Part shown: positions 1 through 58,378 of the stretch, piece by piece
Layout of the letters: the number at the start of each line of letters is the position of its first letter
Numbering within the stretch: position 1 is the stretch's first letter
Origin: an uncultured Planctomycetia bacterium
Lineage (GTDB): Bacteria > Omnitrophota > Gorgyraeia > 2-02-FULL-51-18
Assembly: GCA_964374005.1 (NCBI GenBank)
Contig: CAYJXB010000001.1
Location: 1 to 58,378, forward strand
Reading direction: 5' to 3'
Length of the DNA stretch: 58,378 bases
The notes under the pieces: model-generated
Databases searched by the model: none
What the model was told of the DNA's origin: nothing
What the model saw: only the letters and a program-made list of their open reading frames with translations
Position numbers and translations under genes: made by a program

Positions 1-307
1 CCGTGATCGTGAGCCACGCCGGAATATGCATCCACACGGGCAGATGCCCCATAAAAGAAAGCGACAGAAAGCCGCTTAATATCAGCAGCTTATCGGCAAT
101 CGGGTCAATATAACTTCCCAGGATGGTTTTCTGACGTAATTTCCTCGCCAGATATCCGTCAACCCCGTCGGTCGCGCACGCCAGAAGAAAAACGGTTAAA
201 ATCAAAGGGTAGCAAAAATTCCGGTCGGGAGAATAATAGAAAAGCGAGCCGATGAAAACAGGCACCAACGTCATGCGAAGCACGCTCAGTTGATTGGCGA
301 TATTCAT
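1..307 (-). CDS. CDP-alcohol phosphatidyltransferase family protein (PgsA-like), C-terminal part cut by window edge
   Basis: Own minus-strand translation from ATG 307..305: MNIANQLSVLRMTLVPVF...CATDGVDGYLARKLRQKTILGSYIDPIADK, which carries the DGx2ARx8Gx3Dx3D motif. Absent from the ORF track because there is no stop codon inside the window. Confidence 0.7.
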   Translation of the reverse strand, partial: MNIANQLSVLRMTLVPVFIGSLFYYSPDRNFCYPLILTVFLLACATDGVDGYLARKLRQKTILGSYIDPIADKLLILSGFLSLSFMGHLPVWMHIPAWLTIT

Positions 308-310
308 CGC

Positions 311-856
311 TTATTTGACGGAACCGATGCGCTTGGGAGGCCACCATCTAAAAATGGCCTTGCCCAAAATATTTTTTTTCGGAATAAAACCCCAAAACCG
401 GCTGTCTGTGGAATTGGCGCTATTGTCACCCAGCACATAATAAGAGCCCTTGGGAACATGGATTTTCTCATTGGGTCCGCCAAACGGGTCATGATTGTAA
501 TAGTAGAAATTCCCGAAAGTTTCCGGATCGTTCAGGACTTTTCCGTTCACGTAAATCTTTCCGTCCTTGATCTCGACGACCTCGTCCTCAAGCGCGACCA
601 TTCTTTTGATGAAGTCTTTTTTGAGGTCGACCGGGTACTTGAACACGACGATGTCCCCGCGCTCGGGTGGTTTGAACCGGTAGATGAATTTATTCACGAA
701 CAACTTGTCCCCTTCCGCCAAGGTCGGCCGCATTGACCCGGAGGGGATCTTAAACGCTTGGACCACATACGTTCTGATAATCAGCGTGAGGATGAGTGCG
801 ATAAAAATCGACTGCCCCCACTCTTTGACCTCCCGTACTAAAGTTTCTTTTTTCAC
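311..856 (-). CDS. lepB: signal peptidase I
   Basis: S26 motifs PSGSMRPTL and GDNSANSTDSR. GTG start 856..854 lies at the edge of element F2a-1. Confidence 0.93.
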   Translation of the reverse strand: MKKETLVREVKEWGQSIFIALILTLIIRTYVVQAFKIPSGSMRPTLAEGDKLFVNKFIYRFKPPERGDIVVFKYPVDLKKDFIKRMVALEDEVVEIKDGKIYVNGKVLNDPETFGNFYYYNHDPFGGPNEKIHVPKGSYYVLGDNSANSTDSRFWGFIPKKNILGKAIFRWWPPKRIGSVK

Positions 857-942
857 CCCGTTAGAAATCTCCTTAATTTGCGATGCATTATATTATTATT
901 TCATGAACCCCGTTGAAATTATAATTTCTAACGGGGTGAATC
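856..942. repeat. F2a-1: palindromic element between lepA stop and lepB start
   Basis: CCCCGTTAGAAAT (from 856) and ATTTCTAACGGGG (924-936), plus an internal same-sense copy AACCCCGTTGAAAT (905-919). TCA at 853-855 and 943-945. Confidence 0.85.
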
Positions 943-2742
943 TCATTCCGCCTTGAGAGCCGCCAAGAAGGCCTCTTGGGGGATCTCCACTTTCCCGAAT
1001 TGTTTCATTCTTTTTTTTCCTTCTTTCTGTTTTTCCCAGAGCTTGCGCTTGCGCGTGATGTCGCCGCCGTAGCATTTACCGGTCACATTTTTCCCCAACG
1101 GTTTCACGGATTCCCGCGCGATGACTTTCCCACCGATGGCCGCTTGGATCACGACTTCGAATAGTTGCCTTGGAATCAGCTCTTTTAATTTCTCACACAG
1201 TGCCCGGCCCTTGGCTTGAGCTTTTTCGCGATGGACGACCGAACTGAAAGAATCACAGATTTCAGCGTTGATCAAGATGTCCAGCTTCACGAGATCGCTT
1301 TCCCGATGGCCTTTTAGCTCGTAATCCAGCGAGCCATACCCTTTTGAAATTGACTTAACGCGGTCGTAAAAGTCAACAATGATCTCGGATAACGGGAAAT
1401 CATAAATCACTTTGACCCGCTCCTCACTGATGTACTCCGTGGCCTTGTAGACGCCGCGGCGTTGTTCACAGAGTTCGAGGACCGCCCCCAGGCTGCTCGA
1501 GGGGGTCATGATCGTGGCGTCCACGAACGGCTCCAAGATCGCGGCGATCTGGCTGGGATTGGGCATCTTGGACGGGTTCTCGATCTCAACGAGCTCACCG
1601 CTGTTTTTCTTTATTTGATAGACGACGCTTGGCGTCGTGATCACAAGATTCAAATCGTATTCGCGCTCAAGCCGTTCCTGGACGATTTCCATGTGGAGCA
1701 ACCCCAGAAAACCGCAGCGGAAACCGAACCCCGTCGAGGCCGAACTCTCCACCTCATAAACAAAAGAGGCGTCACTTAATTGCAGCTTTTCCATCGCATC
1801 TTTAAGCGCCTGGAAGTCTTTCGAATTCACCGGGTAAATTCCCGCAAACACCAGCGGGCGGATCTTTTTATAACCAGGCAATGAAAGTGCGCAAGGGTTT
1901 TCCGCGTCCGTGATCGTGTCGCCGTTTTCCACCTCTTTTGCGGAGCGGATGTTGCAGGTAATATAACCGACCTCCCCGCAGGATAAAGAAGCGCATTCGA
2001 CCGGTTTCGGGCGTAAAACGCCTACTTCCATGACGTCAAACGTGAGGCCGCTTCCCATCATTTTAATCTTCATGCCGCGCCGCAAAACCCCGTTAAAAAG
2101 ACGCACATAGACGATCACGCCTTTGTAGATGTCAAAGTTCGAGTCAAAGATGAGGGCTTGAAGGGGTTTTTTCGGATCCCCCTTCGGCGGCGGGATATTT
2201 GTCACGATTCGTTCAAGGAGTTCGCCGATACCAATGCCCATTTTAGCGGAGGCCAAGATGATTTCTTTTTCTTCGATCCCGAGGATGTGGTGGATCTGTT
2301 TTTTGACCTTGTCGGGTTCGGCCGTGCCCAAATCAATTTTATTGACGACCGGAATGATCTCGAGGTTGTGTTCCATCGCCAGATACAGGTTCGCGACGGT
2401 CTGCGCCTCCACCCCCTGGCTGGCGTCCACGAGGAGAACCGCCCCTTCGCAGGCGCGCAAGCTCTTCGACACCTCATAAGTAAAATCCACGTGTCCCGGC
2501 GTATCGATGAGGTTTAAAGTAAATTCCTCCCCCGTTTTTCGCCGGTAGAGTATCTTGACAGCGGAGGCCTTGATCGTGATGCCGCGCTCTTGCTCCAGGT
2601 CCATGTCATCCAGCATTTGGTTATGAAAAGTGCGGCTGTCGATGGCGCCGACGAATTCCAGGATCCGGTCCGCGAGGGTGGATTTCCCATGATCGATATG
2701 AGCGATGATTGAGAAGTTTCTTATGTGCGATTGTTGATTCAT
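943..2742 (-). CDS. lepA: translation elongation factor 4 (LepA)
   Basis: 599 aa. GTPase N-terminus [32 protein letters not shown]. LepA-type C-terminus. Sits next to lepB. Confidence 0.97.
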
Positions 2743-2750
2743 TTCTTCGG

Positions 2751-4193
2751 TCAGCTTAAGGGGGCCGAAGGCGCAAGACCAAAGGCGAGCTCTTTGCCTC
2801 CTTTGACCAACGCCTCAGCGAGTGCGAGCGAAGTGGCCTCGGAGTAGATTCTTAAAACGGGCTCGGTTCCGGAAAGCCGGAAAAGAAGCCAACTGTCGTC
2901 TTCCAATATGAATTTCATCCCATCCTGGTTTTTGATGTCCTTTATGTTCTGTTTCTCCAGTTCCCCTGGAGGGTTCTGGGACAATGTTTGGAAAAGTTTT
3001 GATTTGAGCTCATTCGGATAATTGACATCGCTGCGGACATAATAAAGTTTCCCAAACTCTTTTTCCACCCCACTCAAAATTTCTTCAAAACTTTCCCCGC
3101 GCATCGCCATCATCTCCATCACCAAAAGCCCGGAGAGAAGTCCGTCCCGTTCGTACAGGTAATCCTGGAAACCGATGCCGCCCGATTCCTCCCCGCCGAT
3201 CAACACGTTCTCGCGGCGCATGATTTCGCAGATGTATTTGAATCCTATCGGAGTCTCATGGATCTTGAGACCCAATTTGCGCGCGACCTTATAGATCAAG
3301 ACCGTGTTGGAGATCGTCGTGACAACGCTCCCTTTTCTTTTCAGGTCCTCCACAAAATGAATCATGATGAGCGACAGGAGAATTCCCGGAGAAATAAATT
3401 CCCCGCCCGGGCGAATGGCTCCGATACGGTCCGCGTCCCCATCGGTCACAATGCCCAGATCAAAGCCGCCCTTCTTCATCAGCTCAGTGGATCGCGCGAT
3501 GTTTTTAGGAATAGGCTCGGGGTTGATTCCCTCAAACGTGATATCCCGCTCGCTGCGGATCGTCGTCACTTTGATCTTTCCGCCTGAAAGTATCTCTTCG
3601 ATGTGTTTGGCGCCTGTGCCGTGCATGGAATCTACTAAAATATGATAAGGCGCCTGTTTGATCCGGTCCAATCGCAGGTATTTTTTTAAAAACGCGATGT
3701 ATTTTTCACTTAAGTTCACGATCTTGAGCTCAGAAGAGGAGGATTTTTTTTGAACGGGGTTCTTACCGATCAGCTTTTCAATTCCATCGGTGATGTTCTT
3801 ATCGGCGGAACCCCCGAAATCCGTTTTAATCTTGATCCCGTTGTAATCCGGAGAATTATGGCTTGCCGTCACGACAATTCCCGAGTCACATTTTTCATGA
3901 ACGATCGTGAAACTGACCGCCGGCGTCGGGCAAGCTTGATCCGCGAGAATGACTTGAAGACCGTTCGCGATCAGGATCTCTGAAATAGCCTTCGCGAAGT
4001 TTTCCGAATTTTTTCGGGTGTCATAACCGACGACCACTTTTGGCGAGCGTCTCTCGGGCCGCTTTTTAAATTCTTGATGGAGGTAATCACTAAACGCCTG
4101 GGCGACAAGCTCCACATTCGGGAATGTGAACTCCTTATTCATGATCGCCCGCCAACCGTCGGTGCCGAATTTGATAGTCGTTACCCCTGACAT
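2751..4193 (-). CDS. phosphoglucomutase/phosphomannomutase family protein
   Basis: FGTDGWRA N-terminus, active-site loop [11 protein letters not shown], metal site DGDADR. Confidence 0.9.
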
Positions 4194-4840
4194 CGCAAAT
4201 CCTCTATGGCTTTTCTGACATCCGCCTTGCCAAAAATAGCCGTTCCCGCCACCAAAATATTGGCGCCCGCCTTTACCGCCTCTTTTGAGGTTTCTTTATT
4301 GATACCGCCGTCCACTTCGATGTCCCTGTCAAAGCGGCTCCGAAGTTCCTGGATTTTCGTCAAGACTTCCGGCATAAACGCCTGCCCTCCAAAACCTGGA
4401 TTGACCGTCATCAACAGCACCAGGTCCACGTCTTTTAAGTGATCCTCAATCCGGGTCAAAGGCGTTGCCGGTTTTAGCGAGACTCCGCAGGTAATGGCGT
4501 GAGAATGAATGATTTCGATGCATTCTCCGAGGTTTCCATGGCAGGCTTCGGCATGAATCGTGATATGATCGGCCCCGGCTTGGGCAAAACTTTCAATGCT
4601 GCGTTCGGGCCTTTCAATCATGAGATGGACGTCCAGAGGGAGCTTGGTGATACGACGAATGGCTTTGACGATGAAGGACCCCACCGTGAGGTTGGGGACA
4701 AAATGGCCGTCCATCACGTCAATGTGAAGCCAATCGCAGCCCGCCTTTTCCACTGTCTCAATTTCGGACGCCAAATGCGTAAAATCGGCGGCTAACAAGG
4801 ACGGCGCAATTTTGATTGGTCGATTCATGCTTGAGATCAA
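4181..4840 (-). CDS. rpe: ribulose-phosphate 3-epimerase
   Basis: IAPSLLAADF, HIDVMDGHFVPN, MTVNPGFGGQ. Confidence 0.93.
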   Translation of the reverse strand: MISSMNRPIKIAPSLLAADFTHLASEIETVEKAGCDWLHIDVMDGHFVPNLTVGSFIVKAIRRITKLPLDVHLMIERPERSIESFAQAGADHITIHAEACHGNLGECIEIIHSHAITCGVSLKPATPLTRIEDHLKDVDLVLLMTVNPGFGGQAFMPEVLTKIQELRSRFDRDIEVDGGINKETSKEAVKAGANILVAGTAIFGKADVRKAIEDLRCQG

Positions 4841-5553
4841 CCCTCCCCTTCTTTTACTAAGTGCTTACCGCAGACCTGATGATATTCAAGAGAGGCTGAA
4901 TGATAAACAAAAAAAGCGATCAAAATAAGCATCCAATGCCTCTTCCATAACCCTATGAGAACAAATAGTATAGCAAAAATATATCCTAAATAAACAGAAA
5001 TTCGCGTCGCTTGGACAAAATTCATCCGGTGCGCCAATAAGGATCTTAAGATTCTTCCCCCATCCATGGGAAAAGCGGGCGCAAGGTTGAAGATCCCGAG
5101 GATGATATTTGCCCAAAAAAGATTGGTGAACGTTTGAGGCCATGACTCTAGGGAAGGGGCGAAGAGATTTTCTTTTCCGAATAGAAAATAGAACGGGACC
5201 AGAAGCATTAGCGCCAACGCGAAATTGAATAGCGGCCCTACAACGGAAATGGCTAATTCCAGCCGGGGATTTCGGGGAATACGCTGCATGTTCGCCACGC
5301 CCCCAATCGCGTAAAGCGTAATATCGGCGACGTGGATTCCGTAGCTCTTCGCTTTTAAGCTATGGGAAAATTCATGAGCCAGCACGCAGGCAAATACCAT
5401 GAATACCAAGGTGACGGCCCGTAGTCCGGTCCAAGGCCCGTAGGCATGGGTGTACAGAAAACCAATGGCGATCGGGAGAATAAAAAAGCTAAAATGGATT
5501 TTAACGTCGATTCCGAAAAGCCGGAACAGTCGAAATGCGGCTTTTGGATTCAA
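4837..5553 (-). CDS. M50 family (site-2 protease-like) membrane metalloprotease
   Basis: HEFSHSL zinc motif inside a polytopic hydrophobic protein. Second motif region FNLAPAFPMDGG. Confidence 0.8.
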   Translation of the reverse strand: MNPKAAFRLFRLFGIDVKIHFSFFILPIAIGFLYTHAYGPWTGLRAVTLVFMVFACVLAHEFSHSLKAKSYGIHVADITLYAIGGVANMQRIPRNPRLELAISVVGPLFNFALALMLLVPFYFLFGKENLFAPSLESWPQTFTNLFWANIILGIFNLAPAFPMDGGRILRSLLAHRMNFVQATRISVYLGYIFAILFVLIGLWKRHWMLILIAFFVYHSASLEYHQVCGKHLVKEGEG

Positions 5554-6851
5554 TGGGAAAACGTGAGGATCTTACGGAGATCATTTTCCAGTTCGTTGAT
5601 CTTCGGGCCGATCGCGGCCAGGTGCAAGGATTCGGACTTGAATATCATCTTCGCGACGCGCCGGAGATCCGGCGCCGTTATTTTGCTCACTTGTTGAATG
5701 ATTTCTTGAAGGGTTTTGCACCGGTTGATTGAGACGACGTTCTCCCCCACCCAAAGCATGCGGTTCATGCTGCTCTCGAGGCCGAGCTCGAGCTGCCCGA
5801 CGTAAAATTCCTTTGTTCTTTCCAGCTCTTTCGGCGGCACAAGCTCTTGGCAGGTTTTCGCCAGTTCCGTCAAGATGACGCGGAGCGCTTCTTTCACTTT
5901 ATTATTATCAACACCGGCGGAGACGATAAAGGCGCCTGTTTCGTGATACTGCTTTTCGGAAGAGCCGATTTCATAGGCGAGCCCTCGTTCCTCCCTCACC
6001 TCATTAAAAAGTCGTGAAGACATGTTGCCTCCAAGAAGAATGTTGAGCACATCCAAAACATACTGATCGGGGTGATTTTTTTTAAAAGCGGAAATGCCCA
6101 GCGCCAGATGTGTTTGCTCGACGGCTTTTGAATAGAGCCGGAGGCTGGGTTCGTTTTTCGGACGGCTGAATAAATCCACCGTTTTCGTCGTTTGCGGCCC
6201 TCTCGAAAGAAACCGAGATTGGGTGGCTTGCAAAAGCTGGCCTTGTGTCATGTCCCCGGCGGCCACGACGCTGATCCTATTCGGCGCATAAAAACGATTT
6301 CTAAACTTCGCCATGTCTTCGCGGGTAAGATTTCCAACGCTTTCGAGCGTCCCTGCGATGGGTCTCCCCAGCGCGTGCTTCGGCCATAAAATTTCGGATA
6401 AAAGCTCTTCCACGTATTGGGACGGCTGATCTTGGGTCATTTTTATTTCTTCCATCACGACCGTCCGCTCTTTCCGAATATCGTCTTCATTCAAAGAAGC
6501 GTCCAGCACCATGTCCGAGAGCACGTCAAAGACCTCTTCGAAATGGCGTCGGGTGGTTTTCGCCAAAAAGCAGGTGTACTCTTCTCCGGTGAATGCGTTG
6601 AGACTGCCTCCGACGCCCTCCACCGCTTCCTTGATTTGTTTGGCGGTACGTCTGGAAGTTCCTTTGAATACCAAATGCTCTAAAAAATGAGAAATTCCGC
6701 TGATCCGCGGCTCCTCGTCCCTACCCCCTACCTGAACCCATAGGCCGATCGAAATCGAAGCTCTCCCCTTCATGGGCGCGGCGACAACGCGTACGCCATT
6801 GGCGAGCTTGACAATCTCAGGGTTCATCGGATGATTTCCTTTTTGATTCAA
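5550..6851 (-). CDS. M16 family zinc peptidase (pitrilysin-like)
   Basis: Inverted zinc motif HFLEHLVFKGT (HxxEH). 433 aa. The start may be the internal ATG at 6827. Confidence 0.85.
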   Translation of the reverse strand: MNQKGNHPMNPEIVKLANGVRVVAAPMKGRASISIGLWVQVGGRDEEPRISGISHFLEHLVFKGTSRRTAKQIKEAVEGVGGSLNAFTGEEYTCFLAKTTRRHFEEVFDVLSDMVLDASLNEDDIRKERTVVMEEIKMTQDQPSQYVEELLSEILWPKHALGRPIAGTLESVGNLTREDMAKFRNRFYAPNRISVVAAGDMTQGQLLQATQSRFLSRGPQTTKTVDLFSRPKNEPSLRLYSKAVEQTHLALGISAFKKNHPDQYVLDVLNILLGGNMSSRLFNEVREERGLAYEIGSSEKQYHETGAFIVSAGVDNNKVKEALRVILTELAKTCQELVPPKELERTKEFYVGQLELGLESSMNRMLWVGENVVSINRCKTLQEIIQQVSKITAPDLRRVAKMIFKSESLHLAAIGPKINELENDLRKILTFSH

Positions 6852-7245
6852 GATAATTTTGAAGTAAAATTGTCGCCGCGAGACGGTCGCCCTTTTCTTT
6901 CTGTTTTTTTCTCGAAAGACCCTCTTGGATCATTAAACGCCCCGCTTGACGGCTCGTCAAACGCTCGTCCCATGTCTTCACCGGTAAACGTAATTTTTCC
7001 TCCAGGGCCGGGACGAGTTGCAGTATTTCCTGCGCTTTCGGCCCCATGCTTCCGTTCATGTTGATCGGAAGGCCGATCACGATCTCTTGGATTTTATGTT
7101 CAGCGCAAATCTGAGACAAATCGCCTAACAGCTGTTCCCTGTTTTGAACTCGGAGCGTCTCGAGCCCCTGGGCTGTCAGCCCGAGAAGGTCTGAAACCGC
7201 CAGGCCTATTCTTTTTTCGCCAAAATCAATTCCGAGGATTCGCAT
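6817..7245 (-). CDS. ruvX: Holliday junction resolvase-like / pre-16S rRNA nuclease RuvX (YqgF)
   Basis: MRILGIDFGEKRIGLAVSD N-terminus. 142 aa. Confidence 0.9.
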   Translation of the reverse strand: MRILGIDFGEKRIGLAVSDLLGLTAQGLETLRVQNREQLLGDLSQICAEHKIQEIVIGLPINMNGSMGPKAQEILQLVPALEEKLRLPVKTWDERLTSRQAGRLMIQEGLSRKKQKEKGDRLAATILLQNYLESKRKSSDEP

Positions 7246-7249
7246 CGGA

Positions 7250-8302
7250 TTAATAGGGGACAGCGCCCTTTTTTTTCGAAAAAGGGCGCTGTCCCCTTTT
7301 TAAAATCAAGGCCGCTTCTTCCGAACGGCTTCGGTCGCAGATCAAAGTTCCCTGGCTTGTTTGGACCACCACGAGCTCCTGCGCTCCAAGAACCACTAAG
7401 GGTCTCTGATGGTAATTGACAAGAAGCGAGCGTTTTGTTTCTCGGTGGAAGGTTTGACCTTCAACAAAATTTTGGTTTCTGTCTTTGGAGGCCCTCTCCA
7501 AGAACATGCCCCAGCTCCCCATGTCGCACCAATCCATGCTCGTTTTCATCACAACGATATTATCCGCTTTCTCCAAGAGCGCGTAATCAATGGAGAGGTT
7601 GGGGAGATTTTTATAGCTATGGGCCGACCTACGGACCTCAAACCGGCGATAGACCCTCGACGCGAATTTTTGCATCGTGTCCAGAAAAACGCCGATTCTC
7701 CAAGTAAAAATTCCGGCATTCCACAAAAAATTACCCTGCCGAAGATAACGAGCCGCCAGACCAAAACCTGGTTTTTCCTTGAAACGCTTGACTTGATAGC
7801 CAAGCCCGGCGCTTTTGATTTTCCGGCCGCACTCAATGTATCCCAAGCCCATCGCCGGGAAAGTCGGCCGGATGCCGATCACGACGAGCGATCGGCTTTT
7901 TTGAGCAACCTCAATCGCGGCGCGCATCGTCTTTTTGAAAAGAACCTCATTTTTAATCAGATGATCCGCTGGAAAAAATGAAACGACTTCTTCCTTGCCG
8001 CACGCGTCGCTTAAGGCAAGACAGGAAAAGAGGATCGCGGAGGCGGTGTTGTTGCGGAAAGGTTCGACCAGGATATTGGAGGGCGCAAGGCGCGGAAGCT
8101 CCGCTTTGATAAGAGGGACATGCTCCTTGGTTGTGATCACATGGATTTTTTTTTGATCATAAACTTTCAAGAGCCGCCGGTAAGTTTTTTGCAAAAGAGA
8201 CGCCTTGCCGTCAAACTGGATACGGTATTTTGGAAATTGGCCGTGCGTGAGCGGCCAGAATCTCTCGCCTTGGCCGCCGGCCATGATGATTGCCTGTGCC
8301 AT
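7250..8302 (-). CDS. mannose-1-phosphate guanylyltransferase (nucleotidyltransferase family)
   Basis: IIMAGGQGERFWPLT sugar-nucleotidyltransferase N-terminus. 350 aa. Confidence 0.75.
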   Translation of the reverse strand: MAQAIIMAGGQGERFWPLTHGQFPKYRIQFDGKASLLQKTYRRLLKVYDQKKIHVITTKEHVPLIKAELPRLAPSNILVEPFRNNTASAILFSCLALSDACGKEEVVSFFPADHLIKNEVLFKKTMRAAIEVAQKSRSLVVIGIRPTFPAMGLGYIECGRKIKSAGLGYQVKRFKEKPGFGLAARYLRQGNFLWNAGIFTWRIGVFLDTMQKFASRVYRRFEVRRSAHSYKNLPNLSIDYALLEKADNIVVMKTSMDWCDMGSWGMFLERASKDRNQNFVEGQTFHRETKRSLLVNYHQRPLVVLGAQELVVVQTSQGTLICDRSRSEEAALILKRGQRPFSKKKGAVPY

Positions 8303-8303
8303 C

Positions 8304-9110
8304 TTATACCTTTACCTTTTTTCCTAACGCCTTTGCGAACGGGCGGATAAACTCTTTGGAAAATTTCGTCGCGCTGATCCCTGGGTGAGCCATGAGGGCG
8401 CGAACAACCACGCTTCCGATGATCACTCCGTCGGCCATTTGAGAAAGGGTCTTTGCCTGCGCCGGAGTGGAAACGCCGAAGCCCACGCAGACCGGAAGTC
8501 TCGTCTGACGGCGAATGGCCTTAAGATTACGGCGAACGTCCGACGCGAGGGTTTTCCTCGCCCCGGTGACGCCGGTCAACGAGACATAATAAACAAACCC
8601 ACGCGTGGCGCGGGTCACCTTCTTTTGTCTGGCGCGATCGCTTGTCGGGGCCAAAAGATAGATTAAATTGATTTTGTGGCATTCGAGGACAGGACTGATT
8701 TCCAGCCCCTCTTCCGGAGGCAGATCAGAAACGATCACGCCGTCCACTCCGGCGCGCGCTGCGTCTTTCGCAAAACGCTGAATCCCATAATGAAAAATCG
8801 GATTGAAATAGCTCATCAAAAGAATGGGGGCCTGGCTCTTTTTCCTTACGCGCGCCACTAATTTTATGATTTTCGCAAGGGTCGTTCCGTTTTTGAGCGC
8901 TCGTTGGGAAGATGCCTGAATGACGGGCCCGTCGGCAATCGGGTCGGAGAACGGGACACCCAATTCAACCAGATCCACGCCGTTTTTCTCAAAGGCAAGG
9001 ATCAGCGCCTCAGTTTTTTTAAGGCCGGGGTCACCCGCCGTAATAAAAACGACGAGTGCTTTTTTCTTTTCTCTTTTCAGAAACTCAAATTTTTTTTGAA
9101 TCCGGTTCAC
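8304..9110 (-). CDS. trpA: tryptophan synthase alpha chain
   Basis: FITAGDP, ELGVPFSDPIADGP. I place the start at GTG 9110..9108 (VNRIQKKFEFLK...), 7 nt after AGGAGG. The ORF-track extension to 9140 (MVGWKKGGGG) lies inside repeat F1-a. Confidence 0.93.
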   Translation of the reverse strand: MNRIQKKFEFLKREKKKALVVFITAGDPGLKKTEALILAFEKNGVDLVELGVPFSDPIADGPVIQASSQRALKNGTTLAKIIKLVARVRKKSQAPILLMSYFNPIFHYGIQRFAKDAARAGVDGVIVSDLPPEEGLEISPVLECHKINLIYLLAPTSDRARQKKVTRATRGFVYYVSLTGVTGARKTLASDVRRNLKAIRRQTRLPVCVGFGVSTPAQAKTLSQMADGVIIGSVVVRALMAHPGISATKFSKEFIRPFAKALGKKVKV

Positions 9111-9258
9111 CCCACCACCTCCTTTTTTCCACCCCACCACTTATTTTTTACGATTGCGAAGCAATCGGTTCGCTTCGCGAACAAAATAAGTGGTGGGGTA
9201 GAAAGATTCGCTACAAGCGAATCTAAAGATTCTTCGAATCTAAAAGGAGGTGGTGGGG
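9110..9258. repeat. F1-a: MITE-like palindromic element between trpB stop and trpA start (composite, contains a 67-bp core at 9132..9198)
   Basis: Arms CCCCACCACCTCCTTTT (9110-9126) and AAAAGGAGGTGGTGGGG (9242-9258), 17/17 complementary. TCA at 9107-9109 and 9259-9261. Internal hairpins CGATTGC/GCAATCG, GTTCGC/GCGAAC, AGATTCGC/GCGAATCT, AGATTC/GAATCT. Confidence 0.9.
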
Positions 9259-9261
9259 TCA

Positions 9262-10443
9262 TCATAAATTCAGCGCTTTAGACGCCTGATCCATGTCCTT
9301 GTCTCCGCGTCCGGATAGGCAGAGAACCAACGTGTCATTTTTCTTAAATTGATTTTTATGTTTCGCGAGATACCCGATCGCATGGGAAGGCTCGAGAGCC
9401 GGAATGATGCCTTCGAGCGTGCTCAGCATCCTGAAACCCTTCAACGCTTCTTGATCCGTGACCGAGACATAGCGGACGCGTTTGGTGGATTTCAAATAGG
9501 CGTGCTCAGGGCCCACGCCCGGGTAATCTAACCCCGCCGAAATAGAATGTGCCAACAGAATCTGCCCGTCGGCGTCCTGCAACGCCTCGCTCTTGGATCC
9601 GTGAAGCACCGCGATTTGTCCCGAACTTAGGCTTGCCGCGTGTTTTCCGGTTTTGATCCCGAGCCCAGCCGCTTCGACGCCGATCATTTTTACGCGGGTG
9701 CCTAGATACGGATGAAAAAGCCCGAGGCTATTGGAACCCCCGCCGACGCAGGCCAAAAGATAATCGGGATCCTTTCGCCGAAGTTTTTTAAATTGGGATC
9801 GGGTCTCTTTTCCGATCACCGACTGAAAATCCCTCACCATCATCGGAAAAGGATGCGGCCCGATCACGGAGCCGATAATGTAGTGCGTGTCGCGCACGTG
9901 GGTCACCCAGTCGCGCAGCGCTTCATTGACCGCGTCTTTTAAAGTTTGAGAGCCCGTTTTGACCGGGATCACGCGCGCGCCTAAAAGTTTCATGCGAAAT
10001 ACATTGACCGCTTGCCGCTGAATATCCTCCTGCCCCATGTAAATATCACACGGAATCCCAAACAGGGCGCAAACGGTGGCCGTTGCCACGCCGTGTTGCC
10101 CGGCGCCGGTCTCGGCGATCACTCTCTTTTTTTTCATCCGCAGCGTCAGCAATACCTGGCCAAGCGTATTATTGATTTTATGAGCGCCCGTATGCAACAG
10201 GTCTTCTCTTTTTAAAAAAATTGTCTTGACGCCAATCGCTTTTGCCAATCGTTTGGCATCGGTGAGAGGCGTGGGTCTTCCCGCAAATTCTTTTAGATAA
10301 TAATTTAGTTCGTTCTTAAATCGACGGTCATTTCTGGCCTTCCGGTAGACGCCTTCAAGCTCTTCGAGAGCTGTCATCAACGTCTCGGGAACATAGCGGC
10401 CTCCGTAAGGGCCAAAATGGCCCCGGGTGTCAGGTTTTGGCAT
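9262..10443 (-). CDS. trpB: tryptophan synthase beta chain
   Basis: [19 protein letters not shown]-lysine region [17 protein letters not shown]. Confidence 0.97.
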
Positions 10444-11215
10444 TTCTTAAAAGTCTCCGCAGCGTGCTCTCGATATTCTTCGCCTTCATCAATCCTTCGC
10501 CGACCAATACCGCTTTAATCCCTAAAGAGCGTAAGTATATCAAATCTTGGCTCGTTTGAATGCCGCTTTCCGAAACGCATAAAACATTTTTAGGGATTCG
10601 GTGGGCCAGCTTTTCGGCGGTCTTCATATCCACCGAGAAATTATTCAGATTCCTGTTATTGATGCCGATCATTTTAGGTTTCGCGTACAAAATTTTTGAA
10701 AGATCGCGTCCGTCATGCGCCTCAAATAAAACGTCCATCCCCAACTTTTCGGCAAGCCTCCCAAGCGTTGCGAGGGCCTTTTTCGAGAGGATGCTGGCGA
10801 TTAAAAGCACCGCGTCGGCGCCCAAAAGACGCGATTCGTAGACTTGATATTCCTCGAGGATGAAGTCTTTTCTTAAGAGTGGAAGCGGGGTCGCCCGCCT
10901 CACCTTTTTCAGGATCTCAACGGAGCCGCCAAAGAACTTTCGGTCAGTCAATACGGATAAGGCCCTGGCCCCGCCTTTCCGATAGCTTTTGGCTATTCGC
11001 ACAGGGTCAAAATTTTCTCTTAAAATACCTTTGGACGGGGACTTCTGTTTTATTTCGGCGATCACCGCCATTCCTCGAACTTGTTTTAGCCGGTTCAAAA
11101 AAACCCGCTTTTTTTTCGGTAAGAGAGACACTTCCGCCTTCAGCCGACGTAATGATTTTTTATTTTTTGCCGATCGAATCTCAATTTTTTTATTTCTTAA
11201 AATATTTTTTAACAC
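10430..11215 (-). CDS. trpC: indole-3-glycerol phosphate synthase (monofunctional, no TrpF domain)
   Basis: 261 aa. [25 protein letters not shown]. Confidence 0.93.
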
Positions 11216-12186
11216 TGATTTATGGCTACAATTTTTTCAAGTTTTTTTAAGGCCGCCCCCTGTTCCAAGGTGGTTTGGCATCGCTCCAGGCCTTCTTGGA
11301 TAGAAGATACGAGGCCCGCGGCGTACAAGGCTGCGCCGGCGTTTAAACAAACAATATCGCTCGCGGCCCCCTTTTTCCCTTGCAGGACCTTAAGCGCTAT
11401 CTGCTTCGCCTCTTCTTTAGAGGCGCATTGAAGCGCCGCAGGATCTGACGCGGTCAAGCCAAAATGCTCGGGTTTTATTTCGTAGGTTTTAACCTTTCCC
11501 TGATGAAGCTCGGCCACGACGGTTTCGGCGGAAATACTGATCTCGTCCAGGCCGTCTTTTCCGTGAACCACAAGCGCTTTGACCGCGTCAAGTTCCAGCA
11601 AAACCTTCGCCACGATTTCAACCAAAGACTCCTCATAAACCCCGAGAAGCTGATAACAAGCCCCGGCGGGATTGGACAGGGGGCCTAAGATGTTAAAAAT
11701 AGTTTTGCCCTTTATTTTCTTTCTGGCCGGCATGGCAAACCGCGTGGCCGGGTGAAACGTTGGGGCGAAGAAAAACCCAAAACCGACCCCCTCAATGGAC
11801 CGCTCAATCGCCGCCGTCGGCAAGTCTATCTTCACGCCAAGCATTTCCAGTAAATCAGCGCTACCACAAGTACTTGATACTGAACGATTTCCGTGCTTCG
11901 CGACTTTCGCCCCGGCCGCGCAGGCAAGAATGGCGGCCACGGTTGAGACGTTGAATGTTTGACACCCATCGCCGCCGGTCCCGCAGGTGTCCAAGAGCGA
12001 AGGAAAGTTCTTTGAAAGTTGGAGACTGTGTTTTCTCATGACCTTCACGGCCGCGGCGATTTCGGCAACCGTTTCGCCTTTTTCACGCAAGCCCAGTAAG
12101 AATCGTTCGATCTCCTCATCGCTCATGCGGCCGGTCACAATGGCTTCCATGACTTGCGTCATTTCCGCCGGGCTCAAGTCCTTCAT
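11209..12186 (-). CDS. trpD: anthranilate phosphoribosyltransferase
   Basis: [18 protein letters not shown] motifs. Confidence 0.95.
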
Positions 12187-12755
12187 GGCCGGGTCAAGCT
12201 TAAGAAATTACGCAGGATCTCCTTGCCGCATTGCGTGAGAATGGATTCGGGGTGAAATTGCACGCCATAGATCGGCAACGTTTTATGCTGCAACCCCATA
12301 ATCTCCTTTTCTTTTGTCTCGGCCGTGATCGTCAAATCCTTCGGCAATGTTTTTCGCTCCACGAGGAGCGAATGATAACGCGTGGCGACAAAAGGGTTGT
12401 CGATGTTTTTGAACACCCCTTTGCCGTTGTGATAAATTTTAGAAGTTTTTCCGTGCATGAGCCGTTTGGCGCCCACGACCCTTCCTCCGAACACCTCGCC
12501 GATGCACTGATGCCCCAGGCAAACGCCCAAAATGGGTATCTTAGAGCCCAGTTGCTTGATCACCTCTTTCGAAACGCCCGCATCTTTCGGGCTTCCGGGA
12601 CCGGGCGAGATCACGATACGACTGGGTTTCGCTTTTTTTATTTCGCTGATGGTGATCGCGTCATTTCTCACCACTTTTAATTCTTGGCCCATTTCGCCCA
12701 AGTACTGCACGAGATTGTAGGTAAAAGAGTCGTAGTTATCAATCATCAGGATCAC
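12183..12755 (-). CDS. trpG: anthranilate synthase component II (glutamine amidotransferase)
   Basis: [30 protein letters not shown] start 12755..12753 at the edge of F1-b. Confidence 0.95.
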
Positions 12756-12903
12756 CCCACCACCTCCTTTTGAGACGACAACCCCACCACTTGTTTAGCC
12801 GCATAAGCGGCCGATTGCTCCGCAATCGTTGCAAATAAGTGGTGGGGCAAAGTCGTCTCGGCGCTACGCGCCTGAATTGAAAATTCTAAAGGAGGTGGTG
12901 GGG
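12755..12903. repeat. F1-b: palindromic element between trpE stop and trpG start (contains a core-like module at 12782..12847)
   Basis: Arms CCCCACCACCTCCTTT (from 12755) and AAAGGAGGTGGTGGGG (12888-12903). TCA at 12752-12754 and 12904-12906 (the latter is the trpE stop). Confidence 0.9.
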
Positions 12904-14406
12904 TCATGATGCGACACCATTCTCGGCAAACTCAATCGCCTTTATCAGGGCCTTTGCTTTATTCACGGTCTCCTGATATTCCTTTTCGGGTTTGGAGTCC
13001 GCCACGATCCCGGCGCCTGCCTGGACGTAAGCTGTCCCGTCTTTGATCAAGAGCGTGCGAATCGCGATGCAGGAATCAAGATTCTTGGAATAGCTGAAAT
13101 AGCCCACAATGCCGGAATAAAACGAACGCTTCTGGTTCTCCAATTCGTCAATGATCTCCATCGCGCGCACTTTCGGCGCGCCTGAGATCGTGCCTGCCGG
13201 AAACGTCGCACGCAAAACGTCAAAAATGGTCTTGCCTTTTCTTAAGCGGCCTTCCACGTTGCTCACCAGGTGCATGACATGGGAATACTTCTCGACCGTC
13301 ATGAATTCGGACACCCGCACACTTTTATAATCGCAGACGCGGCCCAAGTCATTTCGCCCCAGGTCCACCAGCATCAAGTGCTCGGCGCGTTCCTTCGGAT
13401 CGTTCAGCAGTTCTTTTTCCAGCCGCGAATCCTCGCGGGCGTCCTTCCCCCGGCGGCGGGTGCCGGCAATGGGCCTTAAAGTCGTCTTTTCATTCTCGCA
13501 GCGTACGTGCACTTCCGGCGAGGCCCCGACAAGATAAAAGCCATCGCAATTCAGATAAAACATGTAAGGCGAGGGATTGATGGACCGCAGGGCGCGGTAC
13601 ACATCCAGCGGCTGGGACTGGACTTTCGTGCGAAACGCCTGCGAAAGAACGACCTGAATGATCTCGCCCTGCTTGATATAATTTTTTGCCTTTTGCACCG
13701 CCTTCTCAAATCCTGCCTTCTTGAAATTAGAGTCGATTTGGTGCGCCAACGGTTTGGCTTGGGCGGTGGAGAACCGGCTCTCTACCGGCATCGATCTCAA
13801 ACGCCGGATCTCCTGATCGATCTTTTGGACCGCGTGTTCATAAGCCTCTCCCGGATTTTTGAAATCATCCAACACGACATTGGAGACGACTTTGATCTTT
13901 TTGTCGAGATGATCAAAAATAAAAAGCGTGTCCGTGAAGATGAAAAGCGAATCCGGGATAGCTGCGGCCTCTTTATTTTTATCGGGGATTTTTTCGATGA
14001 ATCGCACCGTATCGTAACCCAGATAACCCACGGCACCGCCGGAAAAAGACGGAAGGCCTTTCACGGGCGCCTGTTTAAAGGGACTTAAAATCCGTTCCAG
14101 TTCGTATAAAGGGTCTTTCTTCGTGATAAAAATGTTTTCTTTTTTTCCGGGACGCGTCAGTGTGATTTGAAGTCCCTTACTTTTAAAAATAAGTGAGGGG
14201 GCCCCGCCGATAACGGAAAATCGAGCGATCTTCTCCCCTCCCTCGACCGACTCCAAAAGGTAGCTGTAAGGGTTGTCGCCCATCTTGATAAAGCAAGAAA
14301 CCGGTGTCTCAAGATCCGCGAGGATCTCGCGATAGACCGGGATCAGATTGGATCGCTTGGCCAATTTCAAAAACTCTTTTTTAGTCGGGCAACAATCATC
14401 CATCAA
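12904..14406 (-). CDS. trpE: anthranilate synthase component I
   Basis: 500 aa. LLESVEGGE, GAGIVADS, chorismate-binding C-terminal half. Confidence 0.96.
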   Translation of the reverse strand: MMDDCCPTKKEFLKLAKRSNLIPVYREILADLETPVSCFIKMGDNPYSYLLESVEGGEKIARFSVIGGAPSLIFKSKGLQITLTRPGKKENIFITKKDPLYELERILSPFKQAPVKGLPSFSGGAVGYLGYDTVRFIEKIPDKNKEAAAIPDSLFIFTDTLFIFDHLDKKIKVVSNVVLDDFKNPGEAYEHAVQKIDQEIRRLRSMPVESRFSTAQAKPLAHQIDSNFKKAGFEKAVQKAKNYIKQGEIIQVVLSQAFRTKVQSQPLDVYRALRSINPSPYMFYLNCDGFYLVGASPEVHVRCENEKTTLRPIAGTRRRGKDAREDSRLEKELLNDPKERAEHLMLVDLGRNDLGRVCDYKSVRVSEFMTVEKYSHVMHLVSNVEGRLRKGKTIFDVLRATFPAGTISGAPKVRAMEIIDELENQKRSFYSGIVGYFSYSKNLDSCIAIRTLLIKDGTAYVQAGAGIVADSKPEKEYQETVNKAKALIKAIEFAENGVAS

Positions 14407-14798
14407 TATACCTTTTCCGGATCAAACACTCGTGGGTCGGTGATTTTTTTCTTTCCGTCATCGCCGATCTTTTCAAAATAACAGCTCAAGTAGCCCTTGT
14501 GGCAGCCGGCGACCTTTTGATCCACCAAAAATAAAAGGGATTTCCCCTCGCAATCGACGCGAAACTCTTTCACGGCCTGCGTGTGCCCGGACGTTTCTCC
14601 TTTCCTCATCAGCTTATTTTGAGATCGCCTAAAAAGAGTGACGAACCCTTTTTCCAGCGTTGCTCTAAGCGCGGTCTCGTTCATGTAGCAAAGCGTCAAC
14701 ACTTTTTGCGTCTTCGCATCTTGAATGATCGCCGGGATCAGCCCCTGGGAATCAAATTTGAGCTCGCCTTTAATTTTCTCAAAATTTTCACTTGTCAT
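14403..14798 (-). CDS. hisI: phosphoribosyl-AMP cyclohydrolase (monofunctional HisI)
   Basis: 131 aa. [22 protein letters not shown] region. No HisE domain. Confidence 0.9.
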
Positions 14799-15553
14799 AA
14801 CCGCACCGCGACCCCTTTCTTTTTTAAATATTGCTTCACCTGTTTGATCGTCAATTCTCTAAAGTGAAAAATGCTGGCCGCCAATACCGCGTCCGCCTTT
14901 CCCTCGGTCAACCCTCGGGCCAAATGTTCAAGGCTCCCCGCGCCCCCTGAGGCGATCACCGGAACCCTCACCGTTTGCGAAACAAGCCGCAATAAGTCAA
15001 TATCGTATCCTTGGCGTGTCCCGTCGCGGTCCATGCTCGTCAGCAAAATCTCGCCGGCGCCGAGTATCTGAACTTTTTTTGCCCAGGCCAACGCATCTAG
15101 CGAGCTTTCTTCGCGCCCGCCATGGGTATAAACTTTCCATTTCTTTTTGGAAATCCGCTTCACATCCATCGCGACGACCGTGCATTGGGAACCGAATCTC
15201 TCGGCGGAGCGGCTCACGAGGCGAGGATTTTTGACCGCCGCCGTGTTGATCGACACCTTATCGGCTCCCGCTTTTAAAAGCTCACGAATGTCCTCTAAAC
15301 TACTGACTCCGCCGCCCACAGTGAGCGGCATAAACACCCGCTCGGCTGTCCGTCGCACCACCTCCAGTAAAATCTTTCTTTTCTCATGAGAGGCCGTGAT
15401 ATCGAGGAACACCAGCTCATCCGCGCCCTGTTTGTCATAATAAATCGCGCATTCAACGGGATCTCCCGCGTCTTTGAGGTCCAGAAATCGGGTGCCTTTG
15501 ACCACGCGGCCGTCCTTCACGTCCAGACAGGGAATTATCCTTTTTGCGAGCAT
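14795..15553 (-). CDS. hisF: imidazole glycerol phosphate synthase cyclase subunit
   Basis: [22 protein letters not shown]. Confidence 0.96.
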
Positions 15554-16266
15554 GTCCTCACCGCCTCCCGAAGCGTAAATTTATTTTCATAAAGCGCCGT
15601 GCCGATGATCACACCCTTAATATTTTCTTGTTTAAGGTCCATGATCCTGGTTAGATCGCCAAGAGAGCGGACGCCGCCGGAGGCGATCACATCCTTAGGG
15701 AACGCTTGGCTGAGATCCCGGATTTCTTTAAGATTGGGACCCTCCAAGGCGCCGTCTTTTGAAATATCCGTATAAATAATCGTTTGGCCGCCCAATGCCT
15801 GGACTGTTTTTGCCAAATCGGTGGCTTTCGTGTGCGTCAGCGTTGTCCAGCCATCCGTCGCGATGAACCCGTCAAGCGCGTCGATGCCTACGATCATCTT
15901 TTCACCCAATTCGGACAACGCCTCTTTGAGAAACCCTTGATCCAGGCACGCCTTCGTGCCTAAAGTCACCCACGCCGCTCCCATCTCGAGAATAGACGCG
16001 GCCGTCTCAATGCTTCGGATGCCGCCGCCGACTTCGAGCGGTGTGCGGACGGATTTCAATATTTTTTCGACCGAGCTGAGGTTCCTCGGCGTCCCGTGAA
16101 GCGCCCCGTCCAAATCCACGACATGGATCCTGGAAGCGCCCTCTTCCTCAAAGCGCTTGGCGATCTTTTCGGGACCGTCAAAGTAGACTTTCTCTTCTTT
16201 AAATTTTCCTTGGACCAGGCGGACTACCTTTCCGTCTTTCAAATCAATCGCGGGGATCGGGATCAC
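15535..16266 (-). CDS. hisA: ProFAR isomerase (HisA)
   Basis: [32 protein letters not shown] start 16266..16264 at the edge of F1-c. Confidence 0.94.
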
Positions 16267-16432
16267 CCCACCACCTCTTTTTTGGCTTCAGCCAAAGACG
16301 CGCATAGCGCGTCGAGGCGACGCTTTAAATCCGTCGTCCAACCTAAATAAAACTTTTTGTCTTCTAGACTGCGCATGAGATACACGTAAGCGCTATTTAC
16401 CGTGAGCGTCGCCTCAGAAAGAGGTGGTGGGG
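16266..16432. repeat. F1-c: palindromic element between hisH stop and hisA start
   Basis: Arms CCCCACCACCTCTTT (from 16266) and AAAGAGGTGGTGGGG (to 16432). TCA at 16263-16265 and 16433-16435. Internal 11-bp inverted repeat GAGGCGACGCT / AGCGTCGCCTC. Confidence 0.88.
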
Positions 16433-17053
16433 TCACCCCACCACCTCTTTTCGGTAATCAATAAAGTTTTTTATCACGCGAAGCCCCAACGTCTGGCTTT
16501 TTTCAGGATGAAACTGGGTGGCAAAAATATTTCCTTTCCAGACCGCGGAACAAAACGAAATCCCGTAGCTCGTGGTCGCCGCGACCCAGGACCGGTCCTC
16601 GGGATCCCCATAAAAAGAATGGACAAAATAAAAATGATCCCCATTTTTAACGCCTTTAAGAACGGGGCAATTTTTTTTAGCGAGTTTCAAAGTATTCCAG
16701 CCCATGTGGGGTATTTTGAATCGCCCTTGAAAGCGGCGCACGCGTCCATGGACGATATCGAAACCCTTGACTCTTTTTCCCTCTTCGCTTTCGCTGAAAA
16801 GCAGCTGAAGCCCCAGGCAAAGCCCCAGATACGGCGTGCCGCTGGTTATTTTTTCTTTAAGTGCTTCCACGAGGTTGAGGCGTTTGAGCTCTCTCATCGC
16901 ATGGGTAAAGGCCCCTACGCCCGGCAGGATGATTTTTTCCGCCTTTTTCACCTCGCTTTTCGCGGACGTGATCTTGACGCGCTCGCCGTGATGTTCAAAG
17001 GCTTTTTGCACGCTGCGCAAATTCCCCATACCGTAGTCTACGATGACAATCAC
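16433..17053 (-). CDS. hisH: imidazole glycerol phosphate synthase glutaminase subunit
   Basis: IVIVDYGMGNLRS, GLCLGLQ, QFHPEKS. The last codons (KEVVG-stop) are made of an F1-type arm. Confidence 0.94.
   Translation of the reverse strand: MIVIVDYGMGNLRSVQKAFEHHGERVKITSAKSEVKKAEKIILPGVGAFTHAMRELKRLNLVEALKEKITSGTPYLGLCLGLQLLFSESEEGKRVKGFDIVHGRVRRFQGRFKIPHMGWNTLKLAKKNCPVLKGVKNGDHFYFVHSFYGDPEDRSWVAATTSYGISFCSAVWKGNIFATQFHPEKSQTLGLRVIKNFIDYRKEVVG
16436..16451. repeat. Solo F1-type arm forming the last codons of hisH
   Basis: CCCCACCACCTCTTTT directly abuts the hisH stop, so 16421-16447 is the palindrome GAGGTGGTGGGG-TCA-CCCCACCACCTC. Confidence 0.8.
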
Positions 17054-17067
17054 CCATCACCCCCGTC

Positions 17068-17092
17068 GTCCGCCATCAAAACGCCGGCGGAC
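17068..17092 (-). other. Simple hairpin in the hisB-hisH spacer
   Basis: GTCCGCC (17068-17074) and GGCGGAC (17086-17092), 7-bp stem with an 11-nt loop. Followed in the transcript by GGGGGTGATGG-GTG, an F1-arm-like SD. Confidence 0.6.
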
Positions 17093-17107
17093 TACTCGCA
17101 TTGACGC

Positions 17108-17737
17108 TCATAACTTTCCTTTTGTAGAGGGGATTGATGTTACCCGAGCGTCAACGCTCGTAGCCCAATCCAGCGCCTTCGCGAGCGACTTAAAAGTCGC
17201 TTCAATGATGTGGTGGGGCTGTTCGCCCGATATAAAGTCCACATGCAGCGTCATTCCCAGGTGGTTGGCGAACGACTCAAGAAAATGTTTCGCGTCGGCC
17301 AGCGTGTAATCCCGATCATTTTTTTTAGCACGCATCGCGGGATGCTCGATCCATTTCGTTTTGGGATGTGTGTGCATGTGAAAAGACCCGCGGCCACCCA
17401 GGTCAATCGTCACGCGTGTACCGGACAGCGCTTCATCAAGCGGCGCCCGAATATCGGCAAAACGCCGGATGCCCCTTTTGTCTCCCAATGCCTTTTTAAA
17501 GGCCTCACCTAAAGCGATCCCGACATCTTCATTCGTGTGATGCGTGTCGATGTCCAAGTCTCCCTTGGCTTTCAGCCGAATATTGAACAGGCCGTGTTTG
17601 GCCAAGGTTTCAAGCATGTGGTCCAAAAACCGGATACCCGTCTTGACATTGGATTTGCCTTGTCCGTCAATGGCCACTTCCGCGAGGATCTGCGTTTCTT
17701 TCGTTTTTCGTTGGATCACGGCTGAACGTTTTCTCAT
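17108..17737 (-). CDS. hisB: imidazoleglycerol-phosphate dehydratase
   Basis: FLDHMLE, DTHHTNEDVGIALG, HHIIEATFK. Confidence 0.93.
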   Translation of the reverse strand: MRKRSAVIQRKTKETQILAEVAIDGQGKSNVKTGIRFLDHMLETLAKHGLFNIRLKAKGDLDIDTHHTNEDVGIALGEAFKKALGDKRGIRRFADIRAPLDEALSGTRVTIDLGGRGSFHMHTHPKTKWIEHPAMRAKKNDRDYTLADAKHFLESFANHLGMTLHVDFISGEQPHHIIEATFKSLAKALDWATSVDARVTSIPSTKGKL

Positions 17738-18962
17738 TTCAAGCTATCCCCAAAACGAATTTTAACCGATTCGACGTGTTTGACAAGTCCTTCGAGGTTC
17801 GCCAAGTATTCCAGCGGCCCCTTGACCTTTTCCAAAGCCCTTCGGCTGTAGGAAATAATATGCGAACTTTTAAGAAAGTCCTGAAGGCTGATCCCTGAAA
17901 AAAACCGGGCCGTGCCGTTCGTCGGCAAGACATGGCTCGGTCCCGCCACATAGTCCCCCACGACGGTCGGCGTAAACGAGCCCACGAAAATAGCGCCGGC
18001 ATGTTTCACGTCTTTGATGATCCTCTGCGGATTTTTCACCATGATCTGCAAATGCTCGGGCGCGATCTGATTGATGACATCCACTCCCTGTTTTAGATTT
18101 TTCACGACGACGATGTAGCCGCGCGCCGGCACCTTTTGTATGATCTTCGCCAGCCGCTTTGAGGTTGTGACAAGGATGGCCGTGCCCATGTGATGCTCGC
18201 TCTGCGCCAAAAGGTCCGCGGCCACAAAATCGGGATCAGAATAATCATTGGCAAACACGACGACTTCCGTCGGTCCCGCCACCATATCAATATCACAGTA
18301 CCCGAATACCTGACGCTTGGCTTCCGCCACATATGCGTTTCCGGGGCCGACGATTTTGTCCACTCGCGGGATCGAGCGGGTCCCAAAAGCAAAAGCACCG
18401 ATGGCCTGGGCTCCCCCCGCTTTGTAAACCCCGTCCACTTTCAACAAATTGGCCACGGCCAGAATATGCGGATCGACACTTTTAAATTTATTGGGAGGTG
18501 TGATCAGGTACACCTTTTCCACGCCGGCCAACTTCGCGGGAAGCACCGTCATGTAAACGGTTGATGGCAGTGGCACCGTCCCCGAAGGAATATAAATTCC
18601 CACCGACTCGAGCGGCCTGATTTTTTCGCCCAAGATGACCCCGTCCTCATTCATAATCTTCCACGAGCGCTTGCCCTGTTTTCGATAAAACCGGTTGACA
18701 TTTTCGATCGCGATCTTAAGGGCCGACACGAACTCCGGGCTGATATTTTGATAGGCGGCGTTGATCTCGCTTTCAGTGACTTTGAGCTCCCGTGGGCTCA
18801 ATTTCACTTTATCAAATTTCCGCGTGTAACGGATCACCGCCTCGTCGCCGTCGTTTTTAACGTCTTCTAGAATGCGGCTCACCTTTTCCTCGATGCGCCG
18901 GTTGCGATTCGCGAGACGGTGAAACAGCTTTAAGAATTTTTTGCTCGATGGTTTGATAATTT

Positions 18963-18966
<4 letters not shown>
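17734..18966 (-). CDS. hisD: histidinol dehydrogenase
   Basis: 410 aa. AQSEHH, GDYVAGPSHVLPT. Confidence 0.95.
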
Positions 18967-21573
<2,607 letters not shown>

Positions 21574-21587
<14 letters not shown>

Positions 21588-22059
21588 GAATCAGCTCAGC
21601 CATGGTCGCAAAGATCACGTCGTTGTCAAACCCACGGCGTTTTAAAAAACCGTAGATCCTGGATTTTTTCTTTTCACTCGAAACGCCGGTCATCTTTTGA
21701 ATGCGCGTATATGCCAAGTCCTTCGCCATTTTTTTCTCATCGTAATCTTGAAGATTTTTGATCGTCGCGTCAACCAACGGAGCCGCAAGCCCCTTTTTTT
21801 TCAAATCAAACTCCAATTGCTTTTTTCCGGTCGGGCGCGTGTACACCCGCGCATTAGCGAAAAGCCGCGCATATTTCTCGTCGTTCAGGAGCCCTTGGGC
21901 CTCGAGCAGATTTAAGACTTCTTGCACGATCTTAGGGGGATGCTTTTTTAGCGTTAATCTTGCCCGCATTTCCTCGACGCTTCGCGGCTTGAACGACAAA
22001 AGCCGGAGCGCGTCGCTTTTTGCCTTCAGCAAAAGCGACTCAAAATCGGTGGGATCCAT
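21574..22059 (-). CDS. recX: recombination regulator RecX
   Basis: 161 aa helical-repeat protein immediately downstream of recA. Called from context and size. Confidence 0.75.
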
Positions 22060-22098
22060 TTCGTTGGTAGCTGGTGCTCTTAGGAAGTTTTTTAAGAT

Positions 22099-23148
22099 TT
22101 ATTTATGGGAATTCGTCGTGCCGACTCTTTCCAAGATCAGTTTTTCAAGCTCGTTCAACACTTTCGGGTTTTCACGTAAAAACGATTTGGCGTTTTCACG
22201 CCCCTGGCCGAGCTTCTCTTCGCCGTATAGTAGCCAGCTGCCGCTTTGTTTGATCAATTCGAACGTTTCCGCGACGTCCAGGATGCTGCCGACGGCCGAC
22301 ACGCCTTCGTCATACATCAGGTCGAATTCGGCCTGTTTAAACGGCGGCGCGACCTTATTTTTCACGACCTTCACCCGCACCCGCCCGCCGACGATCTCCT
22401 CGCCACGCTTGATTTGCGCGATCCGGCGGATATCCAGCCGCACCGAAGAATAAAACTTAAGCGCGCGGCCTCCCGGCGTCGTCTCGGGATTTCCGAACAT
22501 GATGCCGAGTTTTTCACGAAGCTGATTGATAAAGATAACAGATGCTTTTGATTTGGAGATGGCGGCGGTAAGTTTTCTTAAGGCCTGGCTCATCAAACGC
22601 GCCTGAAGTCCCATGTGAGACGCGCCCATTTCACCTTCAATTTCGGCTTTGGGCACGAGCGCCGCGACCGAATCAATCACGATCACATCAATCGCATTGG
22701 ACCGGACGAGCATTTCGGTGATCTCAAGCGCCTGCTCTCCGGTGTCCGGCTGCGAAATCAAAAGATCGTCCAAATTTACTCCCAATTTCTTTGCATAAGT
22801 CGAATCAAACGCATGTTCCGCGTCAATAAAAGCGGCCGCCCCTTTTCTCTTCTGCGCCTGCGTGATCACGCTCAAGGTCAGCGTCGTTTTGCCGCTGGAT
22901 TCCGGGCCAAAGATTTCGGTCACGCGGCCCCGCGGAATTCCGCCAATCCCCAACGCCACATCCAACGCGATGGCGCCGGTCGGTATCGCCGGGACATCCA
23001 TTTTCACATTTTGACCCAGCATCATGATGGCGCCTTTACCAAAATGTTTCTCAATCTGCAACACGGTCTGCGTGATCGCTTTTTGCTTCTCTGATTCCGC
23101 CGGCTTTGCGTTTGTCTTCTCTTCTTTTTTCTCTTTCACACGTGACAT
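22099..23148 (-). CDS. recA: recombinase RecA
   Basis: [10 protein letters not shown] Walker [21 protein letters not shown] 8 nt upstream of the ATG. Confidence 0.98.
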
Positions 23149-23183
23149 GAAATGAACCTCCCAGATTGTTTTGACGGAAAAGC

Positions 23184-23189
23184 ATTATA
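23184..23189 (-). promoter_or_regulatory. Possible recA -10 box
   Basis: Minus-strand TATAAT about 35 nt upstream of the recA ATG. No convincing -35 box and no recognisable SOS box. Confidence 0.3.
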
Positions 23190-23259
23190 CCTTAAAACCT
23201 CTCATACCTCTACTTAAATAAGACGACGGACCCCCGTTTTTTCTTGCAAAAAAATTCGA

Positions 23260-23289
23260 TTGTCAGCAATACTCCTAAGGCCTTATAAT
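23260..23289 (+). promoter_or_regulatory. Candidate cinA promoter
   Basis: TTGTCA (23260-23265), 18 nt spacer, TATAAT (23284-23289). Followed by TAAGGAG and the ATG at 23310. Confidence 0.5.
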
Positions 23290-23309
23290 CAAAGAATTAA
23301 GGAGAAAAC

Positions 23310-24578
23310 ATGCGGGCGGAGATCATTTCCATAGGCACTGAAATTCTTATTGGGTCCATTTTAAACACCAATGCCCGATTTTTATCTCAAACACTTGCCC
23401 AAAACGGAATCGACGTTTACCACCACGTGACGGTTGGAGACAACCTGGGCCGCATTGTTGAATGTTTTGAAACGGCCGTCAAGCGTTCGGATATCGTGAT
23501 TTCCTCCGGAGGTCTCGGACCCACCGAGGATGATGTGACCATGCTCGCGCTCACCCGATTCTTGGGCAAAGGATCCTATTGCCACCGCCCTACCTATCGG
23601 GCCATTCTTCGGCGGCTTAAAAAAAGAAATCTCCCGATGACGCGCTTGATCTCCAAACAATGTTTTGTGCCGAAAGGTTCCACTATTTTCGTCAATGAAA
23701 ACGGGACCGCTCCCGGCGTCCTAAACCACCGGCGTGAGAATGGCCGGCAAAAATGGCTTCTGGTTCTTCCCGGGCCTCCGCGAGAACTGGAACCCCTATT
23801 TATCAAGAAGGCGCTGCCGTCTCTTATTCGGGCGGCAAAAATCAAACGGGAACATTTTGTCGTGCGTTCCGTCAAAATCTCGGGGCTGATCGAGGCCCAG
23901 GTGGCCCAAAAGGTGACGGACCTTCTCAAACGAAAACCCCCTTTAACCGTCGGGATCTATGCCAGGCCGGGCGAAGTGGAATTGAAAATCATGGCCAAGG
24001 ATTCCTCCAAACACGCTGCGGTAGCAAAAGCCGATAAAATCGAAAAAGTCATTAGAAGGCGCTTGAAAGAAAAAATCTTCGGGCTAGATCAAGAGTCGTT
24101 GGCGTCCTCGGTTGGAACGCTTTTGAAAAAGAAAAGATTATCATTGAGCGTGGCGGAATCCTGCACCGGCGGATTTCTTTCAAAGTGCGTCACGGAAATT
24201 CCCGGATGCTCCGATTATTACCGCGGGGGCATCATTGCTTATGATAATCAAATCAAGGTTCGCGAGCTTCGCATCCCTCGGCCGCTCATCCGGAAATACG
24301 GCGCTGTGAGCGGCACGATCGCGAAAAAAATGGCCCAAAATGTAAAAGTACTTTTTCAGACGGATATTGGAATCGGGATCACGGGAATCGCGGGCCCGAG
24401 CGGCGGCTCACGCCGGAAACCGGTAGGGCTTGTTTACATTGCGATCTCTCGAAGACGGGCCACGCCCTGTTCAAAACACCTCTTCTTGGGCAGCCGTCCG
24501 GAAATTCAGGAACGCGCCGCTCACGAGGCGCTCGACTTACTGAGGCTCGAGCTCCTCAAACCGGCACACCCAACGTGA
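23310..24578 (+). CDS. cinA: competence/damage-inducible protein CinA (MoCF-like domain plus nicotinamide-nucleotide amidase domain)
   Basis: MRAEIISIGTEIL..G...NTNA N-terminus. C-terminal SVAESCTGG domain. Only plus-strand gene in the window. AAGGAG 6 nt upstream of the ATG. Confidence 0.9.
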   Translation: MRAEIISIGTEILIGSILNTNARFLSQTLAQNGIDVYHHVTVGDNLGRIVECFETAVKRSDIVISSGGLGPTEDDVTMLALTRFLGKGSYCHRPTYRAILRRLKKRNLPMTRLISKQCFVPKGSTIFVNENGTAPGVLNHRRENGRQKWLLVLPGPPRELEPLFIKKALPSLIRAAKIKREHFVVRSVKISGLIEAQVAQKVTDLLKRKPPLTVGIYARPGEVELKIMAKDSSKHAAVAKADKIEKVIRRRLKEKIFGLDQESLASSVGTLLKKKRLSLSVAESCTGGFLSKCVTEIPGCSDYYRGGIIAYDNQIKVRELRIPRPLIRKYGAVSGTIAKKMAQNVKVLFQTDIGIGITGIAGPSGGSRRKPVGLVYIAISRRRATPCSKHLFLGSRPEIQERAAHEALDLLRLELLKPAHPT

Positions 24579-25062
24579 GGATCAACCCTTGCAGAATCAG
24601 GTTCACCAATGCCCCGGCCGCTAAATCATCCCATACGATACTCAAAGGATTTGCATTCTTTTGAATCCGGCTGATCGGCCACGGCTTTAAGGTATCCAGC
24701 AAACGAAATAAAATAAAAGCGACGAGAAAGACCGCCGGTGTTTTAGGCAGCCACAAGACACTGAGCATCATTCCGCAGACCTCATCCAAGACAAAAGGAG
24801 TCGGATCTCTGGAGGCTACGAGGCCATCCACTGCCTCGGCCGACGTGCCGCGAGAGGAAACTCGCGGCTTTGAAGAAAACACGATCGTCGCGGATTTGCA
24901 TATCGCAAAACCCACCACGCAAAGCACCAGGGTTAGATAAGGAATAGCTCCGTAAAAATACCACGCGATCAGAAGCCCGGCGAGACTCCCGAAAGTGCCG
25001 GGGGCGAAAGGCAGATAACCCACATAAAAAAAAGAAGCAGCCGCCTTGACCCAGGCGCTCAT
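24556..25062 (-). CDS. pgpA: phosphatidylglycerophosphatase A
   Basis: GYLPFAPGTFGSL, FVLDEV.G, FRLLDTLKPWPI, WDDLAAG. ATG 25062..25060 at the edge of F2b-1. Confidence 0.88.
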   Translation of the reverse strand: MSAWVKAAASFFYVGYLPFAPGTFGSLAGLLIAWYFYGAIPYLTLVLCVVGFAICKSATIVFSSKPRVSSRGTSAEAVDGLVASRDPTPFVLDEVCGMMLSVLWLPKTPAVFLVAFILFRLLDTLKPWPISRIQKNANPLSIVWDDLAAGALVNLILQGLILTLGVPV

Positions 25063-25167
25063 CCCGTTAGACTCCTTACCAACAATGCGTTACTATTACT
25101 TATGCGATTCGCGGTTCGCTTGAAAACTGTTGCGCCACCGATATTGAAATTTAGGAGTCTAACGGGA
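25062..25167. repeat. F2b-1: 106-bp palindromic element between pgsA stop and pgpA start
   Basis: TCCCGTTAGACTCCTTACCAAC ... TTGAAATTTAGGAGTCTAACGGGA. CTCA at 25058-25061 and 25168-25171. Confidence 0.88.
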
Positions 25168-25168
25168 C

Positions 25169-25729
25169 TCATTCAAGCGTCTCTAGATTTTTTATCACGT
25201 AGCGAATGCCGCTCCAAAGAGTGATCGCCACAATAAAAAATAGGCTGAAATAAATAAGCCGGGTGGCGCTCGGAGTCCATTCGGGCCGCCAGACACTGGT
25301 TTCCTTCACGGCGAGAAACAGCAATACCCCCACGATCGCGGCAAACTGTAATACCGTTTTTTGCTTACCGCTTCCGCGCGCGGACTGCGAGTCCCCCAAA
25401 GAAGGCGGGATAAGCCGCCAGCTCGTGATCAGAAAATCTCTCGTGATGATCAACACCACCATCCAGGCGGGCATGATGCCCATTTGCACAAATGCCAGGA
25501 ACGCGGAGAGCGTCAGAATTTTGTCCGCAATCGGATCCATGAGTTGCCCGAAGCGGCTGACCTGGCCCCTTTCGCGGGCGAACTTGCCGTCCCAGTAATC
25601 CGTAAAAACGGCCAGGATGAACGTCGCAAGCGCCAGCGCCTTAGACAGCGCCCCCTGAACGGAAAGAAGGAGTATGAAAACGACGGTGAGAAGAATGCGA
25701 TAAAACGTTAAACGATTGGGAAGCGTCAC
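25169..25729 (-). CDS. pgsA: CDP-diacylglycerol--glycerol-3-phosphate 3-phosphatidyltransferase
   Basis: DYWDGKFARERGQVSRFGQLMDPIADK motif. GTG start 25729..25727 at the edge of F1-d. Confidence 0.9.
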   Translation of the reverse strand: MTLPNRLTFYRILLTVVFILLLSVQGALSKALALATFILAVFTDYWDGKFARERGQVSRFGQLMDPIADKILTLSAFLAFVQMGIMPAWMVVLIITRDFLITSWRLIPPSLGDSQSARGSGKQKTVLQFAAIVGVLLFLAVKETSVWRPEWTPSATRLIYFSLFFIVAITLWSGIRYVIKNLETLE

Positions 25730-25847
25730 CCCACCACTCCTTTCGTCCCACCACTTGTTTTTTGCGATCCGAAGGATCGGCCGCCGATGGCGGCAAAACA
25801 GGTGGTGGGACCAATCGCCTTGCGATTGTAAGAAAGAAGTGGTGGGG
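25729..25847. repeat. F1-d: palindromic element between rimO stop and pgsA start (inner module 25747..25809)
   Basis: Arms CCCCACCACTCCTTTC and GAAAGAAGTGGTGGGG (one G-U position in the transcript). TCA at 25726-25728 and 25848-25850. Confidence 0.88.
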
Positions 25848-27185
25848 TCACTCCACGGTCCCGATCAGGTCGTACTCCAGCGCATCCTTGATTTTGACCC
25901 TCGTAAAATCCCCCGGCTTCAAATCGGACCGGCTATGAATAATCACCTGCCCGTCCACTTCCGGCGCGTCGCCTTCGGTACGCCCGTAAAACAATCCTTC
26001 TTCCTCAGCGTTTTTTTCATCCACCAAGACGCGCAACTCTTTCCCTACCAGAGCGCTATTGAGGCTCCGAGAAATTTCCTGCTGCTGTGCCATCACGGCG
26101 TTGAAGCGCTCTTCTTTGATTCTCTTTGGGATTTGATCCGGCCACCCGTAAGCGCGGGCGCCCTCTTCCTCTGAAAACATAAATGCGCCGAGCCGTTCAA
26201 ATCTCACCTCTTGCAAAAAACCCAGTAACTCTTGAAATTCCTCGTCGGTCTCCCCTGGAAACCCCACGATGACGGTTGTGCGGATGTGGACGCCCTTTAT
26301 TTTCTTTCGAAGCGCATGAATCCCCCACTCCATTTTGGCGCGCGTCACGCCGCGATTCATCCGTTTTAACATCTCCTCATGGCTGTGCTCGATCGGGAAA
26401 TCCACATACCGGCACACACTGGGGTTCTCGGCGATCGCGTCGATCAGTTCCTCGCTGACATGGCCGGGATGCGCATACAAAAATCGGACCCAAGGCACCA
26501 GATCAAGTTTCACGATTTTCCTTAAAAGCTCGGGTAGCTTGAACGTTTTATCCTGATCATAGCCATAGGCCGCCGTATCCTGTCCTATCAGATTGACCTC
26601 TGAAAGCTTTCTTGCGCCGGCAATGATTTTAATCTCGTTTAAAACAGATTCGATCGAGCGGGAACGATGAGGGCCTTTCATTTTTGGAATCACGCAATAA
26701 GAACACGCGTTGATGCACCCTTCGGATATTTTCACATAAGCGAAATGATCCGGCGTCAGGGAAACCCGCGGCGCGTTTTCATCGAGAAGAGTGCGGGGCT
26801 TGGGCTTCACCTCATAGATCTTTTCCTTTCTTTCGAGCGGTTTTAAAAGCCGCGCCAGATCCCCGTAATTATTAGTGCCGATAATCCCGTCCACCTCAAT
26901 TAACTCTTTCTCTAACTCCTGGCCAAAGCGCTGGGCCAAGCATCCGAGCACGACCACCGCAGACAGCTTCCCCTTCTTCTTCAATTCGCACAGCTTTAAA
27001 ATTGTCTCGATGGATTCCAATTTGGCCGATTCGATGAAACCGCAGGTATTCACGACTGCGACGTCCGCGAGCTCAATATCCGGAACAATCTCATGGCCGT
27101 GTTTTTCAAGACTGCCGAGGGCCACCTCGGAATCCACGAGAGTCCTTGAACAACCTAGGCTGATGAGTCCGATTTTCATAGGCAA
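25848..27185 (-). CDS. rimO: ribosomal protein S12 methylthiotransferase RimO
   Basis: UPF0004 N-domain (SLGCSRTLVDSE), radical-SAM CINACSYC, C-terminal TRAM domain. Confidence 0.9.
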   Translation of the reverse strand: MPMKIGLISLGCSRTLVDSEVALGSLEKHGHEIVPDIELADVAVVNTCGFIESAKLESIETILKLCELKKKGKLSAVVVLGCLAQRFGQELEKELIEVDGIIGTNNYGDLARLLKPLERKEKIYEVKPKPRTLLDENAPRVSLTPDHFAYVKISEGCINACSYCVIPKMKGPHRSRSIESVLNEIKIIAGARKLSEVNLIGQDTAAYGYDQDKTFKLPELLRKIVKLDLVPWVRFLYAHPGHVSEELIDAIAENPSVCRYVDFPIEHSHEEMLKRMNRGVTRAKMEWGIHALRKKIKGVHIRTTVIVGFPGETDEEFQELLGFLQEVRFERLGAFMFSEEEGARAYGWPDQIPKRIKEERFNAVMAQQQEISRSLNSALVGKELRVLVDEKNAEEEGLFYGRTEGDAPEVDGQVIIHSRSDLKPGDFTRVKIKDALEYDLIGTVE

Positions 27186-27197
27186 TGGGTGGAATCG

Positions 27198-27971
27198 CTA
27201 AGCGACGATTTTGATGCCTTCGTAGCTGACCAACATTTTTTTAACACCGACTTTGTTGGCGGAAGGTTTCAGGCTGGATCCGTTGATTGAAAGCCGCATA
27301 TTAGATGAATTTCCTGTCCATATTTCGATCGTTCTGTCCGCGGCCCAAGATTCCGCTGCGCCTTTTTTTAAGAGTGATTCAAAAAGCACCTTGCCGTCAC
27401 AAGTGATGCGAAGCCACACGTCGTTCAGCGCGCGGATTTTTAATTTGATCGGCGTATTTGAAGCGATTTTTGGAAAATCGTCTAGGGAAACATGGTACAG
27501 CCAACGCGGATCGATTGATTTCTGAGAGACGGCGGCAACAACCTTCGAAGAGCCTGAAGCGGGTGCTCTGAACCAGCCTCCGACCATCTTAATAGCGCCC
27601 ACGAGGACCCATAAGGCAAAAACCGCCACCACCAAGATCCCCGGCAGCAGCAGAAGATTTTTATTGAAATGAATTGAGCTCCCGACGCGTTGGACCCGCT
27701 GTTGGGGCGATTTAATAAACAAAACCTGCTCCGGTTCTTTTTTCTCCTCTTTTTCATAGGCTTGAATAAGTTCTTGCGAATCGACTTCGAGAAATTCTGC
27801 GTAGGTCTTTAAGAAACTTTTAACGAAAAGAGGGCCCGGCAATTTATCAAATTTCTCGTCTTCCAAGAGCTGCAGCACCCGTGGGTGGATTTTTGTCTTG
27901 GCATGGACGTCTTCAAGCGTCACCGCCTTTTTACTTCTGGCCTCTTTGAGCGTATTTCCAATGGAGTTCAC
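27198..27971 (-). CDS. rodZ: RodZ-like cytoskeleton protein (HTH, TM segment, DUF4115-like C-terminus)
   Basis: N-terminal HTH LKEARSKKAVTLEDVHAKTKI, one hydrophobic segment, C-terminal beta-rich domain. GTG start overlaps the ftsK stop (GTGA). Confidence 0.7.
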   Translation of the reverse strand: MNSIGNTLKEARSKKAVTLEDVHAKTKIHPRVLQLLEDEKFDKLPGPLFVKSFLKTYAEFLEVDSQELIQAYEKEEKKEPEQVLFIKSPQQRVQRVGSSIHFNKNLLLLPGILVVAVFALWVLVGAIKMVGGWFRAPASGSSKVVAAVSQKSIDPRWLYHVSLDDFPKIASNTPIKLKIRALNDVWLRITCDGKVLFESLLKKGAAESWAADRTIEIWTGNSSNMRLSINGSSLKPSANKVGVKKMLVSYEGIKIVA

Positions 27972-30109
27972 TTTTTGGGCCGCTCCGCTAAAATCTCTCT
28001 CGGCTTGGCCCCGCGGTAAGGCCCTACCACGCCATCTTCTTCCATCATATCGATCAGCCGCGCGGCCCGCGTGTACCCCAGCCCCAATCGCCGCTGCACC
28101 ATTGAAACGGACGCTTGGCCAGTCTCCAGCACGACGCGCTTGGCTTCGTCATAAATCTCGTCGCGTTTAAAATCTCCGAAGGCCTGTTTTTTTTCCTGAG
28201 AGTGAATGACCGCCTCGTAATACGCCGGTTTTCTTTGAGACTTGATAAAATCGGTCACCCGCTCTATCTCTTTTTCCTGCACCCAGGCGCCTTGCGCGCG
28301 AGTCAATTTTGATTTTCGTGGGTCCATGAAAAGCAGATCTCCCCTTCCGAGCAGTTTATCGGCGCCGTTTTCATCAAGGATGGTCCTCGAATCCACCTTC
28401 GAGGCGACCTGAAACGCGATCCGCGCCGGGAAATTGGCTTTAATCACGCCCGTGATCACGTCCACCGAAGGCCTTTGAGTCGCTAGAATCATGTGGATCC
28501 CCACGGCCCTCGCTAGCTGCGCGATCCGCGTGATTGCCGTCTCCACTTCCTGCTGGGAAGAAAGGATAAGATCCGCAAGCTCATCAATCACGATGACGAT
28601 GTAGGGCAGCTTGAGTAATTGCGGATCAATCTCTTTATTCTGGACTTTTTCATTAAATATCGTGATATTTTTAGCGCTCACCTCCGACAATACCTTGTAG
28701 CGACGCTCCATTTCCGCCACGAGCCACGCGAGCGCCCCTGGCGCCTTCGCCTTGTCCGTGATCACGGGGGCGATCAGATGCGGCAGGTCATTATAAAAAT
28801 GAAGCTCGACCATTTTCGGGTCAATCATCAAAAATCTTACCTCCTCGGGGCTCGACTTGTACAAAATGCTCACGATAATGCTGTTGATGCAGACGCTCTT
28901 TCCCGTATTGGTCGCGCCCGCGATCAAGAGATGCGGCATATCGCTAAGATTATAGACGATCGGAGCGCCCGCCGTATCTTTACCGATCACCATCGCAATT
29001 TTCGACGGCTCGTTCTGAAAATCGCTCGACGCGAGCACTTCCCTGAGAGAAACGATCGCAGCAGACCCGTTTGGCACCTCAATGCCTACGCGCGATTTTC
29101 CGGGAATCGGGGCGACAATGCGGACGCTCGTTGCCCTCATCGCGAGCGCAATGTCGTTCTCGAGCGACGTGATGCGTTGAACTTTCACTCCCGCCGCCGG
29201 CTGTAATTCATAGCGTGTGATCGTGGGGCCTTGTTCCACTTCCACCACTTTAGCTTCGATATTAAAATCCCGAAGCGTGTCTTCCAGGACCCGGGAGCTA
29301 GTTTCTAAATCGGCTCTGGCCTTATTTTGGTCGACCGCGGGAGACGGCAGTAGAAGATCCAGGTCCGGCAATCGATAACTGCCGGCTGGCTCTTGGGACA
29401 TCATGGGCCGCTCTTTCGGCTTGGGCGCCGGCCAAAGGCCGGCTGGCCTCGCGGCCGGACCCCGGGTCTCGGGTCTTGTAGTTTCCGGTTTTTGCGCTAT
29501 CGTTTCTTTTATTTCAGGAAACTTGGGATGAATAATGGTTGTGCTCACCTTTTTTTTCCTGAAATCAAACAACGACGGCCAAGAAATTTTAAACCGTTTG
29601 AACAAACTCCCCGTCATTTGCAGAATCAAAAGCTCGGTTGCCAGAAGAATGGATAAAAGAAATAACGAAAGCGCCACAAAAACGCCCGCGCGTCCGAATA
29701 GATGGGATAAAAACAGGGAGCTAAAATAGCCCAGGACGCCGCCGGCCTGAAATCGCCCGATTTTCGTGCCTTCATTCAGCAGCGAAAAAAGCGCGCAGGA
29801 TGAGGCAAAAAATATGACGGTCGCGAAAAGCTTGAGCCATAGTTTTTGGCTTTTTTGGCCGAACCACTGGGCTAGCGCCCAAAATAAAAAAAGCGGAACT
29901 AGAAAATAAGAAGTCGTGCCAAAGAGAAGAATGAGAACCCAGGCCGTATAAGCGCCGGCGATCCCGACAAAATTGCGAGCGGGTGAATTCACGGAGGAAA
30001 CTTCGAAGGCAATATCGTTAGGCGTGTAAGACAAGAGCGCGAGTAACGTGAGGATGGACGTGATAAACCAGAAAAAGGCCAACACTTCGCTTCGTTTTTG
30101 TTCGTTCAC
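27968..30109 (-). CDS. ftsK: DNA translocase FtsK
   Basis: N-terminal TM helices, Walker A GATNTGKS, C-terminal gamma wHTH (MVQRRLGLGYTRAARLID). GTG start at the edge of F2b-2. Confidence 0.95.
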   Translation of the reverse strand: MNEQKRSEVLAFFWFITSILTLLALLSYTPNDIAFEVSSVNSPARNFVGIAGAYTAWVLILLFGTTSYFLVPLFLFWALAQWFGQKSQKLWLKLFATVIFFASSCALFSLLNEGTKIGRFQAGGVLGYFSSLFLSHLFGRAGVFVALSLFLLSILLATELLILQMTGSLFKRFKISWPSLFDFRKKKVSTTIIHPKFPEIKETIAQKPETTRPETRGPAARPAGLWPAPKPKERPMMSQEPAGSYRLPDLDLLLPSPAVDQNKARADLETSSRVLEDTLRDFNIEAKVVEVEQGPTITRYELQPAAGVKVQRITSLENDIALAMRATSVRIVAPIPGKSRVGIEVPNGSAAIVSLREVLASSDFQNEPSKIAMVIGKDTAGAPIVYNLSDMPHLLIAGATNTGKSVCINSIIVSILYKSSPEEVRFLMIDPKMVELHFYNDLPHLIAPVITDKAKAPGALAWLVAEMERRYKVLSEVSAKNITIFNEKVQNKEIDPQLLKLPYIVIVIDELADLILSSQQEVETAITRIAQLARAVGIHMILATQRPSVDVITGVIKANFPARIAFQVASKVDSRTILDENGADKLLGRGDLLFMDPRKSKLTRAQGAWVQEKEIERVTDFIKSQRKPAYYEAVIHSQEKKQAFGDFKRDEIYDEAKRVVLETGQASVSMVQRRLGLGYTRAARLIDMMEEDGVVGPYRGAKPREILAERPKK

Positions 30110-30214
30110 CCCGTTAGACTCCTTACCAACATTGAGTTACCCTTATCGACACGATTCGTTGCGAGCCCAGAAACTTTTGCGTTGCCAATCTTGAAATTTA
30201 GGAGTCTAACGGGG
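30109..30214. repeat. F2b-2: 106-bp palindromic element between dut stop and ftsK start
   Basis: CCCCGTTAGACTCCTTACCAAC ... TTGAAATTTAGGAGTCTAACGGGG. TTCA at 30105-30108 and 30215-30218. Its ends match F2b-1 while the centre has diverged. Confidence 0.88.
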
Positions 30215-30215
30215 T

Positions 30216-30668
30216 TCATCTAGCCCCCGTGTGCCCAAAACCGCCGCTGGCTCTCGCCGTATGGGTCAAGTTATCCACCTCTTCAATTTCCGCCCGGATG
30301 ACTTCGTGAATAATCATCTGAGCCAGACGATCGCCGCGCCTGATGGGATATGGGTTCTTGCCAAGATTGGTCAATATGAGCGACACGACACCACGATAAT
30401 CGCTGTCGATCGTTCCGGGAGTATTGACAAGCGTGATGCCGTGCTTAAGCGCCAGGCCGCTGCGAGGACGAACTTCCGCCTCATAACCGGTCGGAATACT
30501 GATGGAAATGCCCGTGGGAACGAGCTTGATTTCGCCGGGCTGGAGCACGATCTCTCCTTCCACATCGGCTACCAGGTCCATGCCTGACGCCCCTTCGGAC
30601 ATATAAGCGGGAAGCGGAAGGTCGTTAGTCCCAGGGCTTCTTTTTATTAAAAGTTTTACTGTTCTCAC
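30216..30668 (-). CDS. dut: dUTP diphosphatase
   Basis: [25 protein letters not shown]. The GTG start lies 44 nt inside the pnp 3' end. Confidence 0.93.
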
Positions 30669-32781
30669 CGCGCTTTGTGACTACCGGAGGTCCTTCAGAA
30701 CTGGCTTGTTTTTTAGAAAGGTTGATGCGCCCTTGCGCGTCGATTTCTATGACTTTCACTTCAATTTGATCGCCTACTTTGACCACGCTCTCCACATGAT
30801 CCACAAAAGAGTTGGAGAGCTCCGAGACATGGACCAGCCCTTCCTTGCCGGGCAATATCTCGCAAAACGCGCCGAAGTTCATGATCCGCTTGACCGTGGC
30901 TTTGTAAACTTTTCCGACCTCCGCGTCTTCGGTGATTCCTTTGATGAGGTCAAGCGCCTTTTGCTTACTTTCCTCGTTGGTCGTGGCGATCCGGACCGTC
31001 CCGTCGTCCTCCACCTCGATCGTCGCGCCGGAATCGGCCTGAATTTTACGGATCATCTTGCCGCCCGGCCCGATGATCTCGCGTATTTTATCCGGATCTA
31101 TTTTGATGGTGGTAATTCGCGGCGCAAAAGAAGATAGTTCTTTTCTTGGAGTGCTGATGACGGCCTGCATCTTCTTAAGAATAAAAAGACGGCCTTCTTT
31201 CGCCTGCTGCAATGCTTTCCGAAGGGTCCCAATGTCCAGAGACTCCTTCAATTTTAAGTCCAACTGAACGGCGGTCACACCCTTTTCGGTGCCCGTCACT
31301 TTAAAATCCATATCCCCTAGATGATCTTCGACGCCGGCGATATCGGAAAGAACCGCCACTCTGGTTTTTTCTTTCACCAAACCCATGGCGATACCGCTCA
31401 CCGGCGCTTTGATCGGGACGCCGGCATCCATGAGCGCCAAGGTTCCAGAGCAGACACTGGCCATGCTGGAAGAGCCATTGGATTCCAAAATATCCGAAAC
31501 GAGCCGGATGGTGTAAGGAAACTCCTCTTTGGACGGGATGACGGGCCGAAGCCCGCGTTCCGCAAGCGCGCCGTGCCCGATCTCCCGCCGTCCGGGGCCG
31601 CGCATCGCTTTGATCTCGCCGACAGAAAAAGGCGGAAAATTATAATGCAGCATGAAATTCTTATAAATATCCCCTTCAATTTCAATCGCATCAATCCTCT
31701 GCTCGTCTTCGCTCGTGCCTAAGGTCGCCACGCCCAACGACTGGGTCTGGCCGCGGGTAAACAGCGCCGAACCGTGCGTGCGGGGCAGGACGCCTATCTC
31801 GCAGGTGATGGAACGGATCTCATCATATTTCCTGCCATCCGTACGCACGCCTTTTTCAAGGATAAATTTTCTCACCTCTTCTTTTTCCACTTCATGAAAT
31901 GTCTGATCCACTTGCGCCTGGGTAATTTCGGAGCCTTCCACGACGAGCGACTCAAGGACTTTTTTCAACAGGTTTTTGAGCGCTTCATCCCTTGATTCTT
32001 TCGTCTTTTCCTTTTGGTTAATGTGATCTATTTCTTTGACCGAAAGCCCCCGGACCTTGGAAAAAAGGTCTTCCGAGATCGTCTGCAAGACCGGCTCCAT
32101 CCGCGGTTTCGAGCAAGCCAGGGCCATCTCTTTCTGAAGTTTCAAAACAGGTTTAAGTTCTTCGACGGCAAATTCCAGCGCCTCGATGATCCGTTCTTCG
32201 GAGACAATATTCGCGCCGGCTTCAATCATGATGATCCCCTGCTCGGTCGTCGCGACGACGATATCCAAGGCGCTTTGTTCCATTTCCTTGAAGGTGGGGT
32301 TCAAAATAAATTTTCCGCCCACATCGCCCACGCGCACGGCCGCCACCGGGCCCAAAAACGGAATGCCCGAAATCATGAGCGCCGCGGAGGCGCCGTTGAT
32401 CGCTAAAATATCGGAATTGTATTCCTTATCGCTGGAAAGCACCGCTGAGGTCACTTGAACTTCGTGGTAAAATCCTTCGGGGAAAAGCGGGCGAATCGGA
32501 CGGTCTATCAGGCGAGACGTTAAAGTTTCTTTTTCCGTGGCTCGGCCTTCTCTCTTGAAAAAACCGCCGGGGATCTTACCTCCCGCGTAGCTTTTTTCCT
32601 GGTAGTCCACGGTTAAAGGAAAAAAATCGCTGCCTTCTTTGGGTTCTCTGGCCGCGCAGACCGTGACCAAAACCACCGTCTCGCCGTATTGGACCACGAC
32701 AGACCCGTCGGCCTGCTTGGCCACGCGACCTGTTTCAAATGTCATCTTTTGTTTGCCTTGCTTGATTTCAAATTTTTTCAT
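30625..32781 (-). CDS. pnp: polyribonucleotide nucleotidyltransferase (PNPase)
   Basis: 718 aa. Two RNase PH domains, then KH ([11 protein letters not shown]) and S1 C-terminal domains. Confidence 0.97.
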
Positions 32782-32788
32782 TGTCGAG

Positions 32789-33058
32789 TTATTTTCTTAA
32801 GTCGAGATCGCTGATGAGCTTATGATAGGCGGTTTGGTCTTCGCGTTTCAGGTAGTCCAAGAGTTTCCGGCGTTGCGATACCAGCTTTAAAAGCCCCCGG
32901 CGGGAATGATGGTCCTTGACATGCGCCTTAAAATGATCGCCCAGATTGTTGATCCGTTCGGTCAATACGGCAATTTGAACGAAGGAAGACCCGGTGTCTT
33001 TGTCATGAACCTTGAATTTTTTGATCAACTCTTCCTTTTTGACTTTATCGATAGACAT
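32789..33058 (-). CDS. rpsO: 30S ribosomal protein S15
   Basis: 89 aa. [15 protein letters not shown]...[12 protein letters not shown] pattern. Confidence 0.97.
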
Positions 33059-33076
33059 GCTCTAACTCTTTCTCCT

Positions 33077-34039
33077 TCATTTATTTGTGTACCGCCGATT
33101 ATACTTGTTTCCAGCGGCTTTGTAAAGGGCTTTTAAAGCCCTTTTAGAGTCGTCCCGGATGGCTTTCTTAAGGGCCTCTCGGGTAGGAAAGCGCCGGATG
33201 GATCGGAGCCGTTTAACAAAAATTAGCTCCAGCTCCTTGCCGTAGATCGTCCGGTGAAAATCGAAAAAATGGACCTCCAGCGATCTTTCCCGGTCCTGAA
33301 AAGTGGGCCTCTCCCCGATGTGAATCACTCCTCTTAACCGTTTTTTATTTAAGTAACCCCAGGCGGCGTAAACGCCGGAAGGCGGGAGCGTTTCGTGATG
33401 CGGGTTGAGATTGGCGGTGGGAAAACCCAACGCCTCTCCTCTTCCCCGCCCGTGGACCACCGTTCCATAAACCGAAACCGGACGGCCAAGCATTTGCGCC
33501 GCTTTTGCAAGCCTGCCTGATTCAATCAGGCGTCGGATAGAGGTGCTTGAAATAATCTTACGCTGGATCCGCACCGGCTTAAAAACCGACAATCTAAAAC
33601 CGATCATTTTGGATCGCTCGGCTAAATAGGCAGTCGTTCCCAGCCCTTGATGGCCGAAGCGAAAATCATGCCCCACGGAAAGAGAGAGCATCCCCAGCCG
33701 TTTGAAAAGCAGCGACTCAAGAAAAAATTCGTGCGTAATTTTTGAAAAACGCTTGCTGAATGGAATCACAAGCGTTTCTTGAAAACCCATTTTCTCAAAA
33801 AATCTTAAGCGGTGCGCCAGCGATATTAAAATAGGGTCAGCCGCTTTTGGCCTCAACACTTTCATGGGATGAGGCTCAAACGTGACGGCCATCGCGCTGG
33901 CGCGCGTTCGGCGGGCGTCGTGCACCACTTGTCTTAAAATTTTCTGATGGCCTCGATGAACGCCGTCAAAAACGCCGATCGCGATGCATCGCTTCTTTCG
34001 TTTCATCGCTTTATCATGAAGGCCGCGATAAATTTTCAC
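33077..34039 (-). CDS. ribF: bifunctional riboflavin kinase / FAD synthetase
   Basis: GVFDGVHRGHQ, PTAN, C-terminal kinase domain (E.H...F). Confidence 0.93.
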   Translation of the reverse strand: MKIYRGLHDKAMKRKKRCIAIGVFDGVHRGHQKILRQVVHDARRTRASAMAVTFEPHPMKVLRPKAADPILISLAHRLRFFEKMGFQETLVIPFSKRFSKITHEFFLESLLFKRLGMLSLSVGHDFRFGHQGLGTTAYLAERSKMIGFRLSVFKPVRIQRKIISSTSIRRLIESGRLAKAAQMLGRPVSVYGTVVHGRGRGEALGFPTANLNPHHETLPPSGVYAAWGYLNKKRLRGVIHIGERPTFQDRERSLEVHFFDFHRTIYGKELELIFVKRLRSIRRFPTREALKKAIRDDSKRALKALYKAAGNKYNRRYTNK

Positions 34040-34707
34040 TTGAAGCGGCTTTCAAGGCTCTCCAGGGGCATCGTTAGCAGCTCTTCCCTGGTCAACGCCT
34101 CGGTCAAAGCAAACATCCCCACACGCTCTCTCACGAGCGACGACAGCGTGGCGCCGCAGCCAAGTTTCCGTCCTGCCAGGCTGCAAACCGACCGCACATA
34201 AGTGCCTTTCGAGCAAGTGAGCGAGAAATATATTTCAGGAGATTCAAAACGGGTCAACTCCAGCTTAGAAATCGTAATGTATTTTTCTTTTCCTTCCATC
34301 AACACCCCTCGGCGAGCCCAATGATAGAGCCGGCGGCCTTGGTGACGTATCGCCGAATAGGCCGGGGGTTTTAGCTTCTGGGGACCGTGTAACGCTGAAA
34401 AAACATCCAGAATCAAGTCCTTTTGGACGGCTCCGTAATCCCGCTCCTCTAAAATCCGTCCTTCCAAATCCTCCGTATCCGTCACAAGTCCTAGCATCAT
34501 ACTGCCCGAATATTCTTTGTCAAAACCGCTGAATTCTTGCGACCATTTGGTCGCCTTTCCCACCAGAATCACCAAAAGCCCGGTGGCCAAAGGATCCAGT
34601 GTGCCCGCATGTCCGACGGCTCTCTGGTCGAGCCGTTGCCGTACAAAATCCACCGCGTCGTGGCTGGTCCATAACACGGGCTTGTTAAAAAGCAAGATCC
34701 CATCCAT
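34036..34707 (-). CDS. truB: tRNA pseudouridine(55) synthase
   Basis: GILLFNKP...TSHD, GHAGTLDPLATG catalytic Asp motif. Short (223 aa, little PUA region). Confidence 0.9.
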   Translation of the reverse strand: MDGILLFNKPVLWTSHDAVDFVRQRLDQRAVGHAGTLDPLATGLLVILVGKATKWSQEFSGFDKEYSGSMMLGLVTDTEDLEGRILEERDYGAVQKDLILDVFSALHGPQKLKPPAYSAIRHQGRRLYHWARRGVLMEGKEKYITISKLELTRFESPEIYFSLTCSKGTYVRSVCSLAGRKLGCGATLSSLVRERVGMFALTEALTREELLTMPLESLESRFK

Positions 34708-34711
34708 TTTC

Positions 34712-35053
34712 TTATTTATCTTTTAGTTTTCTTAGAATTTCATCTATCTTTTGTCCGTGTTCCAGCGCGTGGTCGGCTTGAAACTTCATTTCTATCGCGT
34801 ATTTCATGTTGATCCGCTCGATCGCGAGTCGCTTGATGAACCGCATGTTTTCCGCGAGCGCCTCTTCGGTCGAGCGTCTTTGTTCCTCGTTTCCCAATAC
34901 GCTGTAGAACACCTTGGCGAATCTCAAATCGTCCGTTAACTCGATACGGGTGATCGTGATAAAACCCATGCGGGGGTCGTTCAGATCATCAAGGAATACC
35001 ATGCTGATGATCTTTCTCAATTCTTCCGCCACCTGATTGGAACGTTGGGACAT
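34712..35053 (-). CDS. rbfA: ribosome-binding factor A
   Basis: 113 aa. DPR.GF.TIT.(V/I)E.(S/T)DL..A.V(F/Y) pattern. Operon with truB. GGAGG 5 nt upstream. Confidence 0.92.
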   Translation of the reverse strand: MSQRSNQVAEELRKIISMVFLDDLNDPRMGFITITRIELTDDLRFAKVFYSVLGNEEQRRSTEEALAENMRFIKRLAIERINMKYAIEMKFQADHALEHGQKIDEILRKLKDK

Positions 35054-35071
35054 AAATACCTCCGTTATCTT

Positions 35072-35187
35072 AACTCAAAACTTAAAAGGTAAAACGCAAA
35101 ACTTTTGGGTCACTCCGTGACCTGTAATCAACCCAGGTCGCGAAGCGACACAATAGTTTTACGTTTTTAGTTTTAAGTTTTACGTTT
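35072..35187. repeat. F3-A: long hairpin element between xerD and rbfA
   Basis: A/T-rich arms built of AAAACG/GTTTTA-type units (AACTCAAAACTTAAAAGGTAAAACGCAAAAC ... AGTTTTACGTTTTTAGTTTTAAGTTTTACGTT) around hairpins GGTCAC-TCC-GTGACC and GTCGC-GAA-GCGAC. Confidence 0.8.
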
Positions 35188-35191
35188 CTTT

Positions 35192-36079
35192 TCATGGTCG
35201 TGGATGAAATTTCTGATGGATGGATTTGAGTCGTGAGGCTTCCACATGCGTGTAGATTTGAGTCGTGGAAATGTCTGAGTGACCCAAGAGCTCCTGCACC
35301 ACGCGTAGATCCGCGCCATTCTCGAGCAAGTGCGTGGCAAAAGAATGCCTCAAAATATGCGGATAAATCTTTTTTTTCACTTTGACGAGCCGGGAATATT
35401 TTTTAAGAATACCCCAGACGGCCTGTCGCGACATTTTCCGGCCTAGGCGCGTGACAAATAAAGCGTCCTCCGGGCGCTCTTTGACCCATTGAGGCCTTAC
35501 TTGATTCAGGTATCTTTGGACGCTTTTTTTAGCCGCCGCGCCAACCGGGACAATCCTTTCCTTATCCCCCTTGCCGATCACTCGAATATAACCCAAGTCG
35601 AAATTTAAATGGCCCAGCTTGACTGTGGCCGCCTCGCTCGCCCGTATTCCAGTGGCGTAGAGAAGCTCAAGTAGTGCCTGGTCCCTGGCGCCTTGAGCCT
35701 TGTGGGCATTGGGCGCCTTCAAAAGCGCCTCTACCTCCATCACGCTTAAGGCTTCCGGGAGATGCTTCCAAAGCTTTGGGGCCTCCAACACGTCCGTCAC
35801 GTCTTCTTTGATCCGCCCTTCCTGGGCCAGAAACCGGTGCCATAGGCGGATCGCCACGAGCCCCCGCGAAACCGAGCTGGGAGACAGCCCACGATCCTTT
35901 TCCTTTAGCATGAATTCCATGATCTCTTTACGCGTCACCTCTTCCAGCGATGAAATCCTGGCTCGCTTTAAATAATCACTGTACCGTTTGAGATCCCGCG
36001 CGTAGGCAAGAAGCGTATTTTTAGAAAGGCCTTTTTCAATGGAGAGGTAATCCAGGAAAAGAGTGACTGAGTCACGCAT
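35192..36079 (-). CDS. xerD: tyrosine recombinase XerD/XerC family
   Basis: FLDYLSIEKGLSKNTLLAY, HILRHSFATHLLENGADLRVVQELLGHSDISTTQIYTHV. Confidence 0.85.
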   Translation of the reverse strand: MRDSVTLFLDYLSIEKGLSKNTLLAYARDLKRYSDYLKRARISSLEEVTRKEIMEFMLKEKDRGLSPSSVSRGLVAIRLWHRFLAQEGRIKEDVTDVLEAPKLWKHLPEALSVMEVEALLKAPNAHKAQGARDQALLELLYATGIRASEAATVKLGHLNFDLGYIRVIGKGDKERIVPVGAAAKKSVQRYLNQVRPQWVKERPEDALFVTRLGRKMSRQAVWGILKKYSRLVKVKKKIYPHILRHSFATHLLENGADLRVVQELLGHSDISTTQIYTHVEASRLKSIHQKFHPRP

Positions 36080-36590
36080 TCGTCGCGCCCAGATCGATCG
36101 TGTCAGGCAATAAGTCGTTTTTCACTTTGTCATAATAAAACTGATTTGAAACGAGGCGATGGATCTTTTCCAACTCCACACGGATGCCGCCCTGCTCCGA
36201 ATCCGAATAACCGCCGGACTTGATTCGCTGCGTGATCTTGGCCAGGGATTCCAGCTGAGACTTCAGCTCCTCCTGTTTGGCGGGGGCCAAATAGCGATTC
36301 ATTTCTTGCAGGTTGCCGAGCGCTTCCTCGGCGGCGCGCGAGATCTTCTTATGGTTTCCGCCGAGCTGATTGATCAATTCATCCTGCCAGCTCTTCCAGA
36401 AGGTGAAATGAGTTTTGTAATAATAATCGTTGGAGTATTTCTTCTGATAAGGCCCTTCCTGCAAATAGACAACGGCCGGAGTATGGTGCGGCACCTTTTT
36501 TTTGCGCGTAAATTTCTTTTGAACCGAGGCGCAACCGGCCGCATTCATCATCAAAATAAATACCAGAAAAAAACCAACCCATTTTCTCAT
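36072..36590 (-). CDS. hypothetical lipoprotein
   Basis: Signal peptide with lipobox MMNAAGC. No recognisable domain. Confidence 0.6.
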   Translation of the reverse strand: MRKWVGFFLVFILMMNAAGCASVQKKFTRKKKVPHHTPAVVYLQEGPYQKKYSNDYYYKTHFTFWKSWQDELINQLGGNHKKISRAAEEALGNLQEMNRYLAPAKQEELKSQLESLAKITQRIKSGGYSDSEQGGIRVELEKIHRLVSNQFYYDKVKNDLLPDTIDLGATNA

Positions 36591-36592
36591 CT

Positions 36593-38909
<2,317 letters not shown>

Positions 38910-39162
38910 TTTTTTCTCTTCTTACCTCCGGCATAGCCGCCGACGCTGCCGTCCGAGCGAATCACGCGGTGGCATGGAACCACGATCAGGAACTTATTCT
39001 TTCCGACGGCGTTTCCCACCGCCCGGACAGCGCGTGGATGACCGACGGCCCGCGCCAGTTTCGCGTAAGACCAGGTCTCGCCGTAAGGGATCTCACAAAT
39101 TTTGTCCCATACCTTGCGCTGAAACGCGGTGCCGTTCTGGTGAACGCGGAAAGAAAATTTCT

Positions 39163-39573
39163 TCAAAGCGAACTCAAAATACTTTTAAAAAAAAGCTTAT
39201 CTTTCTCATGCGTCAGAAGCTCGGCTACTTTTTCTTTCGCCACCCATCGCGCCTCGGGATTCTCAGGGTCCACTGGTTTGAGCGCGGTTTCATTGGTTTT
39301 GAACAAAAAAAGATGTATTTTTTTGAGCTCGCTCGTATCCTCCGGCTTTCCCAAGCCGATACGATGCCGCTCGTAAAAACCCAGTTCTTTCACGAACGTG
39401 AGGTCCTGTATCCCGGATTCCTCATAAACCTCACGCTTCGCGGCTGCGAGCGCGTCCTCGCCGGGATCGAGATGCCCTTTAGGCAAAGACCATGATTTTC
39501 CGTGCTGACTTACCACGAGAACTTCGCCTTTTGGATTGACGACGACCCCTCCGGCGCTTTCCGTCTTTTTCAT
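39163..39573 (-). CDS. NUDIX hydrolase
   Basis: Nudix box GHLDPGEDALAAAKREVYEESGI. AAGGA 6 nt upstream of the ATG. Confidence 0.88.
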   Translation of the reverse strand: MKKTESAGGVVVNPKGEVLVVSQHGKSWSLPKGHLDPGEDALAAAKREVYEESGIQDLTFVKELGFYERHRIGLGKPEDTSELKKIHLFLFKTNETALKPVDPENPEARWVAKEKVAELLTHEKDKLFFKSILSSL

Positions 39574-39600
39574 TGATTATCCTTAAATCCAATTAGCATA

Positions 39601-39620
39601 AAATATGGTCGGGATGCAGG
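39601..39620 (-). repeat. Duplicate of the tRNA-Pro 3' end plus 5 downstream nt (direct repeat of 39732..39751)
   Basis: AAATATGGTCGGGATGCAGG is identical 20/20 at both positions, 131 bp apart. Confidence 0.9.
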
Positions 39621-39684
39621 CCGAACCGCTCAAAAACTCCGCGGCATTCGTCCTCGCGATATTCTAAAAACCACGCTCGGCGAA

Positions 39685-39724
39685 GGATTTGAACTGGGAC
39701 GGGTTCAAATCCCCCAATCCCGAC
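39685..39724. repeat. Two further tRNA-Pro T-arm/acceptor fragments in opposite orientations, forming a 10-bp perfect inverted repeat
   Basis: GGATTTGAAC (39685-39694) and GTTCAAATCC (39703-39712). The plus-sense string GGGTTCAAATCCC-CCA-ATCCCGAC (39701-39724) matches the tRNA 3' half GGGTTCAAATCCC-TGC-ATCCCGAC. Confidence 0.75.
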
Positions 39725-39736
39725 TAATGTGAAATA

Positions 39737-39814
39737 TGGTCGGGATGCAGGGATTTGAACCCTGGACCTCCTGGTCCCGAACCAGGCGCGCTAGCCAAAC
39801 TGCGCTACATCCCG
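39737..39814 (-). tRNA. tRNA-Pro (anticodon CGG), CCA encoded
   Basis: Minus-strand read CGGGATG TA GCGC AGTTTGGCTA GCGC G CCTGG TTCGGGA CCAGG AGGTC CAGGG TTCAAAT CCCTG CATCCCG A CCA. This gives a complete cloverleaf with 7/4/5/5-bp stems and anticodon loop TTCGGGA. Confidence 0.95.
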
Positions 39815-40035
39815 ATTTAAACTCAAATAGTATACTTAAATTTATACGCGCCTGCCAGCGCTCGAAGCGAAGGCCCTCAAGGCCGAAGCGGAGTGCCGCA
39901 AGCAAGAGCTTGCGGCCTAGCCCCCGCCACAAAGCTCGTCGGGTCCGTCTCAAAAATCGCGGCGAGATTTGTGGACGGGTCCGCCGCGCTTTTTGGCGGA
40001 AAGCTGAGCCACGCCCCGTAATCTTGAACATTTAA

Positions 40036-40638
40036 TTATAGATGAGATGAGATGCGATGTAAACTCTGATGCTCTTCGCTCTGGAGGGCTTTATAAATGA
40101 GGATTTTGGTTTTTTGCGCTCGCTGGTCAACAATCCACTTGATCCCAAAAAGAAGCGCCGCCGCCAAATACTGAAAGAAATAACGCGGGATCAAAAACGA
40201 CAAAGCAAATGCCAGGATTCCCAGCGTCAGCCATAGACCATTCCAAAATCGTTGGCGCTTAAACGGCTGTTTGAATGGTGTGATCGGCTTGCCGCAGTGA
40301 GGGCATTGGAGTGTCGGGACGTGCCCCATGAGGCCTTGCGCGCGGCGGACAGACGCGGCAGGCGCTTTTTCTGACTCCGCTTCCTGCAGGCGGCTTGAAA
40401 GCTCTCTGGCTTGTGTCACAAGAATCTCATCTTCTGGATGCGTCTTCAAATGATTTAACATGCGCTCCAATTCAATCGTCTCAAGCTCGTCACGGATAAA
40501 ACGGCAAAGATCCTCCGTAGAGGGATATTCCACTGACGCCGACGCGCGGTTCGGAGCGGCGGAGCCGCGGAGATCCGCCGAAGCTTTGATAGCGGATTCC
40601 AAGAAATCCTTTAACGCGAGGTCTATTTTATCCATCAT
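40036..40638 (-). CDS. putative anti-sigma factor (zinc-ribbon CPHCG motif, C-terminal TM segments)
   Basis: Adjacent to the ECF sigma gene stop with no gap. Contains CPHCGKPI and two hydrophobic helices. Function inferred from context only. Confidence 0.45.
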   Translation of the reverse strand: MMDKIDLALKDFLESAIKASADLRGSAAPNRASASVEYPSTEDLCRFIRDELETIELERMLNHLKTHPEDEILVTQARELSSRLQEAESEKAPAASVRRAQGLMGHVPTLQCPHCGKPITPFKQPFKRQRFWNGLWLTLGILAFALSFLIPRYFFQYLAAALLFGIKWIVDQRAQKTKILIYKALQSEEHQSLHRISSHL

Positions 40639-41256
40639 TTATTTTAGCCCTTTGCGCTGGAAACTCGTTTGCAGCTTTTCTTTGGTCCGCTGAATGATAC
40701 TGGAGACGGTCCCGACAGGCACCCCCAAGATCGCCGCGATGTCTTGATGGGCTTTTCCGTCCATGTAGTGCCATTCGACGCAGGTTCTTTCTTTGGGCGA
40801 CAGACGCTCGAGAATTTCGGAAATGGCGAGATCCCGCTCATCAGAAATGACGCGCGCCGAAGGGCCTTGCGAGCTATCTTCAAGAATATCAGCCAGAATG
40901 ACGGCTTCGCCGGTATCCTTTGGAAGAAACTCTTTTTCAAGGGAAACGTCCCTTGATTCCCGGCGTCTGAGAGACCTGATTTTATCCAGAGCCCCATGCA
41001 TCGCCATGACGACCAGAAACTGGCGCAGATGCCCGGTTTCACGAAGCTTTTCAAGCTCTCTATTTTCCAAGATCCGCCTAAAAATTTCCTGAAAAATGTC
41101 ATCACAGACGTCTTTTTTTAATCTGAGCGGGCTTTTTTCAAGCGCTTTTTGGATGCTCCAATAGATCAGATTGGAAAAGCGCCCCACAAAAAGGTCCCAG
41201 GCTTTTTTGTCCCCCGCCAAGCATCCTTGAATCAACTCGCGATCGCTCTCAGGCAA
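40639..41256 (-). CDS. RNA polymerase sigma-70 family, ECF-type sigma factor
   Basis: 205 aa. Region 2 (DDIFQEIFRRIL) and region 4 HTH (QDIAAILGVPVGTVSSIIQRTKEKL). Confidence 0.85.
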   Translation of the reverse strand: MPESDRELIQGCLAGDKKAWDLFVGRFSNLIYWSIQKALEKSPLRLKKDVCDDIFQEIFRRILENRELEKLRETGHLRQFLVVMAMHGALDKIRSLRRRESRDVSLEKEFLPKDTGEAVILADILEDSSQGPSARVISDERDLAISEILERLSPKERTCVEWHYMDGKAHQDIAAILGVPVGTVSSIIQRTKEKLQTSFQRKGLK

Positions 41257-41272
41257 CCAGGATCCCCAATCC

Positions 41273-42115
41273 TTATGTCCCTATTTTGACATTCCTCAAG
41301 ATCCGTTCCAGAGTCGCGACGGCCGAAAGGATGGCCAGATGACTGGTCTTGGGATTCTCCTCGGAAGGAAAATTTTCCGTCCGCGTATAGAAGGACCCGA
41401 AATCGCCTTGGACATAAACCTCATGGACATTCACCAGCATCTGAGGCGCCGCGATGATCCGGACTTTGGTCTTCTTGGCACCTAACCCCACGAGGCTTAA
41501 AGTAGCGGAAACATTGATATTTTTGGGAAAACCTTTGACCGCCTGGGCGGCATTCCCCTCAAACAATACCTTCTCTTCTTTCAATTTTTTTAAGTTTATC
41601 CCGTGCGTCACGACATAAGGGGCATCTTCAAATCCTTGAGGGGGTTTTCTCGTCGTGAGCGTGACGCGGTGAATCTTGCCGATCCGGGCGGCCTTTAAGC
41701 CGTCGATCCCCACGACTCCGCCGCTCGGCAAATAGAGACAGGAACGGTGAGCCCTGGCGAGATTAAAAATTTCCTTTTCTTTGCCGAGAAGCCCTCCGAC
41801 GCTCATGATCATCACGTCTTTTCCCAAAGAGATCGCTTTTTTCGCGACCTCATAAGCGGCCTGTTTGGAAGCGGCCTCGATCACGAGATCGCAACGCCTG
41901 ATCAACGCGTCGATCGAAACGATTTTGGGTTTGGCCTCCGGCCCTATGAGCCGTAAGGCCCGGAGGGGGCGAAGCTTGTTCTGGAGCTTTCGGGCTTTTG
42001 CCAGGTCCACATCGGCAATGGCCTCGAGCGTCACTTCGTCGCTGAATCTTTTAAGACAAGCCGACGCGAGCTCAGCCCCGATCGTGCCGCATCCGATAAT
42101 ACCAACCTTGATCAT
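41273..42115 (-). CDS. nadX: putative L-aspartate dehydrogenase (NadX family)
   Basis: Rossmann N-terminus [13 protein letters not shown], about 280 aa, NadX-like C-terminal region. Upstream of panD and panC. Confidence 0.6.
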
Positions 42116-42468
42116 ATTTTTGACTTTGCTCGATTCTTTTCATCGACAAATATCACCTGAGGCTTGTGTTTCTTGATTTCCTTCGAGCTAAGAATTGAGT
42201 AAGAGATAATGATGACCTTATCCCCTACTTCTGCCCAACGGGCGGCCGCGCCGTTCATACAGATCGTGCCGGAACCGGCTTGCCCTTCCAAAACATACGT
42301 TTCCACTCGGGTGCCATTATGCAAATTGACGATTTGCACACGCTCAAACGGACAAATATCGGACGCCTTCAGAAGATTTTTATCGATCGTGATGGAGCCC
42401 GTGTAACGCAGGTTTGCCTCCGTGACTGTGGCGCCGTGAATTTTTGATTTCATAAGGACTCGAAGCAT
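42112..42468 (-). CDS. panD: aspartate 1-decarboxylase
   Basis: [24 protein letters not shown] with the self-processing G-S site. NGAAAR. Confidence 0.94.
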
Positions 42469-42470
42469 GG

Positions 42471-43322
42471 TTACACCGTGATTAAGAAATTATCGATGAG
42501 CCTGACGTTTCCAAAGAAAACCGCGAGCGCTATCAGGATTTTCTGGCGGTTTTTCAATTCTACCACAGGTTCGAGCGTCTGGGCATCGACAATTTCAACA
42601 TAGTCGATTTTGAGATGCCGCGCGTTTTTTAGCACCTCTTTGACTCTCTTTTTGATCTTAGACGCATCGGCCACGCCGCTCTTGACTAAATCCGAGCCTC
42701 GTTGCAGCGCCCGGTACAAAAAAGGCGCCTCTTGCCGCTCGGGGGCCGACAACAAGACATTGCGTGAACTCATCGCGAGCCCATTGGGCTCTCGGACGAT
42801 GGGCGCCATTCTCACGCGGACCGGAAAATCCAGGTCCTTCACCATTTGCTCAATGAGTCGAAACTGCTGATAGTCCTTCTGGCCCAGATAAATCGTATCG
42901 GGCATGACAATATTTAAAAGTTTCAAAACGACAGTCGCCACGCCGACGAAATGGGACGGGCGTGAAACGCCGCACAACCCTTGAGCGAAGTTTTTGACCG
43001 AGACCGACGTTTGAAAATCTTCCGGATAAAACTCCCTCACACGCGGTGTAAAAAGAAAATTAATCTTTTCCTTTCGTAAAAGTTCGGTGTCTTTTCCCAG
43101 ATCTCTTGGGTATCGCCAAAAATCATCAAGGGGACCGAATTGCAATGGGTTCACAAAGATGCTGACCACGGTCGCCTTGTTCTCCTTCTTTGCCTGACGG
43201 ACAAGCGAGAGATGGCCTTCGTGAAGATACCCCATCGTCGGCACAAAACCAATCGCGCGGCGGCGTTTCCTTAAAGCCTGAAGCGCGTTTCTAAGCTCCT
43301 GAGAATGGCGTATAACTCTCAC
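42471..43322 (-). CDS. panC: pantoate--beta-alanine ligase
   Basis: [19 protein letters not shown] start 43322..43320 at the edge of F1-e. Confidence 0.94.
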
Positions 43323-43431
43323 CCCACCACCTTCTTTGTTTCACCGCGACGCCCAATGACACCAAGAGCGGTGAAAGGATTCGCCGCAGGCGAATCCAAG
43401 GATTCTTCGAATCTAAAAGAAGGTGGTGGGG
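43322..43431. repeat. F1-e: palindromic element between folK and panC
   Basis: Arms CCCCACCACCTTCTTT and AAAGAAGGTGGTGGGG (16/16). TCA at 43319-43321 and 43432-43434. Shares GATTCTTCGAATCTAAAAG with F1-a. Confidence 0.9.
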
Positions 43432-43898
43432 TCATGGCAAAGTTCTTCGTAAAGCTGCTTGATGGTTTTCTTAAGCTTTGGATGGACAAGGTCCGGCGCG
43501 ATCTCGAAGAGAGGTTGCAACACAAACTTCCTCTGTGCCAGCCGGGGATGCGGGATGCTTAAGGTTTTTCCCTCAAGGATCACCACATCCCCGTAAAATA
43601 AAATATCCAAATCCATGCTCCGCGGCGTGTTAGGCGGCGATTTTAAACGGCCAAGCCGGCGCTCGATCATCTTGAGTTGCGAAAGTAGTTCCAGCGGAAG
43701 AATGTCCGTGTCGATCTTGATCGCGCCGTTTAGGAATTTCCCTTGAAGCCCCCCCTCTACTTCCGGATCAGTTTCAATGAGGGCGGAGACGGCCTGAACC
43801 TGGATTTCCTTATTTTCTTTTAAAAGTGCCAAGGCTTTGTCGATGTTGGCTTGCCGGTCGCCAAGGTTGGATCCGATGCCTAGATAGACCAACGGCAT
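43413..43898 (-). CDS. folK: 2-amino-4-hydroxy-6-hydroxymethyldihydropteridine diphosphokinase
   Basis: VYLGIGSNLGDR, PRSMDLDIL, IPHPRL. The last 6 codons (DPTTFF) are read from the F1-e arm. Confidence 0.9.
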   Translation of the reverse strand: MPLVYLGIGSNLGDRQANIDKALALLKENKEIQVQAVSALIETDPEVEGGLQGKFLNGAIKIDTDILPLELLSQLKMIERRLGRLKSPPNTPRSMDLDILFYGDVVILEGKTLSIPHPRLAQRKFVLQPLFEIAPDLVHPKLKKTIKQLYEELCHDPTTFF

Positions 43899-45071
43899 TT
43901 AAAAACCCTTCCTCATCCGCGCGATCGCCTCACGAATTTCGGATTCGGCGACCGTCAAAGTAAATCGCACATACCCTTCGCCGGCGGGCCCAAATCCCAC
44001 GCCGGGGGTAGCGACAACCCCTGCGTTTTCCAGAAGCCGTTTGCAAAACAAGGTCGAATCCTTTTCTCCGCGAGGCAGGCGGCTAAAAATATAAAACGTG
44101 GCGGGATTCGGCTTGACAGGAAACCCAAGCTCTTTTAAGCCCGCGACTAAAAGATCCCGGCGCTTTCGATACATTTGATTTGTTTTTTTTGAGAATCGGA
44201 GGCTCTTTTTTAAGGCCTCCCCCGCCGTTTTTTGAATCGCCGTAAAAACACCCGAATCAAGATTTGACTTCACCCGCAAGAGTCCTGAAATGACTTCCGC
44301 TCGGCCTACCGCGAAACCGACGCGCCAACCGGTCATATTACAGGTCTTGGAAAGGGAATGATACTCAATCGCCACTTCCTTGGCGCCTCGAATCTCAAAA
44401 ATACTTAAGGGTTTCTCCTCGCCAAAGTAAACTTCCGAATACGCGAGGTCGGATACGATGAGAATCTTATGGAACAGCGCCCACTTCACCAGCTTCTCAT
44501 AAAAGCTGCGCGGCGCCACCGCTCCGGTCGGATTATTCGGATAATTGATAAAAATAATCTTCGAGCGTTTTAAAACTTCGGATGGAATCGAATCAAAATC
44601 GGGCAAAAACTCACGCGCTTCTTTGAGCGGCAAGAGATACGGCTCCCCTCCGGCAAAAAGTGTCCCGCTTTTGTAAGGAGGGTAACAAGGGTCGGGGACG
44701 AGCGCGACGTCCCCCGGATTGATAAACGCCAGCGGCAGATGCGCGATACCCTCTTTGGAGCCGATCAAAGGAAGAATTTCGGTGTCCGGATCGAAGCGGA
44801 TCGAGAAGCGTTTCTTAAGCCAACCGGAGGCCGCTTGGCGAAATTGTGGACTGCCGCGGAACAAAGGATAGTGATGCATCGCCGGGTCTTTGACGGCTTT
44901 CTGCATCGCGGTGATGATAAACCCTGGCGTGGGTTGGTCGGGATCCCCCGCGCCAAAATCAATCACTTGGACGCCTTTTTCGATTGCCTGTCTTTTCGCG
45001 CGGTCAATTTCTAGGAAAAGGTAAGGCGGGAGCGCTTTCAAACGGTCGGATTCTTCGATAAAGAATGCCAT
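43899..45071 (-). CDS. dapL: LL-diaminopimelate aminotransferase-like class I aminotransferase
   Basis: LPPYLFLEID, GAGDPDQPTP, LIGSKEGIAH, SLSKTCNMTGWRVGF. Lies in the dap cluster. Assignment rests on motifs and context. Confidence 0.72.
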   Translation of the reverse strand: MAFFIEESDRLKALPPYLFLEIDRAKRQAIEKGVQVIDFGAGDPDQPTPGFIITAMQKAVKDPAMHHYPLFRGSPQFRQAASGWLKKRFSIRFDPDTEILPLIGSKEGIAHLPLAFINPGDVALVPDPCYPPYKSGTLFAGGEPYLLPLKEAREFLPDFDSIPSEVLKRSKIIFINYPNNPTGAVAPRSFYEKLVKWALFHKILIVSDLAYSEVYFGEEKPLSIFEIRGAKEVAIEYHSLSKTCNMTGWRVGFAVGRAEVISGLLRVKSNLDSGVFTAIQKTAGEALKKSLRFSKKTNQMYRKRRDLLVAGLKELGFPVKPNPATFYIFSRLPRGEKDSTLFCKRLLENAGVVATPGVGFGPAGEGYVRFTLTVAESEIREAIARMRKGF

Positions 45072-45079
45072 CGCGTGTC

Positions 45080-45805
45080 TTATCTCTCTTTTTTTAAGAC
45101 GTCGGAAATGTTGTAGAAACCTGGTTTCTTGCCGGCTAAAAAAAGGGCTGCGTCGAGCGCGCCATTCGCAAATGCATCCCGAGACTCTGCATGATGAGAA
45201 AGCGTGAACGTCTCTCCGGGGCCACTAAAGATCACGGTATGATCGCCAACGATCTCATCTTGGCGAATGACGTGAACCTCGTTTTCCATTTCTGCGGCCC
45301 TGGCTGGATTCCAACCCTTTGCTTTTGCGATTGCCTGCACAATTTTTTTGGCTGTTCCGCTCGGTCTGTCCTTTTTATGTATATGATGGGCTTCGGCGAT
45401 CTTAATGCTATAGGACTTACCAAATTTTGTGGCGGCTAAGGCTGCCAGCTCGATAAGGGAATTGGCCCCACGACTCATGTTTGGTGACAAAAGGACTGGG
45501 ATTTTCTCCGAGGCTTTCTTTACTTCCGATTCGATTTTTTCACCAAGGCCTGTGGTTGCAATCACAATGGCTGTCTTGGCTTCGAGACACGCTTTGAGAG
45601 CTTCTCGGGTCCCTTCGGGCAGCGAAAAATCAATTAAAACATTAGCCCCTTTTAAAGCTTCGGCCGATGGTTTATCATTTTGATCAAACACGGCGACGAT
45701 CTTAAAATCCTTTGAATCGCGCGCCAATGAAAGGATCCGCGTCCCCATGCGCCCAAGCGCACCGTTCACCGCGATTTTTACCCCGTTAGAAATCTTCTTA
45801 TTCAT
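45080..45805 (-). CDS. dapB: 4-hydroxy-tetrahydrodipicolinate reductase
   Basis: KIAVNGALGRMG. I place the start at ATG 45805..45803, 7 nt after AGGAGA. The ORF-track GTG at 45829 lacks a comparable SD. Confidence 0.9.
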   Translation of the reverse strand: MNKKISNGVKIAVNGALGRMGTRILSLARDSKDFKIVAVFDQNDKPSAEALKGANVLIDFSLPEGTREALKACLEAKTAIVIATTGLGEKIESEVKKASEKIPVLLSPNMSRGANSLIELAALAATKFGKSYSIKIAEAHHIHKKDRPSGTAKKIVQAIAKAKGWNPARAAEMENEVHVIRQDEIVGDHTVIFSGPGETFTLSHHAESRDAFANGALDAALFLAGKKPGFYNISDVLKKER

Positions 45806-45862
45806 ACCATTATCTCCTGTTGTCACCACCCACCGTCAAAGCATGATTTCTAACGGGGTGAA
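45781..45862. repeat. F2a-2: palindromic element between dapA stop and the ancestral dapB start, now partly coding
   Basis: CCCCGTTAGAAATC (45781-45794) and GATTTCTAACGGGGTGAA (45845-45862). Flanks are TTA (45778-45780, degenerate) and TCA (45863-45865). Confidence 0.8.
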
Positions 45863-46747
45863 TCATGACCTTCCCTTGACTTTCAAGCCGTAAGTTTTCA
45901 TGGCCTGCGTCAAGATTTTTTGGTTTCGGGGCTGCATCGGCGAAAGCGGCAGACGAAGCTCCTCGCGGCAAAGCCCCATCAAACCCATGGCCTTCTTAAT
46001 CGGGATCGGATTTGTTTCAATAAATAGGGCGCGGCACAAAGGAAACATTTTATAATGAAGCTCCCGGGCTCTCTGGAAGCTCCCGGCAAAATAAGCGTCC
46101 ACCATTTCCGAAACCGCCTGTGGCACGATGTTGGCGATCACCGAAATGACCCCTTTGGCGCCCAAGGCCATTAAAGGTAAGGTCAGGGAATCATCGCCGC
46201 TTAAGACCGTGATATCGCATAAGGATAAAATGTGAGAGGTCTGGTCCATGCTGCCGGTCGCTTCTTTGATCCCCACGATATTTTTTATTTTTGACAATCG
46301 CGCGACCGTCTCAGGAATCAGCGTCACGCCCGTGCGACCGGGGACATTGTAAAGAATGATGGGAATATTCACTTTTCGGGCAACTTTTTCATAATGCCGG
46401 TAGAGCCCTTCCTGCGTCGGACGGTTGTAATACGGCGTGACCATCAACGCGCCGTCGGCGCCTGCTTTTTTCGCGAACTTCGTCAGCGAAATAGCCTCTT
46501 CCGTACTATTGGAACCCGTGCCCGCTATCACCGGGACTTCGTGGCTGGCCGCCTCGACCACCACCTTCATCACGCGTTCGTGTTCTTTGTGCGACAACGT
46601 GGGGCTCTCGCCTGTCGTGCCGGCCGGCACGATGCCGTCGGTGCCCGATCGAATATGAAACCGCACAAGCTTCGCCAAGGCCTTTTCATCCACTTTTCCG
46701 TTCCTAAACGGCGTCACAATGGCCACGATCGAACCATGAAATTTCAC
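45863..46747 (-). CDS. dapA: 4-hydroxy-tetrahydrodipicolinate synthase
   Basis: IVAIVTPF, GTTGES, IVGIKEATGS (Schiff-base Lys). GTG start at the edge of F1-f. Confidence 0.95.
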   Translation of the reverse strand: MKFHGSIVAIVTPFRNGKVDEKALAKLVRFHIRSGTDGIVPAGTTGESPTLSHKEHERVMKVVVEAASHEVPVIAGTGSNSTEEAISLTKFAKKAGADGALMVTPYYNRPTQEGLYRHYEKVARKVNIPIILYNVPGRTGVTLIPETVARLSKIKNIVGIKEATGSMDQTSHILSLCDITVLSGDDSLTLPLMALGAKGVISVIANIVPQAVSEMVDAYFAGSFQRARELHYKMFPLCRALFIETNPIPIKKAMGLMGLCREELRLPLSPMQPRNQKILTQAMKTYGLKVKGRS

Positions 46748-46862
46748 CCCACCACCTCCTTTTTTCCACTGCCCACTTTATCCTCCCACCACGCAAAGGC
46801 AGTGGAAGAATCCGCCAAAAGCGGATTCGTCAATCTAATAGATTGTAAAGGAGGTGGTGGGG
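46747..46862. repeat. F1-f: palindromic element between dapF stop and dapA start
   Basis: Arms CCCCACCACCTCCTTT and AAAGGAGGTGGTGGGG. TCA at 46744-46746 and 46863-46865 (the latter is the dapF stop). Confidence 0.9.
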
Positions 46863-47675
46863 TCATAACTTCACTCTCCCCTCAAACGTCGTTTGAACAG
46901 GACCTTCCAGACAGACGTCAGAAAACTTCCCACCCTTTCTTGAGAAATAAACCTTCAAGATCTCCCCACCTTTTGTGCGGACGAGCACAGGAGATTTCAA
47001 ACCCTTTAAAGCGGCCGCCACGAGCGCCGCAGCGGTAGATCCCGTGCCGCATGAAAGCGTCTCTCCCTCGACGCCGCGCTCATAAGTCCGTACCTCTATG
47101 GTATTCTGTGATCCCAGACAAACAAAATCAGCGTTGGTCCCTCTGGGGGCAAAATAAGGATGGCGCCGGATCTCGCGCCCAAACCGATCCACATCCACAC
47201 CCCTCAAAGAATCCACGAATTTCACGGCGTGCGGCACGCCGGTATCGATGAAATTCAATATTTCATTCCTCCCGTTGACCTGGAGGCTGAAATTCAACTT
47301 GAGGCTTTTGGGCTTCGCCAATTTGGCCGTGACGATATTTTTGCGGACCTCCGCCCCGATGATCCCCGCGAGCGTTTCGATGGACAACCGACCCTTTTTC
47401 ATCTTATGATCCGCCAAGAATTTTGCGGCACAGCGGACTCCATTGCCGCACATCTGGGCCTGGCTTCCGTCAGGGTTAAAAATCCGCATCTTGACGTCGG
47501 CCTTTTTTGATTTGTCTAAAAGGATCAGGCCGTCCGCTCCGATCGAATATTTGCGCTCCGACAATTTTTTGGCTATTTTTGCCGCGTCGTTCCCGATGAC
47601 TCCCGAACGATTATCCACGACGATAAAATCATTGCCCGCCGCCGCCATTTTCGTAAACGGACAGCCAGCCATCAA
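46863..47675 (-). CDS. dapF: diaminopimelate epimerase
   Basis: FTKMAAAGNDFIVVDN, MCGNG, SCGTGS. Confidence 0.94.
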   Translation of the reverse strand: MMAGCPFTKMAAAGNDFIVVDNRSGVIGNDAAKIAKKLSERKYSIGADGLILLDKSKKADVKMRIFNPDGSQAQMCGNGVRCAAKFLADHKMKKGRLSIETLAGIIGAEVRKNIVTAKLAKPKSLKLNFSLQVNGRNEILNFIDTGVPHAVKFVDSLRGVDVDRFGREIRRHPYFAPRGTNADFVCLGSQNTIEVRTYERGVEGETLSCGTGSTAAALVAAALKGLKSPVLVRTKGGEILKVYFSRKGGKFSDVCLEGPVQTTFEGRVKL

Positions 47676-48946
47676 ACCACTTCCCGGACAATGCGCTCCC
47701 GACGAACCAGGTCCTCATAGGTTTCGCGCTTCCTCGCCACAAAATAACGCCTCCCTCGCACGACGATCTCCGGAACCCGGGGCCTCGAATTGTAATTACT
47801 GGCCATCACAAACCCATACGCGCCGCAGGACATGACCGCCAACAAATCACCCACATGGACTGGGGCAAGTTTTCTGTCCTTGGCCAGAAAATCGCCGCTT
47901 TCACAGAGGGGGCCCACAATATCCACATGCGAGTCCCTTAGCTTCGTCTTCTTTTTCATCACCGGCACGATTTCATGATGGGCGCCGTAGAACGAAGGCC
48001 GGATCAAATCGTTCATGCCGCCGTCCACAATCACAAATGTTTTGGACGGCGTGCGTTTTACGTACAAAACTTTTGTCACAAGGATTCCGCTGTTTCCTGA
48101 AATAAAGCGGCCCGGCTCTAACACGATTTTTAACCCACGCTTCAGATCGTACTCTTTGAACAAAGGCAGAACCACCTTCGCGTAGGCCTGGGCCGTCTGC
48201 GGCTTTTCATCCGAATAGATGATGCCAAGCCCTCCGCCGATATTCAAATACTCGACAGGATTTCCTCCGAACCTGACGCTGTCAATAAACTGAAGCGCCT
48301 TCTTGATCGCCTTGACGAACGGCTTGGAGTGAGTGATCTGCGACCCAATGTGAATATGAACGCCGGCAAACCGCAAAAAAGGATACCGGTAAGATTCCAC
48401 AAAAAGCTTACTGGCCGTTTCCATATCGATCCCGAACTTGCTTTGCTTGATGCCTGTCGAAATATAATGATGCGCGCCGGACGTGACGTCGGGATTGAGC
48501 CGAATCGCGACTTTTTGTGTGGTCTTAAGCCGGCAGGCGACGTTATTGATCACGTCAAGCTCGGGGATCGATTCCACGTTGAACATCAGGATTCCCGCGC
48601 GGATCGCCGCCTCGATTTCGCCTTCCGTTTTGCCAACAGAGGCGAACACGATCTTTTTAGGATCCACCCCCACTTTTTTCGCCCGGTAGAGCTCGCCTCC
48701 CGAGACAATATCCAAACCCGACCCATGCGCCACGAGGGCCTTTAAAACGGTCAGGTTTGAATTGGCCTTCATCGAGAAACAGATGAGCGGCTCCGCCGGT
48801 TGAAAGGCCTTTTTTAGCTTCAAGAAATGGTCCAAAAAAGTGCCGATGCTATAAAGATAAAACGGCGTCCCCGTTTCTTTTGCGATCTTGGAGACTGGCG
48901 CGTCTTCACAATAAAACTCTTTATTTTTATATTCAAAACGATGCAT
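47672..48946 (-). CDS. lysA: diaminopimelate decarboxylase
   Basis: 424 aa. PLP-fold decarboxylase (FSMKANSN, HIHIGSQ, GGGLGI, CESGD). Confidence 0.93.
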   Translation of the reverse strand: MHRFEYKNKEFYCEDAPVSKIAKETGTPFYLYSIGTFLDHFLKLKKAFQPAEPLICFSMKANSNLTVLKALVAHGSGLDIVSGGELYRAKKVGVDPKKIVFASVGKTEGEIEAAIRAGILMFNVESIPELDVINNVACRLKTTQKVAIRLNPDVTSGAHHYISTGIKQSKFGIDMETASKLFVESYRYPFLRFAGVHIHIGSQITHSKPFVKAIKKALQFIDSVRFGGNPVEYLNIGGGLGIIYSDEKPQTAQAYAKVVLPLFKEYDLKRGLKIVLEPGRFISGNSGILVTKVLYVKRTPSKTFVIVDGGMNDLIRPSFYGAHHEIVPVMKKKTKLRDSHVDIVGPLCESGDFLAKDRKLAPVHVGDLLAVMSCGAYGFVMASNYNSRPRVPEIVVRGRRYFVARKRETYEDLVRRERIVREVV

Positions 48947-48949
48947 GAT

Positions 48950-48993
48950 TAGCGTATAGCGTATAGCGTATAGAGAAAAAACGCTATCCGCTA
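48950..48993. repeat. Tandem heptamer (TAGCGTA, 3 full copies plus a partial fourth) plus inverted partner ACGCTATCCGCTA between argH and lysA
   Basis: TAGCGTATAGCGTATAGCGTATAG at 48950-48973. Inverted 13-mer at 48981-48993 (12/13 complementary). Confidence 0.85.
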
Positions 48994-49006
48994 GAATCTC
49001 CTATTG

Positions 49007-50383
49007 TTATTTTAATCTTTTTTTCCATTTTCGAATCTGCTTCTTAACTTCTGAAGGATGCGTGCTGCCCTTTGTTTTTTTCATCCGGACCGAATGCTCA
49101 GGCGAAAAAATTTCATACACATCCCCTTCGACCTTTGTGGCGAAGCGTTTGAGAATATCCAACCCTATTTTTGAGATCGGCACACGGCGTTCCTCGGCGA
49201 AGCTTACGATTTTCCCGGCCTCCTCATGCGCGATTTTGAAAGGCGTCCCCTTCAAAACAAGATAATCGGCCAAATCAGTGGCATAAAGAGCGTCGTCCTT
49301 TAAGAACTCCGCGATCTTGTTTTTATCCCATTGAATCGTACGAAACAGTTTCGTGAAAATCTCGAGAATCGTTTCACAGGTTTCCACCGAATCAAAAATA
49401 TAACTCTTGTCCCACTGAAGATCGCGGTTGTAAGAGGTTGGCAAAGCTTTCAGCGTCACCAAGAAACCGGTGAGGTTTGAGATGAACACTCCCGAGGCGC
49501 CTCTCATAAGCTCCACAAAATCAGCGTTCTTTTTTTGCGGCATCATGGAACTCCCCGTGCAAAACGCCTCGTCTATATCGACAACGGCAAACCCCTTGGT
49601 TTGCGCAATCATCAGATCCTCGGAAATTCTGGAAAGATGAATGCTTAAAAAAGCGATCGTCGACAAAAGATGGAGCAAAAAATCCCGGTCGCCGGAAACA
49701 TCGTAACTATTATCCGTCACGCGGGACAGGCCAAGTTCCCTCGCCATCATTTTTTGGTCCAACGGATAGGCGGATCCGCCAAGCGCCCCGCTGCCAAGAA
49801 CACAGACATCGGCCAAATCAACCGCGAGACCAAAGCGTTGCTTCGAACGTCCCAACATCTCGGTATAAGCCAATAGAATGTGGGCTAGGGATAGAACTTG
49901 CGCGTTCTGAAGATGCGTCATCCCCGGCAGCCACAACGACTGAGTGGCTTCGGCCTTTTTCGCGATCTCTCTTTGAAGCCCGCCGATTAGCGAAATAATT
50001 TTCTGAGCGTGTTCCTTGCAGTAAAGCCGTGAACTTTGACTGACAAGATCATTCCTGGATCTCGCGGTATGAAGCTTGTAGGCCAAAGGCCCCGTCAACG
50101 CCTCCAGTTTTTCCTGAACGGCGGAATGAATGTCCTCGGATTTTTCATTGAGACGGATTGTGCCTTGTGCAAGCCTTTTTTCAAGCCAATGGACCGCTGC
50201 CGTGAGCTTTTTTGCTTCACCCGCGCTCAACACTCCACATTTCCTAAGCGCGTTGATGTGGACCGCGTCAATTTTTAGATCGTATGACAATAAGCGCTTG
50301 TCCCATCGGAAAGACGAGCTAAAACGCTCAAAATCCGGGTCGGTGACTTTTTTAAACCGCCCGCCCCATAGTTTTTTTGTCAT
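49007..50383 (-). CDS. argH: argininosuccinate lyase
   Basis: Start placed at ATG 50383 (MTKKLWGGRFKK). GSSMMPQKKNAD signature. The ORF-track extension to 50521 overlaps the argG 3' end. Confidence 0.94.
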   Translation of the reverse strand: MTKKLWGGRFKKVTDPDFERFSSSFRWDKRLLSYDLKIDAVHINALRKCGVLSAGEAKKLTAAVHWLEKRLAQGTIRLNEKSEDIHSAVQEKLEALTGPLAYKLHTARSRNDLVSQSSRLYCKEHAQKIISLIGGLQREIAKKAEATQSLWLPGMTHLQNAQVLSLAHILLAYTEMLGRSKQRFGLAVDLADVCVLGSGALGGSAYPLDQKMMARELGLSRVTDNSYDVSGDRDFLLHLLSTIAFLSIHLSRISEDLMIAQTKGFAVVDIDEAFCTGSSMMPQKKNADFVELMRGASGVFISNLTGFLVTLKALPTSYNRDLQWDKSYIFDSVETCETILEIFTKLFRTIQWDKNKIAEFLKDDALYATDLADYLVLKGTPFKIAHEEAGKIVSFAEERRVPISKIGLDILKRFATKVEGDVYEIFSPEHSVRMKKTKGSTHPSEVKKQIRKWKKRLK

Positions 50384-50390
50384 GGTCGCG

Positions 50391-51560
50391 TCATTTCTTA
50401 TATGGCAACGCCCAAAGGTCAATAAATCCCTTGGCGAGCTTCTGGTCAAATTGATCCCTCTCGCTATAAGTGGCGAGAGCGTCCTTGTATAAAGAAAAAG
50501 GCGATTTGCGCCCGATAACATGGGAAGAATATTTCCTCAACGCGACGCGCACGCGGCCGGTCACATGGGTTTGCGTCTCGTTCACAAACGCATCCAAGGC
50601 TTTTTTTAGCGGCGTAAACCACAATCCATAATAGACTAGCTCCGCATATTTTAAAGCGACGAGCTCTTTGTAATGCAGCAGTTCCCGGTCCAATACCAGA
50701 CCCTCCAAGTCCCTATGCGCCTGGAGTAAAATGGTGGCCGCCGGCGCTTCATAAGTCTCGCGAGACTTGATCCCCACCAAACGATTTTCGATCATGTCCA
50801 TACGGCCAATGCCGTATTGCGAGCCCAGCGCGTTGAGTTCCCCGATGAGTTTAAGCGGCTCTTTTTTCCTGCCATTCAAACCGACCGGCACGCCTTTCAG
50901 GAACTCAATCTCGACGACCCTTTCTTTTAAGCTTCTTTTTTCGGCCCCGCGCGTCCACTGGAAAGACTCAAACGGCGGTTGGACGTTCGGGTCTTCCAAA
51001 ACGCCGGCCTCCACGCTGACGCCCCAGATATTCTTATCGATGGAAAACGGGCTTTTTTTTGTGATATCGATCGGAATGCGATGCCTTTTAGCATAGGCGA
51101 TCTCTTCGTCTCTCGATTTAAATTCCCATTCTCTTACCGGCGCCAAAATTTCGAGGGAGCTGTCTAGCGCCTGAATCGTGACCTCAAAACGCACTTGATC
51201 GTTACCTTTGCCGGTGCAGCCGTGCGCGACTGCCGTGGCTTTTTCCGCATGCGCGACCGCCACTTGCTCGGCCGCGATCAAAGGTCTTGAGAGAGCCGTC
51301 GCCAAGGTATACCGGCCTTCATAAACCGCGCCTGCTTTCAGCGCCGGCCATAGATAATCCGTCACGAATTTTTTCTTAAGCTCTTTCACGACGACTTTGG
51401 AGGCGCCCGCCCGCTTGGCCCGCTCGATCGCAGGCCGAGTCGTTTTCTCCTGGCCCACGTCGGCCATATAAGCGACGACTTCGTACCCTCGGTCCTTCAG
51501 CCATTTGATCGCGACCGAAGTGTCCAGCCCGCCCGAATAAGCTAATACAACTTTTTTCAT
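50391..51560 (-). CDS. argG: argininosuccinate synthase
   Basis: VVLAYSGGLDTS, GCTGKGNDQVRF. Confidence 0.96.
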   Translation of the reverse strand: MKKVVLAYSGGLDTSVAIKWLKDRGYEVVAYMADVGQEKTTRPAIERAKRAGASKVVVKELKKKFVTDYLWPALKAGAVYEGRYTLATALSRPLIAAEQVAVAHAEKATAVAHGCTGKGNDQVRFEVTIQALDSSLEILAPVREWEFKSRDEEIAYAKRHRIPIDITKKSPFSIDKNIWGVSVEAGVLEDPNVQPPFESFQWTRGAEKRSLKERVVEIEFLKGVPVGLNGRKKEPLKLIGELNALGSQYGIGRMDMIENRLVGIKSRETYEAPAATILLQAHRDLEGLVLDRELLHYKELVALKYAELVYYGLWFTPLKKALDAFVNETQTHVTGRVRVALRKYSSHVIGRKSPFSLYKDALATYSERDQFDQKLAKGFIDLWALPYKK

Positions 51561-51569
51561 TCGTTCCTC

Positions 51570-52622
51570 TTATCTTTTTTTTCTTTTGGTGGTCAAAAGC
51601 AGATACATGAGCGCCTTCTGCGTATGCAAACGGTTCTCCGCCTGGTCAAAGATCGCCGAGCGGGAATGTTCAATCACTTCTTCGGTGATTTCCTCGCCAC
51701 GATGCGCCGGCAGGCAGTGCAAGATCATCGAATCTTTCGGCGCCTTGCCGATGATCGCGCCATTGACCTGAAAGGGCTGGAAATCACGCAGCCGTTGCTC
51801 CCGCTGCTTTTCCTGCCCCATGCTGACCCATACGTCGGTATAAATCACATGGGCATTTTTAATGGCCGTGAAAGGATTGTTCGATAGCGTTATCTTAGAA
51901 GCGCTCCCTTTCGCGATGAGCTTGATGTCTTTCAGGATCTCCTCGCCCGGTTCATAACCACGCGGCGTGGCAATGGCCAGATTCGCGCCCGCCTTGGCCG
52001 CCCCGTACAAGAGCGAGTTCAACACGTTGTTTCCGTCCCCGATATAAGCGATATTGATTTTATCAAGCGATTTGAATTTCTCCCGGATCGTAAAAAGATC
52101 CGCCAGCGTCTGGCAAGGATGAAACGAATCGCTCAAACCGTTGATCACCGGGACCGTCGCGTGTTTGGCGAACTCTTCCACATCCGAGTGCGTGTAAGTC
52201 CTCGTGACGACAATGTCGCAGTACCGTGACAAAACACGCGCGACGTCTTTAATGGATTCCCGCTCTCCGAGCGGCATCTCCTGAGGGTCCATATAAACCG
52301 CGCTTCCGCCAAGCTCGTTGATCCCCACCTGAAATGACACGCGCGTGCGGATCGAGGGCTTTTGGAAAAGAAGCGCCAGGGATCGCCCCTTTAGCTTGCT
52401 GAAAAACCCTTGCGGGTTCTTCTTCATCTTTTCTGCCATTTTAAAGAGGGCCTCGAAATCGCACCACTCCATCTCCTTGATGCTCAGCAAATCTTTGAAC
52501 TGAAACGGTGCGCCCGAAGGCCTTTTCAACTTCGTTCTTTTCTTTGATGCGGCTCGGCGACGTGCGGCGCGTTTTTTTCTTGTGCCCTTGGATCTTCTTT
52601 TACTCTTTTTGGATCTTTTCAT
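51570..52622 (-). CDS. argF: ornithine carbamoyltransferase with polybasic N-terminal extension
   Basis: SIRTRVSF, HPCQTLAD, HCLPAHRGEE. The first ~38 residues are a K/R-rich tail not typical of OTCases. Confidence 0.9.
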   Translation of the reverse strand: MKRSKKSKRRSKGTRKKRAARRRAASKKRTKLKRPSGAPFQFKDLLSIKEMEWCDFEALFKMAEKMKKNPQGFFSKLKGRSLALLFQKPSIRTRVSFQVGINELGGSAVYMDPQEMPLGERESIKDVARVLSRYCDIVVTRTYTHSDVEEFAKHATVPVINGLSDSFHPCQTLADLFTIREKFKSLDKINIAYIGDGNNVLNSLLYGAAKAGANLAIATPRGYEPGEEILKDIKLIAKGSASKITLSNNPFTAIKNAHVIYTDVWVSMGQEKQREQRLRDFQPFQVNGAIIGKAPKDSMILHCLPAHRGEEITEEVIEHSRSAIFDQAENRLHTQKALMYLLLTTKRKKR

Positions 52623-52647
52623 GCGGCCTTACTCCCTTCGTTGGTCA

Positions 52648-52716
52648 CCCCACCACCTGTTTTCTACGATTGCTACAAGCAATCGGTCTGCTTCGCGGAC
52701 AAAACAGGTGGTGGGG
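52648..52716. repeat. F1-g: 69-bp core-only F1 element inserted in the 3' end of argD
   Basis: CCCCACCACCTGTTTT ... AAAACAGGTGGTGGGG (16/16) enclosing hairpins CGATTGC-TACA-GCAATCG and GTCTGC/GCGGAC. TCA at 52645-52647 and 52717-52719. Collinear with 9132..9198. Confidence 0.9.
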
Positions 52717-53908
52717 TCAAGCGTCTTTCTTCTTCCGCCACCAGAACTTCGTCCAGTATCTGTATTGCGCGGTCAATCTCCTTTTCTCTTACCACCAAGG
52801 GTGGCATCAGTCTTAAAACATTCCCTTGCGTGCAGTTAATCAAGAGCTTGCGCTTTAGACATTCCTCATAAATATTCTTTCCTTCGATCGTTAATTCCAA
52901 TCCTGCCATTAAACACATGCCCCGAACCTCTTTAATCATCGGATGCTTCTTTTTAAGCTCATGAAGACGTTTAAATAAATGGGAGCCTGTGATCACCGCG
53001 TTGTTAATCAATTTTTCCTTATTGATCGCTTCAAACGTCGCCAGCGCCGCCGCACAAGCCAGCGGGCCGCCGCCAAACGTCGTGGCATGAGTTCCCGGCT
53101 CCAAAATATCAGCGATTTCTTTCTTCGCGATCATGGCCCCCATGGGAAATCCGCCGCCGATCGACTTGGCAAGCGTTAGGATGTCCGGTTCGAAACCGAA
53201 GTTTTTAAAACAAAACATGCGCCCGGTCCTACCCATCCCCGTTTGCACTTCGTCGAGAATTAAAAGAATCCTTTTATCGTTGCAAAGACGCCTCAAGGAA
53301 GATAAATACGCTTGGTCGGCCACATGGATGCCTCCTTCACCCTGAATGGGTTCCAAAATAACGGCGACTGTTTTTGGCGTCACCGCTTGTTCTAGGGCCT
53401 CCATATTATTGAAAGGGACCGTCGTAAAGCCCGGCACGAGCGGCTCAAAACCTTGTTGGTGCTTTTTTTGGCCGGTGGCCGTGATTGCGGTGATGGTCCT
53501 TCCGTGAAACGAGCGCTCCATCGAAATAATTTCGTTCCTCGAGGGGTTGCCAAATTTTCTGGCGAGTTTAAACGCCGCCTCGTTCGCCTCGGCTCCTGAG
53601 TTGCAAAAAAAGACTTTGCCCGGAAAGGAGTGACGGATTATTTCTTCCGCCAGCGTTCCCTGCAGTTCATGGTAATAATTATTGGACACGTGGATCAGCC
53701 GCTCGGCCTGCCGCTTGATCGCCTCCACGACACGGCGGTGGCAATGACCGATGCCACTGACACCCCAGCCCGGAAAGAAATCAAGGTATTCGTCCCCTTG
53801 CGTGTCCCACACTCGAGTCCCTCTGCCTCTCTCCAATACCAGAGGGGTTTTGGTATAACAGGGAACAACGTAGTCGTAATAGAGTCTAATCGTCTTGCGA
53901 TAATCCAT
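52673..53908 (-). CDS. argD: acetylornithine aminotransferase
   Basis: Class III aminotransferase (FFCNSGAEANE, LILDEVQTGMGRTG, TFGG). The last ~15 codons are read from element F1-g. Confidence 0.92.
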   Translation of the reverse strand: MDYRKTIRLYYDYVVPCYTKTPLVLERGRGTRVWDTQGDEYLDFFPGWGVSGIGHCHRRVVEAIKRQAERLIHVSNNYYHELQGTLAEEIIRHSFPGKVFFCNSGAEANEAAFKLARKFGNPSRNEIISMERSFHGRTITAITATGQKKHQQGFEPLVPGFTTVPFNNMEALEQAVTPKTVAVILEPIQGEGGIHVADQAYLSSLRRLCNDKRILLILDEVQTGMGRTGRMFCFKNFGFEPDILTLAKSIGGGFPMGAMIAKKEIADILEPGTHATTFGGGPLACAAALATFEAINKEKLINNAVITGSHLFKRLHELKKKHPMIKEVRGMCLMAGLELTIEGKNIYEECLKRKLLINCTQGNVLRLMPPLVVREKEIDRAIQILDEVLVAEEERRLTPPPVLSAKQTDCL

Positions 53909-53918
53909 ATAAAACCTC

Positions 53919-54030
53919 TAACTTAAAACGTAGAACGAAAAATGTAAAACTGTGGTGTCGCTTTCGCGACCTTGATTACAAGTCACGTCGTGACTCTAAA
54001 GTTTTTCGTTTTGCGTTTTTCGTTTTACGT
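53919..54030. repeat. F3-B: second copy of F3, inverted relative to F3-A, between argB and argD
   Basis: The reverse complement aligns with F3-A: ...CGCAAAAC..TTT.G.GTCAC...GTGAC.TGTAATCAA..GGTCGCGAA(A)GCGACAC..AGTTTTAC...TTTTAAGTT. Confidence 0.8.
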
Positions 54031-54893
54031 TATCTCTTAACAATCTCAGTGCCAATACCTTTGTCGGTAAATATTTCCAATAAGATTCCATGCGGGATCT
54101 TGCCGTCAATGATGTGAGTCTTCTTGACGCCTCGTTCCAGCGCTCGGATGCAGGCCTTGACTTTTGGGATCATGCCGCCGGTCAGCACTTTGGATTCGAT
54201 CAATGCGTCCAATTCCGAAACGTTGACATGCGAAATCAACGACTCAGGATTGCTCTGGTCTTTCAAGATTCCGCGCACATCAGTCAAAAGCACGAGCTTG
54301 AGTGCCCCGAGATTTCTGGCGATCTCGGCGGAAGATTGATCGGCGTTCACGTTATAAGTGAATCCGTCTTTTCCGATCCCGATCGGCGCGATCACAGGGA
54401 TAATGTCGCTGGTGATCATTTTCTGGATGACGTCCCCGTTGATTTTCGTAATCTCTCCCACAAAGCCGATATCCTCACCGTCAATATCCGCATGCTTTTT
54501 TACCTCGATCAAATGATCGTCCTTGCCGCTCAACGAAATGGCGCTCCCCCCAAGTGAAATAATTTCACGCACAATGTCACGGTTGATCTTGGTCAATTCT
54601 TCTTCCACGACCTCCATCGCCTCTTCATCCGTCACGCGAAACCCCTTGACGAACCTGACCTCCTTGCCGAGCTCCTCGATTCTTTTATTGATATAAGGCC
54701 CTCCGCCGTGCACCAAAATGGGCCGCATGCCGACGTAACTAGTGAAAACAATGTCTTCCAGCACATTCCTGCGGATCACGGGGTCCGTCATCGCCGCGCC
54801 GCCGTACTTAATCACGATGGTCTTATCGTAAAAACTCTGGATATAAGGCAGCGCCTCGATCAAGACGTCCGCTTTTTTGATCATTTCTTCCAT
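54030..54893 (-). CDS. argB: acetylglutamate kinase
   Basis: LIEALPYIQSFYDKTIVIKYGG, VHGGGP. Start placed at ATG 54893 (MEEMIKK). The ORF-track extension to 54971 runs through hairpin element F4. Confidence 0.92.
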   Translation of the reverse strand: MEEMIKKADVLIEALPYIQSFYDKTIVIKYGGAAMTDPVIRRNVLEDIVFTSYVGMRPILVHGGGPYINKRIEELGKEVRFVKGFRVTDEEAMEVVEEELTKINRDIVREIISLGGSAISLSGKDDHLIEVKKHADIDGEDIGFVGEITKINGDVIQKMITSDIIPVIAPIGIGKDGFTYNVNADQSSAEIARNLGALKLVLLTDVRGILKDQSNPESLISHVNVSELDALIESKVLTGGMIPKVKACIRALERGVKKTHIIDGKIPHGILLEIFTDKGIGTEIVKR

Positions 54894-54915
54894 GATTTCG
54901 CCTTTAGATCCTCTT

Positions 54916-55006
54916 TCAGAAGTCAGATGACAGAAGTCAGAAAGCAAAAAGCAGTTTCTGTCTTCTGTCATCTGTCCTCTGTTTTCTGATCATTGTCTTC
55001 TGACTT
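54916..55006. repeat. F4: long imperfect hairpin built of CAGAAG/TCTGAC-type short repeats between argJ and argB
   Basis: TCAGAAGTCAGATGACAGAAGTCAGAAAGC (54916-54945), AAAAA loop, GCAGTTTCTGTCTTCTGTCATCTGTCC (54951-54977), then further TCTGA/TTCTGAC units. Single copy in the window. Confidence 0.7.
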
Positions 55007-55010
55007 TTGT

Positions 55011-56213
55011 TCACGTTCTATACGCCGAGTTGATTCGCACATAATTGGTGGAAAAATCGCAGGTGTAGGCGGTCGCCCCGTATTTTCCCACGCCTAGATC
55101 CACAGCGATTTTAATATTCTTCTGCGCAAAAACACGGTTCAGGATCGCCGCTTTCTTTTTCACGCGTCCGCCGTTTTTCAGCACAAGCTCTTTCCCCAAA
55201 TAGATCATGAGCTTCCAAGGATCCACATGCGCGCCGGAATAGCCCACCGCCGCCACGATGCGACCCCAATTCGGGTCCGATCCAAATAGCGCGCATTTCA
55301 CGAGACTCGACCGCGCGACCGTCATGGCGACTTGCTTGGCTTCTTCGCGATTCAGCGCGTTTTTTACGGATATCTCGACAAACTTCGTGGCGCCTTCGGC
55401 GTCCCGGACCATTTGTTTCGCTAAAGATAAAAACAGGGCTTCAAGCGCCCGCGTAAAGAGCCGATGCTCTTTCGTTTTCTCCACGATCTTTTTATTCTGA
55501 GCCATGGCGTTGGCCAAAATTAACACCATGTCATTGGTGGACATGTCCCCGTCGATCGTGATCGTATTGAACGTTTTATTCACGGCCCGCGCCAGCGCAT
55601 CCCGAAGCGCGGCGGCCGTGATCACCGCGTCCGTCGTCACGAAACAAAGCATCGTCGCCATCTGCGGCCGAATCATGCCGGCCCCTTTTGCGATCGCGCC
55701 GATGCGCACCTTCTTTCTGCCGATCGGAAACTCCACGGCCATTTCCTTGATCACACGGTCCGTGGTTAGAATACCGGCCGCCGCGAACTCACTCCCCTTT
55801 GGGCTCAAGCCTTTCACGAGCTCCGGAACCGCTTTCACTATTTTCTTGATAGGAAGCGGTTTGCCGATCACGCCGGTGGAGGCGACGAGCACATTCTTTT
55901 TGCTAATCCTCAAAGCCCGCGCGATCGTAGCCGTCATGAGCCGTGAGTTCTCGAAACCGCTTTCGCCGGTCATGCAGTTGGCGTTTCCGGAATTCGCGAT
56001 GATCGCCTGCGCCTTGGAATCCCGCAAACGCTCCTTATTGATCACCACGCAAGAGGCCTGAACCTTATTCGCGGTAAAAACCCCCGCCGCCTCACAGACT
56101 TTCTCCGAAACAACCAACGTCAAGTCGCGTCGCTTGGATTTTTTGATTCCGCAATAAATGCCGTTGGCTTTGAACCCGAGAGGGGCCGTGATGCCCCTGT
56201 GAATGACCTTCAC
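55011..56213 (-). CDS. argJ: bifunctional ornithine acetyltransferase / N-acetylglutamate synthase
   Basis: Autoprocessing site MATMLCFVTTDA. 400 aa. Confidence 0.94.
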   Translation of the reverse strand: MKVIHRGITAPLGFKANGIYCGIKKSKRRDLTLVVSEKVCEAAGVFTANKVQASCVVINKERLRDSKAQAIIANSGNANCMTGESGFENSRLMTATIARALRISKKNVLVASTGVIGKPLPIKKIVKAVPELVKGLSPKGSEFAAAGILTTDRVIKEMAVEFPIGRKKVRIGAIAKGAGMIRPQMATMLCFVTTDAVITAAALRDALARAVNKTFNTITIDGDMSTNDMVLILANAMAQNKKIVEKTKEHRLFTRALEALFLSLAKQMVRDAEGATKFVEISVKNALNREEAKQVAMTVARSSLVKCALFGSDPNWGRIVAAVGYSGAHVDPWKLMIYLGKELVLKNGGRVKKKAAILNRVFAQKNIKIAVDLGVGKYGATAYTCDFSTNYVRINSAYRT

Positions 56214-57238
56214 TCAAGCCCTTCTCTCTCATCAAACCCACACATGATGTTCATGTTCTGCACAGCCTGCCCCGCGGCCCCTTTGTTCAGGTTATCGATG
56301 GCCGTGACAATGACCGCCAGCGATTTCTCCGGATGGACCCGAAGGCCAATGTCACAAAAATTAGTCCGGACCACGTTCTTTATCTCGGGAAGCGCCCCGT
56401 GCGTGTAGACTTTCACAAAAGGCTCTTTCGCGTAGCGCTTTTGGTAAATTCCGATGAGATCGTCCGTTGTCATATTTTTCTTTAACCGCACATAAATCGT
56501 GCTCAAAATCCCGCGATTGATCGGCAAAAGATGCGGCACAAATACGATCCTTATCTTTCTCTTCAGAGCCAGCTCGAGCTCTTGATCAATCTCCGGCACG
56601 TGCTGGTGCTCAAACAGCTTGTAAGGCTTAAAAGATTCATTGACTTCCGAAAAATTGAGAGATTTATCTGCCTTTCGGCCCGCCCCGGTGACTCCGCTTT
56701 TGGCGTCCACGACAAGGGTGTCCGCTCGAAACACATCCGCCGCCAACCCCGGCCACAGCCCGAGAATCGCTCCGGTCGAATAACAACCGGGGTTGGCCAC
56801 CAGCGCGGCCGACCGAATCTGTCTTCGATGGATTTCCGGAAGTCCGTACACCGCCTGCCTCAAGTTTTCGACATCCCGATGTGGTGTCTTATAAAATTTT
56901 TCGTAAACAGTCGCGTTTTCCAACCGGTAATCCGCGCTGATGTCTACGACTCTTTTTCTTGCTTTCAAAAAAAACGGCGCGTATTGCATCGACACCGTAT
57001 GAGGGAGCGATAAAAAGACAAAATCGCATTTTTCAATGGCCTCCTTGACCGATAGGGCTTTGCATTCAAGATCCAGACTATTTTTCAGATAAGGAAAAAT
57101 ATCCTGGATCCTGACTTCACGATCCTCTTTCCCCGACGTGTAGCGGATCGTGACGTGGGGATGACGCACGAGAAGCCGGACCAGTTCTTCGCCGGTGTAT
57201 CCAGTCGCTCCAACGATTCCGACATTTAATTTTTTCAT
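56210..57238 (-). CDS. argC: N-acetyl-gamma-glutamyl-phosphate reductase
   Basis: Start placed at ATG 57238 (MKKLNVGIVGATGYTG), just after GAGGAG. Active-site region NPGCYSTG. Confidence 0.93.
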   Translation of the reverse strand: MKKLNVGIVGATGYTGEELVRLLVRHPHVTIRYTSGKEDREVRIQDIFPYLKNSLDLECKALSVKEAIEKCDFVFLSLPHTVSMQYAPFFLKARKRVVDISADYRLENATVYEKFYKTPHRDVENLRQAVYGLPEIHRRQIRSAALVANPGCYSTGAILGLWPGLAADVFRADTLVVDAKSGVTGAGRKADKSLNFSEVNESFKPYKLFEHQHVPEIDQELELALKRKIRIVFVPHLLPINRGILSTIYVRLKKNMTTDDLIGIYQKRYAKEPFVKVYTHGALPEIKNVVRTNFCDIGLRVHPEKSLAVIVTAIDNLNKGAAGQAVQNMNIMCGFDEREGLE

Positions 57239-57279
57239 TTCTCCTCTAGTCCTTGTGATCAAAAGACTTAAAAAACTAC

Positions 57280-57308
57280 ATTATAGAGAGCTTTTCTCCG
57301 GATGTCAA
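57280..57308 (-). promoter_or_regulatory. Consensus sigma-70-type promoter for the arg-lys-dap-pan array
   Basis: Minus-strand TTGACA (57308..57303), 17 nt spacer, TATAAT (57285..57280). About 40 nt upstream of the argC ATG. The -35 box overlaps the terminator T-tract. Confidence 0.75.
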
Positions 57309-57343
57309 AAAATAAAAAATAAGGCCGAGCGTAAAGCTCGGCC
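57306..57343 (-). terminator. Rho-independent terminator of rplM-rpsI
   Basis: Minus-strand GGCCGAGC-TTTAC-GCTCGGCC (57343..57323) followed by TTATTTTTTATTTTTT. Confidence 0.85.
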
Positions 57344-57394
57344 AAATATGAAGTTACGAATATTCTAAATCGTCTTCTTGTCGCTATAATTCCG

Positions 57395-57811
57395 TTATCT
57401 CTTCGAGAATTGGAATCGGCGCCGAGCTCCCTTGCGACCGTACTTCTTTCGCTCTTTCATGCGAGGGTCGCGTGTTAAGTAACCGCCGCGGCGCAGCAAT
57501 GATTTCAAAGTTTCATCGTATTGAATGAGTGCCCTGGAAATGGCGTGACGGATCGCGCCCGCCTGGCCGGCGAGTCCTCCGCCCCGGACATTCGCAATGA
57601 TATTGATTTTATCGCTCAGACTCACCGCCTCAAGCGGCTGTTTCACGATCATCTGAAGTGTCGGCCTCCCGAAGTATTGGGACAGTCCCCTTTTATTGAT
57701 CTGAATGGTTCCGTTTCCTTTGTACAGCTGGACACGAGCCGTGGCTTCCTTTCTTCTGCCGGTGGCCATTTCCTTATTTTTGTCCGCTTTTAATAATTCC
57801 TTTTTTACCAT
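57395..57811 (-). CDS. rpsI: 30S ribosomal protein S9
   Basis: [13 protein letters not shown]-terminal [18 protein letters not shown]. Confidence 0.97.
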
Positions 57812-58258
57812 TTATCTGACATCCTTTAACGAATACGCTTTGGGTTTCTGCGCCTGGTGAGGGTGCTCGCCTCCGGCATACACCAAAAGCCGTGTGATCA
57901 TTCGTTTGCCGAGTCTTGACTTGGGAAGCATCCCCTTGACCGCATGTTTAATCACATAGGTCGGGTCCTCTTTCATAACCCTTTCAAAAGTTCTCTCTCT
58001 CTGTCCGCTGGGGAAACCCGAGAAGTTTTTATAAATTTTTTGCTTGGCCTTGTTTCCGGTCACCATGACTTGTGAGGCATTGATCACAATGACCCCATGC
58101 CCCGTTTCAATGTGAGGCGTGTAATCGGTCTCAAGTTTACCGCTCAATATTCTGGAAATCTTTGATGCCAAACGACCTACCACCTGCCCTTTGGCGTCAA
58201 CAATCTCCCATTTTTTATTCTGATAGTCTTTGTTGTCCGCAAAAAAAGTGCCCATCAT
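57812..58258 (-). CDS. rplM: 50S ribosomal protein L13
   Basis: KWEIVDAKGQVVGRLAS, GGEHPH. The start could be the second ATG at 58255. Confidence 0.95.
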   Translation of the reverse strand: MMGTFFADNKDYQNKKWEIVDAKGQVVGRLASKISRILSGKLETDYTPHIETGHGVIVINASQVMVTGNKAKQKIYKNFSGFPSGQRERTFERVMKEDPTYVIKHAVKGMLPKSRLGKRMITRLLVYAGGEHPHQAQKPKAYSLKDVR

Positions 58259-58280
58259 TCCCTCACATGAGAAAAGTAGA

Positions 58281-58309
58281 AGGGTAACACCCTATTCCTT
58301 ATTTGTCAA
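58281..58309 (-). promoter_or_regulatory. Candidate promoter of rplM-rpsI
   Basis: Minus-strand TTGACA (58309..58304), 17 nt spacer, TACCCT (58286..58281). Confidence 0.5.
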
Positions 58310-58332
58310 GGGGTTAAAGTGGTTTTGTACAG

Positions 58333-58376
58333 CCAAAATAGAAATGTCCTAGTTCCACCAAATTAGAAATGTCCTA
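58333..58376. repeat. Two 19-bp direct repeats upstream of the rplM promoter
   Basis: CCAAAATAGAAATGTCCTA (58333-58351) and CCAAATTAGAAATGTCCTA (58358-58376). 18/19 identical, 25-bp period. Touches the window edge. Confidence 0.8.
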
Positions 58377-58378
58377 AT

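Follow-up and report, generated by a model that had tools for sequence, protein, structure and literature searches.

Four short, hairpin-forming elements of one family, F2, lie at housekeeping-gene loci in the window, by which I mean the whole 58,378-nt stretch of DNA that was analysed, and they occupy its lepA|lepB, pgsA|pgpA, dut|ftsK and dapA|dapB junctions (Table 1). Each unit takes the form Y-CCCGTTAGA…TCTAACGGG-R, and the eight exact CCCGTTAGA matches in the window resolve into four inverted pairs (857/935, 25063/25166, 30110/30213 and 45782/45857), a count to be set against the 0.24 expected from shuffles, with none of 100 shuffles reaching eight. Structure prediction gives the window copies terminal stems of 16-18 bp that begin 1-2 nt past the upstream stop (16 bp with z = -3.1 in F2b-1; 18 bp with z = -5.0 in F2a-1); the interiors are unrelated between copies, and the long-range arm pairs enclose housekeeping genes rather than transposases. 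A sequence-only reading of this DNA had proposed that all four are genuine mobile inverted repeats seated at gene junctions, and the arm count, the empty sites and a genome-wide census bear this out.

Table 1. Coordinates of the F2 copies and associated features in the window
Feature	Position	Strand	Description or basis
F2a-1 target 4-mer, TGAA on gene strand	852..855	-	lepB start TG + codon 2 AA; once in empty sites
F2a-1 core, C-CCCGTTAGAAAT…ATTTCTAACGGG-G	856..936	-	inside lepB start codon; sequence, empty sites
F2a-1 AAGGAG	869..874	-	12 nt before new GTG
F2a-1 third, internal arm, CCCCGTTGAAATT on + strand	908..920	-	29-nt local hairpin with arm 923-936
F2a-1 extra upstream 4-mer, TTCA on gene strand	937..940	-	empty-site comparison
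F2b-1 downstream duplication copy, TGAG on gene strand	25058..25061	-	sequence and empty sites
F2b-1 relay ORF, MSPVRLL…LVRSLTG, stop	25059..25172	-	37 codons + stop; old ATG to TGA overlapping new ATG
F2b-1 element, T-CCCGTTAGA…TCTAACGGG-A on gene strand	25062..25167	-	106 nt; sequence, empty sites
F2b-1 SD-like AAGGAG in 3' arm	25072..25077	-	9 nt before new ATG
F2b-1 upstream duplication copy, TGAG on gene strand	25168..25171	-	sequence and empty sites
F2b-2 TGAA/TGAA duplication on gene strand	30215-30218 and 30105-30108	-	sequence
F2b-2 relay ORF, MNPVRLL…LVRSLTG, stop	30106..30219	-	37 codons; old ATG overlapping dut stop to TGA overlapping new ftsK GTG
F2b-2 element, C-CCCGTTAGA…TCTAACGGG-G	30109..30214	-	106 nt; sequence, predicted stem z = -3.2
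F2a-2 core, dapA|dapB	45781..45858	-	old insertion common to relative L126 (88% DapB identity)
ATG within F2a-2 recruited as dapB start	45803..45805	-	sequence; AGGAG at 45814-45818, 8 nt upstream
F2a-2 extra upstream 4-mer, TTCA on gene strand	45859..45862	-	sequence

Window copies and their empty sites

The two F2b copies are as first described, being of equal length, with about 25 nt in common at each end, unlike middles and + strand flanks of CTCA/CTCA at F2b-1 and TTCA/TTCA at F2b-2. Relatives L121, L122 and L124 have an empty pgsA|pgpA site that is missing exactly the element and one 4-nt repeat. Within the upstream duplication lie the TGA that ends pgsA (25171-25169) and the TG of the old pgpA ATG (25172-25170), which is retained, and the downstream duplication supplies the TG of the new pgpA ATG, whose A is element base 25062, as well as the TGA that stops the relay ORF. 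The earlier observations that an element-terminal G yields a GTG start (ftsK, lepB) and a terminal A an ATG start (pgpA), and that Shine-Dalgarno (SD) and anti-SD halves are paired in F2b, both hold, the AAGGAG of the 3' arm pairing with the CUCCU of the 5' arm.

The F2a copies depart from this plan. Empty lepA|lepB sites in L128-L132, including relatives at 94% LepB identity, read GGAATGA-C/G-ATGAAAAAAGAA, with a 1-nt spacer (TGA-N-ATG), and comparison with them makes the inserted block 85 nt (852-936, equivalently 856-940), which replaces the extent of 856-942 drawn previously; bases 941-942 comprise the A stranded from the old lepB ATG and the native spacer. The second TCA of a supposed TCA/TCA duplication is the native lepA stop codon (943-945), and F2a has no TCA duplication. 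Since the extra 4-mer TTCA does not repeat the target TGAA, F2a-1 keeps no old ATG; the new lepB GTG consists of base 856, which reads G on the gene strand, and TG, and because F2a-1 has no relay ORF its AAGGAG is the only ribosome-binding site available to lepB, on which translation, the old start being lost, would have to rely. The counterpart of the internal arm of F2a-1 is degenerate in F2a-2, and the TTCA 4-mer is common to F2a-2, F2a-1, L126, L004, L007, L013 and L091.

F2a-2 has arms identical to those in L126 at 34/34 positions, whereas the 4-fold degenerate sites of dapB are 63% identical. The empty dapB junction in relatives reads TAA-G-ATGGCC-ATG-GTT-AAA-ATA; with the old start lost, dapB would rely on the in-element ATG, which would add eight residues to DapB, and an N-terminal MNKKISNG does precede the native VKIAVNG, the L126 protein P0122 having the same extension as MNDKISNG. 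The claim that excision restores an ATGA overlap stands for pgpA, where the empty site of F2b-1 agrees, and may hold for ftsK, the retrieved sequences including no relative of the dut|ftsK junction, but it does not stand for lepB (TGA-N-ATG) or dapB (ATG GTT AAA).

Insertion footprints and a census across phyla

Compared with the uninterrupted pgsA|pgpA, lepA|lepB and dapA|dapB junctions in relatives, the F2 copies are insertions. To these three empty junctions can be added one nested filled/empty pair: a 31-nt mini-element with a clean TTTA duplication sits inside the F2b copy of L147 and is missing from the orthologous copy in L202, a footprint by which the 31-nt unit is still mobile.

Could F2 instead have evolved in place, as a conserved and immobile RNA hairpin with a cis-regulatory role (translational operator, RNase site or terminator)? 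Hairpins more stable than shuffled sequence and the conserved arms of the old copy F2a-2 would suit such an origin, as would the many short CCCGTTAGA…TCTAACGGG hairpins found on viral contigs, which are plain terminators; however, the viral hairpins are without the Y…R pair and direct-repeat signature, the window copies show no T-run or terminator signal, no Rfam family matches F2, target duplications accompany copies whose interiors and flanking genes are unrelated, and junctions are uninterrupted in relatives as close as 94% protein identity, all of which leaves this explanation scarcely credible. As an origin it is already refuted by the filled/empty sites, and a secondary regulatory role is possible.

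In the genome scan at least 120 further F2 loci came up, from Patescibacteria, Omnitrophota, Planctomycetota, Desulfobacterota and other phyla, and relatives of F2 span many distant bacterial phyla; further copies with junction behaviour exist beyond the window, contrary to what would have counted against the first reading, and these census copies are phylogenetically non-independent. The Y…R terminal pair is present in 116/127 copies. The flank rule offered at first (NTCA or TCA) gives way to a 4-nt duplication of the form T-N-A-R (TGAA, TGAG, TAAA, TCAA and so on), usually present just outside the terminal pair: 70/127 copies have perfect 4-nt repeats, identical on both sides and variable between copies (TGAA, TAAA, TCAA, TGAG, TCCA, TAGA and TGCA were seen, TTAA never as a perfect duplication in the census), and about 45% of copies are without one.

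Another reading makes F2 a REP/REPIN-like or IS200/IS605-derived palindrome, inserted beside a specific tetranucleotide by a single-strand HUH (Y1) transposase or RAYT and not truly duplicating its target, so that the apparent repeats are element-borne cleavage tetranucleotides. The F2a-type block is indeed 4 nt plus element, lying 5' of a T-N-A-A that is not duplicated, and the family is hairpin-rich, extra arms being present in about a quarter of the elements, with mini-hairpins of 27-35 nt known as well; yet the identical but variable 4-mers follow the target in a way that a tetranucleotide carried by the element would not, F2 ends in genuine terminal inverted repeats that pair over long range and not in two separate subterminal hairpins, the duplication in the L147/L202 pair is clean, and no RAYT or TnpA gene was found near any copy. 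I consider this reading improbable. In some subfamilies one flank is a constant 4-mer (TTCA, CTTG) and the 4-mer on the opposite flank resembles the target, which is in keeping with it, and the constant TTCA that stands in place of a target repeat in F2a-type copies is beyond a simple staggered-cut model.

No transposase was found in any sequence examined or adjoining any F2 copy, and no protein family recurs beside copies in the census neighbourhoods. F2 is for this reason classed as MITE-like, and its transposition is read solely from insertion footprints, as neither a transposase nor an autonomous copy was found. My overall reading, held with fair confidence, is that the F2 family consists of tiny, non-autonomous, MITE-like DNA transposons whose copies survive mainly in intergenic DNA and at start codons, where a relay ORF and reinitiation would carry translation across.

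Start codons, relay ORFs and proposed reinitiation

By its sequence geometry, the common F2 site is within or beside the downstream start codon (A|TGAR) and not at an ATGA stop/start overlap, a true NTGA overlap being the site in only 15/49 census junction copies. The upstream repeat retains the old start codon, along with the TGA stop of the upstream gene where the genes overlapped, and the terminal purine of the element together with the TG of the downstream repeat builds a new ATG or GTG with codon 2 unchanged, a start-rebuilding geometry that would make A|TGAR insertion harmless. In the census the terminal base plus TG begins an ORF 70 or more codons long in 42 of about 119 copies, and 20 of these 42 also supply the upstream stop. 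In gene-dense genomes F2 copies would survive mainly in intergenic DNA and at such start codons, and survivorship explains the gene-start placement with no need for targeting: start-register sites make up 18/48 of the tolerated TGAR sites in the window (P ~0.15 for the observed placement), so the junction preference proposed at first is seen as behaviour but is no stronger in the window than purifying selection leaves.

What the first reading did not contain is the relay ORF, which probably, from the pattern of reading frames, hands ribosomes on to the downstream gene. Ribosomes would initiate at the old start codon in its native upstream context, translate the relay ORF (M-N/S-P-V-R-…) through the element, melting the hairpin in which the new start would otherwise be hidden, terminate at the right-end stop (a TGA overlapping the new start, or the arm TAA 7 nt upstream of it), and reinitiate on the downstream gene, the last step following from the geometry of stop and start. 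The relay frame read from the old start is open in 26/49 junction copies, where shuffled interiors predict 8.6 (z = 7.2), and relay ORFs end at +1 in 11 copies, at -7 in 14 and by in-frame fusion in 2; intact relay ORFs occur in both F2b copies of the window, in L202 (in the opposite orientation) and in L147.

A less probable account, but one that deserves to be taken seriously, is that these are ordinary MITEs with no translational adaptation, nearly all other sites being lethal, the downstream gene being served by an in-element SD or ordinary reinitiation, with open relay frames as a by-product, for example of a few open master copies. Survivorship alone explains the window placement, openness is mildly raised against shuffles in non-junction copies and on the antisense strand (the antisense frame of the same phase is open in 18/49 junction copies, by which part of the relay signal may reflect master-copy properties rather than per-locus selection), and SD-like motifs and open relay frames co-occur rather than substitute for one another, which could mark a few successful subfamilies. 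Against this, stop-free interiors in frames 0/1/2 number 26/9/11 at junctions (n = 49; Fisher p = 1.2e-4) and 41/41/32 of 107 elsewhere, where no frame is preferred; junction copies show a specific deficit of lengths giving an in-frame fusion (7/49 versus 39/91 non-junction copies, p = 6e-4); the interiors of open copies are mostly unrelated to each other; and the unrelated F1 family of the same window has old-to-new start distances of 2 mod 3 in 5/5 copies and, in 4/5, a relay ORF ending on a TGA that overlaps the new GTG.

The relay frame is closed in 23/49 junction copies, 20 of which are also without an SD-like motif, and these either use another route or have miscalled start codons. An SD is a trait of some F2 subfamilies and not of the whole family, the motif being absent in 29/44 junction copies. 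In the Omnitrophota-type F2b copies of the window, GGAG lies inside the symmetric terminal repeat, so that an SD stands 9 nt ahead of the new start whichever way round the element is.

Resemblance to known mobile and regulatory elements

No published description of F2 elements was found in the literature. Prokaryotic MITEs (Correia/NEMIS, ERIC, RUP, Nezha and others) are likewise small, without a transposase, and bounded by terminal inverted repeats and short target duplications, and they occur in many copies in or between operon genes, where they form mRNA hairpins; a 2024 review of them mentions neither start codons, stop codons, SD nor translational coupling (PMC10969869). The Y-CCCGTTAGA terminal repeat and 4-nt TNAR duplication match none of the MITE families checked, and F2 differs further in spanning several phyla with unrelated interiors, in the mobility of a 31-nt unit, in rebuilding the host start and in its relay ORF. 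Rickettsia palindromic elements interrupt protein-coding genes as in-frame palindromic repeats and become part of the host protein. They too are mobile, are read as coding and survive in compact genomes through compatibility with translation, and the in-frame copies L096 and L109 and the DapB extension from F2a-2 resemble them; most junction copies of F2, by contrast, avoid the in-frame phase and have a separate short ORF ending at the host start codon.

Integrons provide the precedent for a relay, as a short ORF inside a hairpin-forming recombination site: ORF-11, ORF-17 and ORF-18 of attI1 and the short ORFs of attC relieve a stem-loop barrier, and the next gene is reached by termination-reinitiation, the peptide sequence being irrelevant and the stop codon coming from the GT-TAG-AC core word (PMC8876359). 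F2 is not an integron part, however, since its arm order is opposite to that of attC (F2 has a GTTRRR word at the 5' end and a YYYAAC word at the 3' end), there is no integrase or cassette array, each copy has its target duplication, and the copies are dispersed among housekeeping operons.

A 4-nt T…A-type duplication also characterises piggyBac (TTAA), to which the prokaryotic IS1380 family is distantly related; piggyBac ends form hairpins that take in four flanking nucleotides, carried as overhangs (PMC7351741, PMC10140906). The ends of piggyBac and F2 begin alike as well, with CCC then TAGA(AAGA), TTAA|CCCTAGAAAGATA in piggyBac against TNAA|CCCCGTTAGAAAGATA in L004, for example, and by analogy flank capture of this type could be the source of the hitch-hiking 4-mers (TTCA) and of the palindromic TTCATGAA inside F2a-1. 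With no transposase found and a target that is not TTAA, I treat the resemblance as a lead drawn from about 10 nt and footprint logic.

Lastly, when F2 is in the c mod 3 = 2 phase, its right end recreates an RTGA overlap between relay ORF and host gene, like the 4-nt NTGA stop/start overlaps and translational coupling of operons, and the left end keeps the original NTGA overlap where one existed; unlike in ordinary overlaps, it is a mobile element that makes the overlap, which then exists in duplicate, at either end of the inserted ORF.

F2 copies in the window and the junctions they fill

The window contains exactly eight copies of the 9-mer CCCGTTAGA, against 0.24 expected from dinucleotide-preserving shuffles (0 of 100 shuffles reach eight). 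They form four inverted pairs, which mark the four window copies of F2, a family of inverted-repeat elements; in all four the terminal arms match exactly over 9 nt and extend to 14-18 nt. The genes around all four lie on the minus strand (NCBIfam assignments in the table), and, read on the gene strand, each copy sits between an upstream stop and a downstream start. The predicted RNAs close terminal stems of 13-18 bp in all four (Z-scores -2.5 to -5.0), which open 1-2 nt past the upstream stop and close at the base preceding the start codon. F2b-1 and F2b-2 proved to be what the sequence-only reading had described, each 106 nt long with about 25 nt common at each end and different middles (76% identity overall), and its pairing of Shine-Dalgarno (SD) and anti-SD-like halves also returns in the predicted fold, AAGGAG in the 3' arm against CUCCU in the 5' arm. 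F2a-1 additionally holds a third arm and the palindromic TTCATGAA. No Rfam family reaches its gathering score in F2, the sole match in the window being a tRNA (39740-39814), and none of the promoter-like or terminator-like sites in the window coincides with an F2 copy.

Repeat features of the window, with their positions and settings
Feature	Position	Setting
F2a-1	9-mers 857/935; third arm 908-920	lepA-lepB
F2b-1	9-mers 25063/25166	pgsA-pgpA
F2b-2	9-mers 30110/30213	dut-ftsK
F2a-2	9-mers 45782/45857; internal ATG 45805-45803	dapA-dapB
F1, nested double	9100-9262	
F1	12745-12907	
F1	16256-16440	
F1	25721-25848	
F1	43312-43435	
F1	46737-46866	
F1	52646-52717	
Third repeat type, 53-nt imperfect inverted repeat rich in AAAACG/GTTTTACG	35072-35186	138-nt spacer 35053-35192
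Third repeat type, related arm	54008-54040	spacer 53908-54030
27-nt inverted repeat CAGAAGTCAGATGACAGAAGTCAGAAA / TTTCTGTCTTCTGTCATCTGTCCTCTG	54917-54981	start of gene ending 54971

Relatives whose junction lacks the element (empty sites) allow the insertions at pgsA-pgpA, lepA-lepB and dapA-dapB to be read directly. At pgsA-pgpA, relatives with 64-69% PgpA identity and the same gene order run uninterrupted through …GCGTT GAATGA ACAATTGGG…, whereas the window has GAATGAG(TCCCGTTAGA…TCTAACGGGA TGAG)CGCCTGGG, so that removing the element together with one 4-nt repeat accounts for the whole difference and brings the pgpA ATG into register, as the proposed excision required. Compared with window 24556-25729, pgsA in the relatives L121 and L124 runs 17 nt into pgpA (ending …EALNEQLG and stop), while a 1-nt difference in the window places its stop at the TGA of ATGA (…ETLE and stop), so the type of overlap changed around the time F2b-1 inserted. 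A second filled and empty pair comes from maf-greA, where the two loci L202 and L147 have orthologous F2b copies and that of L147 holds a nested 31-nt mini-hairpin, AATTTA(CCCCGTTAGAAACGAAATTTCTAACGGGG TTTA)GGAGTC, in place of the AATTTAGGAGTC of L202, again with a perfect 4-nt duplication.

The two F2a junctions depart from this pattern, and here the earlier claim that removal of the element restores an ATGA overlap had to be given up. All relatives at 83-94% LepB identity, among them the near relative GCA_975752505.1 (L132), are empty at lepA-lepB, reading GGAATGA-C-ATGAAAAAAGAAAC and GGAGTGA-G-ATGAAAAAAGAAAT, so F2a-1, which in the window reads GGAATGA-G-A(TTCAC CCCG…CGGG G)TGAAAAAAGAAAC, is a young insertion; the comparison places its landing point inside the lepB ATG, between the A and TGAA, at a native junction that had a 1-nt spacer rather than an overlap. 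The supposed TCA/TCA flank dissolves likewise, its second TCA being the lepA stop codon and the upstream 4-mer being TTCA, not a second TGAA. At dapA-dapB, read by eye and by codon (MAFFT misplaced the gap), in relatives of 86-91% identity the dapA stop is immediately followed by a dapB beginning M(AM)VKIAVNG, as in L127 (TAA-G-ATGGCC-ATG-GTT-AAA-ATA), and the native start is thus ATG GTT AAA, with no ATGA to restore. F2a-2 parted this ATG from codon 2, and dapB uses an ATG recruited from inside the element, with AGGAG 8 nt upstream. P0122, the DapB of GCA_964373885.1 (L126; 88% identity), shares both the element and the extension that it encodes (MNDKISNG/VKIAVNG), so F2a-2 predates the split of the two genomes; 4-fold degenerate dapB sites are 63% identical between them and the element interior about 73%, with indels, while 34 of 34 arm positions are identical, a sign of constraint on the arms. 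Gene callers extend dapB into F2a-2 (249 aa from the GTG at 45829 in the ORF listing; 250 aa starting MTAEDCGMNDKISNG for P0122), and more generally the elements mislead annotation, with starts called inside them, a spurious MNKKISNG on DapB, and contigs broken at copies.

A dispersed family without a transposase gene

That further copies with the same junction behaviour exist beyond the window was confirmed when one genome per species was scanned for the two arms, a search that returned at least 120 loci, the phyla among the matches listed being Patescibacteria/CPR, Omnitrophota, Planctomycetota, Desulfobacterota/'delta', Elusimicrobia and a few Gammaproteobacteria. By my arithmetic the bare two-arm pattern could yield some 270 chance matches in a collection of that size, and it is the flanks that identify the hits as real: a terminal pyrimidine/purine pair (Y…R) extends the repeat in 116 of 127 census copies, and outside it stand 4-nt direct repeats that are perfect in 70/127 and have at most one mismatch in 84/127 (perfect repeats: TAAA 23, TGAA 23, TCAA 6, TGAG 5, TCCA 4, TAGA 4). 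The duplication is backed by the filled and empty pairs at pgsA-pgpA and L147/L202 and is absent in F2a-type copies. Copies measure 31-120 nt, about a quarter have a third arm, and interiors are unrelated between taxa, conservation being limited to the terminal 10-12 nt or so. A metagenome scan with the 14-nt F2b arm gave mostly single chance matches among 120 stretches, the real ones being L144, L146, L147, L202 and L205.

When 1383 ORFs of the census loci were clustered all against all, no recurrent neighbouring protein family emerged, none of the arm pairs 0.4-5 kb apart encloses a transposase (they surround genes such as those for TyrRS, MurC, Pgi and ribosomal protein L3, in many cases showing the read-through signature …TSNG/M), and no census locus contains an autonomous element with F2 terminal repeats; with no recurring neighbour and housekeeping genes between the arms, F2 elements are best taken as non-autonomous. 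With terminal inverted repeats, a target duplication, filled and empty orthologous sites, and small dispersed copies lacking a transposase gene, F2 is a MITE-kind element with an unusual, testable way of coexisting with host translation. It differs from MITEs of the IS5/PIF-Harbinger type, which duplicate 3-bp TNA, in duplicating 4 nt (the neighbouring F1 family has a 3-nt TGA), and from those of the IS630/Tc1-mariner type such as Correia, whose TA duplication it lacks. REP/REPIN sequences mobilized by RAYT, or IS200/IS605 PATEs, have subterminal hairpins, a conserved flanking tetranucleotide, an associated Y1 transposase and no target duplication, and I reject them for F2 since the flanking 4-mers vary between copies while matching within a copy, the ends pair as terminal repeats, and no RAYT or TnpA gene lies nearby; the F2a-type copies leave some doubt about this rejection. 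A tRNA-like reading of the size classes at 76-78 and 92-93 nt was dropped, the interiors being unrelated and the terminal stems too long.

Two further identities were considered for the hairpin itself. An integron attC hairpin has RYYYAAC (R'') at its 5' end and GTTRRRY (R') at its 3' end, and stands in a cassette array next to an integrase; F2 arms include similar heptamers, GTTAGAC/GTCTAAC, in reversed order, the 5' arm having GTT… and the 3' arm …AAC, on which ground the attC reading is rejected, and F2 copies are located between housekeeping genes. Intrinsic terminators, GC-rich hairpins that run into a stretch of T, can contain the same 9-mers, as seen in viral contigs searched as a negative control, where the short-spaced pattern mostly marks ordinary terminators whose stems reach into the flanks, followed by T-runs and without direct repeats; F2 differs in these respects, and F2b coincides with no terminator-like site. 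The IMG/VR contigs do include a few real F2 copies among short matches that are mostly terminators. One viral-classed contig of 30 kb, IMGVR_UViG_3300038429_000794 (L253, L260, L263), has three long and two short two-arm copies and may be an element-carrying phage or a misclassified CPR-like genome fragment. Elsewhere in the census, L019 shows F2-type copies in tandem (2943-3104 and 6122-6199), spaced only by R + 4-mer + Y (GCTCAC), and L014 has two inverted 92-nt copies (2167-2258 and 4942-5033), their inner flanks inverted too, on either side of a secreted protein of 686 aa. This 92-nt unit recurs at contig ends of that MAG (L008, L077) and is therefore probably present in many copies that interrupt the assembly.

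Rebuilt start codons and the relay ORF

In 42 of about 119 testable copies, the terminal purine together with the TG of the repeat starts an ORF of at least 70 codons, and in 20 of those 42 the other repeat also supplies the upstream stop. The rule that a terminal G gives GTG and a terminal A gives ATG holds. The idea that an SD motif belongs to the element survives for the F2b copies and fails for the family, 29 of 44 junction copies being without one; as the F2b GGAG lies within the symmetric terminal repeat, L202, inserted in opposite orientation, still presents AGGAGTCTAACGGGG directly before TG. The proposed preference for junctions likewise holds in part. Outside the elements, the TGAR sites of the window comprise 971 coding, 30 intergenic and 15 unoccupied in start-codon register, and measured against the full set the copies are placed far from randomly, but P is about 0.15 against the tolerated ones (18/48), no stronger than what selection against gene disruption leaves, so that survivorship is enough and active targeting is not required.

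With a 4-nt duplication at A/TGAR the upstream repeat retains the old start codon, and from it the left arm is open in one frame (ATG-A(A/G)Y-CCC-GTT-AGA), the other two being closed by the TGA of the repeat or by an arm-internal TAG. The right end, depending on the core length c, closes this frame near the new start in two of three phases: with c mod 3 = 2 it reads …CTA ACG GGR TGA, the stop overlapping the new RTG; with c mod 3 = 1 it reads …TC TAA CGGG RTG, the stop lying 7 nt upstream of the start; and with c mod 3 = 0 it fuses in frame with the host gene. The result is a short frame running from the retained start through the element to a stop near the rebuilt one, here called a relay ORF. 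About 50 junction copies retain the old start and in 27 the relay is fully open (11 end at +1, 14 at -7, 2 are fused), where a shuffled-interior control predicts 8.6 of 49 (z = 7.2). Stop-free interiors at junction copies number 26/9/11 in frames 0/1/2 (Fisher p = 1.2e-4), a bias absent from the 107 non-junction copies (41/41/32 and 37/40/24 on the two strands). Antisense, the same phase is mildly enriched for an open frame (18/7/10), as would follow if master copies were functional in either orientation. The in-frame phase is rarer at junctions, 7/49 against 39/91 elsewhere (p = 6e-4), which sets F2 apart from the in-frame strategy of the Rickettsia palindromic elements, which insert within host ORFs and are translated with the protein; likeness to these is confined to L096, L109 and part of F2a-2. 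SD-like motifs are commoner at junction copies (17/49 against 4-8/91), and could be thought to substitute for a relay ORF where this is closed; they co-occur with open relay frames, and this alternative is rejected.

Onto the observed insertions and duplications, regenerated starts, frame-specific openness, phase bias and hairpin geometry a mechanism can be mapped, in which ribosomes would start at the retained old start, or be delivered to it through coupling with the upstream gene, then read the relay ORF, melting the hairpin on the way, and finally stop 0-7 nt from the new start and reinitiate on it. The nearest precedent in function comes from integrons, where ORF-11 of attI1 and short attC ORFs relieve stem-loop barriers by termination-reinitiation (PMC8876359). 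F2b-1 and F2b-2 both have 37-codon relay ORFs ending …SLTG on a TGA that overlaps the new start, while F2a-1, in which the old ATG is absent, must depend on the AAGGAG that it carries 12 nt ahead of the GTG.

Possible chemistry, the F1 family and wider meaning

Some flanking 4-mers are constant on one side. TTCA stands at the left of F2a-1, of F2a-2 and its L126 counterpart, and of L004, L007, L013 and L091, and this is paralleled by a subgroup of loci (for example L025, L092, L094 at 4813-4918, L117 and L047) with a constant CTTG/CCTG + T on the side away from the gene start and A/TGAA at the start codon on the other. One may speculate that such 4-mers arise from quasi-palindrome (template-switch) correction or from chemistry like that of piggyBac, whose end hairpins take in 4 flanking nt and carry them as overhangs (PMC7351741, PMC10140906); hairpin chemistry of the latter kind would explain inherited 4-mers such as TTCA. 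F2 resembles piggyBac/IS1380 in its 4-nt T…A duplication and its ends (CCC…TAGAAAGA), which begin (C/T)CCC and are similar to CCCTAGAAAGATA, a lead rather than a claim of membership; it differs in its duplications, which are TGAA, TAAA, TCAA, TGAG, TCCA and TAGA where piggyBac/IS1380 uses TTAA, a 4-mer never seen as a perfect F2 repeat. A 10-nt terminal repeat common across phyla implies that a widespread transposase exists, whose hairpin chemistry may be unusual, and that there has been horizontal spread between uncultivated bacteria of groundwater. Tentatively, and with the odds in my view against it as a whole, F2 could represent an undescribed class of minimal hairpin transposons, spanning phyla and as small as about 31 nt, that have evolved translational transparency. 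They would parasitise start codons by regenerating the start, keeping the old one and running a relay ORF with a repeat-built stop, which would let ribosomes through into the host gene, and would be mobilised by piggyBac/IS1380-like hairpin chemistry carrying 4 flanking nt; lying exactly at gene boundaries, the copies might also be portable recombination points that shuffle genes between operons.

Searches of the open-access literature turned up no description of F2, of start-codon-rebuilding MITEs or of relay ORFs in dispersed repeats, and nothing relevant on the motif, on MITEs in these phyla or on MITEs tied to start or stop codons. Such an arrangement would help selfish DNA to persist in genomes that are about 95% coding (Omnitrophota, Patescibacteria), with the start codon occupied and the insertion invisible to translation, and a 31-nt mobile unit with an SD in a symmetric repeat could serve as a compact synthetic translation-coupling part.

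F1, a second and unrelated inverted-repeat family at about seven junctions of the same window, has arms CCCCACCACC…GGTGGTGGGG and a 3-nt TGA duplication, its CCCCACCACCTCC…GGAGGTGGTGGGG resembling an anti-SD and an extended SD. In the relative L128 its empty site at trpB-trpA shows a genuine ATGA overlap. In all five standard copies the distance from old to new start is 2 mod 3, and four copies have relay ORFs of 40-57 codons ending on a TGA that overlaps the new GTG; that two unrelated families in one genome share this relay-ORF geometry points to a general selective rule. Element load changes quickly between close lineages: L128, which at 90% LepB identity keeps the gene order across 10.7 kb, is free of F1 and F2 arms, its counterpart in the window (311-10443) has one F2 and one double F1, and the 94% relatives L129 and L131 have F1 arms just downstream of lepB.

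Follow-up and report, generated by a model that had tools for sequence, protein, structure and literature searches.

Two described systems come closest to the elements analysed here. MIRUs are direct, often tandem units (VNTRs) of 46–101 bp from mycobacteria, with no known terminal inverted repeats (TIRs), long hairpin or coding parent. They insert at start codons inside operons; a small ORF within them is coupled at −4 nt (NTGA) to the gene that follows, a coupling thought to limit damage to expression (Supply et al. 1997, as related in PMC12548453). The Ssn nucleases are small single-domain GIY-YIG proteins (~94–110 aa), each of whose genes has a palindromic repeat, the NTS/SRM hairpin, on either side; this repeat is also dispersed genome-wide in many copies, and the authors note the IS-like architecture (PMC11893778). 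Neither system was found to combine both designs. Bacterial MITEs (Correia elements, MITEAba12) are small, occur in many copies, and have TIRs, a short target direct repeat and a longer coding relative with shared TIRs, while REP/BIME elements with RAYT and the IS200/IS605 elements tie hairpin-forming repeats to a small nuclease gene. REPs measure 20–40 bp, are extragenic and usually lie past operon ends; IS200/IS605 elements move by 'peel and paste', insert beside a short tetra- or pentanucleotide target and need single-stranded DNA hairpins. GIY-YIG enzymes are also the classic homing endonucleases, and in T4-like phages seg (GIY-YIG) or mob (HNH) genes are wedged between conserved genes. 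Some of these free-standing genes overlap the upstream stop, such as mobE with UAAUGA (PMC2988022), suggesting translational coupling.

The window analysed here, a 58,378-nt stretch of DNA that is a contig of a metagenome assembly and belongs to an omnitrophotal host, contains seven elements of one family, F1 (copies a–g, 69–167 bp). The elements and their TIR boundaries, reported in a preliminary description, were confirmed by a motif count and an independent inverted-repeat scan. Read along the minus (transcript) strand, the family has the form NTGA-CCCCACCAC...GTGGTGGGG-TGA, and all seven copies fit TGA-CCCCACCAC[C/T]...GGTGGTGGGG-TGA, such that TGA (TCA on the plus strand) flanks every copy on both sides, also as described. 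The ends are CCCC/GGGG, and TIRs of 15–18 nt are present in 7/7 copies; the scan recovered all seven TIR pairs, those of copies a, e and f being perfect over 17–18 nt. The copies are diverged from one another and, in contrast to MIRUs, are palindromic and form no tandem arrays.

The possibility that the elements are chance palindromes or assembly artefacts, in favour of which there is only the metagenomic origin of the contig, is refuted. The motif CCCCACCACC (≤1 mismatch) has 22 matches in the window against 2.2 expected, a number reached in 0 of 100 shuffles, and 20 of the 22 lie inside the seven F1 elements or their inner modules. F1-type architecture recurs in independent assemblies and in several phyla. 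Furthermore, the 3′ arm of copy b is joined to trpG in an independent assembly (L135, ERR4904390), indicating that F1 elements are no artefact of a single assembly. At gathering thresholds the Rfam covariance models gave tRNA-Pro as the sole match, and at E ≤ 1 they gave no match on copies e or f; the dRS3/NTS core (ATTCCC-N8-GGGAAT, ≤1 mismatch) has 0 matches in the window.

The rule that unites the F1 copies is the start codon (NTG+A) belonging to the downstream gene, not the junction and not the combination of a stop and a start. All 14 flanking gene identities were confirmed (trpB/trpA, trpE/trpG, hisH/hisA, rimO/pgsA, folK/panC, dapF/dapA and argD/argF), and six of the seven copies sit on NTG+A of the downstream gene. 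Specifically, on the minus strand, copy a (149 bp, 9110..9258, with TGA repeats at 9259-9261 and 9107-9109) is positioned on the trpA start codon, copy b (149 bp, 12755..12903) on that of trpG, copy c (167 bp, 16266..16432) on that of hisA, copy d (119 bp, 25729..25847) on that of pgsA, copy e (110 bp, 43322..43431) on that of panC, and copy f (116 bp, 46747..46862) on that of dapA. In copies a–f the terminal G plus TG forms the earliest start codon available to the ORF that follows, as had been proposed for six of the seven, and alignments to the family profiles begin at residues 1–8. The 5′ TGA serves as the upstream stop in four copies (b, after trpE; c; d, after rimO; and f, after dapF) rather than in five.

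Copy g (69 bp, 52648..52716, minus strand), the minimal module, is an exception to the rule: it lies in the argD 3′ tail, 26 nt 5′ of the ATGA where the argF ORF begins. The preliminary description placed all copies at gene-gene junctions, which holds for a–f but not for g, and its statement that no copy lies inside a gene body is contradicted by g. In a further correction, folK runs six codons into copy e. Its view that the placement is far from random and unlike REP-type terminators is borne out. The argD 3′ tail is not conserved at this position, 14 residues taking the place of the last 8 (as reconstructed). The length of copy g is 0 mod 3, its frame is closed, and its TIR lacks GGAGG. Modules resembling g are nested, on the minus strand, in copy a (9132..9198, CCCCACCACT...AAGTGGTGGGG, from the inverted-repeat scan), copy b (12782..12847, with TTG on both sides) and copy d (25746..25810); they have no flanking TGA, and they too depart from the start-codon rule.

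Loci of other genomes were retrieved by a pattern with one TGA flank, so the TGA rule outside the window is only partly independent; of the 37 listed elements that TGA flanks at both ends, 34 precede an ORF of 72–867 codons whose start is formed by the terminal base and TG, and one of the exceptions, L001, is truncated where its contig ends. In only about half of these 37 does the 5′ TGA terminate a long upstream ORF in frame. Across 36 elements, TGA is preceded by A in 27, by G in 7, by T in 2 and by C in none. A purine-rich host Shine-Dalgarno (SD) sequence lies at −8 to −13, and NTGA is the only sequence that the insertion sites share.

The elements also provide the downstream gene with a ribosome-binding site and a start codon. 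The last base (G or A) plus TG rebuilds the host start with a 4-nt overlap (GTGA or ATGA), and the 3′ TIR contains a perfect SD sequence, AAAGGAGGTG, 7 nt 5′ of the rebuilt GTG or ATG. Across several genomes, the length is 2 mod 3 in 27 of 33 short copies (p = 1.4e-8), and frame 0, counted from the old start codon, stays open in 28 of 33, compared with 10–15 of 33 in control frames; with this length and this open frame, the elements look like translationally coupled mini-cistrons. In copy a, the mini-ORF (MMTPPPP...KKEVVG-stop, 9107..9265) begins at the old trpA ATG(s), ends at the second TGA and overlaps the new GTG start by 4 nt. The mini-ORFs of copies b (MTPPPP...QKEVVG-stop, 12752..12907), c (VTPPPL...KKEVVG-stop, 16263..16436), d (VTPPLL...TKGVVG-stop, 25726..25851), e (MTPPPS...TKKVVG-stop, 43319..43435) and f (MTPPPP...GKKEVVG-stop, 46744..46866) likewise lie on the minus strand. 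The F1 family thus has the start-codon site and the internal ORF coupled at −4 nt of MIRUs, and is distinguished from them by its TGA direct repeat, by the SD sequence in its 3′ TIR and by a full-length form that encodes a GIY-YIG nuclease. The preliminary description missed the open mini-ORF, the 2 mod 3 rule, the SD sequence of the 3′ TIR and the piece of GIY-YIG gene that copy c contains.

That full-length form was identified through copy c, which is a GIY-YIG element with an internal deletion and comprises the first 43 codons of the nuclease. Its mini-ORF matches Pfam GIY-YIG (PF01541) with E = 5e-6, contains a remnant of the GIY-YIG N-terminal motif (AYVYLMRSLEDKKFYLGWTTDLKRRL, 16314..16391, minus strand), is 67% identical to residues 1–41 of the full-length protein P0098, and retrieves P0001 and P0002 in searches. 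The full-length elements measure ~300 bp (296–314 bp), encode a UPF0213/Slx1-like protein of ~100–112 aa, and are bounded by the CCCCACCACCTC.../...GAGGTGGTGGGG inverted repeats shared with the short copies. L001 and L002 (296 bp) and L052 (314 bp) read ATGA-TIR...TIR-TGA, and the TIR of L052, CCCCACCACCTCTTTCGG, is perfect over 18 bp and identical to that of copy c in its first 15 nt. Like the short copies, the full-length elements occupy NTGA, of which NTG is the start codon of a host gene, and have TGA on both sides. Since the ORF starts at the host's own start codon and stops at the second TGA, the 5′ TIR encodes M-T/I-P-P-P and the 3′ TIR encodes Q/E-V-V-G, the two ends of the protein; a 4-nt overlap with both neighbouring genes is present in L052, L053 and L140–L144. 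The search gave 240 protein clusters, and among the 120 listed, 69 start with MIPPP, 10 with MTPPP and 10 with MIPSP, and ~100 end in Q/E-V-V/M/G-G. In well over 100 diverged clusters, the GIY-YIG ORF takes up the whole element from one TIR to the other; the catalytic core is invariant. The short copies retain the TIRs, and their interior is replaced by two or three small Watson-Crick hairpins.

Consistent with this, the seven F1 elements are probably non-autonomous, MITE-like derivatives of a tiny mobile element whose only gene encodes a 100–112-aa GIY-YIG nuclease of the UPF0213/Slx1-like branch. The protein consists of the nuclease core and disordered tails, with no further DNA-binding domain, and its fold is nearest to Slx1 (31–36% identity) and UPF0213; ordinary UPF0213 proteins lack the terminal extensions, and matches start at profile position 17. 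By comparison with UPF0213 and Slx1, their nearest relatives of solved structure, the proteins look like members of the UPF0213/Slx1 branch rather than of cd10448. As in the Ssn systems, the nuclease gene of the full-length forms has a palindromic repeat on each side, but this 'repeat' is a pair of TIRs from which both termini of the protein itself are translated, whereas NTS is a 28–30-bp hairpin near the gene. The text of PMC11893778 mentions neither start codons nor intergenic placement.

A relative of conventional insertion sequences was also considered. IS1031-group and Harbinger-type transposases yield TIRs and 3-bp direct repeats (ISfinder groupings), and F1 has TIRs and a 3-bp TGA/TCA direct repeat of the TNA type. 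The elements could therefore be ordinary MITEs moved in trans by a DDE transposase with 3-bp TNA duplications (IS5/IS1031 group or PIF/Harbinger-like), with the GIY-YIG ORF a passenger or the full-length form itself non-autonomous, and with the junction pattern due only to the purging of harmful insertions by purifying selection; moreover, to our knowledge no nuclease of this GIY-YIG type moves or transposes DNA. However, the coding relatives with the same TIRs encode a GIY-YIG nuclease, not a recognised transposase. This is the sole ORF of the 296–314-bp elements, in which there is space for nothing else, and no recognised transposase, DDE or otherwise, lies between the TIRs; nor was a transposase-like gene present beside the full-length copies looked at. 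In addition, terminal base, SD sequence and frame are tuned to start codons, features that selection on random insertions would not build in. F1 further differs from IS-derived MITEs in lying at start codons, in its fixed orientation to the host gene and in its conserved reading frame. We consider movement by a DDE transposase improbable.

Comparison of filled and empty sites argues for insertion. The syntenic Omnitrophota relatives L138 and L139 have an empty ATGA at trpE-trpG and an empty GTGA and ATGA at trpB-trpA, whereas the window and L136 have ATGA[element]TGA. The difference indicates insertion with a TGA direct repeat, for which target duplication and an element-borne TGA look alike in this comparison. 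A 149-bp homologue of copy b lies at a different locus in L004, with its inner g-like module in reverse orientation relative to copy b, and a MAG with a b-type 149-bp element at a non-orthologous site has an empty trpE-trpG junction. Adjacent to copy c, a solo 3′ TIR remnant (AAAAGAGGTGGTGGGG plus TGA, 16433..16452, minus strand), detected by the inverted-repeat scan, is fused to the hisH C-terminus (..YRKEVVG-stop); it is probably the residue of a second, tandem insertion. The hisH of L136 ends in ..DTR-stop and lacks the remnant.

The same data bear on whether the short copies are now immobile in this genome and kept by the host as operon modules, be it as translational couplers or insulators, as mRNA-stabilising or processing hairpins, or as DNA-level structures. 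This reading overlaps the derivation from a mobile element and differs from it solely in who benefits. Three junctions are also filled in a relative with 66% TrpD identity, pointing to long persistence, which suits domestication as much as parasitism, and some F1 copies, judged from this comparison, are old residents. The 2 mod 3 length and the open frame are likewise maintained, and the copies in the window have diverged. The elements fold with minimum free energies (MFE) of −44 to −99 kcal/mol and z = −8 to −14 (copy a, with a perfect 17–18-nt TIR, has −97 kcal/mol and z = −14), and their hairpins contain compensatory changes, both sides having changed in 17 of 39 pairs across 9 elements. 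G-U pairs account for only 15 of 357, and the two strands fold about equally well; this almost purely Watson-Crick pairing speaks for a role of the hairpins in the DNA itself and weakens the case for RNA structure as the selected trait. Against retention by the host stand the empty junctions of L138 and L139, the solo TIR at hisH, which points to repeated insertion at one site, and the different element subtypes at trpE-trpG in the window and L136, which suggest turnover over strict inheritance. Host-kept modules thus seem somewhat unlikely. The copies found at different sites included no two that were nearly identical, the six contigs of P0043 representing one locus, and recent transposition is accordingly no more than possible.

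Homing would be a further route for a GIY-YIG gene. The full-length element would then be a free-standing homing endonuclease gene whose sole means of spread is to cleave alleles of one junction that lack it and to be copied into them during repair, with the short copies as decayed remnants and no transposition to new sites. The prominence of GIY-YIG enzymes in homing and the free-standing endonuclease genes between T4 genes favour such a route. Members of the family, however, are found at many unrelated junctions of a single genome and of different genomes, and NTGA has nowhere near the length of a homing site. Homing does not characteristically involve TIRs or a direct repeat, and the protein has no DNA-binding domain beyond its nuclease core; seg and mob genes, in turn, have extra DNA-binding domains and one cognate site, and lack TIRs, target duplication and short derivatives. 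Homing is therefore very improbable.

For movement by the GIY-YIG nuclease itself, we propose that the enzyme would cut the base of the TIR hairpin or cruciform at the TGA/CCCC boundaries, thereby driving excision and insertion, by analogy with the Ssn nucleases, which cleave only single-stranded DNA, site-specifically, beside a hairpin repeat, and with Slx1, which cuts branched DNA. The closest mechanistic parallel to a TGA-adjacent cut is IS200/IS605, although the F1 enzyme is a GIY-YIG nuclease rather than a Y1 HUH transposase and F1 has no GTAG or CGTC head. We know of no strand transfer by a hydrolytic GIY-YIG enzyme, and the joining step would fall to host functions. Once the element is inserted, ribosomes from the old SD sequence and start codon would translate the mini-ORF; alternatively, they would come from the upstream gene where the first TGA is its stop. 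Translation would melt the 17-bp TIR stem, in which the new SD sequence otherwise pairs with the anti-SD-like 5′ TIR, and ribosomes would terminate on the TGA overlapping the new start and re-initiate there, allowing host gene expression to outlast the insertion.

In the literature searched, the combination of F1 properties was not found for any transposon, in agreement with the preliminary description, which knew of no such family; MIRUs (PMC12548453) and Ssn (PMC11893778) are partial precedents. As a tentative proposal, the elements may represent a new class of prokaryotic transposable element, moved by a 100-aa hydrolytic GIY-YIG (Slx1/UPF0213-like) nuclease in place of an enzyme of the DDE, HUH, serine or tyrosine type. 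Such an element would target NTGA at host start codons without a promoter or ribosome-binding site of its own, take over the host translation start, and give back an SD sequence and a start codon that its 3′ inverted repeat provides. Its non-autonomous hairpin derivatives (F1 and probably F2 in the window) would stay in operons for core biosynthesis, as translationally coupled mini-cistrons, in Omnitrophota, Elusimicrobiota and Planctomycetota. If this is true, a mobile element can inhabit essential operons at almost no cost, using host translation signals for its own gene and then rebuilding them for the host; a GIY-YIG nuclease would join the short list of DNA-moving enzymes in prokaryotes, and part of the large uncharacterised UPF0213 family would acquire a function. 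The nuclease with its TIR pair, and the SD-plus-start hairpin that opens on translation, are possible tools. For annotation, start codons, C-termini (hisH, folK and argD) and 'intergenic' spacers of candidate-phylum genomes are shaped by such elements, at which assemblies also break.

Allowing at most one mismatch, the motif CCCCACCACC has 22 matches in the 58-kb window; chance alone would give 2.2. Of the 22, 20 lie within the seven F1 elements or their inner modules. A separate inverted-repeat scan recovers all seven pairs of terminal inverted repeats (TIRs). Thus, the seven palindromes of the preliminary description are present, and the names that it gave to their flanking genes are correct: trpB|trpA (copy a), trpE|trpG (b), hisH|hisA (c), rimO|pgsA (d), folK|panC (e), dapF|dapA (f) and argD|argF (g). 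In a crude ORF-based gene set, 58 of the 61 genes of the window are on the minus strand, and on the transcript strand every copy reads TGA-CCCCACCAC[C/T]...GGTGGTGGGG-TGA, with TGA on both sides as reported. In an independent assembly from another run (L135, ERR4904390), the contig begins partway along copy b's 3′ arm and then enters trpG.

Three details are revised. The 5′ TGA serves as the upstream gene's stop codon in four copies (b, c, d and f), rather than in five. The claim that every copy lies at a gene-gene junction fails for copy g, which is located within argD's non-conserved tail; the ATGA that opens the argF ORF follows 26 nt downstream. In addition, folK enters copy e and reads six of its codons. 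Through copy g, the reconstructed last 8 residues of argD are replaced by 14. In the argF ORF (window 51570–52622), ~40 codons precede the start of the ornithine carbamoyltransferase profile alignment, so the true start may be downstream of the ATG at 52622. No tandem arrays of F1 are found in the window, and the proposed comparison with Rfam returned no matching family on the F1 elements, either in the whole window at gathering thresholds or in 43290–46900 at E ≤ 1.

The base preceding the 5′ TGA of the window copies is A, G or T only (ATGA in four copies, GTGA in two and TTGA in one), indicating that the flank is a start codon plus A. Six of the seven copies have lengths of 2 mod 3 (149, 149, 167, 119, 110 and 116 bp), and in these six a mini-ORF, the frame from the old host start codon to the second TGA, is open through the whole element, running from M/V-T-P-P-P... 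to ...K-E/G/K-V-V-G. In the same number of copies, as previously noted, the terminal G of the element and the TG of the second TGA combine into the GTG with which the downstream gene starts, such that stop and start overlap by 4 nt. The 3′ TIR reads AAAGGAGGTGGTGGGG-TG, which provides a perfect Shine-Dalgarno sequence (SD) 7 nt ahead of the rebuilt start, while the 5′ TIR carries the complement of this SD, CACCTCCTTT, which matches the anti-SD tail of 16S rRNA.

The mini-ORF of copy c holds AYVYLMRSLEDKKFYLGWTTDLKRRL, a GIY-YIG motif (Pfam E = 5e-6), and a protein search with this mini-ORF retrieved P0001, a 100-aa GIY-YIG protein that starts with MIPPP and ends with QEVVG. Its DNA, with a length of 296 bp (2 mod 3), reads ATGA-TCCCACCACCTC...GAGGTGGTGGGA-TGA; the ORF spans the element end to end, and the terminal A plus TG forms the ATG of the following gene. 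A 314-bp full-length version, encoding P0098, has a perfect 18-bp TIR, CCCCACCACCTCTTTCGG, of which the first 15 nt are as in copy c, and sits between an unknown gene and purD (locus L052) with a 4-nt overlap on each side; such overlaps on both sides are also present in L053 (NeuB | GIY-YIG | epimerase) and in loci L140–L144. Copy c is 67% identical to residues 1–41 of P0098, indicating that it is an internally deleted copy. A full-length relative with F1-type TIRs, suggested as a search target in the preliminary description, therefore exists, but it encodes a GIY-YIG nuclease rather than an IS enzyme.

A wider search yielded 240 protein clusters. Among the 120 clusters listed, the N-terminus is MIPPP in 69, MTPPP in 10 and MIPSP in 10, and the C-terminus is Q/E-V-V/M/G-G in ~100; little or no variation is seen at the GIY-YIG catalytic residues. 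Among solved structures, the UPF0213 proteins 1zg2 and 1ywl are the closest by sequence; the predicted model (mean pLDDT 76), with low-confidence N- and C-terminal tails, is nearest to Slx1 (31–36% identity over the nuclease core). When 1.84 billion representative proteins were searched with a profile, 19 matched at E ≤ 1e-30 and 4,873 at E ≤ 1e-10, and ordinary relatives mostly align only from profile position 17, indicating that the TIR-encoded extensions are specific to this subgroup. GIY-YIG representatives with other palindromic termini (MNPAP... / ...GAG) also exist. A 319-bp F1 element with a frameshifted, stop-ridden GIY-YIG ORF (L035 3098–3416, minus strand), from an Omnitrophota MAG that also has several short copies, is an intermediate stage of decay.

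The window is one entire contig of 58,378 bp, for whose TrpB an exact search matched no record. Its TrpD relatives belong to Omnitrophota, and two syntenic relatives, L138 (GCA_001804125.1, 60% TrpD identity) and L139 (GCA_964642015.1, 63%), have empty sites. Specifically, the trpE|trpG junction reads ...gcc ATGA tttt... in L138 and ...gca ATGA tatt... in L139, the trpB|trpA junction has GTGA and ATGA, respectively, and the hisA site of L139 reads ATGAtcccgat. In the window and in L136, a syntenic relative carrying elements, the same positions are filled, ATGA[element]TGA; either the TGA is duplicated or one copy is carried by the element, two routes that would leave the same sequence. The −4 overlap at these junctions is also frequent in more distant genomes. 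L136/L137 (66% TrpD identity) have elements of 131, 113 and 116 bp at all three junctions, each 2 mod 3, with partly homologous arms and compensatory substitutions in the hairpins.

MAG MHFI01 contains a homologue of copy b, also 149 bp long and with the nested module, at a locus (L004) that has no gene in common with the window, and the trpE|trpG junction of the same MAG is empty, indicating that the family has moved and that some copies are old. JGI metagenome contigs scanned with TrpD contain only relatives of at most 53% identity, none carrying elements, with −4 overlaps common at the junctions. Comparison of the window with the first 51 loci by blastn and tblastx found no orthologous junctions, and a search for identical copies at different sites through the GIY-YIG protein P0043 (six contigs) returned one locus from six samples.

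In 185,579 species genomes scanned for a TIR pattern, matches came mainly from MAGs of Omnitrophota, Elusimicrobiota and Planctomycetia, several per MAG. The fetch pattern covered one end including its TGA and is thus biased for a TGA flank, so that, outside the window, the rule of flanking TGAs is only partly independent of it; the results on location, frame and length are independent. Among 36 non-redundant elements with TGA on both sides, the preceding base is A in 27, G in seven, T in two and C in none, and positions −8 to −13 upstream of the 5′ TGA are rich in purines, as a host SD would be. An ORF of 72–867 codons begins at the terminal base plus TG in 34 of 37 elements (a listing including duplicates; L001, one of the three exceptions, is simply cut by a contig end), while only about half of the 37 have a long upstream ORF that ends in frame at the 5′ TGA, indicating that the target is the start codon at which the downstream gene begins. 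Consistent lengths and frames are also found among short copies: 27 of 33 are 2 mod 3 (binomial p = 1.4e-8), and 28 of 33 have an open frame from the old start codon, versus 10–15 of 33 in control frames. The window has 12 unoccupied −4-overlap junctions, and 22 of its 1,091 transcript-strand TGAs are in gene-free DNA, none of them occupied.

The fold of each copy consists of two or three small hairpins closed by a 17-bp stem (MFE −44 to −99 kcal/mol, z = −8 to −14 versus shuffles), and nine elements from six contigs and five genomes align to one architecture, in which 17 of 39 predicted pairs have changed on both sides. Structural selection acting on RNA only is weakened as an explanation because G-U pairs are nearly absent (15 of 357 in the window copies) and both strands fold about equally well. 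These two features point to a constraint at the DNA level (ssDNA hairpins or a cruciform), or to palindrome-templated repair, at least as much as to RNA selection.

Nested insertion of the inner modules by the same target rule is unsupported, as no TGA duplication was found around these modules, which have TTG on both sides in copy b and L004 and no consistent flank in copies a and d. The 66-bp inner module of the b-type element (window 12782–12847; L004 7498–7563) occupies the same TTG-flanked spot with its two small hairpins in opposite order; the b-type interior was either inverted between its own TIRs or inserted twice independently. At window 16433–16452, a solo 3′ TIR, AAAAGAGGTGGTGGGG, plus TGA is joined in frame to hisH, which ends ..YRKEVVG*, versus ..DTR* in the L136 orthologue. 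Probably, the rebuilt GTGA received a second, tandem insertion, of which the solo TIR is the leftover.

Our confidence is high in the descriptive model of F1, comprising its anatomy, parent element, empty and filled sites, start-codon rule and frame conservation, and moderate in the following accounts of translation and mobility. Ribosomes would enter at the old SD and start codon of the host or, where the first TGA ends the upstream gene, from that gene; reading of the mini-ORF or nuclease ORF would open the TIR stem that hides the new SD, and termination at the TGA overlapping the new start would be followed by re-initiation there. Such coupled translation would account for the length and frame kept in copies without conserved coding content. 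Slx1 cuts branched DNA. The ssDNA cuts made by Ssn nucleases lie a few nucleotides away from the hairpin repeat of these enzymes (PMC11893778). By analogy, the F1 nuclease may recognise the TIR hairpin or cruciform and cut at the base beside TGA, with a joining step that would have to be host-supplied. A full-length copy would be expressible only on a start codon, providing a selective reason for the targeting, and the rebuilt GTGA would itself be a target, which fits the solo TIR at the end of hisH.

To our knowledge, MIRUs are direct or tandem units with neither TIRs nor a coding parent, whereas F1 has both and forms no tandem arrays. Common to the two is insertion at start codons with a −4-coupled ORF, as reported for MIRUs (PMC12548453). 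The Ssn/NTS systems comprise small GIY-YIG nucleases linked to dispersed hairpin repeats, with an IS-like gene architecture and no described link to start codons (PMC11893778); their repeat differs from the F1 TIRs, and their protein subfamily appears to differ as well. IS-derived MITEs share TIRs, a target repeat and a coding relative with F1 but differ in the enzyme. The design of F1, a start-codon TIR element with a GIY-YIG parent, is not described in the full-text literature searched, in agreement with the initial impression that no described family has this combination. The F1 finding is real and considerably richer than first reported. We rate F1 as a MITE/IS-like element in which coupling as in MIRUs is combined with a nuclease–repeat pairing of the Ssn kind, and we see a considerable, though less than even, chance that it represents a new transposon class, driven by a nuclease and hijacking start codons.

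The window contains further repeats. A second palindromic family, F2 (857–935, 25063–25166, 30110–30213 and 45782–45857), has TIRs (A/T)CCCGTTAGA... / ...TCTAACGGG(G/A) and is the design of F1 with a different end sequence. The F2 copies at pgsA|168-aa ORF and dut|ftsK read ATGA...[G/A]TGA; in each, a 37-codon mini-ORF, M-N/S-PVRLLNF...LLVRSLTG*, is open, and the 3′ TIR contains AAGGAG. A further F2 copy is present in L003, a locus from another genome. A third type, a long A/T-rich inverted repeat between same-strand genes (35054–35191, MFE −59 kcal/mol; 53909–54029, −32 kcal/mol), has arms rich in AAAACG/AAAACT and GC-rich inner hairpins, such as GTCGC-TTCG-GCGAC. At 39701–39724 (repeat I6, 88% complementary), 14 nt from the tRNA-Pro gene (39737–39814), part of the 3′ half of tRNA-Pro(CGG) is repeated in inverted orientation; this copy may be the remnant of an integration site. 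In addition, a 27-nt inverted repeat with an array of TTCTGTC-type heptamers (54917–54981) is located upstream of the gene at 54030–54971, and the spacer at 48947–49006 contains three tandem TACGCTA units.

Follow-up and report, generated by a model that had tools for sequence, protein, structure and literature searches.

Insertions of a short palindromic element with a three-base duplication rebuild stop codon, Shine-Dalgarno sequence and start codon at gene junctions of an uncultured Omnitrophota bacterium

A repeated element between the genes of operons

The trpE and trpG genes of an uncultured Omnitrophota bacterium are separated by a segment that, on the plus strand, reads TCA-[12755-12903]-TCA (12752-12906) and, on the minus strand, TGA-CCCCACCACCTCCTTT...AAAGGAGGTGGTGGGG-TGA. 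This raises the question of whether such segments are insertions, as the initial annotation proposed, and if so how the genes on both sides remain intact. In the 58,378-nt stretch that was analyzed (the window) we found seven complete elements of this type, here called F1, each flanked by TGA on both sides. All seven read TGA-CCCCACCACC...GGTGGTGGGG-TGA on the coding (minus) strand. When two or fewer mismatches were allowed, the 14-mer AGGAGGTGGTGGGG had 15 matches in the window versus 0.24 expected; one of these (17205-17218) was rejected as a chance match and lies within the hisB codons of the conserved HH..E motif. At least three further element families (sister families F2-F4) were observed at similar sites in the window.

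The ends of F1 are highly constrained. The terminal inverted repeat is exactly 16 bp long (CCCCACCACCTCTTTT...AAAAGAGGTGGTGGGG), with pairing at positions 1-16 and random bases at 17-18 in 34 units, and it is exact across metagenome-assembled genomes (MAGs), whereas the hairpin interiors are variable. Lengths range from 44 to 169 nt, and the copies have no transposase ORF and no ORF spanning them. The right repeat contains a full Shine-Dalgarno (SD) sequence (AAAGGAGGTG) located 7 nt before a GTG, which consists of the terminal G of the element and the TG of the duplication; the left repeat is the complement of this SD, i.e., an anti-SD. F1 was found in both orientations (the reverse complement of the copy in L089 is collinear with seven other copies), and because its ends are inverted copies of each other the stop/SD/GTG arrangement is identical in either. 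The copies in the window and associated features are as follows.

9110..9258, minus strand: F1 copy between trpB and trpA, 149 nt; a minimal unit is nested within it at 9132-9198; the junction is ATGA and empty in L002 and L006
9259-9261 and 9107-9109, minus strand: TGA repeats of the trpB/trpA copy; the own stop of trpB is at 9262-9264
12755..12903, minus strand: F1 copy between trpE and trpG, 149 nt, with the 16-bp terminal inverted repeats given above; L002, L006 and L007 have no element here
12755, minus strand: terminal G of this copy, base 1 of the trpG GTG start
12904..12906, minus strand: upstream TGA duplication, the trpE stop codon
12752..12754, minus strand: downstream TGA duplication; its T and G complete the trpG GTG and its A opens codon 2
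12782..12847, minus strand: nested 66-nt minimal F1 unit (CCCCACCACTTATTT...AAACAAGTGGTGGGG) with TTG..TTG flanks
16266..16432, minus strand: F1 copy between hisH and hisA, 167 nt; L002 (ATGA) and L006 (GTGA) have no element here
16433-16435 and 16263-16265, minus strand: TGA repeats of the hisH/hisA copy, being the hisH stop and part of the hisA GTG, respectively
16436..16450, minus strand: solo right-repeat remnant AAAGAGGTGGTGGGG, 15 nt, fused in frame to the 3' end of hisH and encoding ..KEVVG-stop
25729..25847, minus strand: F1 copy between rimO and pgsA, 119 nt, with degenerate repeats and a nested minimal unit; empty in L186, L187 and L188
25848-25850 and 25726-25728, minus strand: TGA repeats of the rimO/pgsA copy, the first being the rimO stop
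43322..43431, minus strand: F1 copy at the panC start within the 3' end of folK, 110 nt
43432-43434 and 43319-43321, minus strand: TGA repeats of the folK/panC copy
46747..46862, minus strand: F1 copy between dapF and dapA, 116 nt; empty in L106, L107 and L108
46863-46865 and 46744-46746, minus strand: TGA repeats of the dapF/dapA copy, the first being the dapF stop
52648..52716, minus strand: minimal F1 copy within the argD coding region, 69 nt, located 24 nt before the original argD stop
52717-52719 and 52645-52647, minus strand: TGA repeats of the argD copy, out of frame
52619..52647, minus strand: displaced 3' end of argD (..T N E G S K A A TGA), now non-coding

The gene names at these junctions were confirmed by NCBIfam. 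When started at the element-end GTG, the proteins encoded downstream match their profiles from position 1-2 onward (the TrpG match begins at residue 1). Several upstream proteins have altered C-termini: ArgD now ends in an F1-encoded tail (TPPPVLSAKQTDCL-stop), FolK ends in ..CHDPTTFF-stop with its final residues derived from the F1 left repeat, and the HisH profile match stops at residue 199 of 206, with HisH of L002 ending in ..IDAR-stop. The displaced argD stop still overlaps the argF ATG (52620-52622) as ATGA. The unit nested in the trpE/trpG copy sits in the loop of an internal hairpin of its host element, the un-nested form of which is present at L047 106-185 (GACTTTGTCG).

Empty sites in relatives

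The initial annotation had excised each element in silico together with one TGA, and all of its resulting strings were reproduced. It named orthologous junctions in relatives as the test of the insertion reading, and this comparison supports that reading: at seven of the seven junctions, relatives with conserved gene order are element-free and the natural empty sites (seven) contain a single TGA. These relatives lie at several distances from the window (identities of 90/79/77% for TrpE, 76/75/72% for DapA and 86/76% for RimO). Five of the junctions have the predicted ATGA or GTGA, and the remaining two show the predicted uninterrupted C-termini of FolK and ArgD. With the hisB/hisH junction of L007, eight junctions differ between the window and relatives.

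Excision at trpE/trpG yielded GCATCATGATCC with the ATGA overlap that had been claimed, and ATGA is what is found in three relatives (GCGTCATGATCTTGATGATCG in L002 versus GCATCATGATCCTGATGATTG in the excised window). At dapF/dapA the claimed TTATGAAATTTC agrees with the empty site of L106, which reads TTATGAAATTTCA. The restored argD frame (...RRLTNEGSKAA-stop, its stop overlapping the argF ATG as ATGA) likewise has its counterpart in L108, where ArgD ends in ..STKEGSKAA-stop with the ATGA overlap versus the predicted ..LTNEGSKAA-stop.

Other details required adjustment. At trpB/trpA the string TTATGATGAACC was recovered, but its reading as a TGATG overlap is not unique: ATGA and then ATG-ATG-AAC is a second possible reading; L002 and L006 have ATGA here. 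The hisH/hisA string GGGTGATCC was also recovered, but the GGG preceding its stop belongs to the right-repeat remnant at 16436-16450 that is fused in frame to hisH. The junction is ATGA in L002 and GTGA in L006, and in L007 the two genes are separated by 16 nt; based on the 90% relative, in which the 3' end of hisH is ...CCCGATGATCCCG, the ancestral junction was probably ATGA. For rimO/pgsA we obtained GAGTGACGC and found the expected GTGA at the pgsA start of the relatives; however, the two genes do not overlap in relatives (gaps of 1 nt and 7 nt); the site is empty in L186 and L188. Lastly, excised folK does run ~30 nt into panC, but this is no anomaly, as it had been taken to be, but the natural state in relatives: in L107 and L108 folK overlaps panC by ~30 nt, with a tail of ..NESYPKLTSA-stop set against the predicted 10-residue tail. 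The proposal that insertion converted ATG starts to GTG holds for trpG, trpA, dapA and panC, and probably for hisA. In this lineage F1 explains several such changes of start codon, as well as the altered C-termini of ArgD, FolK and HisH.

It could be argued that the segments are ancestral spacers that relatives lost by precise deletion, which direct TGA repeats could formally drive. We regard this as very improbable. The element is missing at all seven sites in all of the sampled relatives, whatever their distance, and copies in different genomes occupy different, non-orthologous junctions (in L007 at hisB/hisH, in L010 downstream of aroQ). In addition, the argD and folK reading frames are interrupted in the window, the uninterrupted tails of the relatives match the excision products, and the displaced tail still matches the ends of their proteins. 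As the uninterrupted frames are ancestral, these are insertions in the window and not deletions in relatives. The F1 copies are insertions that duplicate 3 bp and rebuild the stop codon, SD and start codon.

Within-species presence/absence polymorphism was not seen in exact-protein look-ups of TrpG and DapA, which gave only two short Logan contigs (ERR4904390). Both contigs break off within the right terminal repeat, directly ahead of trpG and dapA, and the element is therefore present at those sites. A look-up of the RimO cluster representative of the window returned no record. F1 explains repeat-induced assembly breaks in Omnitrophota MAGs, and gene callers and MAG pipelines are prone to mis-called starts and contig breaks at F1 sites.

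The family in other genomes and its target

F1 is not confined to the window. At least ~24 further TGA-flanked copies were found in at least 10 other Omnitrophota-type MAGs. Pattern matches in the genome collection included many chance single ones in unrelated phyla, and only paired repeats or matches in an Omnitrophota-type context were used. In total, 31 copies from the window and the at least 10 other MAGs were tabulated. The flanking triplet is TGA on the left in 30 and on the right in 29 of these, and the position preceding the left TGA is occupied by A (20 copies), G (7) or T (3) but never by C, giving ATGA, GTGA or TTGA. When ORFs of 80 or more codons are considered, 26 of the 31 copies have one that starts at the element-end GTG, and 21 have one whose in-frame stop is the flanking triplet.

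The initial annotation took TGA to be the duplicated target. TGA is indeed strongly preferred, but TAG, TTG and TAA have also been duplicated in the family: matching TAG..TAG flanks occur at L042 1717-1785, TTG..TTG around the nested unit whose empty site is seen in L047, and TAA..TAA around a unit nested in L094. These rare matching repeats indicate that the flanks are true 3-bp target duplications. Two lines of evidence bear on the origin of the TGA preference. The intragenic copies in argD and in the ArsS gene of L038, where the stop/start role is not used, are still TGA-flanked, which suggests from sequence that the preference is intrinsic. Nested copies, on whose surroundings no codon selection acts, lack TGA and are flanked by TTG, by TAA or by no repeat at all. 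The TGA excess at junctions is therefore due in part to survivorship, and selection on which insertions persist must also account for part of the excess at stop/start junctions. The ArsS copy is read through in frame and inserts 25 codons.

Near-constant TGA flanks could also be viewed differently, with TGA not duplicated but serving as a recognition and cleavage motif (the left one as target, the right one as a piece of the element) of a HUH/Y1 enzyme that moves single-stranded hairpins, as in REP/REPIN-RAYT or IS200/IS605-type "PATE" systems. Consistent with this are the strong hairpins of F1, including several REP-like GC-rich stem-loops, and the inner unit in a hairpin loop, which lies at the same TTG site in opposite orientations in two genomes; moreover, a search of the window and ~30 related loci gave no DDE partner. 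We nevertheless consider HUH/Y1 mobility improbable. The variable TAG, TTG and TAA flanks match each other and act as a copied target rather than a fixed end, empty sites have exactly one copy of the triplet, and the 16-bp inverted repeats are perfect and terminal, not subterminal hairpins. F1 instead resembles MITEs: it is short, has terminal inverted repeats, leaves a single copy of the duplicated triplet at empty sites, is dispersed, and differs in presence or absence between genomes at orthologous sites. An integron attC/cassette array was also rejected: the genes on either side belong to core biosynthesis and keep a conserved order, and on inspection of the sequence the F1 ends are unlike attC core sites.

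Overall, we consider it likely that F1 is a MITE-type, non-autonomous family at stop/start junctions that rebuilds the stop, SD and GTG there, with its mobilization by a DDE-type enzyme and its role in coupling being steps that we infer. Mobilization may occur in trans by a DDE-type transposase, by analogy with the IS1031 group of the IS5 family, which has an exclusively 3-bp duplication with target TNA (TGA for ISLrh; PMC12016507). F1 duplications are dominated by TGA, with TAG and TTG also present, versus TNA in the IS1031 group, and IS1031-type repeats start with GA(A/G)CC (ISLrh GAACCTG...) whereas those of F1 start with CCCCACCACC, CCCC. Inverted repeats of 13 nt or more were sought at spacings of 600-3500 nt, and the pairs obtained either were due to chance or came from separate F1 copies; no autonomous element or transposase with F1 repeats was found in the window and ~30 related loci (~400 kb), nor was a DDE transposase seen in them. 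An IS5/IS1031 affinity is a lead only.

Translational signals, RNA folding and known systems

How would an insertion between overlapping genes spare both? On insertion into the TGA of an overlapping RTGA, the upstream gene keeps one TGA as its stop codon, the other TGA, downstream of F1, contributes its T and G to a new GTG that begins with the terminal G of F1 and lies in the original frame, and the right repeat sets a full SD 7 nt before this GTG. As stop, SD and start are all rebuilt, both flanking proteins survive with only an ATG-to-GTG change, and because they survive, copies pile up at the operon junctions of a very gene-dense genome. F1 shows how a mobile element can colonize a genome almost without intergenic DNA: it targets the TGA common to overlapping genes and brings a ribosome-binding site and part of a start codon with it.

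The F1 RNA is predicted to fold strongly (MFE -103.6 kcal/mol, z = -11). The unpaired probability of the SD is 0.00 in the free RNA and 0.3-0.67 once 12-15 nt after the stop are kept single-stranded. No intrinsic terminator (GC hairpin and U-tract) or promoter was found at any site on the element. In Rfam searches, only a tRNA reached the gathering score in the whole window, and nothing with E < 0.1 was found when the element was searched to E 1. Four helices are intact across copies of different genomes, with compensatory changes at 16 of 38 pairs, and positions 10, 12, 13 and 16 of the terminal repeat covary. These changes in internal stems and terminal repeats indicate selection on the folded form, unlike in a purely selfish MITE that decays neutrally.

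In the mRNA, the anti-SD of the left repeat (CACCUCCUUU) would pair with the right repeat and hide the SD, and stop and start would meet at the foot of a very stable hairpin. A ribosome ending at, or entering, the left arm would then open the stem; judged from the folding model, the F1 RNA probably maintains the coupling of downstream translation to that of the upstream gene. Speaking against this step, structure just after an upstream stop lowers coupling efficiency, according to a library screen as summarized in PMC12548453. F1 sites amount to dozens of bicistronic constructs made by nature, in which a given gene pair can be compared with and without a 50-170-nt hairpin between stop and start, and could be used to test RNA-unfolding versus re-initiation models of translational coupling.

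A further proposal, which we make tentatively, is that F1-F4 form a class of mobile elements specialized for overlapping stop/start sites, whose RNA may loop out 50-170 nt and place the stop beside the GTG at the 16-bp SD/anti-SD helix, where terminating ribosomes may re-initiate or unmask the SD. If true, F1 would be a bacterial counterpart of ribosome shunting, a transposon with its own translational-coupling device, and the compensatory changes would represent selection for that device.

The conserved fold might alternatively mean that F1 copies are RNA modules useful to the host, tuning coupling, stoichiometry or mRNA stability, with transposition serving only their spread, a reading that shares ground with the preferred one. 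The four compensated helices, the covarying repeat positions and the complete sequestration of the SD in free RNA agree with this, as do the further families at like sites and the solo right-repeat halves retained as SD and GTG before genes in L053, L028 and L064. Yet close relatives thrive without elements at all seven junctions, insertions have damaged genes (replaced tails in ArgD and FolK, the codons added to ArsS), and pairing of the ends could serve transposition instead. A host module is therefore, in our view, rather unlikely, and a MITE-type family remains the preferred reading.

Its design differs from those of known repeats within operons. ERIC/IRU and Correia elements are in-operon MITEs that are non-autonomous, have terminal inverted repeats and target duplications, and form RNA hairpins in polycistronic transcripts. 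We know of none among these, or for Chunjie of Geobacter, that has been described with an SD in its terminal repeat or with a stop/start rebuilt from its duplication. The duplications of these elements are TA or longer. Chunjie is a bacterial MITE located within operons, as cited in a 2024 review of prokaryotic MITEs that never mentions start codon, stop codon or ribosome (PMC10969869). MIRU are short inter-gene operon repeats, considered to be mobile and to insert at start codons, where a -4 spacing would keep the downstream gene coupled at little cost (review PMC12548453). They are direct, often tandem repeats that act through a small internal ORF overlapping the stop and start on either side, whereas F1 is a single palindromic unit per site with 16-bp inverted repeats and a 3-bp duplication; unlike MIRU, it supplies the SD and the G of GTG, and there is no tandem array at F1 sites or tandem family in the window. 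Neisseria REP2 and Borrelia IR repeats lie upstream of genes, have a promoter, and lack terminal inverted repeats and target duplications, in contrast to F1 at its stop/start overlaps. No account of F1 elements or of a MITE of such design was found in full-text searches of the literature, and the design seems to be undescribed, with MIRU, Neisseria REP2 and RPE of Rickettsia as the closest concepts. RPE are palindromic, mobile and fitted to a gene-dense genome in which host genes stay functional (PMC10969869); they are typically intragenic and translated, whereas F1 is mainly intercistronic and would act via translation signals. The in-frame read-through in ArsS and the replaced tail of ArgD are RPE-like cases within F1.

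Seven F1 copies and their empty counterparts

Homologue searches gave closest TrpE and RimO homologues with Omnitrophica/Omnitrophota names, and the window is a gene-dense piece of a Candidatus Omnitrophota genome. The window encodes nearly all of its genes on the minus strand, arranged as long operons (his-trp, dap, arg and housekeeping). The coding-strand sequence at 12752-12906 is TGA-CCCCACCACCTCCTTT...AAAGGAGGTGGTGGGG-TGA, an architecture present seven times in the window, where the F1 repeat core has 15 matches against 0.24 by chance.

F1 copies in the window
9110-9258, minus (coding) strand, trpB/trpA
12755-12903, minus (coding) strand, trpE/trpG
16266-16432, minus (coding) strand, hisH/hisA
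25729-25847, minus (coding) strand, rimO/pgsA
43322-43431, minus (coding) strand, folK/panC
46747-46862, minus (coding) strand, dapF/dapA
52648-52716, minus (coding) strand, within the argD 3' end

A solo right-repeat remnant (16436-16450) is joined to the 3' end of hisH. The repeat-core match at 17205-17218 was rejected as part of F1, being a chance match within hisB codons.

The genes trpE, hisH, rimO and dapF each stop at the upstream TGA, which at trpB/trpA directly follows trpB's own TGA. The last G of F1, together with T and G from the downstream duplication, makes up the GTG start of trpG, trpA, hisA, pgsA, panC and dapA, and profile matches of these six proteins start at residue 1-5. 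The initial annotation had proposed that removing each copy with one TGA restores a start/stop overlap; its excision strings were reproduced at every junction, and comparison of the orthologous junctions in relatives revealed a natural empty counterpart for all seven sites.

The his-trp operon was compared with relatives of conserved gene order whose TrpE is 90% (L002-L005), 79% (L006) or 77% (L007) identical, and F1 was missing from trpE/trpG, hisH/hisA and trpB/trpA in all of them. The trpE/trpG junction is an ATGA overlap at all three levels of identity (L002, GCGTCATGATCTTGATGATCG versus GCATCATGATCCTGATGATTG in the excised window). Relatives with DapA identities of 76, 75 and 72% (L106-L108) served for the dap, arg and folK junctions; dapF/dapA in L106 reads TTATGAAATTTCA, matching the prediction. 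The hisH/hisA junction is ATGA in L002 and GTGA in L006, and trpB/trpA is ATGA in both; L007 has a 16-nt gap and an 8-nt overlap, respectively, at these two. The rimO/pgsA junction without F1 reads TAG, one base, then GTGAAC in L186 and L187 (RimO 86% identical). This junction also lacks F1 in L188 (RimO 76% identical).

The direction of change is fixed by the argD and folK copies, because there F1 interrupts a reading frame whose displaced tail still matches relatives, as expected of insertions. In L108 the ArgD C-terminus is ..STKEGSKAA* and its gene overlaps argF as ATGA, the window prediction being ..LTNEGSKAA*, and a 29-nt remnant (52619-52647) still reads ..TNEGSKAA-TGA across the argF ATG. 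The predicted run of folK ~30 nt into panC was regarded earlier as an exception; it is instead the ancestral state, since FolK of L107 and L108 extends equally far into panC (tail ..NESYPKLTSA*, compared with the predicted window tail).

At hisB/hisH, the window has a 54-nt spacer (17054-17107) with a GC hairpin ending in GGGGGTGATGGGTG, L002 an 8-nt gap and L006 a 4-nt overlap. L007 holds a 66-nt minimal F1 copy here (7445-7510), and occupancy therefore differs both ways between lineages.

The F1 family and its target triplet

A pattern scan of a species-representative genome collection, supplemented by scripts, returned many chance single matches; among the matches listed were at least ~24 more F1 copies. 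They come from 10 or more MAGs whose deposited names are Omnitrophica/Omnitrophota, "Planctomycetia" or "Elusimicrobiota". In 31 tabulated copies, TGA is the left flank in 30 and the right flank in 29. Immediately before the left TGA stands A (20 copies), G (seven) or T (three), never C, which gives each of the three start codons joined to an A. The right-end GTG starts an ORF of ≥80 codons in 26 of the 31, and the left triplet ends one in 21. Elsewhere in the family, TAG..TAG flanks occur in L042 at the stop of fabH, and TAA..TAA around a nested unit in L094. As the triplets vary yet match, and empty sites have a single triplet, this is a true 3-bp target duplication, as the initial annotation had it.

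The inverted repeat spans exactly 16 bp: positions 1-16 pair almost perfectly, whereas 17-18 pair at random. Interiors are highly variable and made up of small GC-rich hairpins, although one subfamily is collinear (window copies at 9110, 43322 and 46747 with L038, L042, L065 and L072). Alignment of the L089 copy requires its reverse complement, showing that F1 occurs in both orientations relative to genes. Larger copies contain a nested minimal unit of 66-69 nt. The trpE/trpG copy and L010 7442-7590, downstream of aroQ, are one composite at different loci; L047 106-185 is its un-nested form (GACTTTGTCG), and therefore the inner unit inserted into the hairpin loop, duplicating TTG. The nested units (window 12782-12847, L010 7498-7563) share the TTG loop position in opposite internal orientation, which implies inversion between repeats or, alternatively, that one hot spot was hit twice independently.

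TGA/TCA trinucleotides number 2115 in the window and same-strand junctions 59; 12 of these junctions are NTGA overlaps still unoccupied. Of the seven F1 copies, six coincide with a start codon. The TGA excess must partly reflect selection, because only a TGA duplication beside the terminal G remakes both stop and GTG, and because nested copies, free of that constraint, have TTG, TAA or no repeat. An intrinsic TGA preference exists as well, since both copies inside coding sequence (argD in the window and, in L038, an ArsS-type radical SAM gene) use TGA where neither codon function is needed. The L038 copy (3351-3422) is minimal; its 72+3 nt are read in frame as a 25-codon insertion adding TPPPVWPTDVGRSANGGSLQTGGGV, at which the ArsS family profile match splits into two stretches. 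This resembles the behaviour of Rickettsia RPEs.

Solo half-elements with one terminal repeat (L053 4076, L028 1555, L064 3568) lie directly before genes, giving SD and GTG, and look like remnants retained as ribosome-binding sites. Two contigs (L001 and L189, both from the Logan assembly of ERR4904390) begin inside the F1 right repeat (1-25 in each) and encode TrpG and DapA, respectively, identical to the window's. Contigs are expected to break in this way at dispersed repeats, and F1 may fragment Omnitrophota MAG assemblies.

Translation signals and proposed coupling

The right repeat, AAAGGAGGTG followed by GTGGGG, contains a full-length SD with the rebuilt GTG 7 nt later; the left repeat is its complement. 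In many bacteria the 16S rRNA 3' end likewise carries CACCUCCUUU. Owing to the inverted symmetry of the ends, either orientation brings identical signals. RNAalifold, run on seven copies, gave four helices in which 16 of 38 pairs show compensatory double changes, and the terminal repeats covary at positions 10, 12, 13 and 16. The computed trpE/trpG fold is -103.6 kcal/mol (z = -11). In free RNA, the computed probability of the SD being unpaired was 0.00 in all six junction copies, rising to 0.3-0.67 once 12-15 nt after the stop were kept single-stranded, mimicking a terminating ribosome. In the folK and argD copies the ribosome reads through the entire left arm.

We propose that F1 would keep downstream translation dependent on upstream translation, imitating the lost 4-nt overlap, possibly through RNA unfolding or through re-initiation across the adjacent stop and start. 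A caveat is that a library screen, as summarised in a review of coupling, linked structure right after the stop codon to reduced coupling (PMC12548453).

Other junction elements and known mobile repeats

At least three more intercistronic families (F2-F4) are present in the window, four of whose sites are empty in relatives; with F1, they indicate a lineage broadly colonised at operon junctions.

Further families in the window
F2: 25063-25168 (pgsA/pgpA) and 30110-30215 (dut/ftsK); 106 nt, 76% alike
F3: 857-942 (lepA/lepB) and 45830-45862 (dapA/dapB); core CACCCCGTTAGAAAT / ATTTCTAACGGGGTG
F4: 35054-35191 (xerC-like/rbfA) and 53909-54029 (upstream gene/argD); 121-138 nt

F2 echoes the F1 design, with a CCCC...GGGG terminal repeat, (T/C)CCCGTTAGACTCCT / AGGAGTCTAACGGG(A/G), an SD (AAGGAG) inside the right repeat and a TGA-N duplication (TGAG..TGAG and TGAA..TGAA). 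Its excision gives back ATGA overlaps (pgpA MSAW.., ftsK MNEQK..), and both junctions are without the element in L188. F3 ends in GGGGTG, the source of a GTG start, with flanks that are inverted (TCA..TGA), not direct; its dapA/dapB copy is a 33-nt stub. F4 copies are long, imperfect, AAAACG-rich palindromes (MFE -59 and -32 kcal/mol) with SD and ATG outside the stems; L188 and L108 have 4-nt gaps at the corresponding junctions.

No autonomous or transposase partner with F1 repeats was found in the window and ~30 related loci; apart from an identified parent IS, F1 has every structural feature of a bacterial MITE. Given its 3-bp duplication, the predicted mover is a DDE transposase. IS1031-group IS5 elements have a TNA/TGA duplication habit (PMC12016507); F1 is like them in this and unlike them in its terminal repeats. 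MIRUs are mobile repeats that insert at start codons with coupling preserved (PMC12548453), as proposed for F1, and Neisseria REP2 and Borrelia repeats carry an RBS and ATG (PMC3184786), similar to the start signals borne by F1. Palindromic elements are tolerated within Rickettsia genes, and Chunjie is described as a MITE inside operons (PMC10969869). In the literature searched, repeat elements were not described for Omnitrophota, nor was a MITE with SD/anti-SD terminal repeats whose duplication and terminal base remake stop and start. ERIC and Correia are further MITEs known inside operons. Mobile, coupling-preserving or RBS-bearing repeats were already known; apparently new in F1 are the terminal repeat as an SD/anti-SD pair and the rebuilt stop and start.

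Two minor features of the window were also noted. ArgF (51570-52622) has a Lys/Arg-rich N-terminal extension of 40 residues (MKRSKKSKRRSKGTRKKRAARRRAASKKRTKLKRP..), its ornithine carbamoyltransferase profile starting at residue 41; a basic extension likewise opens the homologue in L108. The intergenic spacer at 48947-49006 contains three tandem CTATACG heptamers, with an ATG shortly downstream.

Follow-up and report, generated by a model that had tools for sequence, protein, structure and literature searches.

In the window (the whole analysed stretch of 58,378 nucleotides, from an uncultured bacterium of the Omnitrophota lineage) the junction between hisH and hisA carries three versions of one short arm. 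A C-rich arm (C-arm) is preceded by a G-rich arm at the 3′ end of hisH (arm 0) and followed by another at the ribosome-binding site of hisA (G-arm), and could pair with either. This raises the question of whether the junction is an RNA switch that senses the translation of hisH, as the earlier note proposed, or owes its layout to something else. Our analysis indicates that it was probably shaped by two successive invasions of one small mobile-element family and may work as a translational relay; the hairpins formed by the arms would be a by-product and not an evolved sensor.

Arms and reading frames at the hisH-hisA junction

All genes of the locus are encoded on the minus strand. The upstream gene, hisH (16433..17053), encodes a glutamine amidotransferase subunit of 206 aa, whose match to the Pfam GATase profile (78 bits) is aligned to residue 197, and terminates with AAA GAG GTG GTG GGG TGA. 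The downstream gene, hisA (15535..16266; 243 aa; Pfam His_biosynth, 247 bits), begins with GTG ATC CCG; its orthologues begin with ATGATCCC, and the ancestral ATG start codon has here been changed to GTG. The HisH orthologue alignments end at residues 198-203, and the last five HisH codons (KEVVG) together with the stop codon consist of element DNA.

A search of the window for AAAGAGGTGGTGGGG without mismatches identified sites at 16436-16450 (-), 16418-16432 (+) and 16266-16280 (-), while up to two mismatches gave 21 matches in the window, compared with 0.10 expected from shuffles. The three arms described earlier are thus real, being exact copies or complements of this sequence. Arm 0 (16436..16450, minus strand) is an exact match to the right terminal inverted repeat of the element, standing alone; it encodes the residues K-E-V-V-G of HisH and supplies a Shine-Dalgarno (SD) sequence for a GUG codon at 16436-16434. 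It is followed by a TGA (16433..16435, minus strand), which is both the hisH stop codon and the left copy of a 3-bp target duplication, and by the C-arm (16418..16432, minus strand), recognised by repeat matching as the left terminal inverted repeat CCCCACCACCTCTTT. The G-arm (16266..16280, minus strand), again a right terminal inverted repeat, comprises the hisA SD (GAGG, 7-nt spacer) and leads into the GTG start codon (16266-16264), whose first base is the last G of the arm. This start codon is overlapped by the right TGA (16263..16265, minus strand), the other copy of the target duplication.

Arm 0, the left TGA and the C-arm form a palindrome centred on the hisH stop codon, with the TGA as its loop. 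The palindrome had been placed at 16421-16447 and called near-perfect; it is in fact perfect and, at 33 nt, slightly longer. The repeat search also returned 16-nt arms (16418-16433 and 16435-16450; 100% complementary, 1 nt apart) and a 23-nt direct repeat (16259-16281 and 16429-16451, spacing 170). The distance from the C-arm downstream to the G-arm is 137 nt (counted from 22-nt arms) to 152 nt. The likeness of the C-arm to an anti-SD sequence was judged against the general bacterial CCUCC tail; the 16S 3′ tail was not found in the MAG.

Two features of the spacer had been overlooked by the earlier note: it is a truncated GIY-YIG nuclease gene with a still open frame of 57 codons (relic ORF; 16263..16436, minus strand), and this frame receives its SD and GUG start from arm 0. 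The GUG overlaps the UGA of hisH and the UGA of the relic ORF, provided by the right TGA, overlaps the GUG of hisA, giving a GTGA overlap at both ends. The C-arm encodes the residues TPPPL of the relic ORF, whose product matches Pfam PF01541 with 27.1 bits (cut-off 22.6) over profile positions 2-36 of 78. No exact match to the 57-aa sequence was found in public assemblies.

The element family and its copy in the window

The parent element is approximately 320 bp long and its sole gene encodes a single-domain GIY-YIG nuclease of 107-108 codons (MTPPPL...KEVVG*). The autonomous form consists of the left arm CCCCACCACCTCTTT, the nuclease gene and the right arm AAAGAGGTGGTGGGG, with a duplicated TGA at both flanks; intact copies with such ORFs (ATGA-CCCCACC...GGTGGGG-TGA) are present on contigs C14 and C27. 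The full-length protein matches PF01541 with 61 bits (cut-off 22.6), and the solved structures nearest to it are the single-domain UPF0213 proteins 1zg2 and 1ywl (PDB). Among the homologues retrieved, 29 of 33 end with EVVG and nearly all begin with MTPPP. The parent element contains no DDE, HUH, serine or tyrosine recombinase, the 108-aa GIY-YIG domain being its only ORF, and no NCBIfam family scored above its cut-off, the sole match being to a group I intron endonuclease model (19.4 vs. 56 bits). The family appears to be undescribed in the searchable literature.

The element inserts at RTGA stop/start overlaps and duplicates the TGA. The nuclease ORF (MTPPP...) then begins at the former start codon of the host gene and ends with ...KEVVG-TGA inside the right arm, from which the displaced host gene obtains a new SD and GTG. 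Using a strict pattern (a 9-mer with one mismatch was too noisy), we counted 230 arm cores in the genome, compared with about 12 expected, and 69-72 TGA-flanked pairs. The base located 5′ of the left TGA is a purine in 65 of 69 copies. Among the 50 elements of more than 75 nt, 45 have a spacing of 2 mod 3 and 43 an open frame from RTG to the right TGA, counts that are inflated by the common descent of the copies.

The 170-bp spacer between hisH and hisA is an internally deleted copy of this element. Its left part (16307..16435, minus strand), composed of the TGA, the left arm and the 5′ part of the nuclease gene, is identical (129/129 nt, blastn) to the full-length copy at C14:25355-25227. Comparison with the latter revealed a 153-nt in-frame deletion, whose junction is marked by the hairpin GACGCGC-TAT-GCGCGTC (16297..16313, minus strand) and is spanned by the independent contig L154; in full-length copies a 13-nt inverted repeat (GACGCGCATAACA/TGTTATGCGCGTC) flanks the part that is lost here. 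The relic ORF joins the N-terminal half of the nuclease in frame to the family C-terminus, and the complete catalytic core is missing, positions 37-78 of PF01541 having gone with the deletion. A further hairpin, TTGGCTGAAGCCAA (16282..16295, minus strand), differs from its C14 counterpart AAGCCGCGTGGCTT, although both are able to form hairpins. Because of this difference the right 44 nt of the insert, mismatched in the 14-nt hairpin only, are not C14-derived and, judging from the alignment, the insert is chimeric; this right part may have come from an older resident copy by unequal recombination, or may be due to gene conversion.

Several traits of MITEs are found in the 170-bp unit. It is short and lacks an intact mobility gene, it has terminal inverted repeats (15-nt arms exact; 22-nt arms, with flanks, 91% complementary), and it is bordered by TGA on both sides, where the relatives L042 and L155 have a single TGA; the genomic counts of arms and TGA-flanked pairs testify to many dispersed copies. 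The parent, from which the definition would expect a recognised transposase, encodes none.

States of the junction in relatives

The flanks of the junction are colinear with the his operon in all relatives, and three states of the junction were distinguished. In L042 (HisH 89% identical; DNA approximately 84-85%) the site is empty: arm 0 is absent, and HisH ends with ...IDAR*, with an ATGA overlap onto hisA. In L155 (HisH 94%; DNA approximately 93%), which comes from another sample, arm 0 is present alone, without the 170-bp element; the junction reads AGAGAGGTGGTGGGG, and HisH ends with RREVVG and overlaps the GTG of hisA. The third state, arm 0 together with the 170-bp element, is that of the window.

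Comparison of HisH C-termini in relatives, a check suggested in the earlier note, revealed no KEVVG ending among 29 family-level orthologues (0/29), and most of these 29 hisH-hisA junctions have the ATGA overlap. The proposal that arm 0 survives as one end of a second element copy and now encodes the HisH tail is borne out by this absence, by the conserved KEVVG* ending of the GIY-YIG protein that the element itself encodes, and by the two relatives, of which one has the arm alone and the other has neither arm nor element. That arm 0 is native hisH sequence is ruled out by the C-termini of the orthologues and by the empty site. The three states identify arm 0 as an older scar, which was formerly the hisA ribosome-binding site.

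The series starts from an ancestral junction reading ...CGA-TGA-TCC, with an ATGA overlap. The common ancestor shared with the ~93% relative probably had only the 15-nt right arm, in frame with hisH (...R-[K/R]EVVG*), and this solo arm provided hisA with its ribosome-binding site and start codon. The first copy presumably shrank by deletions in which the right arm had to be retained, since hisA relies on it. In the genome of the window a second copy, its left 129 nt identical to C14 and with a 153-nt in-frame deletion, is located at the GTGA of the solo arm. That the scar came before the element is suggested by parsimony and by the perfect identity to C14, a sign of recency that gene conversion could mimic.

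Comparable scars were found elsewhere in the genome. CdaA ends with ...KKEVVG* at C10:3296, a tail that occurs in no orthologue, and in genome G004 this junction is occupied by a whole element. A glycosyltransferase ends with ...GGKKEVVG* at C2:50558 and is followed by a 72-nt element, while its orthologue in G004 ends with ...LKEVVG*. The head-to-head junction GTGGTGGGGTGACCCCACCAC is present at four loci, all in the window's own genome; an exact-match search detected it in none of 31 other genomes of the family.

As an alternative to the order of scar before element, the L155 lineage could once have had the element and lost it through recombination between the two 19-nt direct repeats. The same recombination would later have created the solo-arm state if arm 0 had been made together with the present insert, either by copying of a tandem donor from a point within the right arm of its upstream copy, or by fold-back or template-switch synthesis on the C-arm. 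We consider such a common origin improbable, even though arm 0 and the right arm of the element are identical over 19 nt (AAAAGAGGTGGTGGGGTGA), direct repeats of such length can mediate deletion, and complete tandem elements, potential donors, are present at C22 and C6. The insert would have to predate a DNA divergence of approximately 7%, yet it matches C14 at every one of the 129 positions; solo arms without an adjoining element are known (at C10, and L148 in G004); and the scar on C2 is of another arm subtype than the neighbouring element, and so cannot be a copy of that neighbour. Mis-assembly of the palindrome or of the repeat join in the MAG was also considered, as the contig crosses the 129-nt exact repeat and the 33-nt perfect palindrome, at both of which the Logan contigs break, and the link from the TGA to the C-arm, which enters the 129-nt repeat, is provided by the MAG contig only. 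Both flanking joins nevertheless recur in independent assemblies, made from two other runs: the Logan assembly of ERR4904390 ends with ...GATTACCGAAAAGAGGTGGTGGGGTGA, in support of the path that leads from hisH across arm 0 as far as the TGA, and that of ERR4904391 runs from the element interior, deletion junction included, across the right arm into hisA. With flanks that are colinear in all relatives and an arm 0 state that recurs in another sample, an artefact is extremely unlikely. Two successive invasions remain our preferred explanation.

RNA folding, possible translational coupling and related systems

In forced folds, pairing of arm 0 with the C-arm gave -95.8 kcal/mol and pairing of the C-arm with the G-arm -100.9 kcal/mol; the fold z-score was -7.45. 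The earlier statement that the C-arm has two mutually exclusive partners thus holds in silico as geometry, but not beyond it. The hisA SD was predicted to be unpaired at equilibrium with a probability of 0.00, and with a ribosome on the hisH stop codon with a probability of 0.1-0.5, in each case both with and without arm 0. In prefix folds the arm 0:C-arm hairpin (-27.6 kcal/mol) forms first and is optimal until approximately 205 nt have been transcribed, and the estimated refolding barrier of 18.3 kcal/mol makes a kinetic trap plausible. No known promoter or terminator was found in the spacer, and no terminator overlaps the element.

Insertion of a new copy on an old scar yields the three-arm layout automatically, which argues against a purpose-built switch, in which the C-arm would toggle between arm 0 and the ribosome-binding-site arm of hisA according to ribosome occupancy of the hisH end and would be kept for the regulation of hisA. 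The two pairings are both feasible and close in energy, the early hairpin could act as a kinetic trap, and a second three-arm case exists at C2:50541. However, the alternative helices are not conserved, as neither the 94% nor the 89% relative has the layout and it is also missing at 29 other orthologous junctions, and arm 0 has no effect on SD accessibility in the equilibrium model. The element part is 100% identical to its paralogue, which leaves no time for selection; most of the C-arm is itself covered while a ribosome stands at the stop codon, which would make the 'freed' state very brief; and no Rfam family was found at the junction, the spacer giving sub-threshold miRNA matches only. An evolved sensor of hisH translation is thus quite unlikely.

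Judging from the reading frames and the folding models, a chain of two identical GUGA overlaps, leading from hisH through the 57-codon relic ORF to hisA, is more likely than a switch. Ribosomes ending hisH would restart at the overlapping GUG by means of the SD in arm 0, read the 57-codon frame through the whole hairpin and stop at the UGA that overlaps the hisA GUG, where they would restart at the second of two identical -4 overlaps. The competing arm 0:C-arm and C-arm:G-arm helices may be a by-product of the insertion, which in the models may act as a kinetic anti-sequestrator of the hisA ribosome-binding site.

MIRUs are small mobile repeats located at start codons in operons, with a short ORF coupled through a -4 nt spacing that is thought to minimise damage to host-gene expression (PMC12548453). 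The relic ORF resembles them in that its start and stop overlap the neighbouring genes by 4 nt. MIRUs, however, are tandem direct repeats without terminal inverted repeats and have no known cognate protein gene, whereas the present unit forms a hairpin and has 15-nt inverted ends, a 3-bp TGA duplication, an intact parent encoding a GIY-YIG nuclease, and its own SD and GTG. VNTR-type tandem direct repeats were not found at the hisH-hisA junction, which contains a single hairpin unit and a 15-nt scar.

The Ssn system comprises a gene for a single-domain GIY-YIG protein of approximately 100 aa, bracketed by inverted or hairpin NTS/SRM repeats with many genomic copies, and its IS-like 'repeat-gene-repeat' architecture was noted by the authors (Chenal et al., 2025; PMC11893778). 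The element protein, a single-domain GIY-YIG protein of 107-108 aa, is similar in kind. The SRM motif HGTCWY...RNCYNB is not enriched in the genome, where it has five matches and shuffles gave 4-16; it occurs neither inside the elements nor beside them. Ssn repeats form local hairpins that seldom lie within genes, whereas the present halves are the ends of an element and overlap coding sequence as well as start and stop codons.

Correia/NEMIS, ERIC and RUP elements, bacterial MITEs that are transcribed as parts of operons, are short and non-autonomous, with terminal inverted repeats, a small target duplication, many copies and long mRNA hairpins. The present family differs from them in that its parent is no known transposase-bearing IS, its target is RTGA and its ends are built as stop, SD and start. 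In phage f1 VII/IX, MS2 coat-lysis, rpmI-rplT and erm-type leaders, translational coupling or attenuation depends on a ribosome-binding-site helix that is opened by the ribosome completing the upstream ORF. The in silico change of hisA SD accessibility when a ribosome occupies the hisH stop codon (0.00 to 0.1-0.5) is of this type, but the helix here derives from a mobile element and not from the operon, and in the equilibrium model the third arm is dispensable for the effect. As with the free-standing seg/mob homing endonucleases of phages, a selfish GIY-YIG gene is wedged between conserved genes; the seg/mob genes, however, have no terminal inverted repeats, target duplications or MITE derivatives, and their proteins contain a separate DNA-binding domain.

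By analogy with Ssn, the right arm-TGA-left arm unit, a perfect 15-bp hairpin with a TGA loop, might be the natural ssDNA substrate of the element's Ssn-like nuclease, a suggestion that we regard as rather doubtful. If it were true, solo-arm scars would be preferred landing pads or excision joints, at which an incoming nuclease gene would find a strong SD and a GUG already in place, while the same hairpin in the mRNA would kinetically keep the C-arm off the hisA ribosome-binding site.

Read as the probable outcome of two invasions, the junction represents a dated three-state series (empty, scarred and re-invaded) and would show how such elements continue to be tolerated where operons are tight: stop, SD and start are restored by the element ends. 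Decayed copies would leave the right arm as a host coding tail (KEVVG in HisH, CdaA and the glycosyltransferase) and as the ribosome-binding site of the next gene. The locus is also a natural construct for contrasting a termination-reinitiation relay with RNA-unfolding coupling. In the annotation of Omnitrophota operons, a GTG start or an odd but conserved C-terminal tag can turn out to be the scar of an element.

Organization of the hisH-hisA junction and its element family

In this part of the window the minus strand carries all genes. The hisH gene (17053..16433) ends with AAA GAG GTG GTG GGG TGA, and its last sense codons (arm 0; 16436-16450) encode the KEVVG terminus of HisH. A C-rich arm (CCCCACCACCTCTTT; 16418-16432) lies directly 3' of the TGA on the gene strand, and about 150 nt downstream of it a second copy of AAAGAGGTGGTGGGG (the G-arm; 16266-16280) provides, with its final G, the first base of the GTG start of hisA (16266..15535, minus strand). 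A 15-mer query matched each of the three arms without mismatch and, with up to 2 mismatches, gave 21 matches in the window vs 0.10 expected by chance; the three-arm description of the earlier note is thus correct. A repeat search returned a direct repeat of 23 nt, spaced by 170 nt, at this junction and a palindrome on the hisH stop codon, previously called near-perfect (16421-16447), which is real but was understated, being perfect and slightly longer (16418-16450; 16+1+16 nt). The segments from hisH through arm 0 to TGA, and from the deletion junction (described below) through the right arm to hisA, were reproduced in assemblies of other sequencing runs (two Logan assemblies in all), while the link through the 129-nt repeat is given by the MAG contig alone.

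The spacer between the genes contains an open frame of 57 codons, which matches the Pfam GIY-YIG profile above cut-off and covers only profile positions 2-36 of 78. Nine small GIY-YIG genes are complete in the surveyed genome (1.59 Mb, 129 contigs), and two of them share the exact ends of the window element. These intact parent elements of ~320 bp (C14:25355-25030 and C27:12906-12584, both minus strand) are composed of ATGA-CCCCACCACCTCTTT, an ORF of 107-108 codons and AAAGAGGTGGTGGGG-TGA; the ORF takes its ATG start from the host ATGA, and its end, KEVVG-TGA, lies within the right arm and overlaps the GTG from which the following host gene starts. The window copy is identical to the C14 copy at 129/129 positions, from the left TGA to ...CTCGACGCGC, and then lacks 153 nt (51 codons), a segment bracketed in intact copies by a 13-nt inverted repeat. 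In its last 44 nt, the difference from C14 is confined to one 14-nt hairpin. No Rfam family, promoter or terminator was found within the window element.

That hairpin (16282-16295, adjoining the right arm on its interior side) reads TTGGCTGAAGCCAA in the window vs AAGCCGCGTGGCTT in C14, wholly different and in both cases able to form a stem, which suggests either that the structure is conserved while its sequence is free to vary or that the window copy is chimeric. In the copy at C8:20474-20799, the ATGA frame is broken and an internal ATG is present. Three further small GIY-YIG genes (C66:807-1010, C84:491-694 and C67:5284-5487) lack these arms, are placed directly beside or between tRNA genes, and appear to form a separate subfamily that targets another kind of site.

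Homologues of the 108-aa protein, encoded in many metagenomes, nearly all start with MTPPP, and EVVG ends 29 of the 33 retrieved, so both conserved ends of the nuclease protein coincide with the arms. Among solved structures, single-domain UPF0213 proteins come nearest to it. Some homologues (P0046, P0019 and P0009) carry extra arm-like units in frame near the C-terminus (e.g., ...KQEVVDDPTTSSQEVVG); G-arm/C-arm/G-arm triplets therefore also occur inside the nuclease gene in other metagenomes.

The genome contains 230 occurrences of the arm core GTGGTGGGG (vs ~12 expected), and 69-72 copies have TGA on both sides. A purine, A in 45 copies and G in 20, precedes the left TGA in 65/69 cases, which identifies RTGA as the target. 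Among the 50 copies longer than 75 nt, the TGA-to-TGA spacing is 2 mod 3 in 45 and a frame from the RTG overlapping the left TGA is open through the right TGA in 43, counts that are not independent since the copies share descent, although these vary in length from 83 to 323 nt. The window copy, with a spacing of 170, belongs to these relay-frame copies. A 72-nt class (window 52648-52716 and ~14 others genome-wide, e.g., C2:50555, C6:8260, C11:25909 and C34:6319) has a spacing of 0 mod 3. In most of its copies no stop codon interrupts the RTG-start frame within the element, and the frame joins that of the downstream gene, so that it may add 24 N-terminal residues to the product instead of forming a relay ORF. 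Two window copies (9110-9258 and 12755-12903) are composite, because a second inner arm pair (AAATAAGTGGTGGGG type) is nested in the outer one.

Arm 0 and scars at other genes

The earlier note proposed that KEVVG is the surviving arm of a second, mostly deleted copy. This is well supported by HisH C-termini, by three junction states and by recurring scars. KEVVG is absent from the C-termini of 29 HisH orthologues of the same family and class; in most of them the protein stops one to a few residues past a conserved NF(I/V) motif and the gene overlaps hisA by ATGA. The empty junction of a metagenome contig (L042; HisH 89% identical, DNA ~84-85%) reads ...ATTGACGCCCGA-TGA-TCCCGATCCC, with Arg as the last HisH codon and an overlapping ATG that starts hisA. 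A Logan contig from another sample (L155; HisH 94%, DNA ~93%) carries arm 0 alone, ...GATTACCGA-AGAGAGGTGGTGGGG-TGA-TCCCGATCCCC: HisH ends ...YRREVVG*, an overlapping GTG starts hisA, no DNA separates the two genes, and arm 0 itself is the hisA ribosome-binding site and start. The window junction consists of ...GATTACCGA-AAAGAGGTGGTGGGG-TGA, a 167-nt element (CCCCACC to GGTGGGG) and TGA-TCCCGATCCCC. Arm 0 therefore starts exactly past the ancestral last HisH codon, and the solo-arm junction provides an intermediate stage that the earlier note could not have known. Since arm 0 is common to two lineages ~7% apart in DNA and the adjacent element is identical to its paralogue, the element must be much younger than arm 0, unless gene conversion homogenised the copies.

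Comparable scars were found at other genes. At C10:3296, CdaA has the C-terminus ...KKEVVG*, which is found in 0/13 orthologues, and its gene overlaps the following one by GTGA, with no element present; in G004, a genome of a different genus with the same arm sequence, a complete element occupies the same junction (cdaA|cdaR; L129). A glycosyltransferase (C2:50558) ends ...GGKKEVVG*; it has kept ~29 nt of another arm subtype, and the 72-nt element that comes next makes this the second case with three arms. In G004, the orthologue (L148) has an ...LKEVVG* tail from a solo right arm. Complete element tandems with one common TGA occur on contigs C22 and C6. A mirror-image scar, a solo left arm without a right arm nearby, is located at C6:1497, where the gene for a 421-aa AAA-type ATPase begins ATGACCCCACCACCTCTTT (MTPPPLF...). 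After insertion, the downstream gene would owe its SD and GTG to the right arm, and viable deletions would be only those retaining the right arm and still terminating the upstream ORF; an in-frame fusion to KEVVG-TGA would bring back the -4 overlap.

Other inserts are present at hisH|hisA in relatives. At locus L024, in a genome of another genus (G021), the hisA ATGA has likewise been entered by a hairpin element, of ~80 nt and with arms of its own (CCCCACCCCCTCTTTC / GAAAGAGGGGGCGGG); there the TGA does not serve as a stop codon, hisH ending 6 nt upstream at TAG. The spacers of L030 (G023) and L020 (G011) hold unrelated inserts: in one case 203 nt packed with CATGCCT-type heptamer repeats, in the other an 84-nt palindromic sequence.

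RNA folding and translation across the insert

Compared with shuffled sequences, the 236-nt transcript region has a much more stable fold (z = -7.45). In the minimum-free-energy fold (-100.9 kcal/mol) the C-arm pairs with the G-arm (mean pair probability 0.98), so the hisA SD and start are predicted to be buried, vs -95.8 kcal/mol for the fold with forced arm 0:C-arm pairing (that hairpin alone, -27.6 kcal/mol). The two mutually exclusive partners of the C-arm were thus borne out in silico. In prefix folds, the arm 0:C-arm hairpin is optimal until ~205 nt have been made, and a direct-path estimate puts the barrier between it and the alternative fold at 18.3 kcal/mol, which makes its kinetic trapping plausible in these models. 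At equilibrium, the probability that the hisA SD is unpaired is 0.00 in free RNA and 0.1-0.5 with a ribosome footprint on the hisH stop, in both cases with or without arm 0; arm 0 therefore makes no difference. Coupling by unfolding would, on this modelling, be a property of the ordinary two-arm element. A translation-sensing switch, as read earlier from the three arms, is not favoured and is conceivable only as a kinetic side effect.

The working mode of the junction is most likely a relay. The hisH UGA overlaps a GUG that has the SD of arm 0 in front of it and is the first codon of the 57-codon relic frame; this frame spans the entire hairpin and closes with a UGA overlapping the hisA GUG, again behind the identical SD. 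With the same SD and -4 overlap at both ends, we infer that ribosomes are passed from hisH over the insert to hisA. The part of arm 0 would be the replacement of the host ATG by GUG with a strong SD, and any decoy effect on the C-arm would probably be secondary.

Relation to known systems

In logic, the closest systems are MIRUs, with a relay ORF and -4 overlaps, an arrangement described in the translational-coupling literature (PMC12548453). Bacterial MITEs are closest in anatomy (inverted ends, small target duplication, many copies), and the recently described Ssn nucleases in protein (single-domain GIY-YIG). Ssn genes are bracketed by hairpin repeats strewn through the genome, and their authors note an IS-like architecture (PMC11893778). 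The published SRM repeat motif (PMC11893778) is not enriched in the window's genome, and the element was therefore not filed as Ssn/SRM. No description of GIY-YIG-derived hairpin elements targeting stop/start overlaps was found in the literature searched. The relic-copy reading is supported and extended by the series of empty junction, solo arm, and arm plus element. What emerges is the natural history of an unusual element family, clearly traced, rather than a new regulatory device.

Follow-up and report, generated by a model that had tools for sequence, protein, structure and literature searches.

Matched arm changes in a small hairpin-forming insertion element of an Omnitrophota genome

The two arms of a short palindromic element that recurs at gene junctions of an Omnitrophota genome change in a matched manner, and this observation was confirmed as real and statistically strong. 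The element was analysed in a DNA stretch of 58,378 nt (the window), which is contig 1 of genome G000 (1.59 Mb, 129 contigs, 89% complete), in the rest of that genome and in other genomes of the family. The reading favoured on balance is that, as in REPINs, the matched arms result from selection on a folded single-stranded or cruciform form that propagation requires. When only the sequence is at hand, matched arm changes are the chief sign that a repeat must fold to function. The result largely removes two explanations, a stem in the mRNA and the copying of one end from the other, which had been offered in the initial annotation of the window.

Copies in the window and distribution of the family

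All seven window copies have the plus-strand layout TCA-CCCCACCAC-NNNN-TTT ... AAA-NNNN-GTGGTGGGG-TCA, where NNNN is the variable tetranucleotide. The copies, with the parts of copy e given separately, are listed below.

9107..9262, minus strand: copy a, arms CTCC/GGAG; a small module with arms TTAT/ATAA is nested at 9131-9199
12752..12907, minus strand: copy b, arms CTCC/GGAG; the module nested at 12781-12848 has TTGT vs TTAT, a G.T on the plus strand
16263..16436, minus strand: copy c, arms CTCT/AGAG, an internally deleted derivative of a nuclease-carrying 320-nt copy
25726..25851, minus strand: copy d, TCCT vs TTCT, with a nested module at 25745-25811
43319..43434, minus strand: copy e, the whole element with both 3-bp target duplications, folK (HPPK) on one side and panC on the other
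43319..43321, minus strand: target-site duplication of copy e on the panC side, TCA on the plus strand and TGA on the sense strand
43322..43337, minus strand: arm of copy e adjoining panC (3' arm on the sense strand, AAAGAAGGTGGTGGGG), variable tetranucleotide at 43331-43334
43339..43414, minus strand: interior of copy e with three hairpins (43339-43347/43368-43376, 43377-43385/43389-43397 and 43400-43405/43409-43414)
43416..43431, minus strand: arm of copy e adjoining folK (5' arm on the sense strand, CCCCACCACCTTCTTT), partner tetranucleotide GAAG (plus strand) at 43419-43422
43432..43434, minus strand: second target-site duplication of copy e, TGA on the sense strand, inside ATGA
46744..46866, minus strand: copy f, arms CTCC/GGAG
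52645..52720, minus strand: copy g, arms CTGT/ACAG, a stand-alone 69-nt three-helix module at the argD-argF junction

The arm variants given in the initial annotation for a, b and f (CTCC/GGAG), c (CTCT/AGAG), e (CTTC/GAAG) and g (CTGT/ACAG) were found to be correct, and the arms match in all seven copies, copy d alone having a mismatch (C.A on the plus strand, U.G on the sense strand). Copy d had wrongly been described as lacking one base; it has a 16-bp stem like the others, TCCT pairs against AGAA with a single mismatch, and it is a member of the TCCT/TTCT subfamily of at least five copies. The nested inner hairpins of a, b and d had been overlooked. The mismatches in the nested hairpins of b and d have the opposite polarity to that of the outer stem of d, with G.T on the plus strand.

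Copy e lies between genes matching PF01288 (folK) and PF02569 (panC), both on the minus strand, and reads ATGA-CCCCACCACCTTCTTT ... AAAGAAGGTGGTGGGG-TGA on the sense strand. The panC ORF (283 codons) begins at a GTG (43322-43320) whose first G is the final base of the arm and whose TG comes from the TGA duplication; the GAAGG in the panC-side arm serves as a weakened Shine-Dalgarno (SD) sequence. Its predicted fold is a cloverleaf, a 17-bp closing stem around three hairpins, with folding energies of -65 kcal/mol as RNA (z = -7.0) and -39.6 kcal/mol as DNA (z = -8.8). Alignment with five sister copies revealed two private paired changes in copy e, C-G to T-A in the outer stem and TTCCACC/GGTGGAA to TTTCACC/GGTGAAA in the 43339-43376 hairpin, and despite these copy e has no mismatch. 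Two Logan contigs that encode an identical PanC carry an identical copy e and say nothing on change in place. The nearest PanC relative on metagenome contigs is 68% identical, and the junction there is occupied by an element of the second palindromic family described below.

About 117 well-paired hairpin modules were found in G000, comprising 63 large elements, 28 small stand-alone modules and 26 nested ones. Across the genome, the element is flanked by 3-bp direct repeats whose sequence varies (TGA, the commonest, TAA, TAG, TGG, CAG, CGA and CCA); since the triplets vary yet repeat directly, they represent a duplication of the target, which leaves CCCC...GGGG as the element itself. Terminal inverted repeats, here the 16-bp arms, and a duplication of fixed length (3 bp) and variable sequence are both present, as in a MITE. 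A covariance model built from aligned small modules gave, with both strands included in the counts, 131 matches in G000 and 85 (G021), 31, 31, 16 and 7 matches in the family's five other genera that had any; most others had none. No Rfam 15 family matched the element at the gathering threshold (tRNA only), and relaxing the E-value up to 1 yielded sub-threshold generic hairpin noise. A pattern scan of genome contigs with GACCCCACCACNNNNTTT was too loose, most of its at least 116 matches being due to chance.

The arm core is genome-specific and is common to all arms, outer and nested, within one genome. The core that appears invariant in G000 is swapped on both arms in G021 and G003 for CCCCATCCCC, CCCCACCCCC or TCCCACCTCC; the difference between CCCCACCACC of G000 and CCCCATCCCC of another genus is thus present on both arms.

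Nine junctions are occupied both in G000 and in another genus, and other junctions filled in G021, which is of another genus, are empty sites in G000. The shared junctions were considered as orthologues and rejected as such: the duplications differ (TGA vs TAA), interiors may be in inverted orientation, and the core is always that of the genome in which the copy resides. At the trpE-trpG junction of copy b, G021 has the same composite architecture with G021-type cores and the nested module inverted, and the argD-argF junction is also filled in G021 and G004, with a TAA duplication instead. Interiors inverted between identical arms at the same junction of different genomes were seen for b vs L174 and for C2_50559 vs L149. 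We read the shared junctions as probable independent insertions at the same type of site, or as replacement; being repeated insertions or replacements, they would be unable to settle whether compensation occurs in place.

Pairing and covariation across the fold

The modules of 64-71 nt align as a 16-bp stem and two hairpins, GTCCGC/GCGGAC and CGATTGC/GCAATCG. In an alignment of 53 modules, 97.3% of the pairing cells were paired, whereas column shuffles gave 87% and slid partners 37-50%. Double-sided changes occurred at 16 of the 30 pairs and amounted to 155 cells (41 expected). The 109 distinct small modules, collected across seven genomes of the family, had 1744 stem cells, of which 1675 were Watson-Crick (96%), the others being 36 G.T, 23 C.A and 10 transversion mismatches. 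Perfect 16-bp stems were present in 52 of these 109 modules, as opposed to 2.6 (maximum 9) in shuffles, and the perfectly matched arms fell into 27 types, which require at least 31 paired substitutions; 11 of the 16 stem positions covary. The 63 large elements of G000 behaved similarly, with perfect 16-bp arms in 43 of them, compared with 9.4 (maximum 19) when the 3' arms were shuffled among copies, with 11 perfect types, and with 985 Watson-Crick, 13 G.T, 9 C.A and 1 transversion cells.

Changes were further counted along the edges of a minimum spanning tree (MST) joining the closest copies within each genome, which is a heuristic network. The stems had 34 compensatory doubles and 71 singles on these edges, and the singles comprised 57 transitions and 14 transversions (80% transitions). 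Unpaired positions had 63 transitions and 74 transversions, or 39 and 53 on indel-free edges (42-46% transitions; Fisher p = 1e-6). The scarcity in the stems of mismatches between two purines or two pyrimidines indicates that the geometry of pairing is selected, since correction of one arm by the other would by itself leave the raw mutation spectrum. These spectra, together with covariation in every helix of the small modules including the internal hairpins, bear out the earlier claim that pairing is kept up while the SD content of the 3' arm varies. Paired substitutions would usually pass through a transition intermediate, G.T on one strand and C.A on the other.

Templated correction between the arms was weighed as an alternative that requires no selection. 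One arm of the quasi-palindrome would serve as template for the other, by intramolecular template switching or short-tract conversion during replication or repair, and a mutation would be either erased or copied across. Such a process could account for 7 of the 21 outer-stem doubles, in which a transversion on each arm turns C-G into G-C or T-A into A-T; cells in the single-step intermediate state are rare (the 10 of 1744 above). Exchange of arms could yield the inverted interiors found between identical arms at the same junction, and a core shared by the outer and nested arms of a genome would likewise be expected. Correction alone nevertheless predicts the raw mutation spectrum, which differs from the 80% transitions of the stems vs 42% at unpaired sites. 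Mismatches also survive several rounds of copying, and the stem boundary is sharp at 16 bp, position 17 being unpaired in 74 of 99 modules, so that the palindrome shows no outward creep. As the sole cause, templated correction is considered unlikely, though it keeps some weight as a partial rival; it is compatible with selection.

The initial annotation had proposed that transposition copies one end from the other. Regeneration of one end at each move could explain why perfect stems are frequent (43 of 63 large and 52 of 109 small), but is contradicted by mismatches that are inherited unchanged. The same T.G at arm position 10 was present in at least 8 copies of the 69-nt subfamily at different junctions, and the TCCT/TTCT state, including that of copy d, in 5-6 copies at different loci. 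Copies that share a mismatch also have diagnostic loop sequences in common, and the sister copies L172 and L182 differ by a single arm base. Identical mismatches in 5-8 copies at different loci indicate that both arms are inherited from the donor copy, and we regard end regeneration as scarcely credible.

Arm positions 2-5, 6 and 8 (CCCC, A, C) are almost invariant, as would be expected of a recognition site. This leads to another alternative, in which double-stranded terminal inverted repeats are bound by one protein and each subfamily simply descends from a founder with identical ends; that many copies belong to multi-copy subfamilies agrees with it. Plain descent would, however, leave unexplained why the same change arose at both ends in 27 founders, why the internal hairpins, which are not ends, covary, and why transversion mismatches are deficient. 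It is accordingly judged very improbable. With selection on the fold, the same data would divide the element into regions recognised through their shape (the inner hairpins and arm positions 7 and 9-17) and one recognised through its sequence (CCCC-A-C at the tips).

Shine-Dalgarno content, reading frames and strand preference

An SD-like 3' arm (GGAG, AGAG or GAAG) was present in 44 of the 63 large outer elements and in 2 of 54 small or nested modules (p = 2e-14). This concentration in the large outer elements indicates that the variable tetranucleotide carries SD information where restart is needed, and that its partner follows. Element lengths are frame-compatible, with 47, 18 and 2 elements having a remainder of 2, 0 and 1 modulo 3, respectively. 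In large copies with a mini reading frame ending at the 3' TGA, the 3' arm has the sequence of an SD (GGAGG, AGAGG or GAAGG) and the 5' arm follows it. The matched changes also separate two layers of selection, the element requiring pairing and the host an operon junction with an SD and an open frame.

Both the distribution of SD-like arms and the length classes are also consistent with a stem selected in the polycistronic mRNA of the host, for example one that masks the SD until the upstream frame has been translated or that stabilises the transcript. Single changes in SD-type composite copies lie mostly on the 5' arm and give U.G on the sense strand (about 7 vs 3-4), and a recurrent CTCC to CTTC change of the 5' arm spares GGAGG in C39, C42 and C44. 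The excess in composites (7:3), however, consists entirely of C-to-T on the coding strand, which transcription-linked deamination would give as well. An overall preference for G-U over A-C on the sense strand, which the reading of the initial annotation implied, was absent, with 23 G.U and 25 C.A cells in the outer stems of G000, 28 and 40 cells in the three helices of the small modules, and 16 and 26 events. The conserved strand of stand-alone small modules was antisense to genes in 19 cases and sense in 3, with the same covariation, and nested modules without an SD covaried equally. Selection on a stem in the host mRNA is therefore considered improbable. The earlier suggestion of selection on a stem in the transcribed strand survives in its first part, selection on a stem; the sense RNA of the host as that stem is not supported, given the lack of bias and the occurrence of modules in either orientation. 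Nested modules were skewed 16:5 in the direction opposite to the stand-alone ones, and this orientation skew probably results from reading-frame compatibility.

A different picture was obtained when wobble events were scored by the element's own hairpin order, with 41-42 G.T vs 16-17 C.A events (p = 0.0013 to 0.0015); the modules of other genera in this count were taken from top-scoring model hits, which could favour G.U over C.A. The excess was present in G000 alone (25:10, p = 0.017), and amounted to 20:6 where the element strand is antisense and 12:7 where it is sense. Copies bearing G.T were mostly internal nodes of the network and those bearing C.A mostly tips (31/11 vs 3/14, p = 1e-4). 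The predicted folding energies of the two strands did not differ (Wilcoxon p = 0.54), so the strand preference derives from wobble-event counts on a heuristic network. Any rule is not strict, the multi-copy TCCT/TTCT subfamily having C.A on the favoured strand. The own-strand excess hints at a strand-specific single-stranded stage, a reading that is tentative.

A proposed propagation model, known systems and the GIY-YIG nuclease

In the explanation favoured here, a small mobile DNA element would adopt a folded, non-B form that the matched arms close as a stem. This 16-bp stem has two hairpins within it in the modules of 64-71 nt; in larger copies it contains three hairpins or a nested module. 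On insertion, which would occur mostly where stop and start codons overlap at a TGA, 3 bp of the target would be duplicated, and each new copy would obtain its two arms from the donor. Loss of pairing would make a copy, or a donor lineage, spread poorly, so that lineages would drift by paired substitutions. Selection would act during propagation and not in place, with single-stranded DNA or a cruciform, not RNA, as the folded form.

Compensatory changes across the hairpin have been reported for REPINs (PMC3116915). The element resembles REPINs and REP sequences in being a short, high-copy, non-coding hairpin repeat between genes with conserved ends around a variable spacer, and its two inverted conserved ends form a hairpin with compensatory changes. 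It lacks, however, the GTAG/CGTC head, has a 3-bp direct repeat flanking its CCCC...GGGG termini, inserts at stop/start overlaps inside operons, and has a multi-helix interior with a GIY-YIG ORF in some copies. RAYT (Y1_Tnp, PF01797) was not detected in G000, G007 or G017, a negative that is less than absolute because G000 is 89% complete, and Y1_Tnp (PF01797) matches occur in many genomes without the repeats. The pattern of compensatory changes is thus already known from REPINs, and the element differs from them, as it does from the GC clusters of yeast mitochondria treated below, in target, multi-helix fold, coding versions and absence of RAYT.

The element shares terminal inverted repeats and a short target duplication with bacterial MITEs (Correia, ERIC, Nezha), as well as co-transcription with neighbouring genes and an excess of non-autonomous copies over the coding parent. 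The parents of those MITEs encode DDE transposases, whereas the only coding versions found here encode a UPF0213-type GIY-YIG protein, and structural constraint extends throughout the interior of the element, not merely to its ends. MIRUs likewise occupy intercistronic operon junctions and contain small frames overlapping the start and stop of the flanking genes, but they differ in consisting of direct repeats in tandem, with neither long inverted arms nor a conserved fold. Integron attC sites resemble the element in that sequence is poorly conserved while the pairing of the folded single strand is conserved and one strand is functional; they differ in being used by a tyrosine integrase at cassette boundaries, without target duplication or dispersal to operon junctions. 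Two traits set the element apart from IS200/IS605-type single-strand transposition, namely that its strand had no association with local GC skew as a proxy of the replication strand (26 vs 27) and that a target duplication is present.

Fungal mitochondrial GC clusters (GC42) and double-hairpin elements are small palindromic mobile DNAs with 2-3-bp direct repeats, whose stems evolve more slowly than their loops and which merge and nest (PMC4478555). No transposase is known for them, and intron-encoded endonucleases are suspected (PMC4478555). They differ from the element in being organellar, in belonging to AT-rich genomes and in having no known reading-frame or SD role; compensatory-pair statistics are absent from the passages considered (PMC4478555).

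Three copies of 317-320 nt in G000 and one in G017 contain a single ORF that runs from arm to arm and encodes a protein of roughly 100 residues with a GIY-YIG domain (PF01541, E = 1e-16 to 1e-12), to which, among solved structures, the UPF0213 proteins 1ZG2 and 1YWL are nearest. Copy c matches residues 1-53 of this ORF with 83% identity. A second, unrelated palindromic family of G000 with CCCCGTTAGA... arms (about 36 copies, four of them in the window) has the same kind of matched arm variants and its own 281-nt copy bearing GIY-YIG. In both families, and in G017, the arms mark the exact bounds of the GIY-YIG ORFs. The only longer copies with the same ends (317-320 nt, and 281 nt in the second family) code for this GIY-YIG nuclease, which does not belong to a known transposase class. 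No larger ORF was flanked by an arm pair, and no arm-flanked GIY-YIG was found in G021, which has 85 model hits.

The link between the nuclease and the hairpin elements is suggestive only. The small GIY-YIG nuclease inside a few copies may be the enzyme that needs the fold. A more specific proposal, which we regard as speculative and doubtful, is that both families are substrates of an undescribed transposition system, in which the UPF0213-type nuclease would recognise the folded strand or cruciform by its shape and its CCCC/GGGG termini and move it into TGA-type sites with a 3-bp duplication. If this were true, arm covariation and the weak own-strand wobble preference would be the footprint of a structure-guided step, and the widespread small GIY-YIG proteins of UPF0213 type, which appear functionless, would be linked to a possible role in DNA mobility. 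Small GIY-YIG genes were found in 30 of 32 genomes of the family, whether the repeats are present or not.

A second palindromic family and its nuclease-bearing copy

A second family of palindromic repeats was found in the same genome, with arms composed of CCCCGTTAGA followed by a variable tail and with TGA/TCA flanks, as in the first mobile hairpin family (window copies a to g). Four copies lie in the window, and about 32 further copies were found outside it in the genome.

Copies of the second palindromic family in the window, and its nuclease-bearing copy elsewhere in the genome
856-936, second-family copy
25062-25167, second-family copy
30109-30214, second-family copy
45781-45858, second-family copy
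Contig C54, 1720-2000 (outside the window), 281-nt second-family copy, bounded by TTGA-CCCCGTTAGAGACA ... TGTCTCTAACGGGG-TGA

The variants of the second family, namely ACTCC, ACTTC, ACTCGC, CCCCGCTAG, TCCCGTTAG and ACCTCC, were matched on both arms. The 281-nt copy contains a GIY-YIG nuclease ORF with 46% identity to that of the first family, and therefore each of the two arm families has its own nuclease-bearing version.

Junctions occupied in several genera

The junctions of window copies g (52645-52720, argD-argF), b (12752-12907, trpE-trpG) and d (25726-25851) were also filled in other genera (loci L145, L187, L174 and L176). The target duplications at such common junctions can differ, being TGA in the genome studied here versus TAA in L145 and L187, and the orientation of the nested module can flip, as in copy b versus L174, where it is inverted. 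The arm core at each common junction was that of the copy's own genome. These common junctions look like recurrent targets. At the folK-panC junction, which is filled by copy e in the window, a CCCGTTAGA-family element was found instead, between two TGA triplets, at 690-765 of metagenome contig L241, the nearest metagenomic relative by PanC (68% PanC identity).

Runs of N, where sequence is masked or was withheld, adjoin repeat-bearing junctions at two places in the genome (contig C11, 1430-1530, and contig C110, 1394-1490).

Reading frame, inner hairpins and tandem arrangements

Among the elements with a TGA at each flank genome-wide, including window copies a to g, the core-to-core length modulo 3 was 2 in 47, 0 in 18 and 1 in only 2. 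The ATG-started frame of these elements either stops at the 3′ TGA or joins the downstream gene in frame.

Loops of 3 nt were usual in both inner hairpins of the small modules (64-71 nt; for example, window 9148-9162), and the first of the two was often GCGAAGC, which we take to be an unusually stable DNA mini-hairpin motif. Triloops are better suited to DNA than to RNA. Together, the triloops and GCGAAGC hint weakly at a DNA rather than an RNA fold.

A solo arm, TCACCCCACCACCTCTTTTCGG, at window 16436-16455 touches the right end of copy c, with TCA common to both, and may represent what is left of a second copy that was in tandem or deleted. A direct tandem of two identical 69-nt modules, with a single TGA in common between them, was observed on contig C6 (8192-8332).
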